Positions 1-64,000 of a DNA stretch of 64,000 nt are shown here, in pieces. The translations under genes were made by a program, and so were the position numbers. Source of the DNA: Bilabrum cf. latius (taxonomy: Eukaryota); assembly GCA_965178125.1 (NCBI GenBank), contig OZ237760.1, positions 496,001-560,000 of the forward strand, in the 5' to 3' direction. Each line of letters begins with the position of its first letter. The first letter of the stretch is position 1. Below the pieces are notes generated by a model. It was not told the origin of the DNA, did no database searches, and saw nothing but the letters and a program-made list of their open reading frames with translations.

Positions 1-272
1 ATCTTCCTATGAGATCCCTGACACGATTGCGAGCGAATACGTTCATACCAATGAGATATCTTACCACGTCCGCGACCTCTACCAGCCATAGTTATGATTT
101 ATGAAACTCGCTGAATGACCTGGGGGCTACTGAATTGACACAGTTGGGTCAAGGACAGCGTGGCGGGCGGTCTTTCATAACTGCACGTTACAGGGCGCCG
201 CCAGCGGAACTTTTGTCGATACTCGCGAGCAATTGCTTCATCCGAGAGTCTTGTTTAAACTTTCCTTCGCCA

Positions 273-1334
273 ATGCGATTCATTTGCTCGTATAAGCATT
301 CTGTTGCTTCGGTGGTATTCTGTGAGGCGCACTTGACGATGACGCCATTGTTGGCGATTATTGCAGTTGCTCGGTCCTGGCTGATGCATCGATTCGCCAA
401 TTCGTGACTTTGCACCGCAGCGGCCGCGGTTTCTATGGAACGAATAGCAAAGACAGTAACTCTTCGAATGTCTGCGGACAGATTGCAGATCTTCGCCGAC
501 AACAACGAGTGCAAAGCCTACGCAGAATTGAAAGTTGCAAGTGTATTCGACGATTGGCGGGTAGAAAGCCGGGCTGATAACGTAATTGGCCTCGGTATTC
601 CATCTAAAGCACTTGCAAGCGCCTGTAAATCAAGCTAGGATGCCTTCAAGACGACATTTAGGCTGACGAAGCGCGGCGGAGCCCCGTTCCTGTCATTTCA
701 AATGAGCAACGAGGACGAAACTCGCGTCTACACCGCTGATCTCCCGGTAGTGATTCTCGTTGGGAGCGCTGCTTAGGCATTAGAAGAACCGAGCGTTCCG
801 TCCGTGACTCTTCAGATGCAAGCCCCGAGTCCACGTGCCGCCCAAGCCGTGCTCGAGAGGATGAAGGCCCTCCGTGCCAAGCGGGTGCAAGTGGCTGCTG
901 CCACCGCTGGAGTCGTGTCCTTCAGCGTCAGGAGCGACCTAGTCGCGGTCCAGTCGTTTTTCTAGGACCTCGAGGAGGCAAGGGCGGGCTCAGGGGCCGG
1001 TTCGGCAGGAGGGGGCCACCTCACCGTGGAGGGCACCGCAGACCTGGGTGCCCTCTTGCTCGTGGCGGCGTCGGCGGCTGCAGCCCCGAAAGTGTCCGCG
1101 CACGTGCTGACAGTCTCTGCACCATCTACGCTTGGATGGCTCTGCGGCCTTGAGGGCGGCATGGGGTCTGCGGTCTTTTTGCTAGCTTTGGACGACGTTC
1201 GAGTGCAGAGGGTGAGTGCCGGGCCAGGGGGCGATGGCGAGGGCGATGGCGAGGGCCAGGAGGCGCAGGACGGCGGCGCGGGGTCGGAACTAGGGGCTGA
1301 GGCAGTGAAAGGTATGAGCGGCAAGGAGACGTGA
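273..1334 (+). CDS. HUS1: HUS1-like checkpoint clamp (9-1-1 complex) subunit; exons 273-321 and 421-1334; 3 in-frame TAG (636, 774, 963) read as Gln
   Basis: The spliced translation MRFICSYKHSVASVVFSAAVSMERIAKTVTLRMS...VFDDWRVESRADNVIGL...LASACKSS*DAFKTTFRLTKRGGAPFLSF...DLPV...LEEP...VLERMK matches the Hus1 pattern. Intron 322-420 (gtgagg...ccgcag) restores the frame. Ends in TGA. Confidence 0.85.
322..420 (+). other. Spliceosomal intron in HUS1 (99 bp)
   Basis: gtgagg...ccgcag; removal joins the ATG exon to the Hus1 frame. Confidence 0.8.
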
Positions 1335-1538
1335 GGCTGGCGCGTTGGCCCGCTCTGTCGCCGTATCGAGCCACGCCTGGCCTGTAAAGAGAGCTAGGTG
1401 AGATTGTTAGACCACCAGTTGGGCTTGTTGGACAAGCATGGGGTCCAGCCGCCCCGGTGGGGGAGATCTAGAATCCAGATCAGATCTGATCTGATCGCAC
1501 ATGCCTATGTGCTTCTCGTTGGCAACAATTAGAAGCAT

Positions 1539-3965
1539 TCATGTCTTGTCTTTGCCGCTGAGTCGTCGTCTCGAGGAGGACCTAGATCGAGAACCGGCAA
1601 TGCCCTTGCCTTTGGACGGCGGCTTGGCCCCTGGGCCTAGTGGGCTGGACGGTGGCTTGGCACCTGCATTCCGTGGGCTGGACGGCGGCTTAGCCCCTGC
1701 ACTCCGTGGGCTGGATGGCGGCTTTGCCCCTGGGCCTCGTGGGCTGGGCGGCGGCTTGGCCCCTGCACTCCGTGGGCTGGACGGCGGCTTTGCCCCTGGG
1801 CCTCGTGGGCTGGGCGGCGGCTTTGCCCCTGCACTCCGTGGGCTGGACGGCGGCTTGGCCCCTGCACTCCGTGGGCTGGACGGCGGCTTGGCCCCTGCAC
1901 TCCGTGGGCTGGACGGCGGCTTGGCCCCTGCACTCCGTGGGCTGGACGGCGGCTTGGCCCCTGCACTCCGTGGGCTGGACGGCGGCTTGGCCCCTGCACT
2001 CCGTGGGCTGGACGGCGGCTTGGCCCCTGCACTCCGTGGGCTGGACGGCGGCTTGGCCCCTGCACTCCGTGGGCTGGACGGCGGCTTGGCCCCTGGGCCT
2101 CGTGGGCTGGACGGCGGCTTGGCCCCTGCACTCCGTGGGCTGGACGGCGGCTTGGCCCCTGCACTCCGTGGGCTGGACGGCGGCTTGGCCCCTGCACTCC
2201 GTGGGCTGGACGGCGGCTTGGCCCCTGCACTCCGTGGGCTGGACGGCGGCTTGGCCCCTGCACTCCGTGGGCTGGACGGCGGCTTGGCCCCTGCACTCCG
2301 TGGGCTGGACGGCGGCTTTGCCCCTGGGCCTCGTGGGCTGGACGGCGGCTTGGCCCCTGCACTCCGTGGGCTGGACGCCGGCTTGGCCCCTGGGCCTCGT
2401 GGGCTGGACGGCGGCTTGGCCCCTGGGCCTCGTGGGCTGGACGCCGGCTTGGCCCCTGCACTCCGTGGGCTGGACGGCGGCTTTGCCCCTGGGCCTCGTG
2501 GGCTGGACGGCGGCTTGGCCCCTGCACTCCGTGGGCTGGACGCCGGCTTGGCCCCTGGGCCTCGTGGGCTGGACGGCGGCTTGGCCCCTGGGCCTCGTGG
2601 GCTGGACGCCGGCTTGGCCCCTGCACTCCGTGGGCTGGACGCCGGCTTGGCCCCTGGGCCTCGTGGGCTGGACGCCGGCTTGGCCCCTGCACTCCGTGGG
2701 CTGGACGGTGGCTTGGCACCTGCACTCCGTGGGCTGGACGGCGGCTTGGCACCTGCACTCCGTGGGCTGGACGGCGGCCCCATGGCTGAAGGTCGAGTGT
2801 TTTTGCCCGCCCTTGGGTGCTGCTTTGACCTGGTCTTGGATCCGCTGCGCTTGCGGTGGGGCGGCACACTGCCTGTGCTTGGCGGTGGGCTACTCGTCAG
2901 GACGGGCGGTATCGGGGCACTGGGTCTCTTGCTTGGTGCAGGCGCAGGTGCACCTGCAGGTTTGTGGGCTGGTGGTACTGCACCAGGCTATCCCGACGAT
3001 ACTTTGTCCTGCTTTTCTTTGCCTATGGACGGTCTGCCCTGCTTGCCACTGATGGATTGCTCCGATAGAGTTTGATTCCTTTCACTCGCTGCGCATCGTT
3101 CGATTGCCCTGTCCCCAGTTGGCAGCGGAAGCTTTGGCGGTGCCGTCGCAACGCCGTCCGCAGCTTCGTTTTCTATTGTATTCGATGGATTTCCTTCCAT
3201 ACTGCCAAGGCAGTCGGCCCCACCACCAAGCGCAAACTGCATGTACCGCTCAGCAAAGGACCGAGGCCTGCTCGCCCCATGCTCTCCATCCTTCCTTTCC
3301 TGCTAGGAGCGTCTCTGGGCAATATCTCGGTCCATGCGCTATCTCTCAATTGCCGAGAGGCTCATTTGCTGGGGTGTTGAGGTACTGGCTCCCAGCGCAC
3401 CGCTGGGTCTGGCCTTCTAGCCCTCAGCAGTCTATGGAGTTCGCAGCAGAGGCAAGTACCACGGTTCTGATCGCTTCAGGGGGGACTATCGCGGCGTGGC
3501 CCCAACACGACTAGCGGCCATAGCATCATGTGTATGCAATCGACTCCCAGTGGCATTTACGGACGCCCTGGACAGAGCCCGCTCGAGCTGTGTAGCACGC
3601 TCGACTGCCTCTGCCTCCCGCTGTAGAGCCTCCGCAAGAGATCGTTCCAGTCGCGCAACTACCGAGCGGAGGGCATCATTTTCGCTCTAAAGTAGTGAAA
3701 ACACCCTAGGTTTCTACCGGGAGGGTACGCCAGTAGCTACTAATGCGCGTGATGAGGTGCTTGCTGCTGTTGCTGGCTGCGCCCGCAAGTCTTCGATGGG
3801 TCGCTGGGAGGTGCCCCTCACAGAAACGACAAATCGCATCCTTTGCATTGCTCCGTTTTGGTTATCACCACTGCCATGGGACCGTGGGGGTGCCGAAGGC
3901 GATCGCATAGTAGATCCGGAGGCCCTCCTCGGTTTCAGGCGGACAGTTATGCTAGATTCTTCCAT
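1539..3965 (-). CDS. Hypothetical ~808-aa protein: short coiled coil plus C-terminal ~35x 11-aa basic Ser/Pro repeat (GAKPPSSPRSA / GAKPPSSPRGP)
   Basis: ORF fragments 3714-4073, 2988-3242 and 1539-2867 share one frame and are separated only by TAG (~8). ATG at 3965 (MEESSITVRLK), TGA at 1539-1541. Confidence 0.7.
1612..2778. repeat. 33-bp coding tandem repeat (minisatellite), ~35 copies
   Basis: Unit ctggacggcggcttggcccctgcactccgtggg, with variants cctgggcctcgt, ctggacgccggc and ggctttgcc, is directly visible. Confidence 0.97.
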
Positions 3966-4154
3966 CCTAGCTCTGCTGACGATGAAAAAAATCACGTAAT
4001 GACTCCAATTTTGGCTACAGAACTGACAGAAGAAGGTAGGAAGCCACAACAAGGCCGATATGGTTTGGCTCAACGACTACATCCGGTTTCCGGTTTCTCG
4101 GTCTGCGGCACGATGCCACCCATCCGTCTCTGGCGCCCAGACGCCATCGGTCCA

Positions 4155-6155
4155 TCAGCCCCGCATGTGACGAAGGTGCGGCTGGAACACCCGGCTCTCA
4201 AACCTGTCCGCTCTGGGGATTTTCACCGCTCGATCCCGCCTCGAGGTCGACAGCCCGGCGGCCCCATCCACCACCCCTGAGCCGCCCCCCCTGCCGGCAA
4301 TCCTGCTGTCTGCAGCGCCGCTCCCTGCCACCCCTCGGAAATATGCCCCCGGCCCTGGAGAGTGCCTGCCCCTCTGAGACTCAGCTGACGTGGGATCCGT
4401 CTGCCGCTGGGCCTTCGAGAAAGCAGCCCGTGGGCTCCTCGGCCTGTGCGAGAGCATCTGACCCCTGGCCAGCATCCCGTCGTTCTCCTCCAGCTGGTAG
4501 TGCCCCGGGCCAGGGAGATCCCTTGAAGCCAGTGGCGCGTCCAAGTCCTTGCCTCCGAAGGACAAAGAGGGCACGGCACGGTGCCTCGCGTGTCTCTCGC
4601 TCGGGGGAGGCAGCTTGCCGGGGCCGGGGGAAGCAGCTCCCAGCCCGGGTTTGTCCACGTCCACGCCCACTGCCATCTGCACCGGATGCACCATGTGCGC
4701 CTGCTGTTCCCTGGTGGCCCTGGCGAACGTTCGTCCGACGTAGTGCTGCCTCTTCCGCTAAGAGGGGAAGAACATGGCCTGCCGAGTCGCCTCCAGGCTG
4801 TACTTGTCCGGGGCCGGCTCCTCGCGGCGAAGCAGGGCGAACGTTCCTTCCCTCGCGTACTTGACCGAGGTGGCCGCGAAGCCCACCCGCCGGCCGCTCG
4901 CCCGCCCGCCCGCCCTCGATCGCCCCCTCATCCCTCCTGACACCGAGCCCAAGTTCCCCGCACGGCCGCTGGTCCCCTCCGCCCTCGTGCCTCGCGCCGA
5001 TCGGAGCTGCGCCCGCATGCTCCCCGGGGGATCGTCGTCAGCGGAACCGGCCGCGCGGCGCCGCGCATCTGCCCGGAGCTTGGTGGCCCTGTCCCTGAGC
5101 TCCGCCTCCACCTCGTCCTCGTCCACCACGGGGGGCAGAGGCAGGCCAGGCACCTTGGGCCCGCGGCGCCGGCGACTCGACCGGCCCTTCTCGTTCCCTC
5201 TCAGGTTCTCGTTCTCGCCGTCGGGCGACTTCCATTCGTCCCTCCAGGCCCCCCTGTGTTCCCCGACCGACGTGGCTGGCCTGCGGGGAGACGCACCCGC
5301 TCTGCTCCTCCCCCCCCTAGCCTGTTCCTCTTCCTCTTCTCTCACAGCCGCCGCCATGGCCCACGCCCGGCCCTCCCCCCCCTTGGCCGGCCTGGCCTGC
5401 CACAACGTGCCCCTCTTGAGCTTCCGCTGCAGGATAGCCGCCTCCACCCTCTCCCTTCTGCTCCTCCTCTCCTCCTCCCAGTGCTCGTGCTCCTGCCTCG
5501 CCCTCTCGGCTGCCTCTCTGGCCCGCTACCACTGAGCCTTGGGATCTGCAGCAGCGGTGCCGCCGCGGGAGCCCAGGGCCCTGCGTGCCATGGGGGCCCC
5601 CGCGTCCCCAAAGACGGGGCGCAAGGGGTCCCTCGGGTGGTGCGATCCCGGCCCTATGCCGGCCGCATCGCTGGCTGCCTCCGACTTGAGCCGTCCCATC
5701 TTGGGCGACCTGGATCGGAGGGTCGCGGCCGCCCGTGGCCTGCGGAACCCGGACAGGGCAGCTTCGTTGCCCACCCTGCCGGCCAAGTCGGCCGAGTACT
5801 CTGCTTCCTGCGTCTCAGTGGAGGGCATGTTGGCGTTGTGAGCCCTCGAGATGTAGGTCGATTGCATCGAGCCGAAGCGCGGTGAGCGGGTGAAGGATAC
5901 GGCGGGTGAGCTCGACCTGCCTGAAGTAACTTGCTAGCCAATGGACGATATAGGAAGAGCTGCTTGCGCGTCTCTCGGGTGTGCGAACCCGGCGCGGGTG
6001 GCCCTAGCTCGCTACCGAGGCGACAGCGTGCTCCAGTCGCCCGTGCCGTCGGCGCCTCTAGCGAGCGGTGGACGCGGGCGGCTGGCTGCATTTGCGCCAG
6101 ATTGTATGCTCATGGTACGCACAGTGGCATCCAGCAGGCTGCCCGTCGTATCCAT
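4155..6155 (-). CDS. SHIPPO-repeat (ODF3/STPG-like, PGPGxY) flagellar/microtubule-associated protein, ~666 aa
   Basis: One frame through 4 TAGs. Motifs SSIG*QVTSGRSSSPAVSF, IGPGSH, SPGPGK, LPGPGHY and SPGPGAY. ATG at 6155, TGA at 4155-4157. Confidence 0.75.
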
Positions 6156-6512
6156 CCCTGATTCTTGCCGGAGAAGGCGACTCCTTGCCGGTGAATCGGG
6201 GTTGAGAAACGGTCAAATTCGCGTGGTTAGGCTTCAAGTCAACCTAATATCCGAGAGACAAGTCGATCGAGCACGCCCAGTAATGATTATTTAGAACCCT
6301 GCTGGTTAGGAGATTTCACCTGCGGTTGCAGTCGGCTGGTTTCCGGTGCACTCCATCGCTGGTTTGTATCTTCATCTATTCACTGCCAGTGTGAGGTTAC
6401 AACCGCTTGTGATCGGGGCCCAAACGGATACACAGCATCCTTCGGCTCGCCCTCGAGCGATTTATTCCAGAACATCAGACTAATTTCTAAGACTTCTTCT
6501 TTATAAATCAAC

Positions 6513-7988
6513 ATGGCGAGTCGATAGAGGCGTGGAGCCGGACGAGGCGGCCCAGGGAGGGCGCCGCCGGCTGTTATGTCGGCTGGCGAGCTCGTTCGAA
6601 TCAGGCGCCTTGCTGGCGCCGGGGAGCTCATCACCCGGCCAGACGCCGATGCAATTGCACGTTAGGAAGACCGGCAGCGCCGACGAAAGGAATTGTCTCA
6701 GACCAAGGCCGGGCGCTGGCCGAACACGCTCCAGGCGCTCCGAGACAGGAAAGAGAAGGCTCGGGACGCCCGCCTGACAAAAGTAGAAATCGAAAAGCGT
6801 ATCTAGGACGAAATTGAGCGCGAACGAACGGCTCGAGAAAAGCTTGAGTAGCTGCGCGCGGCCAACCGCGCCCTCTTGGAAGAAACGGATCGCATGAAGC
6901 TCCTCCGCAGCCGGCGGATGATGTCGGACATCGAAGAAGTCAGGAAGCGACAGCTGGCCCAGAAGGCCCAGCTGAAGCAACTGAGAGATAGGTCCGAGCG
7001 GGAGCACCTGACGGCGCACCAGCGCGCCCTAGAGGACTACGACAAGCGGGGCGTCGAGGCCCAGGCGAAGGCCCAGACGAAGAGGGGGGAGGTGGCGAAG
7101 GAAATCAGGGCGCAGCTCGAGGCGAGCAAGCGCCGGGAACTGGATCGGCTGGAGGCCATCCGGCAGGACGGGCTCAGGATCCGCCGCGAGACCGAGGATG
7201 CCGCGGAGGAGGAGCGCCGCAAGGAGGAGGCGAGGCGGGAGCTGCTCCGGAAGAACAACATGGAGATGCTCAGGGCCAACCGGGAGCTGCAGGAGCACAA
7301 GAAGGAGCAGGCAAAGAAAGAGGCGGACGAGGACGCACGCATGGAGGCGTACGTGGCCAGCAAGCAGCGGGCGGCGCTCAAGCAGGCCGAGTTCATCCGG
7401 GGCAAGAAGGAGGCGGCCGACAGGCGGGCCAAGCAGATCCGGGAGAAGGTCGAGAAGGATTTCACGTCCTTTATGGCGGACGAGGGGGCAAGGGCCAGCA
7501 AGGCCGCCACTGAGAAGAGAGAGGAGGAGGACAAGCATGCAGCCGATCTGGAGGCGAGGCGACAGGCGGACTTGAGGGAGAGGCAGCGGTCCTGGCAGGC
7601 GCAGCTGGATCGCAAGGCGAGGGCGAAGAAGCAGGCGCTGGCGGACGACCGCGCCAACTTGAGCAAGTGGGGGGCCATCATATACGGCCTAGAGAAGGAG
7701 GAGCTGGAGCTGCAGCAGAAGAGGAGGGCGGAGGCCAAGGCGATCGCACAGGAGAACCTGAGGGCAGCCGCGAGAAAGGCCAGGACGGTGGACCGCAGGC
7801 GGGAGGCCGAGTACAAGGAGGACCAGGAGGCGACTGATACCCTGGTGCACGGAGACGATACCTTCAAGAGAGAGGCGGCCATGCTTGTGGAGGAGGAGAG
7901 GAGGAGGGGCCACCAGACGCTGGCGCTGGAGAGGTCCATCAAGAAGATCGAGAAGGAGCCGCTGCTTCCCGCGGGGCCGCTCATCTGA
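6513..7988 (+). CDS. CFAP210: Cilia/flagella-associated protein CFAP210/CCDC173-like (trichohyalin-plectin-homology coiled coil), ~491 aa
   Basis: ATG 6513; in-frame TAG at 6525, 6663, 6804 and 6849. RWPNTLQALR motif followed by ETDRMK and a long E/K/R-rich coiled coil. Ends in TGA. Confidence 0.7.
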
Positions 7989-8116
7989 TGCATGAGCGGA
8001 GGAGGGCCACCGTGGGCAGTATGTGCGTGGGTTGCGGGCGCCTTGTGATTTGTAGCCCGCAAATGAGAGCCAGAATGCTTGGCTAGCTCTGTACATGCCT
8101 CTTTTTGCCGTCATTA

Positions 8117-8920
8117 TTACTGCTTCTCAGGATCGGTGGCTGCCTATTGTAAGCCTCGATCGGACTAGGCCTGTGCCTGCTAGTAGGCCTGTGCCTGCAT
8201 GGCAGCTGCCCATACTGCAGCGTCCTCATCATCATCCTCTCCATCTTGCTCTTTGCCCGTGCCTTTCGGCGTCCCGTCTTCTCCTGTCGCGGCGCCATCG
8301 GTTGCTCGGCTGCTGCTCGCATTGCCCTCACCCCACCCTGCCGGTATGTTGGGATCCACGCGTCGGCCGTGGGCATCCAGGACCACGGCAGGAATCACAA
8401 CCGTGCTTCGCTGGACCTGATCGCTCGACTGTACGTCGCTGGAGCCAACCAAAGCCGCACCTGCCACCGATTCTGCCTGATCCTCACTGGCAGGTGGAGC
8501 AGGTTCCCCTGCGGCAAGTGCTACCTTGGGGACTATCACCTTCTTGCCGTCCTGCACAAGGACCTGCCCGCCACCAAGCGACTGACTCATTCTCTGCATT
8601 GACTCTGCGACCGCAGCTTCTCGGATCCTGCGCTGCTGCTGGACCTACCGGCCGACTGCAAACGCGCCGCAAGTCGTCCCTGCGATGGCGCCACCAGCAA
8701 GCATCAGACTCCTTCGAGCGGGCGCTCTGCGGTTCAAGTACGGCCAAATATTAGACATTGTCTTTCCTCCTAGAGCAAAAGCAAGTGCGCAGCCAAGCAT
8801 GCCACCCGCGGCCGCACCTGCAACCACCCGAATCCTATCATTTTCCCTTCCTTTCGATACTTCTCGTTGCTGATTAGCGGCCACTATCTCAGGTAGCGAT
8901 ATTTTACGCTCCTACTGCAT
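8117..8920 (-). CDS. Hypothetical membrane protein with two Gly-rich hydrophobic segments, ~267 aa; ends TAA-TAA-TGA
   Basis: M-Q-*-ERKISLPEIVAANQQ...VVAGAAAGGMLGCALAFALGG...LMLAGGAIAGTTCGAFAVGR*VQQQRR...QAQAY*QAQA*SDRGLQ*AATDPEKQ, then a triple stop at 8111-8119. Confidence 0.65.
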
Positions 8921-9063
8921 TCCAGGGTGCACTTCTAGCTATTGTACGTTGAGTAGTTGCCTCCAAAATGTCCTCGGATGGTTCCCACTCGTCATGGCCC
9001 CGGGAGTGGCTTGACGCGACGAGACTCTTGCGCTGCCACGACAAGAAACAGTGCACCCCGAAC

Positions 9064-12000
9064 ATGTCATCGGGTGCGTCGCGATCCATACTGGGCCGAC
9101 TGTACGATGCTGTTGCAGGCGGTAGCAATGAGGTCAGGCGGGCCCGGGCATTGCAAGAAGCACTGGGGCGGCGAAAGCGCGATGCCGGCTCAGACGCCTC
9201 TCGGTACGTTAAAGATGCAAAATTACACGAAAAGGATGCCAATAAAGTTGCTAGGGACGGATTCGAGAGGCTAACTTTGCTGCACTCGTGGTGCCTGTGG
9301 AGCATCGTCCCCATGTTCCGAAAACAGTCCATCCTCGGATACAAACGCGAGAAGCTTCGCTTTGCATTGAATGGCAGAGCGGCTGCTATCTTGAGGCGCC
9401 ACGAAGCACAGCTAGATGCCGCCGTTGGGGAGCTGAAAGAGAGGCTGTCGTCTGGAAGGGTTGACGCAGATTGGCTCGACGCACTGGAAACCAAGTGCAC
9501 CACAAACACCTCCTTGTCGGATCTCATCAAGCAGGATCAGAAAGTGCATCGAATCCGAGTTTCTTTGCAGCGAACGCACTAGCAACTGGCTCGCGTGGAT
9601 GCAGAGGTACGAGCTTCGCGAGACTTGCTCAGGCTAGAAAGCGCCGGCGCCCGCCGTGCCGCCTTGCTGGACGCCGTGCTCGGCGAATCCAAGGAGCGGG
9701 CTCTGTAGAGAGCGGAGGACGCCACGATCGACGCGATGGAACGGGCGTACCGCGAGGACTAGTTCAACCGGGCGAAGCGCCTGCACGAGGCGAGGATGAA
9801 GCGGAGAGAGAAGGCGGCGGGAAGAGCCGCGCGGGGCGGCGACGACGCGGGAGGGGTCGTGCGAGGGAGCAGTTACACTGCAGCGGTATCGACCAAGGAG
9901 GGCGATGGCGCCGTGAATAAGGAGGAGGATGGGGAGGAGGAGGAGGAGGATCCTGTCTTGCAGCTGCCTAGCCCTCCACCCCCATTTCTGCTCCGAGTCC
10001 TCAGGATGGTGGTGCGGGCGGGGGCTGCCTCTACCGATCACTGCGTCCCGGTGCCTGGCCTAGACGGTGAGCTGCAGAGTGCGGACGCAACGGCGGACGC
10101 GGCTGCGCGGGAGGCTGCAGCGGCGATCGAGGGTGCGATGGGGGGTGCGGGCGGGCGCGGGTCGCTGGACACTGGGTCGTTCGGGGCTGGATTGGGTGGG
10201 GAGGGGGCGGATGGGCGGCACGGGGGTCGAACGAGACGAATGGTGCTACTGGAGGAGGAGCTGGACGATGGGAGCGATGGCGAGGAGGAGAAGCAGGGGA
10301 AAAGGCAGCAGTCCACCTTGCCTGGTGGCAGCGCCGTCACCATGCAAACGCCTGCTTCCGTCCGAGGCGAAGATCCCGAGGATGCAAACACCGGAGGAGC
10401 ACCCGAACCGCTCTCCCTCCCCCCCACCGCCCCTCCAAGGCAGCAGCAGGAGCAGCAGGCTGGAACGGCGGAGACAGCAGCCCCACGGGCCCGCTGCCCC
10501 TCCGCCTCGGGCCCGCAGACTCGTGTGAGGGCTGGCTCAGTCGCCTCTGCGGAGTCGGGCAGGTCCAAGGAAACTGAGGCATCCAAAGAGGCGCCTGACT
10601 CCAAAGAGGGGCAGGATGATGCTGCAATAGCGCATGATCCCGCTGGGATCACCCCCGCCGGCCCCGGATCTGCGAGGCCCCCCATGGCCTCGAAGCCGAG
10701 GTCCAGGAGGAGGGTGGGCCGGCCCATGCCCCTGCGAGCCAGCCGCCGATCCTCCTACCACGTGGGCTCAGGGGCCGGCGCGGGGACTGGGCTAGTGGGG
10801 GAGGTGGGGGCTGGGGCACAGCTTGGGCTGGGCGTGACTCCTGTGGGCGGATCTGTCCGGCGTGTGATGTCCATGGCGGCGGTTGGCGGGTCTCAGCGGG
10901 CGCTGCTTGGGGCGGGAGCGCTTGTGGGGGCCGGCGATGCAAGCGGAGATGGGCGGGGTAGCTTTAACATGAAGCAAGGTTCGTCGGGGGCTTGGTAGAT
11001 TGTTCCCGGCATGGAAGGGCGGGTAGGGGGCTCCGTGTCGGCGGGCGTGCATGACATCGGGGTGCTGGAGGAGGCCAGGTCTCTGAGGGTGTCTATGGGG
11101 GCGCTGCCTCGGGCCAGGGCGTTCCTGGCCGGCATGCGTGAGCTGGCTGCTCTGTTTGGGTATCCGTTTGCGAGCGTGGACGGGTGGTGGGTGAGGGAGA
11201 GGGAGCGGATGGAGAGGGCCTCTCTCTTCCGTCGGCTGTGCGGAGACTCTAGGCTGCGAGAGGGGAGGGTGCTCACTCGCTGGACAGAGCAGGCTCTCGG
11301 CAGCAATCGGACGTGCCTCTTCCATGACGACCAGCAGCTGGCAGTGCTGGGCCCCAGGCTCAGCGCGGATGGTAGGTAGGGCACCAAGCAGAAGGAGCGG
11401 GCCCACGGCAGCCAGTCGCACAGGGGGGGGCACGCCAGGAGTGCCTCGCAGAAGCTGCCGCGAGCGGCCGCGCTGCAGAAGCAGGACGACGCAAGCAGGG
11501 GCGGACAAGGGGACAGCCCGTACGGAGGCTCCACGCCCGGCACGCCGGACGCCTCCCCGGGCCTGACGCCGGGCTTGGCAGCGCGAGGCACCAGCTCTGC
11601 CTCGAGCGAGCAGTCGGTCGCGTCGCGCTCGCCCCGTAGGGTCCGGTCCGAGGCAGCTCTGGGTGGCAGCGGGCGGCATCGCGGGGGCTTGCCGCCCGCT
11701 TCCGCATCTTCATCCAGAGCCAAGGTGGTGGGTGCCCACAGCCGACACTAGGCCCTTCCGCCTGGTGCACTGCCACCCTTCGACACGTCTGACTTGGCAG
11801 TGGCTGCCAGCAAGGTGCAGGTGTCGACCCACGACGAAGCGTGGTGGAAGGAGCTGCACGCCAGGGCCATGGAGGCCACGAAGGAGGCCAGGCGGAAGCG
11901 CTCGGGTGGCGCGGCGGCGGGCGGACAGAAAGCTAGCGAAGACGCAGACCAGGACGGGGACAGCTCACAGGAGCAGGCGGCCAAAGTGCCGACACCTCCT

Positions 12001-14088
12001 GTGGTGAAGCTCTTCGTGGCATACCTAGCCGAGGAGCTGTGCGAGTCCTATGCCCTGGACCAGCGGGAGGAACTCAGCCACGCGCTTGCCAGGGATATTC
12101 GGGGCAGGAAGGGCGGGGGGGGCAAGCACCAGTAGTCCGCCGCGAGGGCTGCGGCGGTGTCTCTGGACGTGGCCGAGGCAGCTGCCACGGGCGAGATACG
12201 CGTGGCCAGCTCGGACGTGACTCTTTCGTTGGTGGTTCCGGACGGGGCCGCGAGCCCTTCCAAGCTAAGGGGCGTGAAGGAGGGCACGGACGACGGCACT
12301 CTGCTGTCCAAAGTGCAGCCGGTGCCCACGGAGGACCCCGGCAAGATGGCTGTGGGCGACACTCTGGAAGCTATGGCGCACGGGCTGGTCTTCACGCGCA
12401 TCATCCGGGCGTGCTGCGGGCAGGTGCTAGGCGCTGACGGGAGGCCCATTGGGCCGGGTGCTGCCGACCGCGCCCAGCGCCAGAGGGACCTATGGCTCGA
12501 CTCGCTGGATGCGGTGCGGCAGTTCGCCAACGCCAAGTCCGCCGGTGTGGAACCCAAGTTCCTGCATCCCTTGCCGGGAGCAGACGCGCTGCCCCCGTAC
12601 GCCGTCACGGCGCGGCTGCTGTCCACCATGGACGCGTCGTCTCGAGGTGAAGGCTCCGGACACCCCGGGCTCATGCGAGAGTGTGTGCAGGCAGCCATGG
12701 AGCTGCTGTCCTGGGAGGCCGGTCGCCGTCTCAAGGCCAGCAAGGAGACAAAGCTGCGGGCCGAAGCAGCTGCAGAGGCCGCTTCAAAGGCAGATGCAGC
12801 GAGCAGGGCAGCGGCAGAGGGTGGGTGCAGCGCCGATGGAGCCAGGCAGGCGGGCGAGGCGGCCTCCAGGACGTATCTGGAGCAGCAGGAGCCAGAGATC
12901 ATGGACAGGCTGGCCCAGCCAGCGGCACTCGGGGCGGAGGATTTGCTCCCTCTCCTTATCTACGCGATCGCGATCGCGCCGGCCGATGCTGCCTCCATAT
13001 ACGGCGGTGATCAGGCAAGGCAAGGGGCGCCCGTGCACGTGCATGGTGCTTCCTCCTCCGCCGCATCGGTCATCTCCGCGAGCAGCTCCCAGCAGCAGCA
13101 GCAGAGGGCCCCTGCCCATGCCCTGCGAGACAGGTAGCAGGAGGTGGGAGCCGGGCCAGGCGATGCGGAGGCGGGCACGTGGACAGGAGGTGGGGTGGCT
13201 CCGCCAGAGGGAGGGGACGGGCGGCCGCGGGCCCCCTCGAGCGTCGCGTCGGTACTTTCGGTCTCCACAGCAGGGGGCGCTGGGCACTAGTCACACCATC
13301 AGCACCACCACTCGCATGGAAGCTCCGCAGGGACTGCTCCCCGCTCCTGGCGACCGACCCCGTCACAGTGCCAGCGAAGCCTGCAGTGGCGGTTCGCCCA
13401 CGCCTCGCTGCAGCACCTCGCCAATTTCGGCGTGGCCGAGTCGGAGTGGATCGGGCGCATGGGCTTCAACATCATCATGGTGTCCTCCTCGCTCAAGTGG
13501 ATCACTGACTACGGCATAGAGCAGATTACCAAGAGGGGGGCGAGGCGCAGGCTGGCGGCGGTGGAGGAAGGGGGCCCCGGTGGAGCGGGGGAACAGGCCG
13601 AGGGCGGGGCGGGGTCGGATTCATCGCACGGTGGTGCGGATGGTACGGCCCAGAAGTCGCATTCAGCGTCAGAATCGGCCGCTGGAAGTAGCGGCGTGAG
13701 GGAGCGCCGCCGCCGCTCGATGGACGTTGGGGAAGGGGTGGCCCGCATCGAGGCGGCCAACGCCTAGAGGGCCGGTGGGGACGCGGGTAAGGCGGCGGTG
13801 GCAGCGGCCACTGTACTTGTCGAGGGGCTGGATGAGGCGCAGCCGATGGAAGAGGGTGATGAGGTCCAGAGGGCGGACTCGGGGGTTGTCGGGCAGCTTG
13901 ATAGGGAAGCTAGCGGACAAGGGGATGTGAGTCGAGAGCAGGAGGCAGAGGAACTGCAGGAGCTCATGAATATGGCTGGTCCAGACCAGTCGCGCGGAAA
14001 ACAGGAAGGCGATGGCGCAGAGAAGGTTCTCAACGACTGGCTATCGCAGCAGGAGGTGCTGGAGGACACGCTTGACCTCTTGTCGTGA
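9064..14088 (+). CDS. Large VPS9-domain protein (Rab5-family GEF-like), ~1,670 aa, intronless; alternative start at 8968
   Basis: Seven annotated ORFs share a frame and are joined by ~10 TAGs. VPS9 motifs ALGAEDLLPLLIYAIA (~12925-12975) and LQHLANFGVAESEWIGRMGFNIIMVSSSLKWI (~13408-13503). TGA at 14086-14088. Confidence 0.7.
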
Positions 14089-14289
14089 AACTGCAGCTCC
14101 GAGTCGGAGCAGGTTGAGGACTGCCGCGAAGGAGCGGGCATTGGAGGTTTGTGGCCCTGTGTCAGAGTATCACAGTTGTAAACCCAACAAATAATTTGTC
14201 GATGCTTTAGTTTTTTTGAGGATTCGTTACATCTACTGCAACGGGCACGAACGCAGTCGGCGAGGTAACTTGAAATCGGTCAAAACACT

Positions 14290-17200
14290 ATGCCGAAACG
14301 ACAAAGAGAACCAGATCCGAGGCAGAGAACGCTGTTCCAAGTGTCATAGCAGACATTTAAACCACACTCTGCCACCGGTGCAGGCTCCACTAGTCTTCTG
14401 TCGGGTAAACCAGGTGAACGCAGCTCCGGCCCGTTGCTGCTCACCTCTCGACGAACGATGAAAACCACCCTAAAAGACATAGCCTAGGATTGGTTTGATC
14501 CGTCAGTTGCTCGAGCATTTGTATTCGATAGCCTGGTTAGATTTCGGACAGCATTTCCAGGCGGTGGGCCAACTCTACAGAACGCAATTGAGGGGCTTGC
14601 AGCAAATTCGAGGATTGAAGTCCAATTTAAGCGCGACGAGGCAAATGAGGTAGACTAGAATGCGATATTGATAATGTGTAGCGAAGAGCCGTTGGGTTTT
14701 ATCGAGGCAGACGTCGCTGCGTTCACTGCGCCGCTGCTCGACAGTGGGCTCATCCAAGCCGGCGCAGAACTCAAGCGAGACCAGGCGCTCGCTGGCGCCC
14801 ACAGCAGCACGTGTGATTTGCAAGTTGTTGTTGGTATCGCGCTTCAAGACGATAGATTAGTGGATGTGGTGCACGATGAAATGCACAAGCTGGGTTTGCG
14901 TCACTCTGGAGCACCTGCTTCCGATGCGTAGGCAGGCAGCAAAGAACCCCTTACTGCTTCACTGATGCTCGCCGCAAGAGGGGTTGCGCGGTTCCTTGCA
15001 TCCGGCACGCCTGGCTCTTTGGCTGCTGCTGTGCCAAGCGCGGCTCCGAAGCAGAAGCGCCGTAGAACGGACGATGCAGTGCAGCAGCTCGAATCTGCTC
15101 ACGCTGCAGTGAACGCTGGACGAGGAAGCCGCAGCTCCAGCCGGTCCGGTCCTAGTCCAGTGGAAGGCACGAACGGTGTCCTGCCTGGATTCACGAGCGC
15201 ACGGATGGCCGTAGGCAAAGCCACGCTGGGTCTCAGCCTCGTCGGCCCGACAAGCGGCGGAGCCTCTGCCGGCGCGGGCCGGACCTCGTACGGCGTGCTG
15301 GCATCTGCGGCTGCCGTTAGAGGCATGCTGGCCGCCTCTGAATCGCCCGAGGAAACCGCAGCCCGCGCAATGGAACGTCGATCAAAGGCCCTGGAACGAG
15401 CCAAGAAAGCCACGGCACGCGCGCAGAAGGCCGCTGCCCAGGTGCAAGCGGCGCAGAAGGTGGGTCCCGTGCAGCAGCGGCTGCGCGACACATGGATGCT
15501 TCGACCAAAGGCAGGGCCCTCCAGCGCCCCTATGGTTTCCATCTCGGACGAGGAACTCGCTGAGCTGCTGCCTGAGGAAGGCTTTGCGGAGGGTGCCAAA
15601 GGGAGCGGGAGCAGCTCACCGGCAGCGCCATCTGCTGCAACAGGATCATGTGCAGGGCCAGGGCCCAATCACCGGGCTAGTCCACGATCGCCGGCACAGC
15701 TGCTGCCCCCCAGGCTGCTGCTCCGCATCTTTGCCACGAGGGGCTTGAGCACCTCTCTGCTGCTGGGCTCAGCGCGCTGCGTCTGTCGGCACTGGAAGAA
15801 CGCAATTGACATCCCTAGCTTCCTGCGGGACCGTCTGAGTTTCCACCGGCTGCATATCAGGGCGACCGAGGGCGAACCAGGTGGTTCCAACTCGGGAATG
15901 GACGCGGATCTAGGTCAGGCTACAGCCCAGCCGGAAGGCGCATGGGATCCCTGGCGAGGCCCTTCCGACCTGGCATCTCTGTGCGCCCACATCCGGGATT
16001 CTTCCGCGCACATGCCGCTGGTGGCCGCAGGCAAGCTCATGCAGCTGGCAGGCCTGCCTCCATGGGCGGTCCGGGCCGGCAAGTTGATTCAAGAGAGAGG
16101 GCTGCGCGTGACCCCATCCTAGCTATAGGCGGGGGCGTCCCAAGCAGGACCGGCTGCAGCCACGTTCGAGTTCGAGACGAATTCAGGAGGTTACCCTGCC
16201 CTGCTCGTGTCGCTGCTCTTCCTGCCTCCCATGTATAGGCGAAGATTGGCCGAGACCATCTGCTCGATGGGGCAGCATTCCGGCGTCCTGCTCGCTGCCG
16301 TCCGGCGCAGCCGAGGGGAGTCGGTTGCTGCTGCATCGCAATCGTCAGGATCTCAGGACAGCCACAGGTCGGCAGAATGGGCCAGCGGGCAGGCAGGCGA
16401 AGCCTTTCTGTATCGCGTGCTGCTCGCGATCGTGTCACCATCTTGGGTAGCTGCAAACGCTCCTCTACTCCCATAGATGCTCCTGTCCCCGCCACCTTTA
16501 TGTCGGCCAGCTTCACCTTCGCCTCCTGCTGGAAGCGCAAGCGATGCACAGCCTGGCGGTGATCCCGAAGCCAGCGCAGTGCAGTCGAGGTTGCAGCAGT
16601 TGGTAGACGGCACCGAGTCGCGCATGCACATCTTCACCGATGTCTGTGCGGCTCAGATTCCCCCAGCTATGGCGTTGGGTGTTGCGGATGGGGCTGGCAT
16701 GCCAGATTCCGAGGAGGACCTGATGATGACACATGGGTGGATGGGGGGCAAGCTTGCAAGCTTGCAATCCACATCTGCATCCCCATCTGCATCTTTGTCG
16801 CCAGCAGCAGCATCGGCAGTATCTACACTTGGGGCGATCGCTGCCAAGCTCGGTCCAGAGCGACGTGCCAAGACAGGCGGGTACGGGTGCGTGCAGGGAT
16901 TCCGCTGGGCCGGTCAGCGTATGCCTCGGCCCGCGCTGTGGCCTCCACTGTTGCGACAGGTGGCCGAGTCTGGAGCCATGTCGTGGTCAGGCCGCGCTGC
17001 CATCGATATCTTGATGGCAATCCGCAGCGTGCAGACCCGCATGCCCGTCTTTCCTTCTGAGCTGGGATCCATGGCCGGTCGCAGCACCGGCGGGGCGAGC
17101 GACCAGGCGGCCACCGCGGAGCAGATTCAGATCATCAAGGCAATGGATGACGCCAGGGAGAACGATATCGTCAGGGTGCTTGCCTATGCGGGTACCGGCA

Positions 17201-20200
17201 AGACCACCACCCTCAAGATGCTGGCAGAGAGAATGGGAGGGGCCCGTGGGTCCATCCTCTACGTTGCCTTCAACCGCGTGGTGGTGGAACAGGCAGGCCG
17301 AGAGTTCCCGCCCTGCGTGGAGCCCTCCACGATGCATTCCCTTGCCAACTCATGGGCCAGATACGAGGCGCCTGCAGCAATGCGCGGAGTAATCGCAAAG
17401 CTTGGACACTCGATGCCATCCACCACAAAGGCCGGGGTGTGCGAGCTGCTTGGGCTGCCCCCTGGGCACGACTTTGCAGATCTCGTGACCAAAACCCTGG
17501 ATGCGTACATGGGTAGCGACGACGATTTTATCGGCCAGCAGCACCTGCCGCGGTACATCGACGTGGTGCGGAAGGACGAGCAGAAGAACATGCACTCCTC
17601 TCACCAGAGGATGAGGCCGCCTACCAGCATTGCTGTCCGCTGTCGATGGCTGCTGAACGCATGGTTAGCTCGCTCCAACGGCAGGCGTGGCCCGCATGTC
17701 GGCAAAGCGCGAGAGGACGCGGCAGATGTGTGGGGTCCCAATGGCAAGCATCGGATGCACCGGCTCTTCATGGCTGATGACACGCTGCCTGTGGCGAGAC
17801 TAGTCTGGAGAGCAGCGGTAGATCCGCGCGTGACGGCCGTCCGAATCAGCCATTCTGTATACCTGAAGCTGTGGCAGCTGGCGAGACCCAACGTGTAGCG
17901 AGCCAAGGGTAGGCCTCGGAGGGCGCTGCTGCTGGACGAGGCACAGGACATTTCAAGGTGCGGTGCTGCCGCGCTGCTGTCGGCCAAGTGCCCCCTGATA
18001 CTGGTTGGCGACACTCATCAGAGCATTTACTCCTTTGCAAACGCGGTTGATACCCTGAAGCGAAGCACCGTGGCCCGAGCGCTGGCTGTGAGCAGACGAC
18101 CCCCTGTCGTTCTAGAGTCGTTCGGCGTGGTGCTGGATGACCCATCGAGTGGCAGCAAGCCGCCCGCGAGATGGTCCTCCAGCCAGTCGGCCATGCAGGC
18201 ATGTGCCCCCGATGCCCGCGTCATCGGGGCCCGCCTAAAGTACTCGATTGGGTGTGCCCCTGCGGATTCAACCCTGCGCTCTCTAGGATGTCCGCTCATG
18301 GTGCCAGACGTGCAGGGCGGGGTGCCCATGCCATCGGTCCGAAGTGTGCCGCTGGCAGAACGACCGGCTGCACCTCGTCCCACGCGAACTCTACGCCTGA
18401 CGCGGTCCTTCCGCTTCGGTGAAGAAATCGCTGGGTTTGCGACGTGGGTGCTGCAGAAGCTCAAGGGCGAGAGAGAGCCAGTGCTGGGCCTGCCGCCAGC
18501 CCTGAGGCACGACGCTGTCCGGCTGTGGTCCGCGAGTGAGGACGCTCGAGCGGACTACCCGCTACGATTCGTGGATCAGCAAGGCCGGAACACCTGCCTG
18601 GCATGGAGTCCTCCCGGACCGCCTCTACATCCTGCTGCAGATGCCAGACTGGAAGAGAAGCCAGTGGTGGAAGACGAGGAGGAAGATGAGATGGCAGCGA
18701 ACGGTGCGGTGCGGGCAAACCGTGCTGGCGCGCGCAGGCAGCGGGCACGAAGGATAACAATCGATTTGAGCGACAGCGATGAAGATGGTGACCGGCATGC
18801 CAGGACCGGTGCTGGGGGCGAAGCTGGGTCCTCCAGCGCGGCTGCCGCGGGATAGAAGGAGCAACCCAAAGAAAAGCGCATGGTATGGCGTGGTACGCTG
18901 TCTGATAGGCTTAGAAGGCAAGGGGGAGCCGCTCGCGTCCTACTGGCTCTGCACGATCGGTCCAAGCCGCTGGCTCCTGGCCACGAATCGAGGACGGCCT
19001 CAGAGGGGGGTCAGGCAGGGGACATGGTGATCATCATGTCTTCGGATGAAAGCAGCAGCGACTCGGAGAGCGAGGAGTAGGATTCCCCCGTGCCACCTCC
19101 AGCAGATGCGGCTCCGCGAATGCAGCCTAGCTTTGGCAGCTATGACGGGTTGCAAACCCCCGAGCTGCAAGCGGAGCTGCAGCGCGCCCAGCATCTGACA
19201 GCATCATCGCGCGACCGGGCCATTGCTCGGGTTATTCGGCAGCAGCGCGACGAGGAGGATTCTGCCGCTCAGCAACAGGCAGCGAGTGCCACCGCAACAC
19301 TCTGCAGGAGCCATGCATACGCGTCATACAGGCCACAGCCAGGGTCAGCGCACCAGCGGCCCGCCATGGGGACCGTGGCCGTACTGTGCAGGACGAATGC
19401 TGGCATTTTTGAACTCGCTGCCCGCATGTGCAGCCTATCCGTAAGTGGTAGGTCTTCAGCGTCTGCTGCAGCTAGCTCGTCCGCCGCGCCAGCCATGCGA
19501 GACGCCAGATTTTTCGTGCAGGGTGGGGTGGGCCGGCTGCAGCTGGACGTGCTGCTTGAGGTGGCAGAGTTCTGCCAGCACCATACGAACGGACCCGAGC
19601 GCCCCCGATTTGTCTTTGCCGATGAATCGCCTTCTCAGGGAAGCGCGGCGTCTGCCGCAGCTGGTGCGTACGGCTCGCAGGCATCGCAGTCCTCGGCAAG
19701 GTACAGCTCGCAGGGCACGGGTACCTATGGCAGGGCAGGCGGGTCACCCCGCAGGGGCGCAAGCTCCTAGGGCGGCGGCGGTCCGAGATGGAAGAACCGC
19801 ATCCTGCGCAGCATCCATGGGTGGGAGGCCCTGGTGGAGTACGCCAAGAAGGGCAAGGACGCCGACATGAGCCGGATGGTGGGCGCTGTTGAGACCTTCG
19901 GGGCTGACCACATCCCTGCGCTGGTGGAGGAGGTCAAGAGGAGAGCACAAGGCAGGGCAGAGGAAGCCGACGTTGTTCTTTCTACGGTGCACCAGGCCAA
20001 GGGGCTCGAGTGGGACCAGGTGGTGCTGGGGGACGACTTTGGGATCTCAGCCGCGTTCGATGCTCTCGTGGCTGTGCCATCGCTGCCCACTGTCCTAGCG
20101 ATGGCAGACAAGAAGGAGCGCCTGTACGAGGGGACCACAGCAGAGACTGCCAATGGGCTAGAGGCTCGTGCGACAGGCATGTAGGACTCGTCAGGGCTGG

Positions 20201-21102
20201 GGGACCTCGAGGGCTTTGGCTTGAAGGGTGGGTCGGCATCTGGAGACGTGTCGCACAGCGAGGCTCCGTCGAGCTCATCGTCGTCATCGTCATCTGCTTT
20301 GATCGACGCACTATCTGAAGCTGGACCACCGCATGCCCCCAGCGCGGCATCGGGCAGCTCTGGGCAAGCTGCCGCATCAGCTGCTGCCGGTCCACGGTCC
20401 TCTGGCTCACCGGAAGTGCCGCCACAGTTCTTGTGTCGCGTGGCTCGCTTGCGCGAGAGCCGGCGCATGTCTCCTCGCAGGCAGACCTTGGCGTACATGG
20501 GGCTGGACGGCCCGCTGCTCGACGACGAAGGGGGCTCCCTCGGAGGCAAGCACGGGGCGAGGGGCCCCTGGGCCACGCAGATCGCTTGCGGGGGCGGGAT
20601 GCAGGAGATGCTCTCGGCGCGGACGGCGCTGGATGTGGCCCGGCCAGACGACGCCGACGAGGTCCGGAAGCAGACGGCGAGGCTGCAGGAAGAGGGCAAC
20701 CTGCTGTACGTGGCGGTGACGAGGGCGAGGCGGAGGCTGTGGCTCAGCGCCCAGCTGACTTCCTGGGTGCTGCGCGTGGGGGGCTGGCTTCATCCGGTGC
20801 TGGTGGGCTGCAAGGGACCTCCCGCTGGCGCTGCGAAGGGCAGTCAGCACGGCGTAGAAGCTTCGGCTGCTCCCGGGCCCGCCGGTGGAGCGGGGCTGTC
20901 GCAAGGCTCGGGGCTGCAGCAGAGCTAGTCCAGCTGCGGGAGTGATCCCAGTAGTAGAGGGGAGCAGGGGGGATAGAGACCCTTGCTGTAGGCACTGGTT
21001 GGGCCTCCCGGTGTCTCTGGGTACTTGACGGGGGCGTGGAGCGAGTGGCACTTGCCATGCTCGCTGGGGGCTGTGCTGGGGCCTGCCAGTCGCCCTGACT
21101 GA
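14290..21102 (+). CDS. FBH1: FBH1-like F-box DNA helicase (UvrD/SF1A) with extra N-terminal HIRAN-like domain, ~2,270 aa, intronless
   Basis: Single frame through ~14 TAGs. HIRAN-like FKRDEANEVD*NAILIM...LGFIEADVAAFTAPLLDSG. F-box LLPPRLLLRIFA...SARCVCRHW. UvrD motifs AYAGTGKT, LYVAFN, LLLDEAQD, LVGDTHQSIYSF, LTRSFRFG, LCRTNAG, STVHQAKGLEWD and NLLYVAVTRARRRL. TGA at 21100-21102. Confidence 0.85.
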
Positions 21103-21345
21103 ATTTAGCCCCCTGCTTTCCGGCCGTCTTCTATTGAAGTATATTCAGTATGCTATGTATTTATGATACGAATACTATTCAGCCAACGGCGCGCACTCAT
21201 CAAATCAACGCCAACCATTGCCTGGAATGCACTGCACTGGGGCGCACCCGGACAGGATCCGTACTAGTAGGAGAAGGCGAGGCTCCCCTGTCCCATTCCA
21301 TATCCTGCTACGTTTGGGTACTCCGTATCGCTTATCGCCTATACT

Positions 21346-22214
21346 ATGCTAGTTTTAGACTGGACGGTCAGAATACTGTCGATTGCGGCCGCAGGGCTCA
21401 TCATTGGGCAGGCGGCGGTTGGAGATTGGACTCCGTATGTCACGGTCATGCACCCCGTATTCATGACCTTAGGCTGCGTTGTGTTCATGTCAAACGGGAT
21501 CGTGACGTATGTGTCTGATTATTGGATCGTGAGCTCCCTGTTGTGGCGCCATGGCCCGGTTTACTGATGCGATTGAATGCTTCGTGTTTTGCAGCGCCAT
21601 GCCCACGCACAAAATTGCTCCACGGTCCTTCGTTTGTCACGCAGTTTAGTGAAGAAATGAAAGACAGGGGCAACATGCGGGTTGTACATGGCATTTTGCA
21701 GTTCTCAGGTGCTACATGCTTGCTTGCAGGGTACCTCACAATGTTTGTTGCCAACGACAACAAGCACAGCTCCCAGATCGCTCAGGATGCTGGCCATGGT
21801 CCAGCGTCAAGATTGGTACGCGCACACGTCTGGCTGGGGTACATCACATTGGCCGGCGTGCTGCTGCAAGTTTTCGTTGGCCTCTTCAAGTTCGTCTTGA
21901 AAGCGAGAAAACCCAGGAGCAAGTGGGCGCAATGGCACGGAATTGCCGGAGCCATCACTTTCACCTCTGGAATTTTAGCCGCCATTATGGCTTGCGCTTT
22001 CATGTGGCTAGGAGAAGGTGCTACGACTAAGCAAGAGGCAGTCGGGGCTACTGCAATCGTCCTGCTCGTCTTGCTCCTTTTCGTGACGGCCGCCGACCTC
22101 GTGCTCGGGCCCAAGCCGAGCACCCCGCCGAAGCATCAGTCTGCTTAGGGTGGAGCGAGCGGCAGCTTGCTTTCCATGGACGGGATGGGCGGGCACGGGC
22201 GCGCAATCAACTGA
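21346..22214 (+). CDS. Cytochrome b561 family membrane protein; exons 21346-21528 and 21645-22214
   Basis: Heme-ligand His motifs MHPVFM, VVHGILQ, AHVWLG and WHGIAG in transmembrane helices. Phase-0 intron gtgagc...acgcag (21529-21644). TAG at 22146 read through to TGA at 22212-22214. Confidence 0.85.
21529..21644 (+). other. Spliceosomal intron in cytochrome b561 gene (116 bp)
   Basis: gtgagc...cacgcag; phase 0; joins two frames that each carry heme-His motifs. Confidence 0.75.
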
Positions 22215-22435
22215 ACGGTGGCCGGGCTCAAGACAGTTTCGACTGGGCCTAGATCTCTATTTCATTTTACGGCTGAAAGATTACTATCATTTATTGCGAT
22301 TTGGAGCCATGGTGTTCATTGAATCCCTGTGAATGTGCAGTAGGCCAAAAGAGACTAGATTGCAGCGGGCCTGGGCCGGCCGATCACACTTCACCCGACC
22401 AACTCCGTCAAAATAGAACTCCCAATCGCCTCGTT

Positions 22436-24013
22436 TCACCTTACTACCTTCAGTGTTACCCTCCGACCTGCCAGCGGCACAGCGGCCAGCTGTCCCACAG
22501 CCGTGCTTGCATCCCCCGCGCTCTGCATCGTCGCCCTGGCGGCGGACCCATCGGACTTGACCTCCACGGCGGTTGGCGCCAGACCGGCCATCTGCAGGAA
22601 ATCCCTGATCCCGCCCTCATCCACCTCAGGCGGCAGCCCCCCAATCAGCACAACGTTGCCGGCTCCGGGACCATCCCCTGCTGCTGCACCTGCCCCTGCA
22701 CCCCCAGAAGCAGCCCCTGCCCCTGCCCCCGCCCCCGCCCCCATGCCAGCCCCCTTGCCCTGTTTCCTCTTGGCCTCCTTGGCCCGCTGCCTGTCGATGT
22801 AGGCCGCTGCCTGCTGCAGCTCACCGGGGGCCGGGATGCACTTCCCCGCCCAGACCCCCTCTATCCTGAGCGACGACCTCTCGCCGTAGTCTCCCGCGCA
22901 CGCGCCCACGATCTCGAAGCCCTTGCCCCCCTGGAGGCCCACCTCGTCGTCCACTGGGCTCACCAGCTGCAGCACAGAGTCTATGTACAACATCAGCCTG
23001 CCGCTGATGAACACCATCCGGAGCCAAAAGGGGGTGTTGGGCACCACGGGAAAGGGAGGTCCCCCCGCCGCCAGCGCCTTGCCGCTGAAGACCCGCCTCT
23101 GCGTGGCCCAGGCCTGCTTGCGGTACCCCAGCTGCAGGACCAGGGACTCTGCCCCCGTGCCGGATTTCGGGGGCTCGATGCGGATGCTGACGTGGCCAGC
23201 CACCTCGGACTGTGCGTTCTGCTCCGGTCGCTTGATGTGAATCAACGAGATCATCCGGTCCTCGCCCTTGAGCCTGTAAAAGGAGCAGCGCAGAGTCACC
23301 GTGTTCACGTCGGCGCCGTACGCCGGCGCCTTGACGATGAGATCTTCCCCGCGAGCCGCGTCCCACATGCTCCCACTGTCTGCACCAGCCGCTGTTTCGC
23401 TGGAGCTGGAGCCTTCGGCTTTGTACAGAGTGTGTCGAAACAACAGGGGATTACCGCTGTTTTCGAGGCCACCAGCCGCAGCCACAACCGCTGCTGAGCC
23501 CTCCCCTGAGCCCTGAGCTGCCTGCTTCCCGACGCTCTTCATGAGATTCGACAGAAGCGACGCTCCCCCGGATGACCGAGCGCTGCTTGAGCTGCTGGCG
23601 GCCATCGCTGCAGCTGCAGCTGTGCTTGAAGGGCCCTGGTCGAAATCGTTAGCTCCAGCTTCCGTATCGTCAGCCACTGGCATGTCAGCAGCAGACCGCC
23701 CTCCAGATTTTTGAGATTCCTAGATACTACCTTGCTCATCGGCGACCGCTCGTTGCGCTGCATGCGCAGCCGATTGCCTGCCGAGAGATCTCTCGCTAAC
23801 AACGGATCGAGGAGGAGGTGGGCGCGATCCTGCCACGCTCTCTTGCGGCTGTATGGCGTTGTAGGATTTAAATGCTTTTGTATATGCTTCGTCCTGGCGA
23901 AGAGACTCCTCGATGTCACGCTCGAGTTCTGCATCCTCCGCTTGCAGAGCGCGCCACGCCTCAAGCTCCGACGCCGGTAACTGGGCCCGATACTGCGATG
24001 TAGAACCGATCAT
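22436..24013 (-). CDS. Hypothetical protein with UIM-like motif, galectin/ConA-like beta domain and C-terminal RRM, ~525 aa
   Basis: ORFs 23720-24022 and 22436-23683 are in frame across one TAG. RRM signature NVVLIGGLPPEVDEGGIRDFL...GRRVTLKV. Galectin-like PFPVVPNTPFWLRMVFISGRLMLYIDS. Start codon uncertain. Confidence 0.6.
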
Positions 24014-24128
24014 ACTATTCACTGCGTTAATTGTCTTCTCAGCAAGGGGTCATGCCTCGGAAGTACCAATGAAATTGAGCTGAGTGGGTTGCTTGTGTTT
24101 GTGCACTGCACGCATCTGCCAACCATTC

Positions 24129-26051
24129 TCAAAGCGGCTCGCTTTCCCTGGTGGATAGCATGCTCCTGTACATACCTACATGCCTTGGGTCGAGCTTGAC
24201 TAACAGCTCGACAAGTGCCTCTCCCTCGGGAACAGCAGCAGCTGCTGCTGCTTCCTCGCCGTCTCCTTCCCCGGCCCCCGCCTCCTTCCCGCCGACACCT
24301 GCCTCTGGCTCCACCCCAGCCATCCGCAGCTGCCTTCTCACCAGGTCAGCGGCCAGCAGCGGCCACTTACTCCCTGGCTCCAGCGCGACCAGCCTGGCCA
24401 GCTCTTTCAAGTCCTCTCGCAGCAAGCGGCCCGCCTCCGCCTGCCAGGCCAGCCCCTCCGCCTCTTCCTTGGGGGCCACTGGGTCCAGGTCAGCCACGGT
24501 GATCCCATGCCATGCAGCTGCTTGAGGCAGGGCTGGAGCTGGGCCAAGGGGCAGCTTGAGCCAGGGGTCCCCATCAGTTGCCGGAGCCGGAGTCGGGGCA
24601 GGGGCAGGGGCAGGTGCAGGTGCAGGGGCAGGGGCAGCGGCACGGGCGGCTCTACTTTCTTCGGTGCCTTTACCTGCTGGCTAGGTAGCCGCTACCTTGG
24701 TCGCCTCGCCAGACTTGATGTCCCTGATGTCGGCCCCAGCCGCGCCTTTTGCCGCCTTCTCCTCCTCATCATCATCGATTGCAGCCCCCATTGTGCCCAA
24801 CTCAGCCAGGTACATGTCCCAAGGGGAAGGGGCAGACGGGGCGGCGCGGGGCACACACGGCAGCTGGGGCGGCTTCCCCCTCGCCATGGCACCAAGGCAG
24901 CCCGCCACCCACCTGTGGTAGATCCAAGCGCTCTAGTCATCGGGCTCAGTGAACACGGCGGTGCGGATCCTAGACAGCTCGCCGCTGAGCCCGGCGGGTG
25001 TGACGTGGCCGGCAACCGAGAGCGCTTGTGCTCTCTGGTGCCACGCCGAGTAGTTGCTGAAGTTGCGGTCCAGCTTTTGTTGCGTGTACTCCAGGTCCTC
25101 GTCTGGTTTCTGCCCTGCCCTCGCCGCCAGCCACCGCCTATAATTCCAGCAGTGGAAATTGCGCTCGTCTCTCGTCAGAAACATGTCACAGAGATCCAGC
25201 TCGGACTGCAGATCTACCAAGGGCGGTGTGGCATCAGATGATTGCTCGCTTCCTGCGCTCGCGCCCGGTGCTGCCCCAGCAGCTGGTGCCGCAGACCCTT
25301 CAGCGCCTGTTGCGCTGGTGGCACCGAGGCCGGATGGGTCGGTCTGGGAAGCTGCCCCTGCTTCTCGTTCCGGGGCGTGGCGGTCATGGGTGTTAGTTGT
25401 GCCTTCCCCAGTGCTCCTTGCCCCGGGATCCGAGGCAGCAGCGGAAGTCAGGCCTGGACGTCTCGGTCGACCACCGAGTGCCAGGGCAACGATCCACATT
25501 CGGTGGTGCCATGTGCAATAGCTCTTCGGGTTCCGTTCCCCAAGCGCCTTCGCAGTCAAGGCTAGCTCTCGCTTGAGCGTCAGTGTCGCCTGTTTCTGAA
25601 TAGATTCCTGAGAAAGGTCCCGAGCATCTGCCCAGTACCTCCATCGCCGCAGGATCAGGAACTTTCTGTGAGCCCAGATAGTATAAACATCTGGATTTAC
25701 CGCTAACACGCTGTCCATTAACTTCCATATCTTTTCACCCTCCGAGCCAAGCTGCTTCTGCGATGGATTCAGCTTGAGATTGACAGCACAACGACAGCAC
25801 TAGTACAGCGCTGCGGGTGCTCACAACTAAAGTGAGCAATTCAACATACCTATTTGATGGATGCCTGAGCAAGACTTCGGAATTTTTTGATCTTTGCTGC
25901 CATAGCGGCCTACTCAGCATCCGACGGCCCTTCGCCGGGCGGCGGTCTCCGGCGTCCATGCTGCGACAGACTGGGAGTTGACAAGTTGGTCAACAGGTGC
26001 AAACTTATTCCAACTAAGAACTCATAACGAAATTTTTTTGTGGCTTACCAT
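24129..26051 (-). CDS. RABGGTA: Rab geranylgeranyltransferase alpha subunit; exons 26049-26051 (ATG only), 25850-25960 and 24129-25757
   Basis: M|HGRRR N-terminus. PPTA repeats VNPDVYTIW, NPKSYCTWHHR, DERNFHCWNYRR, NFSNYSAWHQR and FTEPDD*SAWIYHRW. C-terminal LEPGSKWPLL and LVKLDPRH. Two GT-AG introns, 4 TAGs, TGA end. Confidence 0.92.
25758..25849 (-). other. Spliceosomal intron 2 of RABGGTA (92 bp)
   Basis: AAATAG|gtatgt...atcgcag|AAG; phase 0. Confidence 0.75.
25961..26048 (-). other. Spliceosomal intron 1 of RABGGTA (88 bp), directly after the ATG
   Basis: ATG|gtaagc...tcgcag|CATGGA gives the canonical MHGR start. Confidence 0.85.
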
Positions 26052-26300
26052 TGCTAATTTCTGCTCTGACGCCGATAGTAACTGCGGAGCAGCGAGCATT
26101 CCGGAACTCGAAATGAACGTTCGTTGAACCTAGATGGAAGAATTCAGAATTGCCGCTAAATCTACCCCTGCTGGATCATATCCAGCCTTAGGTCGACTGC
26201 ATTCATATATTGTTACTATCTAGATTGATTGCTTCGACAAGTATCCTACGTGCACGTGGATATTGACCAGTAGTCCTGTCTCTGAGACCTGGCCAATCCA

Positions 26301-29300
26301 ATGCCAACTATAAACACACTCCCACTGAACGAAGCGCTATCGTAGCTCAAACAAAGGCATGTGCAGCATGCAGTTGAAGATGCTTGCGCTGAAAGGAGCA
26401 AAGGATCAGCCGCATCCAAAGGGCCCTAGGCTATTCCACGCAAGCCAGCTGTATTGCTGTCCCGGTCTGGGCGTCTCAAGCTCCGAGTGTTGAGCACAGA
26501 CGCTTCCTTATCATAGACCAAGATTATTAGAGCCGGATCGAGCATGCGAGTCGTCGTTGCTCTCGAGAACCAAGGGTAGAACCAGTGTACAGTGTGTAGC
26601 GTCGTCGTCCAGGACGCCCCAGCTCCTGGGCAGGGTACCGAGGTCTTTGCCGACTCAAGCGACCACCGAGCCGACTCTCGCACGTCTGCTACAGTTTTAA
26701 AAGCAGCGCCGGTGCCCTGGCAACAAGCGGTGGCTCTGCACACGAAATTGCCCGGCGCCGGATCCAGATCCAATAGCCAGCCGGCGCCTGAATAGACGAA
26801 AGCAGCGGCCAGCGGCGAGCAACCTGGAATCAAATCCGTCTTGAAGGATACAGTATCGAATCAGGACCCTGACTCCCAGCTGTACATTTCCCAGCTTGTT
26901 TGGATTCGGCGCGGGCGGGACGGCAAGCAGTCCACTCTCCGGCGCCGCATCCGCCCCCCTGCAGGCGGCCCCACGGTCCAGAGCTGCAGCGAGACGGGGT
27001 CCCAGGCGCTCGGGAGCAGACAGATCTTGTTCTCTGACTAGCCGAGGGGCGTGATGCAGCTCGGGCCCGGAGACAGGCTGATCGTCGAGCTTCTGTCCGG
27101 GCGGCTGCCCAGCGAGAGCGAGTGCCGCAGCATGCTGGTGTTTGCCTGCGGTGGTGCAGCCACCGGCGTGCCGCTGGACGGGCTGCTCGGCGTGCGCCTG
27201 CTCGGCCGATCTACTGGAGAGCCATACCTGTACAACCTGCGTGGGGGGCTGGATGACGAGTGGGTGGGGCAGTTCCTGGCCATGTACCCAGTGAGACTTG
27301 CCTGTTCAAAGAGTCCGGCCGCAGCCCGAAGTGTTTTGAATGCATGCGATACATTGACGTGCTGCTAGTGGTACTCTTTCTCCCCCGCAGTCCGCCCAGC
27401 CGAAGGTACAGGCACTTCTGGACGACGCATGGACGAGGGAGCCACCTACAGTCGTAACCAAAGAAGGACGAAGAGGCGCCTCTACGCCGCCCAACGAGCC
27501 CATCGCGCTTCCTCAGTGGCACCTCTCTCCAAGAGCTGCCGTCATTTGTGCCGCGGGCGACGACGGTCCCCTGGGCTAGGTTACGCCTAGCGTCATGCGT
27601 GGCGGGTGGCGGCGGCGGATGCACAACCTGCAGATCGCACACTTTGCACAAACTGAGCTAGACTTGCTTCAATTCGCCCAGGCGGGCGTGCCACTGCGCT
27701 GTAGTGCTGGAGTTGCCACGCAGGACGGGACATACAGGGCGTGTGCCCCGAACGAAGTGCTGCTGGATATCGAGTGGACTAAGGAGCAAGCTGCCCTTTT
27801 CGGGGATGCAAGGCCTAGTGTCCTGACGGGGGACCGCGTTTTGGTGCGACCACAACTACCGGGGGGCGTGGCAGTAGATGCGGCAGGCCCCGAGTCGGGG
27901 GCCGCCACGGGCTCGGGGGCCAGTTCAAGCGAAGCAGCTGCGGGCAACGGGACTAGGTCGGGCCTGGCTCTCCAAGGTGATATCGTGTTCGGGACACTCA
28001 GCTCAAAAGGTTGCGTAGTTCGCCTCACGCAGCGACAGGCAATCGCGCTCTTCCGTGGAAGTCAGTTCTTGAGTATGAGGAAACTCAAGGGGCAGTTCGG
28101 CAGGCATGCGCGCAAGGCCTAGCCTAGAACGGCGGCTGCTCCAGTTGTGCCTTGCGACGTTCGTTTCTCGCAGATGCTGCAGCAGGACCGCACCATCCAC
28201 AGGGCCATAGATGCAGTGCATCTGGACCAGCTATTTCCCTCCCCTGAACTTGTGGATATCAAGGCTTTCCAAGCCGAGCAGGATGCCCAAGCGGCTGGCC
28301 GGCCAATGCCGTTGGCCCCGCCGGTGTCGTCCGCTGCACTGGATGACTGGCAGGAAGCCGCCATCGAGTCCTTTGGCCGCAAGTCTCTCAAGCAAGTCCC
28401 CTAGCTCGTGCTGGGCCCATTCGGGTGCGGGAAGACGAGGACGCTCGTGGAGGCGATTCGACGGTGCGCGCTCAGTGGTCCGGCGCAGCGGCTGCTCGTG
28501 TGCACGCACACCAACATGGCAGCCGATCTTCTCCTGAGCAAGCTTGTGAGCTCGTTCAAGCCAAAGCACGTGCTGCGGTTGTATAAAGCAGAGCAGTCGA
28601 AGTCATCCATCGGTTCTCAGATCAAGGAGCTCAGCAACGGGGTTGCCTTGAAGTACGCAAACATCAAGAAGCCGAAGGCGGGCCAACAGGGCCCCTCCGA
28701 GCTGGAGGTGCCTCCCTTAAAGAAGCTAAGGCAGTACAAGATTATCATCACTACCGTGGTTACCGCTGGTAGGCTGTTCTCAGCCGGCTTGCATCCAGCC
28801 AGGAGCGATTCAGTGAGTGGTCCACCCCCGGCATGGGGTGCTTCTAGCCGTTCGGCCGCAGCCTCAGGCAGAGCGGCGAAGCACGGTCGTTCGCCGCTAG
28901 ATAGCCACTTCACACACCTGCTAATCGATGAGGCAGCGCAAACAACGGAGTGCAATGCAAGCGTTGCGCTCTCTCTGGCAGGACCGAACACCAAAGTCAT
29001 CTTGTTCGGGGACCACATGCAGATGGCTGCCGGCACAGCGAGCGAATCCGCAGACAGGCTCAGATACCCAAGGAGCCTGCTTGCCCGCCTGTTCCCAACC
29101 AGGACGTATGCTGATCCATCTTTGCCGAGCAGCCTATGCCGTTGCGAGCTCCGCAACAACTACAGGTCGCATCCGCAGCTTATCCTGCTCTCCAAACACC
29201 TAGTGTACGGGCACGCGGTAGATGCCCGAGCTATTCATGTCCCGCTCATTCCATTCCCCCCATCGTCGCCAATTTACCCAAGTGCCACAGTGTTTGTTGC

Positions 29301-31776
29301 AGTGAGGCACGTCCAACAGCCTTCGCGGAGTCCACGGGCTGCAGGCACATGGGAAGACCTGTACAAACCGGTAGGGGCGATTTCTTCAGCCATGTCGGGC
29401 CACGCTGATTTTCTTAACAGCCCAGAGGCAGTTGCCGTCGTGAGCATCGTCCAGCAGCTGCTGCAGTCCTCAGGCATCACATCGCCAGAGGACATTGCAG
29501 TCGTCACCCCGTACCGCTCCCAGAAGAGACTCATTCACAAGTACCTAACCGGCGCGGGCGTGCCTCGGGGCATCCGAGTGGACCCTGTGCATGCGATTTA
29601 GGGTGCCGAGTTCAAAGCGGTGGTGGTGAGCCTAGTGCGTACCGTGTGGGACGTGCCAGAAGACAACTTGGGCCTGCCGCAGCGTGATACCATTGGAACA
29701 ACGGGACGTAGTGGCACGGCAAGACCAGGGGCGGTGGTTCGAAGCGGGGGCTGGGAGGAAGCCATGGCAGGTGAAATGCCATCTAGCGAACAGGTGCAGG
29801 ACGCTGCTGTGCTAGAGCACATGGATCGGCTGGGCGAGGCGTACGCTGGGAGTTTCATTAACGACGAGACTGAGATAGCGAGCGCCCCCCTAATGGAGAT
29901 AGATGCAACAGCTGGATCAAGCCAGGCAAGGTCTCCATCGAGACCTGGTGCTTCCCTGGCTGCCGCTGGCAGAGCCGACATTGCCAATGCTGTGCGCAGG
30001 GAGCGTGAGCGGGCCAAGCAGGTCAAGCCCATCGGGTTCTTCCGAAACCCCGCTGCATTCAACACGGTCATGACGAGGGCTCGGTCGCTGGTGATCGCTG
30101 TCGGCGACCCCCACCTGCACGTGATGGATCGATGCTGGAGAGCACTAATGCGATCCAGTGTGGAGAGGGGGAAAGCGCTGGAGGCTTAGCTTGACGCCAG
30201 GGCCCTTGCCAAGGTGGACACGTCTCGAGTTAGTCTGGTGCAGTACCTCCCGACCATCGATGCGGAGCTTGATGCACGGCGAGAGCAGTACGCAATGTCC
30301 AAGGGGACCCACCTGCTTCCTTGCAGTCCTTCCATAAGAGTAATAGAGGGCAAAGGCGGTGACACGCTTCAGGGCATTGCGATGGCACGATTCGGTGGCG
30401 AGGCGGCTGCCTCAGCGGCGCAGCTTCGCATGGCGCAGGAGTCCGCGCGCCAGGCCCAGGAGCAGGCCATCAAGCAAGCTGCAGCCGACATGTCGGGCAC
30501 TGGTGGTGCTCTTAGCGGCTTTGACGACCCCATGCGAGCAAGCTAGCTCAGTGCAGGCGCTGCAGGGAGTATGCCAGCTGGTCCTGGGCATGGCATGCAT
30601 CCCGGCATGAGATACGTGGGTGGCGTCATGCCACCGATGCTGCCTCAAATGATGTCACGCGGATTACACGGTTTACCGTTTCATGGCGTGCCGATGGCAC
30701 CACGGGGCTTCATGGGAGGCGGATCTCGCCAAGGCCCCTTTATGCAGGGGCCTGGTTAGCCTATGGGTATGCCTATGGGTATGCCTATGCCGCAGGGGTT
30801 TATGATCCAGCATCCAATCTACGGTGGACTTCCACTACCTGCTGGTAGAGGGCAAACAGAAAAGGTCAAGGGGGAAATGTCTGAACGAGGCAGGTCGGGA
30901 GCTGATGCTGCACCAGGACCAGCATCGTAGACGTCCGCAGCTAGTGGGCAGGCTACGTCAGGCAGGAAGACTCGTACGTCGTTCAAGCTGGACCCTAATG
31001 CACCAATATTTATGCCTACTGCGAGTATGTTTGGGGGCACTCGTGAAGCAAGCGCCGCTCATTGGAGCGGCTAGATGCCTGGACCAGGTGGTGGCCGTAA
31101 TCCCAATCCAGGTGCCGGGCCAGGGGCAGGTGCAGATGCAGGTGCCGCACATGGCGCCAGGACCCATGTGGCCGACCTGGTGCTGCCTGAGGAGCCCAAG
31201 ATGGAAGCTCCCAGCGAGCTGCCCTGGCCCGTCGACAAGAGCTCGGAGCTCATGTGGACACTGTTGCACCCCACGGGGGGGCAACAGCCGTAGCACTGGG
31301 TGCGGTCGGCAGATGCTAGGACGATGCTGCTAGACGGCAGCCTGCGAGCGTGGGCTGCGCCAGGACCGGTCAGCCAGGTTAAGGCATGTCTTATTGTTGC
31401 GAGAGAATCTGAAAGCCCGACTGCCAGGACAGTCTTGACGGAGGACGGCAAGCACTGGCAAGCTGTGCCACTTGAAGGGGTACCCCTTCAGAAGGCGTTT
31501 CCCCAGCTGCAGGACGCGTTCTTGACCGCACCCCTTTCTCTTGTTAGGATTGTAGATACGAGTCTGGTGGTGCGGCCAAGGAATGCGGAAATGGTTGTCC
31601 CGGGGGGCTCATGGGAGGAACTAGCAGCAGCAGGGGGTGCGGCCGCGAGCGCAAGGGATGCGCCTGCCAGAGGGTCCTAGTCTGTGAGTGGGGCGGTATC
31701 GGGCGCGGGTGTTGGGGATGCAGCCGTTGCAAATCCTCGGGAGCACTACCTTCCAGCGGAATTGCAAGGCGACTGA
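26301..31776 (+). CDS. UPF1-like SF1B RNA helicase of HELZ/MOV10 type with C-terminal PAM2 motif; intron 27291-27390; 5' end uncertain (possible upstream exon from 26134)
   Basis: Motifs GPFGCGKT, VCTHTNMAAD, FTHLLIDEAAQ, LFGDHMQM, LRNNYRSH, IAVVTPYRSQ, VHAI*GAEF and FNTVMTRARS. About 17 in-frame TAGs. TGA at 31774-31776. Confidence 0.85.
27291..27390 (+). other. Spliceosomal intron in HELZ-like helicase gene (100 bp)
   Basis: gtgaga...ctctttctcccccgcag; explains the frame change. Confidence 0.8.
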
Positions 31777-31849
31777 AACTCTGTGGAACCGGAAGCCGCC
31801 AGTCGATTCGGCAATCCGGTTCATCTCTCAACAGCGCGTCCACGTTAAC

Positions 31850-32419
31850 ATGAAGTCTGCTTTTTCGTGGTTTGTTATCATTTTCTTTGCTCTGCACATC
31901 CCTCTCACGCTCGTCGTGGATGGGCAAGTTCTCATTCCGCCAACGATGGTACCAGAGTCCCTGCAGCTCGCGGTGCTCGAGTTCGCAAGCAACATGAAAG
32001 ATGACCTGATGATCTCCCCCAGTCAAGCTCCGCTGTGGTTTAAAGCTGTGATTGCGTGCGAAATCTTTCTGCAGGTGCCGTACTTTGCGTTCGCGGCGCT
32101 GGCATGGATCTCGGAGTGGGAATCCAGCATTCGGTCGACTATGCACGTGTATACAGCGCACGTGCTGACCACGATGGTCCCGATTATGCTAAATATTTTG
32201 TATGGTCCCTCATCCGGGGCTAGCAGTGTCGCGTAGACTTGGGAGAAGCAGGGCTGGACGGCTGGACCAGCGAGTGCGCTGAATCGAACGCCGCTGGAAT
32301 CCATAACTCTGGCCGCTGTGTACTCCCCGTGGCTCGTGATTCCCGTGATGATATCTCTAGTGCTGCTGGTGACTCCGCGGGGATAGCTGTTCAGTGGCGG
32401 CAAGGCAAAACAGTCGTGA
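31850..32419 (+). CDS. TMEM97: TMEM97/sigma-2 receptor (EXPERA domain) protein, 189 aa
   Basis: HIPLTLVVDGQ, DDLM, PLWFKAVIACEIFLQVPYF and YTAHVLTTMVPI. After the TAG at 32234 comes the fourth helix LAAVYSPWLVIP, then a C-terminal KAKQS (KxKxx ER-retrieval motif) before TGA. Confidence 0.85.
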
Positions 32420-32584
32420 TCGTTGCCGTGCTCTCCGCAAGTTGCAGGCTATCACGCCTAGAAAGCCGGATTGAACCTGGAACATGCATACTTACAGCAG
32501 TTTCAGTGACAACAGAGTTGTTTCAGGGATTATGTCCGCCTTGCAGCGCTACTGGGGCTGCACAATTGCAGCACTCTCGTGACA

Positions 32585-35500
32585 TCAGACGAACATCCCA
32601 TCGCCCCCGCCCACTCTTCTCGTGCTTCTTTGCAGCCAGCCCGACTTCAGCCTCCTCAGGAACAGCGGCAGCGACACCTGCGCGGACTCCTTTCCCCTCA
32701 TGGACCTGGCCGATATGCCGAACCCGCGCGCCACGAGCTGCTTGGCCTCCTCCTTGGGCTTCTCCGGATCCACCCGTAAGATGGCCTCGAGCGCTGCAGA
32801 GGCCTTGATGTACCTGTCGTCGGAACCCGTCGCGGCCGCTGCAATCTCCGCGCTTAGCTCGGACGAGACATCGAGATACTCTTGCAGGAACTGGTCCCTG
32901 ACACACTCAGTGAAGGCCGTCTGGTCGCCCACCTCGTCCTCAGCCAGCAGCTGCTCGTAGGGCACCTGCTCCCTCTGCGCGTGCTTGTCCACACCCAGCG
33001 CCGCCAGAAGGGCAGCCATCTCCTCCGGTGTTTTGGTCGCAAAGAATTCCCTCAGGTGCGCCACCAGGTCTTCCCGGTGAATGAACCCAGTGCGCCTGCC
33101 GCCCGACACTGCCCTGTCGATCTGCTCCAGGCCCTGCCTCAGCGAGGCCAGCATGGTCAGCTCTCTCTCGTGTACTTCCTCGGGCAGACGGCCCTGCAGG
33201 ATGGCGAGAAAGAGAGCCAGATCAGCGTCGTAGGAGAACCGCTGGCAGGCGAAGACGAGGCTGTAGCCCATCTCTACAGCAATGGCAGAGGACTGCTTGT
33301 ACTTGCCCATGAGAAACGAGTGGAGGAAACTCTCCAGCGGGATGCGCACATCCTCGTCGTCGTCCTCTCCCCGCCCGCCCCGCCCCTCGCTCCGCATAGA
33401 GGACCGGACCGTGTCTGCCACGGCAGCCTGCCTCTCAAGTTCCCGCCTCTTGTCCTGATCCCACGTTGAGTCGCCCGCCCCTCCCTTGGCGCCCTGCTTG
33501 TCCGAAGACCCGTCCTTCGGTCGCTTGCGTGAGGCCACACCAGATGGTGCCGCGTTACCAAGCCTCCTCCTCTACAGCGTGGTCTCTGCCCGCTGCTTTG
33601 CGATCCAGCACTCCTTTACCAGCCTTTCGGCCGCCTTCTTGCTGAGCTCTCGGTGCCTCACCAGGCCCGTCGCGCGCAGGAAGCGAGGCACGCTGGGGCC
33701 GATGCCCCGGCCAACGAAGAACCTAGGCTGAAATATCGCCGTGCTAAGCGGCACGGGAGCCATGCCCCGCTGGAAGAGAGGGTCCGGGGCGGCCACCCAC
33801 CTGCCATCAAAGCCTGGTAGAGACCCCGTGCCCGCCACAGACTCCTCCATCTCTGCCCGCCTAGCCGCCTCCAGTACCTCGGCTGCACCGCTCGCTGCGG
33901 GCTTCATCGGCCCAGGGATGCCATGCTTCTGCGCGTGTTTCTGCATGGTCAGCAGGAGCGGGTGCTTGGCACCAGCATCACCAGTAGTACCCGGCTCCCC
34001 GTTGGAAACGGACTCGCGCCTGCCCGCACCACTCGCATTTTCCTCTGCATCTTCCCCTGCCTGTGCAAGCGACAGCTGCCTCTTGATAGACTCAATGCCC
34101 TTCATGAGTCGGCTCATCGTGGCGAAGTCTATGGTCGGCTGTGAGCTAGCCGGCATGCCGCCTCCCATGCCCCTGAACGGTCTCGAATGGAACCCACCTT
34201 CCCCAGGCGAGAGAGAAGCAAATGGAGACTGAGCTTCACCGTCAGAAGGAGACGCAGAGAACGGGGAGGAAGGCTGGAGCCCGACCACATCCGAGAGTCC
34301 GGACGTGCTCTGCTGGTGCTGATCGGAGGGTCGCACGCCTCCGCCCGCCTTGCCGTACTTTCCGCCCAATCGTACCCCCAGCATCTCGGCCAGTCGATTC
34401 AGCCATCTGTTCTGAATCTCGACGGCGACAGACTCGGCCCCCACCGGGCCCTCCCTCGCGCTCCTGTCCTGGATCGCGTTCACGAATCTACGATGCTCCG
34501 ATCGCAGCTCGTCGTACTCGACCCGCAATACCTTCAGCTCCCCCTCTCTGTCCCTCATTCTCCTCAGCACCCGGGCGTACTCTGCCTGCGGCACCATGTT
34601 GCGTATCCTGGAAGTCATCGTCCTCAGCTGCTGCTTGTGCCTGTCGGCATCTGCCTGCGCCGAGGACAGTGACCTGGTGACAGAGGCGAGCTCGACCTCT
34701 GTCGAGTGCGACCTCCTCTCGCTCTCCACAGCCGCTGCCTCCCCTCTCCTGTGCGCCTCCACTAGAGTCAGATTCGTCTGCTTGATCTCCTCGACCTTCA
34801 TGAGGAGGCGGCTCGCCTCCTCCTCCGCCTCGCTCCTAGCCTCCTTCTCCTCAGCGAGTTCCTGCCTGACGTCGCTAATCTCCTGCTCCAGCTGTACCCT
34901 AATACTATCTGCGTGCTTCGCATCCTCGCTCCTTCCCTGCCGCTGCTTGCCCATTGCCTCTGCCTGTCGCTGGGAGCTGACCGCAAGCCTGGCCCGAAGC
35001 TGGTGCACCTCGGCTGCCTCTGTCTCGAGCCTCTCCAAGCGCGCCCTGTACGCCTGCTGGATGGATGCAAGCACGTCTTTCCATCCAGGCACAGCTGCAA
35101 TCAGCCTGTGGAAGGCCCGCTAGTACGTGGCCAGCACGGCGCCGCCGCCTGATGCCATGGAGGGGTCGTGCAGTACTGCGGACAGCAGGCTTCCATCGGC
35201 CTTGTGCTGGCCTTGCTGGGTAGATGAGCCGCCTACTGTGCCGCCAGATACTATGTCATGCAGCTCTTTTTGTAGCGATGCGTGGATTCTGCTGACTGCA
35301 TGGAATGGAGTTTCCTGCGGTTTGTCCTCGTCCCGTGACAGCAAGCCGAAATCAGACCCTCCTCGGGCGAGCATGGGGCTGCTTTCGTCGATCGAGCTGC
35401 CGACTGCGAGCGCTAGACTGCCCATTCCATCTGGTCTGCTTCTTGTCTCGGTCCCATGAACCGTCTTGCGCTCACTGTACTGGTGGTAATCGGGATGACC

Positions 35501-35908
35501 TCCTTTGAGCTCCACGCTGCGGGCCCAAGCTGTTGCCCTGCTTCCAGCTAGGGATGCAAGAGAGCCAGACTGACTACCTTGCCTAATACGGCTAGAATTA
35601 GAACGCTATACATCGTGACGGGATGACGGGCCTCTACTGGAGGCCTTGAGAGAGAGCATGCTATCAATGCCCAGATTCAGCATGCCGGACATTTGGCTCG
35701 AGATCTATGAACCCATAGCTGCTTCCAGCTGTGCATTAGCTCTGGACTGAGACTGCTCTGAAATTCGCACGGGTGGCCCTCTCGTGGCCTGCCTGAGCTA
35801 GACTCGCCTCTTCTATATTTTTGCCGGCTTGGGTTGGAGCAGCAGCGAATTACGCCCAGCACCTTGAATTCTCGCAGAAAGCGATCCACTGGTAGGAATC
35901 TGCTCCAT
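32585..35908 (-). CDS. TSNAXIP1: Translin-associated factor X-interacting protein 1-like (cilia-associated coiled-coil protein with EF-hand-like C-terminus), ~1,100 aa
   Basis: LATY*RAFHRLIAAVPGWKDVLASIQQAY (N-domain), FFVGRGIGPSVPRFLRATGLVRHRELSKKAAERLVKECW and EMGYSLVFACQRFSYDADLALFLAILQG. One frame through ~6 TAGs. TGA end. Start approximate. Confidence 0.75.
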
Positions 35909-36085
35909 ATAGTTACAGCTAAATCTTATGCGCTGGACAGCGAAGCACGTGTGGAAAAAATGGGGCCGAGCGAAGTGTGCAACAATCCGTTGATGGATTC
36001 ATCTTCATCTTCAATGTTTACGACCTGGATAGCATAAACCTGAGTATTACTGGAGCAGAAGCGCCAAGGCAACAAGAATCTGGAA

Positions 36086-39000
36086 TCACGTAAGGATCCC
36101 GTCCTCCTCGTCCGAGGAGCCGCCAAAATCGGGAGCGTACGATTGCTTCTTGTTCTTTGGCCGCGATGGTGCAGCGAGTGCGGCGCCGGCAGACTTACCA
36201 GAGTTGCTTCTGTTCCCCTGCTACTGCTTGTGCTCTCCTGCTGAGAACGGGACCCTTCCCTTCTATCCGGATCTGCCGCCGTAGCCCCCGTTCAGTTGCT
36301 GGTCCTGCTGGTGCTCCGCATGCACGCCCAGACGGCCCAGCATGAGCAGCTGCTTCGTGTAGCGCATCTTCAGCACGGCGATCGCCCGATTGTACCTGAT
36401 CTGCCGCTCGGCGTGCTGCAGCTGCATCTGTCTGGCGATCCTCTCGCGCGGCGGGAGTGCTGCGTGCCCGTATAGCTCGATGGCAAGCAGCTCCATCAGC
36501 GACAGGAAGCTGATCCGGAGCCTTTCCGTCGGCATTTTCTCCACGATCTCCATCGCCTTTGCGGTGGCTCCCAGCCGCATGTGCAGCTTCTCCTGACGCC
36601 TCGCCTCCGCGTCCATCCCAGTGGCAGCTCCCGTGCCTGCTCGGGACACCATCGCGGCGAGCTTGCCAGACACGCTTCCTCTCGACACCATGCGGGAGCC
36701 GAATCTGGACCCAGACCTCGTTCTGACCGATCCCAACGTGCCCGACATCTTCCTAGTGGACTTGCCGCCGTGCTTGGCCTTCAGGCCCGGCATGGTGCCT
36801 GTGAGATCCCTTGGTGTGGCGAAGGTGTCGTCCTCCTCTCCGCTGGAGCCGTGACTCATGGCAGAGTTCCCTGCCAGGCTGCTGGATGCGGTAATGCCCT
36901 GGACCGGCAGGTTTTTCTTGTCACCCAGCAGCCTGTGAGCGTTCATTCCCATGGGCAGCGACTGGGTGGCAACGTGGGCCGGGTGTGATCCGGACATAGC
37001 TGGCCCGACGGCCATGCCAGGGCTAGACTTTAGCCTGCCCTGGTGGCCTGCCGGGCGCGTGGACTGGGCCGCAGATAGTGCTGATGAAGGCGTATGGGCA
37101 CCGGCTTCGGGTGCCATGGCGGTCGAATCCTTCCCGGTCTGGCTGCCAACCCCTGCTCCAGGACTAGATCCAGCGCTAAGCAGCCCCACGTCCCCACTCA
37201 GGCCCCTCGAAGCCGTTCTCTTCCTCTCGTTGTCTGCGTGCATCGCAGCCCCGTGCTTCTTGGACCGCTCGTACCAGGCTGGCTGGCAGCTCTTCGCAAA
37301 CGTGGTGGCATGCTCCGTTCTATCGGACACTTCAGCGCCTCCCAGCATCAGTTCCTGTCTAAACTCAGCGTTGCTAGCAGCTCGCGCCTCTAGATGAGCC
37401 GCCTGCAGATGGGTCTCAGTCTGGAATGCGATTGCCACACATGCCGTGTACATCATCTCCTTCCACTTTTTACTCTCCTTCAATTTCTTCTTATCCTTCT
37501 CATCCGAGCCCTCAAGCTTCTTCTTGAGCCACTGCTAGAAGCCCGAGTCGGCCTCCCCTCGGATCGATCGAGACATGGCAAGGCTGCACTTGGTGCAAGG
37601 CTGCACGGCGGTGTCCCAGCAGGAAGGATCGGCCTCCTCTGGAATGGAGGTCACCGGCAATGGCACGGGTGCCGGCTACGGCTTGCGCGCTCTCCCCAGT
37701 ATCTCCTCCTCAGTGGGTAGCAGGGACGATTTCCTGGTACGCGGCTCGCGCCCTTGGCTCTTGGCGCGTCCGATGGCTCCTCCGCCGGTTTCGTCCTCTG
37801 AGGCTTCTTGATTCACTTTCTTGGCGCTCGTAGGAACCTTAGCATCTGCTGCAAACCGCGTGTGCTTCTACACCATCAGCCCACCATGTCTGACATCTGG
37901 CATGGTACCAGCGTGCTCCAAGACTCTACCGCTCGACTCGCGAGGCAACGGGCTCTTCCGGTCATTCCTTGCGCTCTAGGGACGCGCGTGCTCCGATTTA
38001 GACAGGACGGTCGGGGCCTCATTCGTTGCAGTCCCCGGAAAATCACCCCCATCTGAGGCGGAACGCATGACCCGCACGCCGCCGTGCTGCTTTGCGATAG
38101 CCTTGGCCCTCTTGTTCGTGGCCTCCTCCATCATTGCGCGGTTCATGACGGTATTCATCTTGTCGAATTTTGGCGTCGCCCAGTGTGGCTTTCCAATGGC
38201 GATGAGTTTGGCCACGGCTAGTGCGGTTTCTGCCTTCGCTTGTTCCAGTCGGCGCTCCTCGGTCCAGCCGGCTGCAGCCTGCAAGATCTGCATTATGTAC
38301 TTCACACGGACGTACCCGCCCCTCCGCGGGTTCATCCGGTGCTTGTCGAAGTGGTCAAAGCTATTCTTGAAGAGAGACACGTCTCCGAAGCCAAGGGCCT
38401 TCTCGGAGGACTGGAAATCTGTCTCGAATGCCTGGATAACTGAACCCACGAAGAAACTGAGGACCGTCATCTGGACCATGACCACAAACGCGAACCAAAA
38501 CAGCGGGGCCCAATTCGTGTCGTTCCTGCAGTCATGGTACAAGAGCTGCCAATCCTCCCCCGTGGCCGCTCGGAGCATCGTCATCAGCGCCGCACCAAAG
38601 GTACGGAAGTGCGCGTGCCTGTGGAAGCCCTCGTACGGCGTGTTACCTGGTACCGCCGCCGCCTCCTTGGCAGCAAGATAGTTAGGATCATCTGGCCCCG
38701 CGTCCAGCGAGACATTGAACTGCTCCGCCAGGTTAGGGTAAGGCCTGATATAGTCCGCGGGCGAGGCTCGTTCAGCCGCGATTTCTGAGTAGAGCTCCAT
38801 GCCAACAACAGCGAAAAAGAAGAGAGACATGAACAAGAACACGGTCACGATGAAGATTGGCTTTGCAGAGTTCTGCAGGGTGTTGAGCAGCAGCCTGAGC
38901 TGGGGAGACAGGTGCAGGAATCGCAGCACGCGGGCCACTCGAAGCGCACGTCCTGCTTGCACGCCGTACTCGAAATTGGGGGCAAGATTCACGATGACAG

Positions 39001-42000
39001 ACGTCAAAATGATAAACACGTCGAACGCCAACCAGCGGTCGTACATTACTGCCCTGACGCCCTGCGCCAGCAGCCTGACAGCGAGTTCGACGCAGAAAAT
39101 ACCAAGAAAGACTGCGTTCACGATGGCCATCGTGTTGACGTAGCTATCTGACGCCGGCGAATGCTGTGTCATCAGCGCGATCGTATAAACTATCACAAGT
39201 GCGACACTCGCTGGCTCGAAGAGTACGTTCGCGTAGGCTACCTTGCTGTGGAACCGCAGTCGGCGCCAGCACGCCGACACCCTGCCAACAAAAATGTTGC
39301 AGCACGGCCCGCACCTGTCTCGGCAGCAGAACACGCACTGCAGCGCGCAGCCTCTCTTGCATGCGCTCGCTTCGATGGGGTTACCAGGGCATGTATCGCA
39401 GCAGAAGCACTCGTAGCACATCGGTGGGCACCGCACGATCAGTGAAGTCTAGGCGCGAGCCGCATGCACGTAGCAGCACTCGGGATTATGCCTCATCTCG
39501 TGGTCTCGGTACGCTACCGCACTGTAGTCAATATTGTCACCACAGATAGGCTCCATCTCGAGAACCTGGCCAGCGTGCTCCACCGTGACCTTGTTTCGTC
39601 TCCTCCGCTTGGGACCAGTCTCGTCGACATCCTTGCGAACTACCTTGAAGGAGCTGGTCGGCTGCATCGTCTAAGCACCGTGTTTCAAGCTGCGGCCAGA
39701 CACTCCAGCCCCTACTGACCCGCCGCTAGCTCCAGGGGCAGGAGCAACAGGGGCCTGGGTTCCTGGTGGGACCGAAACCGAGTCTAGAGCAGAAGAGTGG
39801 TCCGTCCGCTTTATGCTAGACGGGAGGTTGGGTTTGGTGGCGTGCATGGCGACCTTGTCATCTGCATCAGCGCCCGTCCCAAAATCCATTGATTGCCGCT
39901 TGCCTAGCATCTTGAGCGAGGTGGACGTGTCCATGCTTCGCAACCAACAGCAGCCGCACGTAAACCAAAAGCACTGCTGGCAGTCGTTCCTGCAGTTGGA
40001 AAGGCATTGCTGCGTATCGTCTGTGTACTCGTACACTTCCTCCTCAGCCCAGCCGTCACTGTCAGATGAATCTGACGTGTGGCTCGCGTCTGAGTCAGTG
40101 TCGGCTTCGTCTCCCGTGCCTACATCCGGTCCACCTGACAGCATCCGCTGTGCCTTCGACGGTGCCGCAGCGGGTTTTTCAGGCACAGACTTTACTGAAG
40201 TCACCACGCTGATCGCATCAGAGGCGGCAGTCTTCTTCTCCTGCTCCACGTCACTGTCAACATCCGCCTTCTCTGTCGCAAAACCCTCTATCTCATCAGA
40301 ACCCTCTACGCCTACCCTTAGTCGGATGCGGATTCGCTCTCCTGGCAGATCAGACCGCTTCATTGACTGCGTCGCGATATTGGCAATGCCAGCGGCCTGC
40401 TCAAACTCCTCCGTCTTCTCCTCGTCCTGGTCGAGCGCTTTCTGGATGGCTTCCTCCACGTTGGTTGCCCTCCCAAGGTTGGGCATGCTGGTAGATGCGG
40501 GCTTGCCGCGGAGCCGCTTGACCAGGTCAACGGCTAGTCGCAGCCCGCGCACCTTGCGCCAAAGCCTCCGTTCCTCCTCAAGCCTGGCCTGCCGAGCCTC
40601 TCTCTCCGGGCCCTCCTGCAGGAGCCGCAGCTTGGCCGTTGACAAGTGAGCCTCCGCCGCTTTCACCTCGGCCATTTTGTCCTGCGCCGACTTGAAGCTC
40701 TTCAAAGTCTCCCTGAAGTTCGCATCGACGGAGTTCTGCGCCTCGATTATTTGGGAACCGAGTGCACCATCAGTAGCGAGCTATGCCAGCCCCGCAGCGA
40801 ATGAAAGCGCCTCGCCGAACATGAAAGCGCGAATTCGGTGCCGTTTCTCTTTCTTAGACATGCGGTCCTGCACATCAGCACGAGAGCTGGCACGCAGCAG
40901 TGATCTCTGACTCGAGTGCTGCAACGACGACTGCTTGCCTGCCATGGCTAGCATCGCCAACGGGTCCTACTGACTGCTGGAGATCATTGCATCTGCGCGC
41001 ACGCTGTCCATAAGACGGCTACCAGAAGACCCAAATCCACTTGGAAGCGGCGAGTGCCGCAACTTCTTTCCGCTTCCTTTCAGCGCCGACATCATGTTGG
41101 AAGCAGACATCTTGGGAAGTAGTGGCTTGTCCTCGCTAGTGGGCGTTTTGGCAGCAGCGGGAGCACCAGCCGTACCAGTCTCCGCGTTTGCGTTTCCAGC
41201 GCCATCGTCCAGCCCGGCAGCCCCGATCTGTGCCTCGGGCGAACGCTGCCCTACCATCGGGGAAGGCTCCTCGGAGGACTTGTACTTGCTGAGATTCACG
41301 TGGCGCTCCTCCGCGTCCTTCTTTCGAGACGAGGTTGGCGTGGAGGCTTCATTCGGCAGCCTTGACGAACCATCCGCAGGCATGGGCACAGCACCGGCTA
41401 CTTCTGCGCTTGCGCTTGCATCCTGGCCCTCGCGGGGGAAATGCTACGCTGGGCCTGGCTTGGCGATCGGAGGTGCCTCAACCACACTAGCTCCATCCAC
41501 ATCATCACCATCCCTGTCGCTGCCACTGCCGCTGCTACTGCCGCTGCCGTCGTTCTCATCCTCTTCCATCACTGTTGTATGAATGCCACCGAGCCTAGCG
41601 CCTACAGCGTTTGTATTTGAGGCACTCGCGTCTCTGGATCCTGCGCCCTGCATGTCAAAGGTATTATCTCGACTAGCGCCGATCTGGCTGGACAAAACCG
41701 AAACACCGCTGGGTGCTCGTCGCATGGCATGCCCGGAGTCTTGGTCTTGCGAGCCGGGCTCCAAATCACCCAGCCCAGCCCCCTGCAGCACTCTGCTAAA
41801 TACTGACCGAGTTGCCTACGCTGGCATAGCGTGGAACTCATGGGCACCGGCCAGCTCGGCGGTTTCAAGGAATTTCCTCAGCCCAACGATCCACTGCATC
41901 ACGGACGCGCTGCTGGGAGACTCAAGCAAACTGCTGCTGGGGTCTGCCTGCGCGCGCTGCGCTGCTACAGACTGCGCGACCGCAGCAGCGACCCTGGAGC

Positions 42001-45000
42001 TGTCCTGACCCCCAGACCCCGCCTCATGCAGCCTGTCGTCTTTGCTCACATTAAGCTGGTGCAGCTCGCGCACCCGGAGGGAAGCCCTCTCCAGCACGGC
42101 CAGCAGTGCCTCTTCAAGGAGATCTGCAGGAGACAGGTCACTGTCGCCAACTGGGCTCTGCTGCGCCCTGGCGGGCCTTTGTTCCTACTGTGCATGAGAT
42201 CTCTGCTCTTTCCGTTCCTGCACCATGTTCAGCACGATGTCCAAGAGGCCTTCAAACCACTCACGAAGGTTCTCTGCGGGGATCTGTTGGTGACTCCCGA
42301 GATCCATCCTGAATCTCGGCCTTGGTGGATCCAAGTCGCTCTTTCTCACGGCCAAAATCGCGTTCACCACCTCCTCTAGCCAGCGCATCATCGTGAAGCT
42401 CCACTTGCGCAGCTGCTCCGTCCCGCGTCTCCGCGATCGAACAGTGGCGATCAGATCCTGCCGCATGCTATAGTACCTGTCCATGACAGCCAGCTGCGTG
42501 GCACTGCACTTGATCTTGATCATCTTCTGAGCCGACTGGAAGGCTTTGCGCAAGTCTTCGCTGGCCAGAGCAGCGCTCTCGCTCGCAAGCGATGCAGCCT
42601 CGCGCACCACCCTCAGCCACTGCAGTTTGGAGTTGAAGTACTGGCGCTGGGCGCTCAAGATCATGTTTTCGTATGAGACCGGCAGGGCTTTCCTACTGGA
42701 AGCCAACGACACCCTCGGTGCACCCTGACTATCCGTGTCTGGGTCTCGCCTGCTCATCCAGAGCGAGACCTGTCGGATGGTTCGCCGGAGCTCGCGTCGA
42801 TAAGAGAAAACTACCCGCGCGTGCTTCTGCGCGCTCTCCTTGGCTCTTTGAGCGATCTCCATCAGGATGGTCTGCTCCGCGTCGGAGGCTCCAAGCGCAT
42901 CTGTGACGATAGCCACAAACAGCTGCACGCTCAAGAATGCCACCAGAATGATTAACAAGAAGAAGAAGAATGCGTTCTCAGGGGCGGCCCTCACCTCAGC
43001 CCCCTCATTGATCCCCTTAGCGTCAATTGCACGGATCATCACCTCAACGTATCCCTCCAGCGTGATTGCCTCCGCCGTAGTTGACAGAGCCAGGCTGAAC
43101 GTGTCCAAGTTGCTGGAAGGCACTTGCCACAGCCGAAGCTACCTCTGCAGATTGCTCGTATCCACCGCTGGATCAGACATGTTGACCCCTGGAACGAATG
43201 CCCCGAAGCACCCAGAGTCTGTAGATATGCTATCGTCGGTGCAGTCGCCCATCCTGCCAGACAGCAGCGCGACACCAACGATGGAGAACACAGCCAGGGT
43301 GACGAAGAGAACGATCACGGCAGAAAAGATCTGCACGATAGAGTCCGCCAGAGAGTGTAGGATCTTTCTTGTTTCAGGGATGAACTCGAGCAGCTTCAAA
43401 GGACGAGCGGTTCTCCCCAGCCGCAGCACGCGAAGGTAGATGATGGAATCTGCACCAGTGAGCTCCGCCTCCCTCCCTAGCCGCCTCGAGTCGATGAGCA
43501 CGTCGATGATGGCCATCACGGCAATCACGAAATCAAAAGTGTTCCAGCCGGACCGGAAGAAAGAGAAAGGGTTGGCTCGAATCACGCCGAGAGCGATCAT
43601 CTTGATCAGCACCTCAATCCCGAACAGAGCCGCGAACACAGCATCAATGGCCCGCCATAAATCAGGATCGGCGAGACGCTCGGCTCGTCCCTCGAGCGCC
43701 AGAGCGACCGAACTCGCGACGATGACGAACATGAAGAACGTCTAGAACGCCATGCTGGCCGACACGTGAAGCAAGAATCGCCTGACTGGATTGTACGGAG
43801 GGATGCATCCAAAGGCCATGTCGTCCTCATCGACGCTCTCCAGGTAATCAACCACGGGGCCCAGGCAAGGGGCGTACTGCCTGATTGCCGATGCTTTCTT
43901 TTCAGAGATGAGAACGTTCCCGCCGAGAGTGGTTCGGGCAGCATCTTTACCAATGCCATCTCCGGTCTCATCCTCCTCCTACGCCTCCTAAAAGGTCTTA
44001 GCACCCTTGTCCCTGTGCTTACTGGCGATCAGATCGGCCGCATTCAACCGCTTGCCCGTGTGCCTGAAGCCGAGAGCACTCAGCTTGAGCAGCTAGCTTA
44101 CCATCTCATTCTAGTCCCGAAGGCCGCGCGTGCCAATATGGAGAAGGAGCTCAGGATTGGTGGGAACACCAGCACGAACCGAATCGTCACGCAGAACTGA
44201 ACCGGCAACAGATTCTTGCCGATGCGAAGGCTGACTGCTGGCACCCAAACTGCCAGAGCGGCTCGAAGTCGCCTGCGACAGCTTCGCCCTCGCGGCGAGC
44301 TCCTCTTCTCGCTGCTGCGCTCGATCTGCCGTCTCGCCCTGGGCTGCATCATAGGTGGAAATAGATGTGTCTATGCCCAGCTGCTTCTCAAGCTCATACA
44401 GCTCCTACCGAGCCTGGCGAAGCGAAGCAGATTGCATCAAGTCACTCAACTTCGAGGCAGACGAGCTCTATCCCTCCCCTTGCTTGACGCTGCCGGCAGC
44501 CGCTGCCGCTCCACCCGCTGCACCAGTAGCAGGCTGTTGAAGTGGCTCGACCACTCTCGACTCTGAGCTCATCGCTTTCGCTAGCTGTCTCTGTGAACTG
44601 GGTGATCCAGGTAAAACGGGCTTGCTCGTGACATGCTTTTCCTCCTCTGTCGCACCCGCACCGGGCTCCTACGATGACACTTCGTGGCCACTTTTTCCCT
44701 TAACGCTTCCAAACACTTGCTTCTGCAGCTTAGCGGCGTTCAATCTCTTGATTCTCTAGCGCAACACCTCCTGCGCATATTGCACCTCGAGCAGCCGCGC
44801 GGCTCTGTTCCTCTCCTTGATGGGCTCACGCAGCGACGTGCCGAGCTTTTCAAGTCGCATCAGTCGCTGACGGGCGCGCGACACGTACACGGCCAGCTAC
44901 TTGGCTTCATACGCCAGAGCTGTGTCCATGGAGACGACTTCAGCAGTTGGATAGCCAGCTGCCTTGGCGGCCGCATAGCCAGCCCTATCCTCTGCCCTTT

Positions 45001-48000
45001 GCATCCGCCGCCGAGACTTGCTCCTGCTTAGGCTGTTGCCTCCTCTCCCTATGAATGACTTCAGTCCGCGGAACGAATCAAGAGAACCTCTGCGAATGTC
45101 CTCTACGAGGGCGGGCGTGCCAGCGGCTGCCATATCGGTTGCCGCGCGCGGCCTCGCATTTCGTGCATCGGAATCCGGAGACCCACCTTCTAGTTGAGCA
45201 TGGCCTGAAGCAGAGTGTTTCCCGTGGCCAGTACCTGCCTTCGACTCTGAACCGCTCGATCCCTACCGCTTGGCCGCTCCGAGTGCGAGCCGCATGGGCG
45301 GCGTGGGCCTCAGCTGCGGGCCAGTGGTCGACCTCCCGATCCCGCTTCCAATTACTGGTGGAAGGGATGACTGCGAACTGTTCGGGGTATTGTCCTGCGC
45401 GACCAACGGAGATGCCCTTGGGGTGGCGCTCGGCGTGCTACCAGGGCTGCTTGCAGGCGAAATGTCTTGCCTAAACCTGACAGCAAGGGATGCTGGCCCG
45501 GCTGCCGAGGGCATCTCCTGGTCCAAATCACGAGGACCCGTCCCTTGTCTCGATGCACTTGGCGGTCGGGACTCGTCGGTACGCGTTCTCGCTGTGGTTG
45601 CCGACATTTGACTTCGAAAAGACATCCCGCCAAACGTTCCCATCCTGTCACGCCTCTAGTACCGAGCAAGAGCGCGGTAGTACTCCCGTTCGAATAGCTG
45701 CAACCGGCTGAGGGGCACGCCTGCGTCCTCGAGTGCCCGCCGTAGGCAGCCTGCCTTGCCGTACTCGAAAACGTCCCTCATGTGCTTGGCAGTCCTCTAG
45801 TCTGCGTGCTTGCTCCACGCGTCCTGCAGGTTCTCCGACGCAAACTCCTGATCTCCCGGTCCCATTTTCCCGCCAGCCGCTCCCGCAGACATGGTTGGTT
45901 CCTACTGTGACTGGTGCATAGGCCCTCCTAGGTCTAGTTTCGGCACGGCGCGTTTCCTGAACGAGAGCTTTGCATGCTAGTCGGCTGCAGGACCTGAGGC
46001 TGACGCGCCTAGGCCAGACGGATGAAACGGTGACGCAGTATTCTACTGGATCCCGGCGGGTGAACCCAAAGCAATCGCGGCCGGAGATCCTGCAACCACA
46101 CTGCCATGGTCTACCCCGAACGAGCCAGCAGGACTCAAACCGGCATCTCCTGTTCGCTGGCTGTCGCACCTGTCCCTTTGCGTATCTGGGGCAGCGTCCT
46201 GATTGCTCTCTGCCTACACATCCTCTCCCTCCTCGGCCACGTGTGCTTCCATATCTGAGTTGATGGTCACAACAGTAGCGTCCGAGTACCGCCGTGCCCT
46301 GGCTAGCATAAGCTCTCGTGCGAGGTGCAGAGCAGTCGGGTCGCTGTCTAAAGTAAGGTGGTTGCCGGGGCCCCCGGACTCTCCACCGCTAGAATCGAGG
46401 CGCGCCGCAGCACCAGGCAATAACTCAGGTTCTTCTCGGCTCAGTTGAGCCGAATCAGAAGTAGCGCCCTCATCAGCTGCTTTGCTTGTTCCAGCAACGT
46501 GGTTCTGCGACACGACTGAGGCACGTCTCCATACGGCCTCCACTTTGTCTGCGGCAGAGCTATTGGGCTGCGTCTCGGGGCCATCACGAGCCACACCATC
46601 GCTTTTTATCGACATGCCATCCGAGAGGGAGCCAAACGCTGAAGGGGGGCCGAAACCCTACTACTGCTGCTGCTGCTGCATCTGGTACCATGCTTCGCCG
46701 GGGTGGTAGAAGACTGGCCGATCGGATACGTTGTGAAGGAAACGCATTGTAGTAAGGGTTGCCATGCCTTCGTTGAGCTTCCTTAGCCTGCCGCGCAGCA
46801 TGTCTTGCCAAATACTGAACCACTGCACAACATCATGGAAGAGCTCCTGTGCTGTCTGCCTCTTTGAGTCTTCCGCATCTGCAAAGTTGTCGACAATGAT
46901 CGAGGTGAACATCTCCACCAGTAGCACTGCCGCCAGGAAAAAGAAAAGGATCAACACGAAAGAGAATACCTTGCCGATCGTGCCTCCAGTCCAAATTTCC
47001 TCAAAGACGGCATTCCAACCCTCCCCAGTCATCACAACAAAGAGCGTGAGCATTGCGTTCGAGAACGTGTCAAACACGAGCCGTGGAGCAGGCGCCTCGT
47101 CTGACACGTCAAGCCGACCCCCAAACAGCTGCATGCAAACGAGAGCAAATGCTGCAAGCGCTACGAAAATCAAGCAAACCAGGTTCGCGAGTGCGATTCC
47201 ACGAGCGAATGCAGTCTGCAGAAGGTGCTTCACCGGTGGTATCACCTTCAACGCTCGCAGCAGTCTCATGGCCCGGAATGACAGCACCAAAAACCCCCGC
47301 CAAACCCCGGCATTCTCTACTGGGTTTGCATCTTCTGTCAGCACCGGCAGCAGCATGACAAACGACGCCACCGATAGCACCATCGACACAAAGTCAACGT
47401 ACATGTAGGCATCCCGAATCGCCGAGCTTCCTTTTGCCGCAAGACGGATGAAGAACTCCGCGATGAAGAGCACCGAGAAGCAGAAGTCCGCGATCACGAT
47501 AGTACGAAGCTGTGACTGGCTCTCCCTCGGCTCGTAAGTCGCCAGGATAGCCACGTGAGCTACGATGAGAACAGCGAGCACGATCCGAAACGCGGTCGTG
47601 CGAGCAATCAAGGCACAGTCGCACCACGCATAACGATCGATGGTCACGATCTCGATCTATTCACCGGGCTGTTCAACCACAGACCCGGTAGCCCCGGATT
47701 CGTAGCGAGTCAGCACAGGAGCGGGACGGAGGGCAGGAGACGGGCCGACTGAAGCTTCGATCGACCCAGCTGGCTTGGCTGCCTGCGATGCCTTGTCCTG
47801 CCCTTTGCCATCGACGGGATTTCCATCACTGTCTGCTGCACTGTACACTCCCTGATCGAATCTGGCTGGGTTCTCGCCCTTGTGAGCTGGCTTCTTCGGT
47901 GTCAACTCAATCGCCCCACCGTTGCCCGCTTCAGTGTCACCTCCAGCAGCACCGTCCATGCCTCCGTTTCCAACCGACTAACCTTGCTTGTGCTGCTCTG

Positions 48001-50938
48001 CCGCGTCCTGATGGCTAGTCGTAGGCACAGTAACCGACCCAGCATCACTCCGGCTACTGGCGTCCCCTCCACCAGCCGCACCCAACTCTCCTGCTGCAGG
48101 TGTTTGCCTTGCCCCCATGATGTCGATACTGCTGGCGTGGGCGCTGCGGTTGCTTGACTCTCGGAGCCTGTCCCGGCTCACAGGGGTCTGCAGAGCCGTA
48201 GTGCTGGCAGCTGCATCCGGATCGATCGGTTTAAGAGGGGTGAGGTGGGACTTGATGCGAGCTTGAGCCGCAGCATCGACCTCGATAGAGCTCTCTGCAA
48301 GTCCTCGCTCGGTCCCGGTGGCATCAACAGCCGCGCCAAACGCCTCCTGTGCTGCAGCAGCTCCCTATGCCGTGTTCATGCGCTCAAGCTTGGTTCCCGG
48401 CTGCACTGGTGCTGACTCTGCTTTAACAAGTGGTGGCTTCTACAGACCAGAGCTAGTGGTTGTCGGCTTCGGTGGCCCTTCATGGGAGGAGTCAGGCCCC
48501 GCCTTTATCTCCTGTCGCTGCGAAGCAGCCCGAGTGACATCATTCGTTTGCCTGGCTTGCGCGGGCCCGTCCAGCACCTCCTCGAGTTTGTTCTCTCCGA
48601 ACACTAGCGCTGCTTGCACTGCCCCGCGCAACATGCCGCCGATTCCCGGTCCTTTGGTCTGGCTCTACCTCTCTCTTCGTCTCGACACGCCCGGAATTCG
48701 TGCCTGAGAAGCCGCGCCCTCACCCTCTCCACTCTCTGCCGATTCGGAAGACCTTAGTTTGGAGGCAGTTGGGCCTGCGAAGTGCCGCTTACCGCTCACC
48801 GACGTAGCTGTGTCGATCGGTGACAGCATGCCAGACCCCGCAATATTGCTCTGGGTATTTATCGAATCCCTCCGCCGGCGCCGGCCTCCCACAGCCGATG
48901 CCTCTTTCGGATTCGCTGCCGCTCTCACAATCTGTTGAACAGTGAGCCCAGCGAGGCTTCTCCTCCTGGACTTCTTTCCTCTGCCATCGAGAGTCTGCTT
49001 GGCCTTGCGTCGCAGCCGTGCCTTGCGGGCGAGCCGCTCCGCATTCTCCCGCCGCTCCTTGTCTTCGGTCGTCTCTCGGAACACGACCTTGACATTGGAT
49101 GGAACCACTGTTCCCTGGGCACCCTGTCCTTCTCGCGGTGACCCTATATCGCTCAGCCCTGAGCCTCCCCCACCCGCTTCGCCGCCACTGGCAGACTTGT
49201 GGGGATGCGGGGCATTGGCCAGCTGAATCTGCTGGTCTTGCGCCAGGGCCTGCTCGTTACCGTCTTGCAAGTCCGTGTGACTATCAGTCAGGTATTCGTC
49301 CCATGCGGTAGAGAACTCAGTCATCATGACTGATGTGAAGAGCGAAAGGATCAGCCAGTTGCTGATGCCGACCACCAGAACAAAGAAGGTCACGCTGGCT
49401 GGGAACTCCGCGTCCATGAACCAGTACACGAACACGGTCCAAAACTCCATCGTTGACGTGATGATTGTGACCAAGATGCCATTCCCGAAGCTGTGAGGAG
49501 GGGTGGGGTGGCAGAAGGGGGCAGGCGCAACGAGTCAATGCAGAGCACAGCAGCAAGAACTTGGCGCGGCACGGTCAAGCTGCGCACGTGAGTCTGTGGC
49601 AAGAGCAGGGTCGACGAATGACTCACTTGTCATACGAGTATATGTTCCCTACGCCTGGATTGGATAGGTTAGTGGCACACGTGAGCGAAGGGTCAATGCT
49701 CTCGCACAGCAGACCGCCCTTGTCTACATCCTCGTCCTTGTTGCAGAATAGCATGGTCTGGGGCTCCACCGGCTCAACCTCCTCGTATGTGGCACGCTGC
49801 GAGACATAAATGGGAACAAGCTAAATAAAATGCGTGTACAGTGAGCCCAACAAGGCAGCCGGTTGTGCGTTCAGGTAGGGGGAGGGGCAGGGGCAGGGGC
49901 GAAGCCTCCTAAACGTCTGGCTCGCCCGCCCTGTTCTCCACCGCAGGCCGGGGTTCTCACATCCACGCATCTGCGCCTGAGTGACTGCTGCAAAGTTTCG
50001 ATCCCCACCAGGGTGAACACCACATAGGAGAAGAACAAGATAGCCATGACATTGGCGAGCAGCCTAAGCCCAGAGACGAGTGCCCTGACGATCACAGGGA
50101 CCTGGTCCAGCCCAGGGACGTGTTTGAATGCTCGCAGCAGGCGGAGGGCTCGCAGAGATGCCAGATTGACCTGCTCGTCGTAGAGGGTGACCCCGCTTCG
50201 TTTCAGGAGGTCGAGGATGGTCACCACGAGCACCACAAAGTCAAGGACGTCGTACGCGCTCTCGAAGTAGCCCACCCACATTGTATCAGGCTCGCGCCTG
50301 TCCTCGATGGTATCATCTACCTCAAGGCCGCAATATTCTAACACTGTTTCGCCCTCCGGTTCCACTGGCTTGCCGTTGGTCTGCGAACTGCTCGTGTCCT
50401 CGCGCCCGCCCCGCTGGACAGAGCCACCTCCCAGCGCTGAAGCAGGATCAATCATGCGCCCAACTGATTCAACTGTACGAGGAGTTGTGAATACTACCAA
50501 CGTCTTGGCCTCAGCTTCTGCCAGGAGGTCATCCAATTGTTGCTGCGCTGCACTCGCAGAGGCGGCTGAAGCATCGTCCTCAAGCCATTTGTGCAAGCCA
50601 TACGGCGGCCAATGACGGAAGCAACCACGCCCACATATCTTAATTACAGCTTCTAAAATGAAATACACGCCCGCTATCGTTTCGACGAGTTCTGCGCCAG
50701 GGGGAACGATGCCTTCAGGATCGCCAGGACGATACACACGCATAGCCAACGTGACGATGGAAGCAATCACCGCAAATTGGGTGAATGCTTCAAAAATATA
50801 GTGCCTCTCTACTTCTCTCAGCAAGAAAGGGATACCTGTACAATAGTCGGCCTTCACAACAGCAACCTGTGGTGCAAATTCGGTTGATCGAGCGGAGTGC
50901 GCTCCATCCGGAGGCTATGTTGCAGGGCCATCAGACAT
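36086..50938 (-). CDS. Giant four-domain voltage-gated Ca2+ channel alpha-1 subunit (~4,850 aa); exons 49961-50938, 49627-49796 and 36086-49490
   Basis: Four S1-S6 repeats with S4 sensors (LRALRLLRAFK; FRAMRLLRALK; LRVLRLGRTARPLK; GRALRVARVLRFL). Pore motifs TMEFW, TGEGW, TLEGY and TGEDW (EEEE). EF-hand-like segment after DIV. Two GT-AG introns. About 20 ORF fragments in one frame joined only by TAG. TGA at 36086-36088. Confidence 0.9.
49491..49626 (-). other. Spliceosomal intron 2 of Ca2+ channel gene (136 bp)
   Basis: GACAA|gtgagt...ctcacag|CTTC restores YDNFGNG, the pore-helix entry of domain I. Confidence 0.85.
49797..49960 (-). other. Spliceosomal intron 1 of Ca2+ channel gene (164 bp)
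   Basis: GTGGAT|gtgaga...ctcgcag|CGT; phase 0, after RRRCVD. Confidence 0.75.
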
Positions 50939-51513
50939 CTGGCTAGCCTGTGTGCAAATTAAATAACTTCTGCACTTTGTTGCGCAGGCCACGACACAGT
51001 AGCTTTCGATTTGCTGGTAGCGATTCGTACGGCCACTTTTGTGCTGCCGTTTCATTTCTTCTTCTTCATAATTTGCATGCAAGAAGCCTGCACAGCAAGC
51101 AAGCGTCGTATGGTGCGTTGCCGCTCGATGTAGTGGACGACTAGCCTGGATCTACAGAATACTATTCTTCGTGAGGTCTCTCGAAAACCCCATGATTTGC
51201 CTAACATTCGATGAATTCGTCTGTGCTGAGGGATACAGCCTCCAATCCTGACGAACACGTCAGCGGTGGGAAAGGGGGTTAGAAGTACTTAACATAGAAT
51301 AGATTGACCGATGGCTTGGACTGATTAGTCTGCCAATCTCAATCCTGCCCGAAATATGAGGTCCACCCGCTTCAACCGAGGGACACGGTCCTGGCCCTCC
51401 CGTCTGCGTGCCAGTGGATCCGCTCGAACGTGAGGCATGTTCCAGTCCACGAGATGACAAAAATCATTTTGCAATACTACAACGATATTAGACGATTCCA
51501 TGCATTGAAACGT

Positions 51514-53628
51514 ATGGAAAGCCTTCATTATAATATTTCTGTGGTTTCAGAACCACGCAAGCGGCATCACCAAACCCTGAGCAAGCGGGAGCAGGCATCA
51601 AAGAAGAACGCTGGCTTAATTGAAGAAGTTGACCACGCACCCTTACTCCCAACGAGTGACAGCCATAGTAGCGAATCGAGACATAGTAATGATCCAGGGG
51701 ACACGTCTTACGCAGAAGTATTTGCCCTTACATCGGCTGAATGTGCATCAGAGCTTGGTGTAGGTTTGGGTTATTTCGTAATTTTGGTATTGACTAGATC
51801 CTAGCCCACAGATGAGCTATCCGGTCTTGTGTTTGTCACCATATTTGAAGAATTAAGTGTGCTGATTGTTAGTGCGATGTCTAGCGGTGTTGCGATCTCT
51901 TTAATCGAATACATCGAGGCAAAGGATTCGATGGGTGCGGCAGCTGGTAGACTGGGAATCACGGTGTCAGCATTCACTTCAGTTATTATAGGCATGACAA
52001 TCATCATTGTGGTGCAGCCACTCATTGTGCGCGGAGCGGGTCTCAGCTCGGATGCAATTGCGGTTGTGGACGCGGCTGTGATTCCAATGTGCTTCACACT
52101 GTTGCCGGCTACATTGGAGAGAGTCTTGGGTAACATGCTGAGCGCGATGGATGCATTCGTAGGACTCGCATTGACAGGGATGTCAGATGCTGCCATTGGC
52201 GTCGCTGTCTTTGCCGTGCTGCAGCGGTGGATGGGAGTGAGGGCATACCCATGGGCCTCGCTCCTCAAGAGCCTCGTGGCAATGTGCGTCGCTGCCTACA
52301 TGGTGCATTGGGCCGACGCAACGGAGGGCGACGACATCGACTGCATGGAATGCTTGCCTGGGCAAGTGACCAGCTTGTGCAGACGTTGTTGCTCAGAGCC
52401 CGAGGGAATAGGTCAGGCAGATGGCCCCGAGGGTACCGGCCCCCGGGGGGGCATCGGTGATGATGCTGGGGTGTAGAGGGGTGTCCCATTCGCAGGCAAT
52501 GTACAGGCTGCAGATGGGAACGACGCGACGGATGCACAGTAGAATGCAGAGGCTAGCACTGGTGCTAGGAATGAATTGGCTGGGTCGGGTAACAAGGCGG
52601 ACTTGAACGGTGCGACAAAGCCAGCCAAAGAAGTAGGTGGTTCGCCGGCACCTGGCGACTTGTCCGCCGGATCCCATGCAAATACTGATGAAGAGAATGC
52701 AGCCAGTTATGACATGGAGGATGGAAGACTCCAGCTTGGGAGTGAGCCTGCTAGCACGCCAGTTGCACGTGTCAAGCAAGCAGAGACACCTGGCGCAGGG
52801 GATGAGAAAGGCGAAGGGGGTCGCTTAGGCAACGGAAGCATTGGAAGCGAGGAGAAGGATGGCCCCCGGTACACTGATGTGTGGATCCCCTGCGACGACA
52901 AGTCGTGGGTGACGGCTCGCGACCTGGTGCTCGTGATGGGCTTGCCGTCAGCGGGGTTCGTATCTGTTGAGCTGCTTAGCCACTACTTCATCGCAGTGAT
53001 TGCAGGGACGGTGAGTGCTTCTGAAGTTGTAGCCGTAAGGATCGTCGAAGGATTTATGTGGCCGGCCCAAATCATCACAATGTCGGTACTGGAGGCGGTG
53101 GCGGCTCGGACGGCCGTGTATCTTGCGGCGCATTAGGAGGTGGATGCAACCACGCTGCAAGGGAGGGCAACGAACATGGTGTTGGTGCTGGCGCTTTTTC
53201 TTGCAGCAACCGCTGCGCTACTTCCGCCAGACGTATTGGCGTACCCCTTCTACAACGAGTGCCAAGGCTTGGACGCGGAATGCCAGGGCGCCGTGATTCG
53301 AGCGAAGCCTTTCACTGTGTTGGCTCTCATAGTTCTGTGTGTTGATGCAGTTAGGATATCAGACCAGCTGCTGATGAGAGCAATGATGCACACGGTGGAG
53401 CCTTTAGTAGCACAGACGGTATGCGTAGCTGGCGGTATGGGCCTAGGCTGGTGGTTTGCCCAGTACGTGGGAGGCGTCGGTATGGGCACTGCGGGTGCAC
53501 TCCTTGGGCGCGCTGTCGGCAGCATAGCATGCGCAGTGACGATGCGGTATTTGCTAAACTCGACACTTCTTTCTAGAAAGAAAGGGTCGCACGACGCGTC
53601 ATGCTCGTCTTGGCTATGGAAGTGCTGA
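51514..53628 (+). CDS. Multi-pass membrane transporter, probably MATE/MOP flippase superfamily, ~704 aa (alternative start 51454)
   Basis: Two blocks of ~6 hydrophobic helices separated by a hydrophilic loop. Fragments 51430-51804, 51829-52476, 52576-53136 and 53140-53628 are in frame through TAGs. The family call rests on topology and weak motif resemblance only. Confidence 0.55.
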
Positions 53629-53864
53629 GCACTTTTCCGGGGTACGGTTAGGTTCTTCTCGCTGCTGCAATGTCTCTAGGCCATGTGCAAGCAGCAAATC
53701 CAGTCCTAGATTCTGACAGACAAATCCATTGGATGCAGCAGTTAACACCGTCAGCGTTGCCCACGTCAGGTGTAGCCATACTTAAGAAGATCCCAACCAA
53801 CATCCGGGATTAACATTTATAGCAAACACAACAACACTCCACAAAGTCCGTGGATCCTGGATTA

Positions 53865-56800
53865 TCACTAGTTTCCCAATGCTGGGTCCCAAGAAGTGTG
53901 AAGCACGATGCCTGGTCGAAGAGAGACAACCGTGCGGTCCCGTGCCCCAACTTGTCCCCAAGAAGAACCACGAGCAGTGGGCCTCCCGCGTTCCCCACCA
54001 ACAGCATAATCCTAACGGTACAGTACCGTCGGCTGTCTGCGCCCACTGACTGCTTCGTGAGAGTCCACCTACCGAGATTGCCTTGCATGCTGCGGGCCTG
54101 CCTAAGCGGAATCCACTCTCGCCGCGTGCCTCCCGGCTTGCGAGTTCGTGGTGCGACGCTTCCCCTGACCCTATATCAAAATCTCGCGGCGCTCTGCCTC
54201 TCGCCTCTTCCTTGCGCGGGACCTTGCCCTTGCAACCGCCCGGTCTCTAGCAGCTTCCCGTTTTCTGAGCTCAGCAACTCTGGCTGCTCGGGGATCGATT
54301 TGTACCTAGCGTCGAGGCCGGCCGTGAGCCGCACCACCAACCGTCCTACCAACATCGCCTCCCTCGTGGCGCGCCGAACCATGCAACGGTGCCCGGGCTC
54401 CCGCTGGTCTCGTTCTCCCTCGAGCAGCAGCCCTCGACCTAGCACGATGGGGGCGAGCCTCAGCACCGCCAAGCCCTCTACCCTTGGGTGCGCCTTCCCT
54501 GGGCTATGGACGTCTTAGCCGGTCCTACCGGCCTGCACCTTTGCCAGCAGGAGGACTAGGCAGCCCCCACGCGTCAATCTCGTCCTCAGCTGCGTGACGT
54601 CGCTGCACGGCATGCGATACTCTGGTGTCTGCTTGCCCACCGTTGCCAGCGTGTGCCCCTCTGTGCTGCATCGAATGGCCACCGGCTTGCCCGGACGTGA
54701 TGCTGCGGTTTGACCCTCGCCGTGCTGCTCTCTCCGTCTGCGTTGAACCATCAGCTCGTGAAGCTGCGTGTCCACCGGCGTGTCGTGATGGGCCGGCGCG
54801 ATCGGGTGAGCCGGGACCAAGCGGCGTGAGTCCTATGGATGCGTCGGAGAGAGCTGCAGTATTCCACGAGAGCCGACGAGGCCGGGCACCTACATCCAAA
54901 ACATCATTACTGCTGCCAACGGCAACGCCGCGGGGTTCCGTGCGACCGGCAAGTCCACCGTCAGTCTCATCTTCCTGGTACTCTCTCCTGGACGGGTTGG
55001 CGTACATGATCTTGTCCAACGGCATGTCGGTTTGCGTCCCGGCGTCGAAACCCGAGCTTACCGCCGAGACAGCCGTGCCAGAACCCGGCTCGTGCAGATG
55101 CGGTAATGGCAGGGCCCTGGGGTCGGGTGCTTTCGTAGCCATAGCTTGCTTGCCACTGTCTTGGCTAGGTAGAGGAGCAGGCTCGCCCCGAAGAACCATC
55201 GCTTTGGAATGCCCCTTCAATGGGTAAGGCGAAGTGATATTTCCACCGGTGGCACCGCTTTGTAAGTTACCGCTGCTCCTGTCACCCTCTCGTTGTCGAG
55301 ATAGTGTGAGCTGAACTCGAAGCTGGCTGGGAGCTGCCATACTTGCATTCCTTGCGCGTGGCTGGTCCGCTTGCGACTGCTTTGTGCCTGTTGGATGCCG
55401 GTTGGATTTGTACATTCTTCCTACTTCTATGGTCTGATCGGCAGGTCTGGCTCGACGTTGCAAGTCGGATTCATCCTCTTCAACTTCTTCTGGGATGGCA
55501 GGGCTGATCGGAAGGCTCGCATCACGATACGACATGCGCTTGGCAGGGCTCGTAAGCGACTCGTCGTCCGAGTCCAGCTCAAGCACACGCTTCGGCACTT
55601 TTACACCTGCCGCTGCAGCGACCGCACCCGCCGTAGAATTCAGCAAATAGCGGGATTCTGACGAAGTACCACGAACGCGGTCTTGCGCATGTCCTGAGCG
55701 CGCGGGCTGCTACAAGTCCGATCCTGACAAGGCACGGCCTGTTCTGTTCCCGACGCTGAATTTCGCAGAGACAGACACTCGCTCTATGGGCGCAGCGGAC
55801 GTCCCAGGTTTGCGGCCGTTTGCGACAGCTTCAAAGGACTGGCTATCTGAGCTGCCTTCAGTTGCTCGTCGCTTCTGCGGCGGGGTCATGGAAGCCTCGA
55901 GTGCAGTAGCGACTGCATCCAGCAGCTCGGCTTGGTGCGCCTCTCGCTTCTCCCTAGCCTCTCGCAGCTGCAACAGGATGTCGCCCTTCCTCGCATCCTC
56001 GGCGCGAGCACCGATGCCACCGCCAGTGCCATCGTCCTGGAAAGCCGCGAGATATGGCATGGCTCGTGCGTGCGAGGATATAGAAGCACTTGGGCTAGCG
56101 CTGCTGTGGCTGCTCCCGTAGTGAGAGTCGCTGCCGGCACCTGCAGCCTTGTATGCAGGGCCGTGGGCGAGTCTGTGCAGCATCTAACTGACAGCAATGG
56201 AGTCCTGCTAGTGAGATGCCGCCATGTCTTGCACTGCTTTCCAGGCCCGTTTGGATGCTGGAGAGGTGAAGTCCGCCTGAATCGGTGGCTACGCTAGGTT
56301 TTCTGCAGCATTCGCGTCGTATTGTGGCTTGATGCTACTGACCCTGCGTGCTTTCATCGACTTCTGGTCATTGCTTGGCTGACATTCTACGTCTCGTTGG
56401 CGCTGCGTGCTGGGCTCACTTGCCACGGCCCGTCGGGGTGGGGGCTCATGAAGGGTGGGAGCAAGGTGCTAACTCTTGGCTCCTTCGTCGCTGATTGCTG
56501 ACTTCTACTCTGCTTCACTCGGCCGACTTGTCGCGACGCTTTCTGCCAGCTGCTGCTCGTCGTCCGAGTCCACCAATTCGATAACGTCGTCATCATCATC
56601 GCTGTCTGAGGGAATATCAGTGTCATCCTCATCATCACTTTTGGACGCTGTAGCAGCACCACCCCGACGATCACCACTGATAGAAGTCCGGCTTCTACTC
56701 TGAGCAAGCTCTCGAGCGGCTTGCATCGCCCGCTTGGCAGCCATTCTGTCGACATTCTCCTCACCGCGTTCCTGCTGCTGCGGACCATCGTGCTCGACTG

Positions 56801-59800
56801 GCAGCTCGGCAGCACTCTCACCGAATTGCACCATGTCGGTCCCAAGGCTGTGCAAGCTGCTATCAAGAGAAGGTCCATTGGACACAGCTGGCATCGCAGG
56901 GGCGGGGGACGACTGCTTCACGCCACCGTTCGAGTCCGATAGAAGCCCCGCGGCGCGCTGGCTTTCCAGCAGCGCCTGTTGAGCAGCGAGCATGGCAGTC
57001 CTGGCACGCAACACGTCGGACTCGATGGAATCTTCGGGCAGCGAATCGGACTCACTAGCATCTCGGCGAGCATTGCCTGCAGTTAGCCCCTCAGGTGCGT
57101 CGTCGGACAACGGGCCCTCCGGCTGCCCAGGCGGCGGCGACAGCACTGTGGGTGTGGCCTCCAGCGCACTCGTAGCCGGTCGTGTCTTTTGTCCGCTTGG
57201 CACGGGTGCGCTTCGAAGGGGGCTGGCCAGGGGATTTGTCGCAGACGTGTCGCCGGCATAGAGCCTCCCCGACATGGCGGCATCTAGCTGGGCAATGGCA
57301 AGCGAAGCAGCAGCTGCCGCGTGTCGAGCTGAATCGGCCAACCCATGACCAGAGGACGCAAGGGAGTCGACAGCATCGGCGAGCTCTGAATCTATCGCTT
57401 TGTCATCGCTGCTTGCATCCTCAGTCTTGCCACTGATTTGTGCCGACCCATCTTCCCGGGATGCAGTATCAGGTGCACTCGCGCTTACTGAAATCGCTTG
57501 GAAGCCGCTGCTAGGGGCCTTGCCTGTGGAAATCGCAGCAGGTTTGACGCCTGAAACTCCAGCGTCCTGTCGGGGCGTAGCTTTCATGCCGTTCGAAACC
57601 GTTTGGACGTCGCCGGACGTTTGACCTTGCTGCTCGCCAGCCACGATTTGCTGTGCTCTGCGGAGCACATCGCTGATGCGCGGAGGAGACGCCAAGAAAG
57701 ACAGGCCAGTGAGGCCATCCGGCTCCTCCTCTTCTGTGGCGTCCAAGCTCCGCCTCTGTGCCATTTCCTGCCTCGCTGGGCTCGGAGGATTCGGGGGGCG
57801 CCTGTCCGAATCTGCCCGTCGGTCGTCCGGTTTCAGCAGCGGCAGGGGCAGCCGGTCTGCCGGCCGTGGTTTGTCCATGCTAGCGTTGTTGCTGGTAAGT
57901 CCACCAGGCTGCAGTAGCGACGGCTGCACCTGTCGCGAAAGGCCGATGTCTCGACTCCGCAGGACGCCGGCTGGTGGCGGCGTGGCGGGCAGCGGACGGA
58001 GGTGGCCCCCTGGCGTCGTTAGCCGGCGGTTCTCAGCGTGGGCACCCTTCAATTCCGTTGATGCCTAGTCAATGCGAAGTGGAGTGCTACCCGCGTCTTG
58101 AAGACGACCGGCCGCGTCGGGGTTCATTAGCAAAACGCCTGCGTCGGGCATCGGCGTCTTGGGTCGCAGTGACCTGTCTGGAGTCGGGCGGCGGCTCGAG
58201 CCTGCTGATCGAGTGCGACCTGCATCTCGCGAGTGTCCGGGGCTGGCACCTCTTCGGTTCTTACGCGGCGGAGCGCCGGACGCATGGCCTCGAGTCGGTG
58301 GTCCGCCCGGTTCTGTCGCCATCCGCCACTCTCCATCGCCAGCATTAGACTCGGTACACAGGCACGTTGCCATGACAAGCTTGCCTAGGGCGAGCAGGCG
58401 CTGGGTCACCGTGAAGGCCCTCGGGGAGTGGACGGCCCCTGCCGTTGCCATGGCGATAGCACCAGCGTGCCCGCTCGTTGCTGCCTAATGCATGCACTAG
58501 AGCGACTGCATCGACAACCTGTCGTACTGCGCCAGCAGGTCAAAGGCGCAAGGCAACGCCCGCGCAAGCAGAGTCGCTGGCTTGGGTGCCGGTGAGTCAG
58601 CAGGTTGAGAAGAGGCTGTTGATGTGGCATCAGCTTCGGCTGGTTCATCGGGTGCACTCTCTTTGTCTTGGCTACCATCTGTAGGTATACTTGCGACAAC
58701 CGCTGCAGCCTGTCCGGAGCCCGAGGCAGAGTGCTGCATCCGCCGCGCGTCACACACTTCCTCTGCCCAGCACGAGGCCATGTTGCCGGCGACACTCTCC
58801 GTCGACACAGGAGCAAGTAGAGTCTACGCTTTTCCGGATCCCTCTTTCGCCGAAGCCAGCCGAGCTCTAGCTGGCCTTCGAAGGACGTCAAGCTCTGCCT
58901 GCACCGCGGCGCGCCCTTGCTGCTGGCACCAGTCCCCGAAGGCTGGCAGGCGGGTGGAGCACGATGACCTCACGGCCTGGTGGTATGGCTATCGGCACCA
59001 ACGGTGTGACGAGTGCAATTTTGCTGCTCGTCCGTCGCTGGGACGCTCGTCACGCTGGCTAGCTGCGTCCCTGACAGCTGCAACCCAAGCCCGCATCAGC
59101 AGCAGGTCCTCCGTCCCAACCCGGGCGCGAAGCATGGCCGCTTTGAAGGCCACGGGAGAGACTGCAGCAAGTCGGCCCATGGCACTGGCTGCCAACGCGC
59201 TGGACCAGCCGTGCCTGTCACGGGGAAGGACCGAAGTGCCGGGCCTCGATTCAGTGCCGGCGACCGCCTGCGTGTCTGCCCCAGCCTGCGTGGCCCAGTG
59301 CCAGGCCAGCAGCCAGCCCCAAGTCCACGGTGGTGATTTATGGTTCAGGCTAGATGTTAGATTCTGGGCGGCGGTACTGGGGCCAGGGCCGACATCTCCG
59401 CCAGCTTGGCCTAATGTGTAGTCGTTCGGCGGTGCGGCACTGTCGTCAAGCAGGCACTATGTCGCTATTGAGCCGTGGGATTCGGCTTGATGCGCTATCT
59501 TTGGACGGCGAGAGCTAGGAAGTAGCATACACGTGCATGCAAACACAAAACATTCTGCGAAACAAAGGCAAGAGGGGTTGCTGGCAGGTGCTTGCAAGAC
59601 CGAGTGAAGTGCAAGCACGGGATACAAGATCCTCACCGTCAGGTCCAAGGAGTCCCACGCCGTGCTTATCTAAACTATAAAACAACTAATCTGCCGCGTC
59701 CATCCAAGATGCATCTACGCCTGAGTTCATCATGATGATGCTGTTTCGCTCGAAGCTGATGCAAGCCAAGGCATGGCAGACCGCTTTTCGATCCATTCCT

Positions 59801-60150
59801 CGGGCTTCTAGGGCAGTGGCCATAATATTCACTTTAGACCAAGCCCATTGACTTGATCCAGCTCTTGCATTGCGCATTGCACCCGCCGGAACGTCTACCA
59901 GTGAGTCGGGGCTCGAACTATGGCTGTCCAGAATCTTCGCTTGCGGAGGGCTATGGCCCGGATTGCCGCGAAAAATGCCTGTGCTAGCATTAATTTCTCG
60001 TCTCAGAGCGTCAGTTGCGCCACCAGATTCGATGTGGCTCTGCAATGCATCCAGCACTGAGTACATGTAGATTGGCTCTCCGGACAGATGGAAGGCCGTA
60101 AGGGCCTCCCATACGGCAACCACCCGCCACTTTAACGAGGCCTAGTTCAT
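53865..60150 (-). CDS. Large hypothetical protein (~2,070 aa) with N-terminal EF-hand-like motif and long low-complexity tail; intron 59555-59636; ends TAG-TGA-TAA
   Basis: ATG 60150 (MN*ASLKWRVVAVWEAL). AAD*LFYSLDKHGVGLLGPD|ECFVF spans a phase-1 gtgagg...tcgcag intron. The remaining fragments share one frame with only TAG interruptions. Confidence 0.65.
59555..59636 (-). other. Spliceosomal intron in EF-hand protein gene (82 bp)
   Basis: GACG|gtgagg...tttcgcag|AA restores the EF-loop terminal Glu. Confidence 0.7.
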
Positions 60151-60326
60151 CGTACAACAGATGTATACGGTTTAGAGTGATTCAGTCGTGATCTAGGCTT
60201 GTCCCACAAGCAGCCAACCGTTTGTCTATTCTGTACATTGCACCTCCGTGCACTGCATCTAGCAAAACCCGCAATTTTTAAATTGGGCAAATGTGGCCCC
60301 GCCTCACGGGCAGCACGACCAGCCGC

Positions 60327-62175
60327 TTATCTCTTCCGTGAACCCTTGGCCGCGCCCGCCCACTGCCTTGAAAACCCGTACGCCACCACCCCCAGCGATG
60401 CCACCACGGCCACGCCCCCGAGGATGCCTCGGAACAGCTCCCCGCGCTTCCTATCAACCGCCTCTGCCCTCTCCCTCGCCCTGTCCAAATCGATCCCCGC
60501 CTCAAAGGCCTCCACCTCAACCACATCTCGCGCCGCAGACTCCTCCGCGAACGCATTTCTGTCGGCGTGCTGGGCCGTTGCGACCGCTCTCTCGGCCGGA
60601 TTCAGCATGAAGTCAGCTGCCCTGGCGTAGTGGCGCAGCAATGCAGCGTAATCAGGCTCCAGATCCGTGGAACCGGGCCCGCCAAATCCACTGCCTGTTC
60701 CAGTGGCAGTGGCAGTGCCGGCCAGAGCCAGCTCATACCCCCCGCCCGATGGGCTCCCAGCTTGGGGGGGCGGCGTTCCAGCCGAGGCGCCCCCGTTTGA
60801 TTGTTCCCTGGATTGTTCCCTGGAACAAGCCGCCTTGAGCTGCGCAAGAGTAGGTCCATGGGCAAGGTGCAGCCTGCTGTGAAGGACTGCAAACATGCTG
60901 CGACCGTTTGAATCCGTAGCGCCCGAGGCACCCGATGGTGTTGTTCCTTTATCCCCGCCTGCTTCAAACACCCAGGCCGGTAGGGGCCGTGCAATGCACC
61001 CCAGCACACTGCCTCGCTTTGCTTCTGCCTCCATCAGCTCCTACAGGGCCTCCTGCCCAAGCTCGCTGCCGCTCCCTGCGACGCTGGCACCTGGCACCGA
61101 ACGAGCCGAACCAGCCCCCTCGGCAGCAAGGCCCAGCCCCTCTCTCAAACGCTCTATCTCGTGATCATGCTGCAATCGCTTCTACTTTCCTGCAGAGGAG
61201 ACGTGGTATCCAGCCTGATCTGTCAGGTAGGGCCTGCCCACTGGGTGGAAAGGGGAGGGGCGCTTGGGCGACGATCCGCCAGCTGCACCAGCTGCCTCTT
61301 CCCCCGGCTCTGATTTCGTGACGGATCTCGGGCTGAAGACGGGCAGCACCCCGCCCCGTTCTGCGATTGCGATAGACCTCGTGGCAGCGGCCAGTACCGA
61401 GGGGGGCCCCAGCCTGCTGCGCTGCTGGCACGCTGCTTGCACGAGCCAGCGCATGGGCAGCGTGTGCCTCACTGCGTGAAAGTGGCCGAACAGGAGAGCA
61501 TCCAGGGTGCTGGGGGAGGACCCAAAGGACCATGCCCCCTCTGTGTCGCCAAGCAGCGCAGCAAGCGCTCTGTATGCGACGAGCGTGCGCCTCCTCGCGA
61601 CGCGCTCGCTGGTCCAGCCCCTGGACCTGAGTGCCGCGAGCACGCGCTGCCTTAGTGCGCTTGCCGTGAGTTGGGCTGGAAGCCAGCCCATTTGTCTTCG
61701 GAGGCATGGCAGAGTGTGCTTGCCGTACTCTTCCTCGTCTGCCCACGCTCCGAAGAGCTGCGCATCTCGCAAGTCGTCGAGCACGAGGGAGCTGTACGCC
61801 GTGCAGTTCGACCTATCTCTGTGTCCAAGCTTGGCATCCACGACATTGTGCACCTCATCGCGCACAAGCTCAACGACCGCTCGAGCAGCAGATTCACCAC
61901 TGAACGTTTCGCGGCTCGAACCATCAAAGACAACCGGCAGAGCACCAGAGCCCGACAGCCTCGGCATCGTCACATTATCCACTGTGAAAGCGATCCCTCC
62001 AAACCGAAGCAGAGCCTGCAAATGGAATTCATACAATCCACAGGGAACCAAACAGTGTGCGAAGCCATCAAAATTCTCCAAGAAACGAAAGCAAAACTCC
62101 GTGTGCAGTACCAACATGGCTCACCTCGATAGTATGCTCCTCAAAAAACTGCTAGACATGCACAGCTTCCTACAT
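60327..62175 (-). CDS. Metaxin-like mitochondrial outer-membrane protein (GST-like fold, C-terminal tail anchor); probable exons 62125-62175 and 60327-62015; TAA stop
   Basis: EALLRFGG...SGSGALPVV, AYSSLVLDDLRDAQLFGAW and AYRALAALLGD...FGSSPSTLDALLFGH. C-terminal transmembrane segment GILGGVAVVASLGVVAYGF plus basic tail KGSRKR-TAA. TAG at 61182 read through. Exon 1 model is tentative. Confidence 0.8.
62016..62124 (-). other. Probable spliceosomal intron in metaxin gene (109 bp)
   Basis: GAG|gtgagc...tttgcag|GCT; phase 0. Confidence 0.6.
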
Positions 62176-62351
62176 TCTCAATGAACACCTAATAAGAACT
62201 GGAAATTTACCGCTGAAAGCAGCTATGTCGCTCAAAATGCAGGAATTTTTGTCTGGCCGAAATGCGCGGCGCCGATCGCTGCCTTCTGGTTCCGTAATGC
62301 TGAGCGACAGCAAGCGCGTCGACGGGTCAGCATCTGCGCAGTGAAGCTGCG

Positions 62352-63761
62352 ATGGACGGCGTAGCGACTCTTGAATTGAGCTCTCGAAAACGATCTGATC
62401 TTCGGTTTTCCGTCCAGGAACTCGAAGCAAAGGAGGATGCAGGGTATGTTGACGCAGAGAGCGGTATCAGGCGCAGCGACGAGCCTTGCAAGCCAGAGGG
62501 GCAGGCGCTGCGCAAGAGATCTGGGTGCATCCGCAAGAGTGTTTCGGCTCGGCTGGTTCACGTCGACAAGACCCCGCCTTGGTACAAGGCACGAGACCAC
62601 GTCCTATCTGGGTATCGCATCGGACATAGCCCCCGCGACTGCGTGGTTGGGCTACTTGAGTGGCATGGGGAGACAGTCAACATCTGGACGCATGTAGTAG
62701 CACTGCCAATTACTCTGATTGCGATCATGGACCTGCTGCAGCACCCTTTGGCAGAACAGGTACACCCGTGGGTGAAGGTGGGTGGAGTTTTGTGCTGCTC
62801 CACTGCCGTGAATTTGTTGGCATGGAGCATATTGGCCCACGTGTTCCACTGCCTTTCCCCGTGGCATCAAAACTAGCTTTGGTGTATCGATATTGTGAGC
62901 ATTAAGTTCGTCTGGCTGGCACGGGCAGTCATGGAAATGTACTTTGTACTATTCCACTGGGAGCTCGTGGTGTTGCCAGCTATTCTTCTTGCCGTCGCAT
63001 TTGCCTTTCTGATGCCACTGGCTGTTAACTTTGGCGAGGTGACAAAGAAGCGGCCAAGGCACGAGCTGTTTGCAGTACTGGCTCTGCTCGGGCAACTGCC
63101 CACCATCCTCCACGGCACACTCGCATTCAGGCCAAGGCTCGTAGCAGCTGCCTGTTCCTGCTTGCTCTGGGCTAGCAAAGCAATGGGCGCGATCAGTAGT
63201 CCAGAACACGCCATGGATCGGTAGCTCTCGCCCTGGCTGAGCCCCAGTGCGGCGAATGGGGCCGGGGAGCAGCCCGCAGGGCTTGTAGGGGAAACAGGGG
63301 CTGGGACGGCACACGAAACAAAAAGTACGGTGGTGCACGGTAGGAGTGGAGGTGGTGCATTGGGTGGCGGCACCGCCACGGAAGCCGGCGCAGGACTTTC
63401 TGAGCCGGTGGGCAGCGAGAGCATTGTGTGGCATGTGTACGGCTGGTTCACAGAGCCCACGATGGGGAGGGAGGACTGGCAGCATGTGGCGTAGGTGCTG
63501 GGCCCAGCGGCTGTAGACGGCGTGCAGGGGGTGCACTCCAGGACAGCCGTGCAGTACGCGCTGATTAGCACCGCGATTGGGTTCCTTGCCATGGTGATTT
63601 TTGCCAGCAGAGTGCCCGAGCGATGGTACCCCGGCAGGTTTGACCTGGTGGGGCAGAGTCACAACATCTGGCACGTGCTTGGGGCGCTTAGCCCGCTCGT
63701 GTGGATGTGGTACGTGGCACCGGCTTGCCTGGAGTGGAGGTACGGTGGGGGCGCGGCGTGA
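62352..63761 (+). CDS. PAQR / adiponectin-receptor / hemolysin-III family membrane protein, ~469 aa
   Basis: HVLSGYR, WHGETVNIWTH, SILAHVFHCLS, ID and SRVPERWYPGRFDLVGQSHNIWH. Three in-frame TAGs (62874, 63222, 63492). TGA end. Confidence 0.9.
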
Positions 63762-64000
63762 TGGTGCCAGCGTGATGACTCATGGGGCTTTCAGCATGGA
63801 TGATTGTTGTATGGAAGTATTCGCCGGTGAATACTTAATGCGCGAGAAACTGCCTTGCGTCTGCTTCGTTTTCGCTACGTATCGCAGGCCGCTGGCGATG
63901 TCTTGAGTGTGCCCCGGTTCCGCCCGGCCGTGGCAACTTGGGCTTCCGTCTAGCAGAGACCGTCCGCATCTCGCGATCAAGGACGCGCAACAGCGCGCGT

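Follow-up and report, generated by a model that had tools for sequence, protein, structure and literature searches.

In-frame UAG, probably read as glutamine, in 64 kb of GC-rich protist DNA

UAG is very probably a glutamine codon in the 64-kb stretch of DNA analyzed here (the window), which we take to come from the nuclear genome of a GC-rich flagellated protist with few introns and a cytosolic code that terminates mainly at UGA and also at UAA (NCBI table 15). UAG occurs where homologs and close relatives carry Gln, while UAA and UGA are kept out of reading frames and terminate genes. The GC content of the window is 56 to 65%, and the genome of the lineage is ~60% GC with mostly TGA stops. 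The code variant is rare, with a handful of ciliates and a single gut flagellate as its known users, and now appears in a separate GC-rich lineage.

Reading frames and gene ends

With TAG drawn as sense, 18 ORF models were obtained; each holds one or more in-frame TAGs, for a total of 148 in 19,233 codons. Leaving out three models with weak coding potential (a repeat protein, orf451, and parts of orf1949) still leaves ~110. The first-pass annotation had claimed a TAG in every model and more than 100 overall, and both statements hold. At 7.7 per 1,000 codons and ~15% of Gln codons, UAG is used at the level of a sense codon. The in-frame count is similar to the off-frame density per frame (319/2), while TAA and TGA are at 0 in frame versus 132/2 and 665/2 per off-frame, respectively. 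Since the models were defined as open with TAG as sense, which excludes internal TAA and TGA, these zeros follow from the definition, and we therefore used frame length, flanked stops, and Pfam matches as other tests. With the standard code, the longest stop-to-stop frame had 526 codons; TAG readthrough raised this to 4,482, and TAA readthrough left it at 526. Stops with at least 150 open codons on each side comprised 10 TAG, 1 TGA, and 0 TAA; at a threshold of at least 200 codons, they comprised 4, 0, and 0. Pfam domains run across TAGs, as had been noticed earlier, in Hus1, the prenyltransferase alpha subunit, two helicases, the voltage-gated channel, and the PAQR protein.

The 18 models end in TGA (16) or TAA (2), which matches the first-pass tally for models but not for genes. 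The models at 49871-51193 and 36086-49450 (both minus strand) belong as exons to a single four-domain voltage-gated cation channel gene (36086-51193, minus strand; Pfam Ion_trans, E = 5e-113 and E = 1.9e-19; PDB Cav/Nav matches; TGA end), so that there are 17 genes, 15 ending in TGA and 2 in TAA. Both in-frame TGAs of the channel fall inside predicted GT..AG introns (49797-49960 and 49491-49626). The joined coding sequence has 4,935 codons with 40 TAGs and no TAA or TGA, and homology spans both junctions. Together with the frame lengths and flanked-stop counts, this agrees with the earlier claim that internal TAA and TGA are absent.

Dual-use stop codons occur in Condylostoma, karyorelict ciliates, and Blastocrithidia (UAA). 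A comparable context-dependent code, with UAG mostly Gln but terminating some genes, would be invisible to these tests because the ORFs read through TAG by construction. In its favor, orf1949 ends in TAG-TGA-TAA (53868-53870, 53865-53867, and 53862-53864), and a TAG lies within 45 codons of the end in 6 of 18 models. However, uniform TAG density would by itself produce about 5 such tails, judging by the counts. TAGs are distributed along genes like other Gln codons without 3' depletion, the last two deciles holding 13 and 17 and the last 50 codons holding 10 compared to 6.9 expected. GC3 after the last TAG (0.621) is closer to that of gene bodies (0.666) than to that of 3' flanks (0.530), and homology ends at a TAG in none of the genes of known family. 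On the evidence of these 17 genes, we consider a context-dependent code improbable.

Genes of the window

The window opens with an exon of a Hus1 checkpoint-clamp gene (435-1334, plus strand; Pfam Hus1, E = 2.4e-32; 3 TAGs; TGA end) that lacks the N-terminal ~22 residues, presumably located upstream. The weak Pro/Ser-rich repeat model (1539-4082, minus strand) carries 9 TAGs, all within its N-terminal 365 codons, and a tandem repeat of a 33-nt unit in 35.3 copies (1613-2778, by TRF); its strand is tentative because its coding log-odds is −0.005. A flagellar SHIPPO-repeat protein gene (4155-6155, minus strand; Pfam SHIPPO-rpt, E = 3e-4; log-odds, 0.132; 4 TAGs) and a gene for a ciliary-type coiled-coil protein with a TPH domain (6513-7988, plus strand; Pfam TPH, E = 3.4e-11; leave-one-out coding log-odds, 0.245; 4 TAGs) both end in TGA. 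Two models without a known family are next: orf317 (8111-9070, minus strand; 6 TAGs; log-odds, 0.075 versus −0.164 for the opposite-strand ORF) and orf1706 (8968-14088, plus strand; log-odds, 0.151; 10 TAGs; TGA end).

A helicase gene with FBH1-like architecture (14290-21102, plus strand; 15 TAGs; TGA end) has Pfam matches to HIRAN, F-box-like, UvrD-helicase, UvrD_C, and AAA_19, with TAGs inside the matches at codons 123 (HIRAN) and 1203 (UvrD). Downstream are orf525, without a known family (22436-24013, minus strand; log-odds, 0.169; 1 TAG; TGA end), and the Rab geranylgeranyltransferase alpha subunit gene on the minus strand. Exon 2 of the latter (24129-25757; Pfam PPTA, E = 5.3e-37; TGA end) has TAGs at codons 262 (24933-24935) and 346 (24681-24683). 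It is separated by a 92-nt GT..AG spliceosomal intron (25758-25849; GTATGT...CGCAG) from exon 1, whose part under RNA-type contigs (25850-25961) has TAG as its last codon (25850-25852).

The weak model orf451 (26301-27656, plus strand; log-odds, −0.001; 8 TAGs) overlaps the start of a Upf1-like SF1 helicase gene by 62 nt in a different frame, so that it may represent 5' exon(s) of that gene or be noncoding. The Upf1-like gene (27595-31776, plus strand; Pfam AAA_11/AAA_12; 10 TAGs; TGA end) has TAGs, among other places, at codon 669 (29599-29601), within a conserved ...QG.E motif, and at codon 865 (30187-30189). Between this gene and the channel is orf1107 (32585-35908, minus strand; log-odds, 0.168; 6 TAGs; TGA end), and beyond the channel is the membrane-protein-like orf724 (51454-53628, plus strand; log-odds, 0.103; 4 TAGs; TGA end), both without a known family. 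The low-complexity, weakly supported orf1949 (53862-59714, minus strand; log-odds, 0.048) carries 21 TAGs. The remaining genes encode a metaxin/Tom37-like mitochondrial outer-membrane protein (60327-62117, minus strand; Pfam Tom37, GST_N_4, and GST_C_6; 2 TAGs; TAA end at 60327-60329) and a PAQR membrane protein of the adiponectin-receptor/HlyIII family (62352-63761, plus strand; Pfam HlyIII, E = 7e-25; 3 TAGs; TGA end).

The residue read at UAG and the remaining stops

Two near-invariant columns point to glutamine. Of 45 prenyltransferase homologs, 44 have Q at codon 262, as does rat RabGGTA, and for the Upf1-like helicase 144 of 145 homologs have Q at codon 669. The peptide quoted in the first-pass annotation, TAVFTEPDDQSAWIYHR, was traced to the prenyltransferase gene, its Q codon being the TAG at 24933-24935. 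Over five TAG columns with at least 20 homologs, the log-likelihood was −15.6 for Q and −26.0 for the runner-up E, a lead of 10.4 units. A polyQ run in the channel reads QQQQQ-TAG-TAG, with the TAGs at 46658-46663.

In relatives 89 to 96% identical to the window, represented by standard-code ORF fragments (P0046, P0049, and P0053 on one 6,590-nt contig; P0329 and P0330 on one of 30,883 nt), Q stands at all four window TAGs covered. These are codons 669 and 865 of the Upf1-like helicase (89 to 92% identical) and codons 1265 (45656-45658) and 1518 (44897-44899) of the channel (93 to 96%). Five of seven fragment ends lie opposite a window Q or TAG codon, although these codons together account for 5.0% of residues. 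In both cases where such an end meets a window Q codon, that codon is CAG; the other ends are opposite Ser (P0330) and Trp (P0047). UAG exchanges freely with CAG/CAA among close relatives. A more distant metagenome contig, L001 (Ga0222651_1030611; 1,199 nt, 54% GC), aligns with 412 residues of the Upf1-like helicase (43% identity; E = 1e-95). It is fully open only with eight TAGs read through, with no TAA or TGA in 399 codons. Its TAGs coincide with those of the window at codons 669 and 865. The code is common to at least two further organisms, one 89 to 96% identical and one ~43% identical in the same helicase, and the change therefore predates this species.

A sense meaning other than Gln (Glu, Tyr, Leu, Lys, or Ser) is very unlikely. 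Some columns do favor one: helicase codon 270 is mostly aromatic or aliphatic (of 142 homologs, Y 54, F 38, L 16, I 14, V 9, T 2), channel codon 1903 is mostly acidic (E 57 and D 55 of 120), and the human HUS1 alignment, which crosses all three Hus1 TAGs, shows K at codons 114 and 177 and Q only at codon 68 (636-638). PAQR codon 175, also TAG, is opposite T in a homolog. Codes in which UAG is Leu or Ser are also on record (PMC11687900). These non-Gln positions are variable columns or reflect distant homologs, and the near-invariant columns, the likelihood lead, the polyQ run, the Q at all covered sites in close relatives, and the breaks in their ORFs opposite window CAG all argue for glutamine.

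Reading both TAA and TAG as Gln (table 6), with TAA scarce through high GC, is close to refuted. TAA is indeed the rarest stop triplet in this GC-rich window (395 versus 1,009 TAG), and 59 open codons follow the metaxin TAA. However, if TAA:TAG mirrored CAA:CAG, 44 in-frame TAAs would be expected, and exons contain none (P about 7e-20), compared to 66 per off-frame. TAA readthrough extends no long frame, and no TAA is flanked by at least 150 open codons on both sides, compared to 10 TAGs. The last 100 metaxin codons have a coding log-odds of +0.308, compared to −0.125 for the extension, which scores as noncoding; this gene is the one of known family among the two TAA-terminated genes in the window. 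In addition, orf317 ends in TAA-TAA-TGA (8117-8119, 8114-8116, and 8111-8113), and L001 has eight TAGs and no TAA. For TGA, the ADIPOR1 alignment with the PAQR protein runs to residue 465 of 469, placing its TGA at the usual C terminus of the family. The first-pass assignment of UAG to Gln, with UAA and UGA as stops, is upheld by all tests applied, among them frame lengths, homolog columns, relatives, likelihood, and the missing TAAs.

The window sequence was found in public runs of four studies, which include genomic assemblies, with two variant sites in 20 kb over four runs among the matches listed. Of the 43 model TAGs in 24000-43999, at least 32 are covered by zero-mismatch contigs of run X5, again among the matches listed. 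The prenyltransferase intron is precisely missing from a single contig of X5 and a single contig of X7, runs that belong to two studies, while an X1 contig retains it. X5 was automatically rated "RNA? (probably DNA)," and the RNA content of X5 and X7 rests on that one spliced joint and uneven depth. Over 24651-25757, both spliced contigs show no differences from the window, prenyltransferase TAGs included. UAG is therefore in frame within mature, spliced mRNA, a point the first-pass annotation had wanted checked, and this speaks against editing or an error of assembly. An unchanged code with assembly or sequencing error, pseudogenes, U-to-C editing, or many unrecognized introns can practically be dismissed: nothing in its favor was found beyond the caution due a single 64-kb window, and against it are the identical sequence in four studies, the TAGs in spliced contigs, a pattern of 148 TAGs and no TAA or TGA unlike pseudogene decay, unbroken homology in constant frame, and the independent contig L001.

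Known codes and lineage

Ciliate genomes are generally AT-rich. The window, part of a contig no shorter than 64 kb, has 56 to 65% GC, 17 genes, and GT..AG introns of 92 to 164 nt, which sets it apart from the ciliates reported with table 15. These are Hartmannula sinica and Trochilia petrani (phyllopharyngeans) and Protocruzia tuzeti (PMC11687900). As in the window, UAG in these ciliates is described as spread through genes like other Gln codons; however, 93.5 to 100% of their mapped C termini are at UAA (PMC11687900), compared to 15 of 17 genes at TGA and 2 of 17 at TAA here.

Iotanema spirale (Fornicata, Metamonada) is presented as the first UAG=Gln code outside ciliates, and it resembles our organism as a nonciliate flagellate with UAG as Gln and UAA as a stop (PMC5304391, PMC9161772). 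The predicted mechanism would also be the same. By analogy with the cases in Panek et al. (2017), UAG would be decoded by a CUA-anticodon tRNA-Gln that does not pair with UAA and that possibly arose from tRNA-Gln(CUG) through a single anticodon change, and an eRF1 altered, e.g., in or near the GTS motif would lose UAG recognition while retaining UAA and UGA. No tRNA genes were found in the 64-kb window. In contrast to the window, Iotanema is described as using UAA as its dominant stop, its nearest relative Euthynema has the standard code, and only a transcriptome is reported for it (PMC5304391, PMC9161772). In the window TGA dominates, relatives down to 43% identity share its code, and genomic assemblies exist in public runs. 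A mitochondrial protein of the metaxin/Tom37 type is also encoded in the window, and among 45 homologs the window prenyltransferase falls with stramenopile, not metamonad, sequences.

Other stop reassignments are further removed. The UAR=Gln codes (table 6) of many ciliates, Hexamita, Streblomastix, ulvophytes, and Amoeboaphelidium (PMC11687900) share the change at UAG, but they also read UAA as Gln, whereas TAA in the window lies outside frames and terminates genes. UAG is decoupled from UAA, as in the window, in the rhizarian exLh and TARA ciliate MAGs (Leu) and in Scotinosphaera (Ser), but the residue differs (PMC11687900). Since table 15 is already reported for Iotanema and the three ciliates (PMC11687900), the code itself is not new, and the first-pass claim of novelty went somewhat too far; the novelty may instead lie in the lineage.

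The earlier guess of a bicosoecid or Cafeteria-like organism was not borne out. Cafeteria roenbergensis is ~70% GC, compared to 56 to 65% here, and is reported as annotated without a nuclear code change, and Cafeteria is absent from the 45 prenyltransferase homologs, the best of which are 38 to 55% identical. The single-gene tree goes no further than placing the query outside green algae, and its grouping with a MAST-4 cluster, Aureococcus, and Phaeothamnion lacks resolution. On this sequence evidence, the lineage leans tentatively stramenopile.

Reading frames and gene ends in the window

The window has a GC content of 56 to 65%, and no ATG-started ORF exceeds 524 aa under the standard code. 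Treating TAG as a residue yields ORFs of 4,454, 2,270, 1,949, 1,706, 1,393, and 1,107 aa, and Pfam and PDB matches show the long frames to be ordinary eukaryotic genes. They include Hus1, the Rab geranylgeranyltransferase alpha subunit (hereafter prenyltransferase; 24129-25961, −), a Upf1-like SF1 helicase (27595-31776, +), and a TGA-terminated PAQR receptor. Pfam identified two flagellar-type proteins, one with SHIPPO repeats and one with a TPH domain, and a TAA-terminated metaxin. The remaining named genes are a HIRAN/F-box/UvrD helicase (14290-21102, +; 2,270 aa) and a four-domain voltage-gated cation channel (36086-51193, −; 4,935 codons). When the unnamed ORF models were scored with codon usage learned from the genes with Pfam support, a repeat protein (1539-4082), orf451, and orf1949 scored weakly, and the other unnamed models were supported. 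For orf317, the minus strand was favored.

Across 18 ORF models, 148 of 19,233 codons are in-frame TAGs, and the confident models account for about 110. This matched the first-pass annotation, which had reported in-frame TAG in all 18 reconstructable genes, more than 100 such codons, and 16 TGA and 2 TAA ends. Since the lack of internal TAA and TGA is built into the ORF definition, we used tests that are independent of how the ORFs were drawn. Stop-to-stop frames, which do not depend on start codons, led to the same conclusion: the longest has 526 codons with the standard code and lengthens to 4,482 codons when TAG is read through, compared to 526 for TAA and 932 for TGA. In-frame TAG (148) is near the off-frame density per frame (319/2), while TAA and TGA are at 0 in frame versus 66 and 332 per frame off frame. 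Stops lying between two open frames of ≥150 codons comprised 10 TAG, 1 TGA, and 0 TAA; at ≥200 codons, the numbers were 4, 0, and 0. The same test at 100 codons (38 TAG, 23 TGA, and 1 TAA) was noisy due to the long chance frames of GC-rich DNA, and it separated cleanly from 150 codons upward. Homology runs uninterrupted across TAGs, which occur within genuine coding sequences as often as a sense codon would.

Two of the 18 models, 49871-51193 and 36086-49450 (−), lie in the same frame 111 codons apart, with the interval bounded by TGAs. The interval resolves into two predicted GT..AG introns, 49797-49960 (164 nt) and 49491-49626 (136 nt), on either side of a 170-nt exon that uses another frame. 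Once joined, the coding sequence has 4,935 codons with 40 TAGs, 0 TAA, and 0 TGA, and homology to Cav domain I spans both junctions. From the sequence, the two ORFs are one channel gene with predicted introns. Thus, the earlier count of 18 genes holds for ORF models, but the window contains 17 genes. A sense meaning for TGA in this gene was rejected, as both TGAs lie in the predicted introns, whose removal restores the frame and the homology. Both predicted introns fall in the pore region of domain I. The channel is more than twice as long as the animal Cav/Nav proteins among its matches (about 1,500 to 2,500 residues) because of very long low-complexity linkers between domains. The GC content reaches its minimum of 0.555 at 48001-52000, compared to 0.59 to 0.65 elsewhere; this segment holds the channel 5′ end and introns and the divergent start of orf724.

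The 17 genes end in TGA (15/17) or TAA (2/17). If TAA:TAG had tracked CAA:CAG (186:624), 44 in-frame TAAs would be expected, and none was found; in-frame TGA in exons was likewise 0. The PAQR alignment extends to residue 465 of 469, placing its TGA at the usual C terminus of the family. Beyond the metaxin TAA the frame stays open for 59 codons, and the coding log-odds fall from +0.308 over the last 100 codons to −0.125. orf317 ends in TAA-TAA-TGA (8111-8119, −). UAA therefore behaves as a terminator and not as a sense codon, with only 2 genes ending in it.

We then considered whether UAG still terminates some genes. Homology ended at a TAG in none of the family-assigned genes aligned, a result that, for 17 genes with unmapped 3′ ends, is compatible with rare UAG terminators. 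TAG counts by decile from 5′ to 3′ were 19, 19, 22, 14, 11, 13, 11, 9, 13, and 17, with no 3′ depletion, and the last 50 codons held 10 TAGs versus 6.9 expected. The GC3 of the tails past the last TAG (0.621) is nearer that of gene bodies (0.666) than that of 3′ flanks (0.530). One model, orf1949, ends in TAG-TGA-TAA (53862-53870, −), in which the TAG immediately ahead of the functional stop might be left over from an earlier TAG terminator.

Glutamine at TAG codons and in relatives

To keep alignments from being pulled towards glutamine, TAG was masked as X. Prenyltransferase codon 262 (EPDD-TAG-SAW) is aligned with Q in 44 of 45 homologs and in the rat enzyme, and codon 669 of the SF1 helicase (HAI-TAG-GAEF) with Q in 144/145 homologs and in Upf1. 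Hus1 codon 68 corresponds to Q in human HUS1, and the channel contains a QQQQQ-TAG-TAG run. Other TAGs fall in columns with different residues: helicase codon 270 (Y 54, F 38, L 16, I 14, V 9, and T 2 in 142 homologs), channel codon 1903 (E 57 and D 55 in 120 homologs), Hus1 codons 114 and 177 (K in human), and PAQR codon 175 (T). Summed over the five columns with ≥20 homologs, three of which are variable and not Q, the log-likelihood was −15.6 for Q and −26.0 for the runner-up, E.

An exhaustive search with the SF1 helicase found three public proteins (P0046, P0049, and P0053), all on one 6,590-nt contig, that are 89 to 92% identical to parts of it. A search with a TAG-rich channel stretch spanning 16 TAGs returned only two fragments (P0329 and P0330; 93 to 96% identity, both on one 30,883-nt contig), which covered 2 TAGs and 2 ends. 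These short proteins resemble the output of standard-code ORF calling on the DNA of a sister organism. The close relatives reach four window TAGs, at helicase codons 669 and 865 and at channel codons 1265 and 1518, and have Q at all four. When two more distant proteins were included, the C-terminal ends of five of seven fragments lay opposite a window Q or TAG codon, with Q plus TAG making up 5.0% of residues; P0330 ends opposite a Ser codon. The window Q codons at fragment ends (n = 2) are both CAG, one transition from TAG. Thus, TAG and CAG interchange between close relatives like synonymous codons, and of all the evidence, that from these relatives is the sharpest.

P0095, which is 42% identical to the SF1 helicase, ends exactly at window TAG-865. 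Its DNA is metagenome contig Ga0222651_1030611 (1,199 nt, 54% GC), which is fully open only with 8 TAGs read through and contains 0 TAA and 0 TGA. It aligns to the window helicase straight across the TAGs (43% identity over 412 residues, E = 1e-95), and it carries TAG at codon 669, the near-invariant Gln, and at codon 865, as in the window. The metagenome scan found this single 1.2-kb locus. Use of the code at 43% identity implies that the reassignment is common to a clade and not one strain's quirk. A code in which UAA and UAG both encode Gln (UAR=Gln, table 6) was rejected because neither the window nor the metagenome contig has an in-frame TAA at Gln positions. The first-pass proposal that UAG encodes Gln while UAA and UGA remain stops is supported by the near-invariant Q columns, the relatives, the likelihood, and the exclusion of TAA and TGA as sense codons.

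The genes of these relatives (P0046/P0049/P0053, P0329/P0330, and P0047/P0095) are represented in public protein collections solely by short pieces that break off at TAG. Standard-code gene callers have fragmented the genes of this clade, so that its proteins are systematically truncated or missing in those collections.

UAG in spliced contigs

Ten public runs contain part of the window, none of them listed as RNA. We mapped the contigs of four runs from four studies on 24000-43999. One contig each of runs X5 and X7 lacks 25758-25849, a 92-nt GTATGT...CAG intron on the strand of the prenyltransferase gene, while an X1 contig is unspliced across it. The spliced contigs show 0 differences from the window over 24651-25757 and 25850-25961, and they retain both exon 2 TAGs of the prenyltransferase as well as the TAG that closes exon 1. 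Of the 43 model TAGs in 24000-43999, 32 are covered by the zero-mismatch contigs listed for X5 and all 43 by those for X1. Across the 20 kb, only two variant sites are listed for the four runs (41605 C>A and 41680 C>T). The TAGs kept in spliced contigs and the scarcity of variants argue against both an assembly error and UAG-to-CAG editing. This result comes from assembled contigs and not raw reads, and X5 was rated “RNA? (probably DNA)”. Taken together, the data show that mature mRNA carries UAG as a glutamine codon and that termination falls to UAA and UGA.

Both variant sites lie at short repeats. Contigs of all four runs break at 24574-24650 and 41514-41680, with many loose ends around 41514-41549. 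Two further joints, 29807-31111 and 41548-43499, were disregarded, as each has only 20 to 22 letters on one side and lies at repeats.

Known codes, lineage, and remaining features

UAA and UAG nearly always change meaning together. UAG-only cases bear on how the single eukaryotic release factor drops UAG yet reads UAA and UGA.

We consider it very probable that the nuclear code described here is real and of the NCBI table 15 type. According to PMC11687900, UAG-only reassignment is rare, being known from a single fornicate, a single rhizarian, a single green alga, and a few ciliates. The assignment is Gln in Iotanema spirale, Protocruzia tuzeti, Hartmannula sinica, and Trochilia petrani; Leu in a rhizarian and in some ciliate metagenome-assembled genomes; and Ser in Scotinosphaera. 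In the same paper, table 15 ciliates have UAA at 93.5 to 100% of mapped termini, whereas TGA dominates in the window genes. UAA is likewise the main stop in Iotanema and the rhizarian according to PMC5304391, in contrast to TGA here. We found no report of the table 15 code outside ciliates and Iotanema in the largely open-access full texts searched. The code itself is known, and its origin here is probably independent.

From precedent (PMC5304391), UAG would be read by a tRNA-Gln(CUA), one change from the CUG isoacceptor, that does not read UAA, and eRF1 would have lost recognition of UAG. The same paper reports a T32G change in the GTS motif of Iotanema eRF1 and states that the tRNA of that organism could not be found, as no genome existed. 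Within the 64-kb window, ARAGORN found 0 tRNA genes, an Rfam search gave 0 matches, Pfam scans found no eRF1 gene, and there were no rRNA or marker genes.

The first-pass annotation had guessed at a bicosoecid or Cafeteria-like organism. This was not supported. The window has 56 to 65% GC, compared to about 70% in Cafeteria, for which no nuclear code change is reported, and the 45 prenyltransferase homologs include none from Cafeteria. Top identities among these homologs were 38 to 55%, and the nearest relatives were an MMETSP transcript that is 55% identical across 20% of the query and a protein cluster with a EukProt MAST-4 member. A taxon look-up for 10 further proteins gave no useful name, leaving MAST-4 as the only one obtained. 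In a quick prenyltransferase tree, the query fell outside the green-algal clade on a long branch, in an unresolved group with MAST-4, Aureococcus, and Phaeothamnion. Matches to the channel domains were almost only animal Cav channels. These comparisons lean toward a stramenopile, without placing the lineage.

We favor, by a modest degree, an independent origin of UAG=Gln with UAA retained in a clade, so far unrecognized, whose members would be intron-poor flagellates with GC-rich genomes and might be heterotrophic stramenopiles. Three or more of its lineages, with protein identities between about 95% and about 43%, would be represented in public runs and a metagenome. This clade would provide the first UAG-only code with UGA as the main terminator and the first non-ciliate case with genomic assemblies, in which a UAG-reading tRNA and a UAG-blind eRF1 could be read directly. 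The code of the window is unusually tractable, given genomic assemblies with long contigs, a GC-rich genome, data from several studies, and relatives that diverge to two different depths. The long contigs, public runs, and relatives allow the tRNA-Gln(CUA) and eRF1 changes to be looked up, and the two depths allow the age of the change to be bracketed. The proposal that UAG becomes infrequent before it is reassigned is testable here in a genome that prefers TGA and not TAA.

Several features of the gene models stand apart from the code. HIRAN, F-box-like, and UvrD-type helicase domains are united in the 2,270-aa protein at 14290-21102 (+); the F-box and UvrD pairing presumably resembles FBH1, to which the window protein adds an N-terminal HIRAN domain. 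A 33-nt tandem repeat at 1613-2778 (35.3 copies, 91% matches) translates on the minus strand into an 11-residue unit rich in Pro and Ser. Opposite this repeat frame is a 524-aa TAG-free ORF, and codon usage favors neither strand. orf451 (26301-27656, +; 8 TAGs, non-coding-like codon usage) overlaps the SF1 helicase ORF start by 62 nt in another frame, which probably reflects introns or 5′ exons that the models missed, or else non-coding sequence at the 5′ end. An X7 contig has a loose end nearby, at 27565. The Hus1 alignment begins at human residue 25 (window 435) and that of the prenyltransferase ORF at rat residue 54, so the true first exons would be located further upstream than the ORF starts. 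The spliced contigs confirmed this in the prenyltransferase gene (window 25718-25961).

Follow-up and report, generated by a model that had tools for sequence, protein, structure and literature searches.

In-frame UAG codons in a GC-rich protist nuclear genome are very probably read as glutamine, with UGA as the main stop

We analysed a window of 64,000 nucleotides of protist DNA whose genes, judged by sequence comparison, very probably follow a nuclear code in which UAG encodes glutamine genome-wide and UAA and UGA are stops, UGA being the main one. This rare code was previously known from few protists; here it is shared by at least two species and is accompanied by unusual stop usage. The 17 gene models of the window (18,930 codons) contain 147 in-frame TAG codons, with at least one in every model, and no in-frame TAA. 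TAG makes up 15.6% of the Gln codons in these models, 15 of which end in TGA and two in TAA. That the residue present in the protein is Gln is read from alignments with homologues.

A TAG codon at a conserved glutamine of RabGGTase-alpha

An earlier note on this DNA had described a TAG in place of the Gln in the D-Q-S-A-W motif of RabGGTase-alpha; its position and frame were confirmed, and the reading as Gln was supported. The codon lies on the minus strand at 24933..24935 (the plus strand carrying the reverse complement), in frame in the RabGGTase-alpha open reading frame, where the surrounding residues read TAVFTEPDD-TAG-SAWIYHRW. It is codon 313 of a 580-residue model that has TAG at codons 18, 38, 313 and 397 and a TGA stop (Table 1). 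The LEPGSKW and LDP motifs that the note had described downstream of the TAG are in frame with it and align with homologues. The note was silent on the roughly 147 codons of this kind in the window, on the exclusion of TAA from the recoding, on TGA as the main stop, and on two upstream exons, one of them with two further TAG codons; the one at 25850-25852 (exon 2) is TAG in the relative L001 too.

The identity of the gene is well marked by its PPTA repeats (Pfam PPTA, 124.8 bits, E 2e-37, in exon 3) and by its similarity to solved structures, being closer to RabGGTase-alpha (130 bits, E 1e-36) than to farnesyltransferase-alpha (48 bits), which supports the assignment to RABGGTA/Bet4. The protein has the PPTA repeats, MHGR start, D-Q-S-A-W motif and C-terminal motifs in common with RABGGTA/Bet4, differs in its long Ala/Gly/Pro-rich inserts and is ordinary apart from its codons.

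Alignment to homologues, the check that had been proposed for this site, revealed a Gln-dominated column (Gln in 134 and Ser in one of 135 proteins), although the 135 rows include cluster members and many oomycetes and are not independent. Gln also occupies the column in solved RabGGTase-alpha and in all 12 matches yielded by a first homologue search, which was swamped by low-complexity words. Among 80 metagenome loci, 63 matched the motif pattern, with CAG (28), CAA (27), Ser codons (6) or TAA (2) at this site, and 17 gave no match. Replacement of Gln by Ser in six loci (L008, L015, L016, L026, L062 and L068) indicates that the column is not strictly invariant.

Table 1. Coordinates of the features discussed, in positions of the window
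Feature	Position	Strand	Observation
TAA TAA TGA ending a 267-codon frame without annotation	8111..8119	-	Tail rich in Gln; the TAA codons fit either reading, stop or Gln
RabGGTase-alpha exon 3	24129..25757	-	Ends in TGA; TAG at 24933-24935 and 24681-24683; PPTA match
RabGGTase-alpha intron 2, 92 nt, GT-AG	25758..25849	-	Skipped in contigs of runs X5, X6 and X7
RabGGTase-alpha exon 2, N-terminal HGR motif	25850..25960	-	TAG at 25910-25912 and 25850-25852; 0 other letters in contigs
RabGGTase-alpha intron 1, 88 nt, GT-AG, inferred	25961..26048	-	Matching layout in L001; three spliced contigs end at 25960-25961
RabGGTase-alpha inferred start ATG, end of exon 1	26049..26051	-	Restores the MHGR start of homologues
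TAG at a column mostly Tyr/Phe/Leu/Ile in distant homologues, counter-example	28402..28404	+	Tyr in 53, Phe in 41, Leu in 15, Ile in 14 and Val in 10 of 141
TAG at the motif V Gln of the MOV10/UPF1-like helicase gene	29599..29601	+	Gln in 139/142 matches
TAG facing Gln in 92%-identical relative P0143	30187..30189	+	Helicase alignment
Voltage-gated channel frame, 4,482 codons	36086..49534	-	38 TAG, no TAA, TGA end
TAA ending metaxin-like gene	60327..60329	-	Preceded by a hydrophobic stretch and a basic tail; strongest case for a true TAA stop

The TAG codon is retained in spliced transcripts

Contigs of three sequencing runs from two studies (X5, X6 and X7) cover positions 24651-25757 and 25850-25960 with no other letters and no gaps. 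These contigs skip intron 2 and an intron of the neighbouring cytochrome b561 gene, indicating that they derive from spliced RNA. Their RNA origin follows from the splice joints, as no library record says RNA and X5 was scored 'probably DNA', and contigs, as distinct from raw reads, drop rare variants. The unchanged TAG in spliced contigs argues that, in the majority transcript, the flagged codon escapes both splicing and editing. Splicing around the codon, which the earlier note had considered, was not seen, since the spliced contigs cross it intact. We therefore regard the observation of the TAG as confirmed, and its translation as Gln, proposed in the same note, as supported by the near-uniform column together with these contigs.

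Under a standard code, the flagged TAG would have to be spliced, edited, locally read through, or part of a pseudogene or an assembly error. The introns of the RabGGTase-alpha gene and the absence of a library record for X5-X7 lean towards this reading, but it is largely refuted and its probability is next to negligible: the alignment is colinear on either side of the TAG, the spliced contigs of three runs retain it, four further runs contain all sampled words of the stretch, such codons recur 147 times across 17 genes, and a like pattern is found in L001. Splicing around the codon, editing and a pseudogene were each rejected.

Near-identical sequence to positions 22400-26000 was present in public runs under three organism labels (A, B and C), and a diverged form of the same interval was found in X9, a DNA run under a fourth label, with many differences. 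The occurrence of runs under several labels perhaps reflects a flagellate travelling along in other cultures. The near-identical sequence under three labels suggests that RNA, and perhaps cultures, of this organism exist.

In-frame TAG codons extend across the window

With TAG opened as a sense codon, stop-free frames of at least 450 codons rose in number from 7 to 26 and the longest grew from 526 to 4,482 codons, whereas opening TAA produced no change among such frames and lengthened no long frame, and opening TGA alone gave 24 frames, none longer than 932 codons. This contrast indicates that in-frame TAG is not a product of chance. Frames left open at TAG were the source of the 17 models, so any gene that stops at TAG would have been missed. 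Pfam matches above the cut-off were found in 10 of the 17 models, and the N-terminal parts of some may contain unseen introns.

Several genes of the window are unusual in size or build. The voltage-gated channel gene at 36086-51193 (minus strand) is very large and has long linkers, and its 5' part is seemingly split by short introns near 49535-49870. The plus-strand gene at 14290-21102 encodes 2,270 residues that combine a HIRAN domain, an F-box-like stretch and a UvrD helicase, and contains 15 TAG codons; we take it to be FBH1-like. An inferred 100-nt GT-AG intron at 27291-27390 (plus strand) links the frame at 26301 to the MOV10-like helicase as one frame of 1,791 codons, and contigs of X5 end at 27278 and resume at 27391, flanking this intron, with no joint listed. 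At 1500-3050, an 11-residue tandem repeat keeps several frames open on both strands, of which a minus-strand frame with nine TAG codons was chosen as the gene. A 1,949-codon frame without annotation ends in TAG TGA TAA (53862-53870, minus strand), the sole case of a TAG directly before a stop. ARAGORN and Rfam gave no match in the window, which contains neither a tRNA gene nor one for eRF1.

Glutamine is the residue best supported at TAG columns

Profile scores summed over 10 TAG columns favoured Gln (13.3 bits) over Lys (4.2), Glu (2.4), Ser (-2.2), Tyr (-7.1) and Leu (-11.0), Gln being the best of 20 residues in a sum that counts one column in both species. The ranking of residues at these columns resembles that at 42 ordinary Gln columns. 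The TAG in helicase motif V of the MOV10/UPF1-like gene falls on a second near-invariant column, occupied by Gln in a 90%-identical relative (P0144) and in UPF1 structures; at this column and the flagged one, Glu, Lys and Tyr occur in no homologue.

Helicase fragments of about 90% identity provide direct exchanges, with Gln opposite two TAG codons of the window. In all five of these fragments, the window codon that follows the last residue is CAG (3) or TAG (2), codons that constitute 5.4% of the frame; of five more distant fragments in two clusters, three end before a TAG and two before a Trp codon where the alignment is poor, the stop codons of the fragments being taken as TAG, not read.

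A reading of UAG as another residue (Glu, Lys or Tyr), or as having a second meaning (another residue, or stop) beside Gln, is highly improbable, yet some columns point towards it. The TAG at 28402..28404 falls on a Tyr/Phe-rich column, where the two nearest full-length matches have Thr and Ser. Two L001 TAG columns favour Glu (73/135 and 89/135) with Gln second, and one TAG column of the channel gene is Glu in solved calcium channels. The model that ends in TAG TGA TAA is also compatible with an ambiguous UAG. In a weak test in which eight residues were tried, Pfam bits summed over seven TAG columns of four other genes failed to separate the polar residues (K 344.4, E 343.2, S 343.1, Q 342.4, R 340.8, Y 333.5, L 330.8 and W 329.0), Gln trailing Lys, Glu and Ser by 1-2 bits. 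The same sums exclude Leu, Tyr and Trp by 9-13 bits, and UAG as any of these three was rejected. Against another residue stand the two near-invariant columns, the direct TAG-Gln swaps with close relatives and the 9-bit lead of Gln in the profile sum, all of which favour Gln. A weak neighbour-context test ranked Gln first at one of four window sizes, and a homologue search with Hus1 returned one match, with Leu, Lys and Gln opposite three TAG codons of the Hus1 gene.

UAA is not used as a sense codon

From the A/G third-position ratios (0.29-0.39), about 43-57 TAA codons would be expected in 18,930 codons if TAA were sense; none was seen, and CAA, GAA and AAA are used freely in the same models. 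Because the models were defined as TAA-free, TGA-to-TGA frames were examined too, and these contained TAA solely upstream of the first ATG (three codons) or at the end (three codons). UAA is thus not in use as a sense codon. It likely acts as a stop, as suggested by two gene ends, that of the metaxin-like gene and that of the frame ending in TAA TAA TGA (Table 1). Read-through of the TAA of the metaxin-like gene would append 60 residues behind a putative tail anchor, as we presume its C terminus to be.

If UAA also meant Gln, as in the ciliate-type table 6, it would be almost unused in a GC-rich genome and UGA would be the sole stop. The scarcity of TAA ends (two of 17 models, one being TAA TAA TGA after a Gln-rich tail) is consistent with such a code, but the absence of in-frame TAA despite free use of CAA, GAA and AAA, the failure of TAA opening to lengthen any long frame and the 60 residues that read-through would add behind the tail anchor make it quite improbable. 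Table 6 was rejected in favour of UAG alone as Gln.

The code change is shared with a relative

L001 is a syntenic metagenome contig of 6.2 kb on which four neighbouring genes have orthologues, with protein identities of 44-74%. It has CAG at the flagged site and in-frame TAG codons of its own elsewhere, and its three gene ends are all TGA; in the three complete orthologue pairs, TGA ends the gene in both species. Eighteen TAG columns could be aligned between the window and L001, one of which is TAG in both, and the partners at the other 17 include Gln (4), Ala (3), Glu (2) and Gly (2). Gln is the commonest partner (4/17, against a background of 3.8%). Speaking against Gln, TAG faces it in only 24% of the L001-aligned columns, compared with 47% for ordinary Gln codons. 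On these alignments, the UAG-to-Gln change is common to at least two species and older than the split from L001.

In two trees of RabGGTase-alpha, the window and L001 formed a pair (SH-aLRT 100). This pair sits on a long branch surrounded by sequences that bear no label, and falls outside the oomycetes, the amoebozoans, the animals and a group of eight stop-recoded loci presumed to be ciliates; both are single-gene trees with weak deeper forks, the second comprising 43 chosen rows. Seven metagenome loci (L038, L056, L060, L061, L069, L078 and L080) have TAA at Gln-leaning columns, and most also in-frame TAG. By their codons, these seven are UAR=Gln organisms, and those long enough for the tree form a clade apart from the window. 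Relatives were absent from scans of prokaryote genomes and viral contigs.

The window has about 60% GC and short GT-AG introns, and includes genes for FAP210, a SHIPPO-repeat protein and a metaxin-like protein, the first two being flagellar. FAP210 matched two solved FAP210 proteins at 110 and 40 bits, which we take to be those of Chlamydomonas and Tetrahymena, respectively. These features suggest a GC-rich, intron-poor and probably flagellated protist. On genome style, we would guess at a Cafeteria-like heterotrophic stramenopile. The code change of the window is probably of independent origin. A broader claim, that UAG came to mean Gln independently and throughout a clade in a group of eukaryotes without a reported nuclear code change, with UAA nearly idle but uncaptured, is put forward tentatively, as its chances fall a little short of even.

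Discussion

TAG occurs in all 17 models, is kept in spliced transcripts and interchanges with CAG or Gln in relatives. The flagged TAG would then be a synonymous swap of an ancestral CAG. By analogy with the account given in passages of PMC5304391, a tRNA-Gln with anticodon CUA, one change away from tRNA-Gln(CUG), may read UAG and not UAA, and eRF1 may have lost or weakened its recognition of UAG. With UGA dominant and UAA rare, the organism allows two explanations for the persistence of UAA to be told apart: its role in termination, and simply the absence of a tRNA that carries the anticodon UUA. Standard-code gene callers fragment the proteins of this clade, which hides it from protein databases.

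Comparison with known genetic codes

UAA and UAG almost always change meaning together, and UAG-only changes are found in a handful of nuclear genomes. The common joint change, UAR=Gln (NCBI table 6), occurs in many ciliates, hexamitids, ulvophytes and Amoeboaphelidium; the window has TAG=Gln in common with these codes but differs in the absence of TAA as sense among 18,930 codons, and its RabGGTase-alpha lies outside the clade of presumed ciliates. All three stops are reassigned in Condylostoma, Blastocrithidia and Amoebophrya. A code of that type was rejected for the window, as opening TAA brought no change, opening TGA gave no frame above 932 codons and genes end at TGA. The rhizarian exLh and the Tara ciliates read UAG alone as Leu. 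Scotinosphaera reads UAG as Ser (PMC8271138). In these UAG-only codes, UAG is uncoupled from UAA as in the window, but the residue differs (Leu -11.0 and Ser -2.2 against Gln 13.3 bits in the profile sum).

Full-text searches, which took in few subscription papers and no supplements, returned no report of a UAG-only Gln code in a GC-rich flagellate or stramenopile nucleus, and in the accessible portion of a 2024 stramenopile review (PMC11412368) the term 'genetic code' appears in one reference title only. According to a giant-virus catalogue (bioRxiv 10.1101/2025.09.26.678796), no isolate derives from a host whose code has changed; if the clade-wide change proposed here is real, the clade could be the sort of host that giant viruses with a matching code infect.

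The closest codes are those of a fornicate and three ciliates. Iotanema spirale (Fornicata), an anaerobic gut flagellate, has an identical inferred table, with UAG at conserved Gln columns and UAA and UGA not used as sense, and of its 119 complete genes, 104 stop at UAA and 15 at UGA (PMC5304391), compared with 15 of 17 in TGA here; the likeness is one of code only, kinship being outside the comparison. The ciliates Hartmannula sinica, Trochilia petrani and Protocruzia tuzeti likewise read UAG alone as Gln, as reported in sections of PMC11687900. UAG is a minor Gln codon in H. sinica (18.5%) as in the window (15.6%), with most genes containing one, whereas the preferred stop in Hartmannula and Trochilia is UAA (91.9% in H. 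sinica, with UGA at 8-13% in the two; PMC11687900) and in the window is TGA. That paper argues that the stop meaning of UAA is fixed by its being the main stop. If the tentative claim of an independent, clade-wide change with an idle UAA is true, it would break this ciliate explanation, in which UAA keeps its stop meaning through its use at the ends of most genes, and the clade would represent an extant intermediate on the way to the common UAR=Gln code. With about 60% GC and UGA as its main stop, the window is unlike both Iotanema and the UAG-only ciliates.
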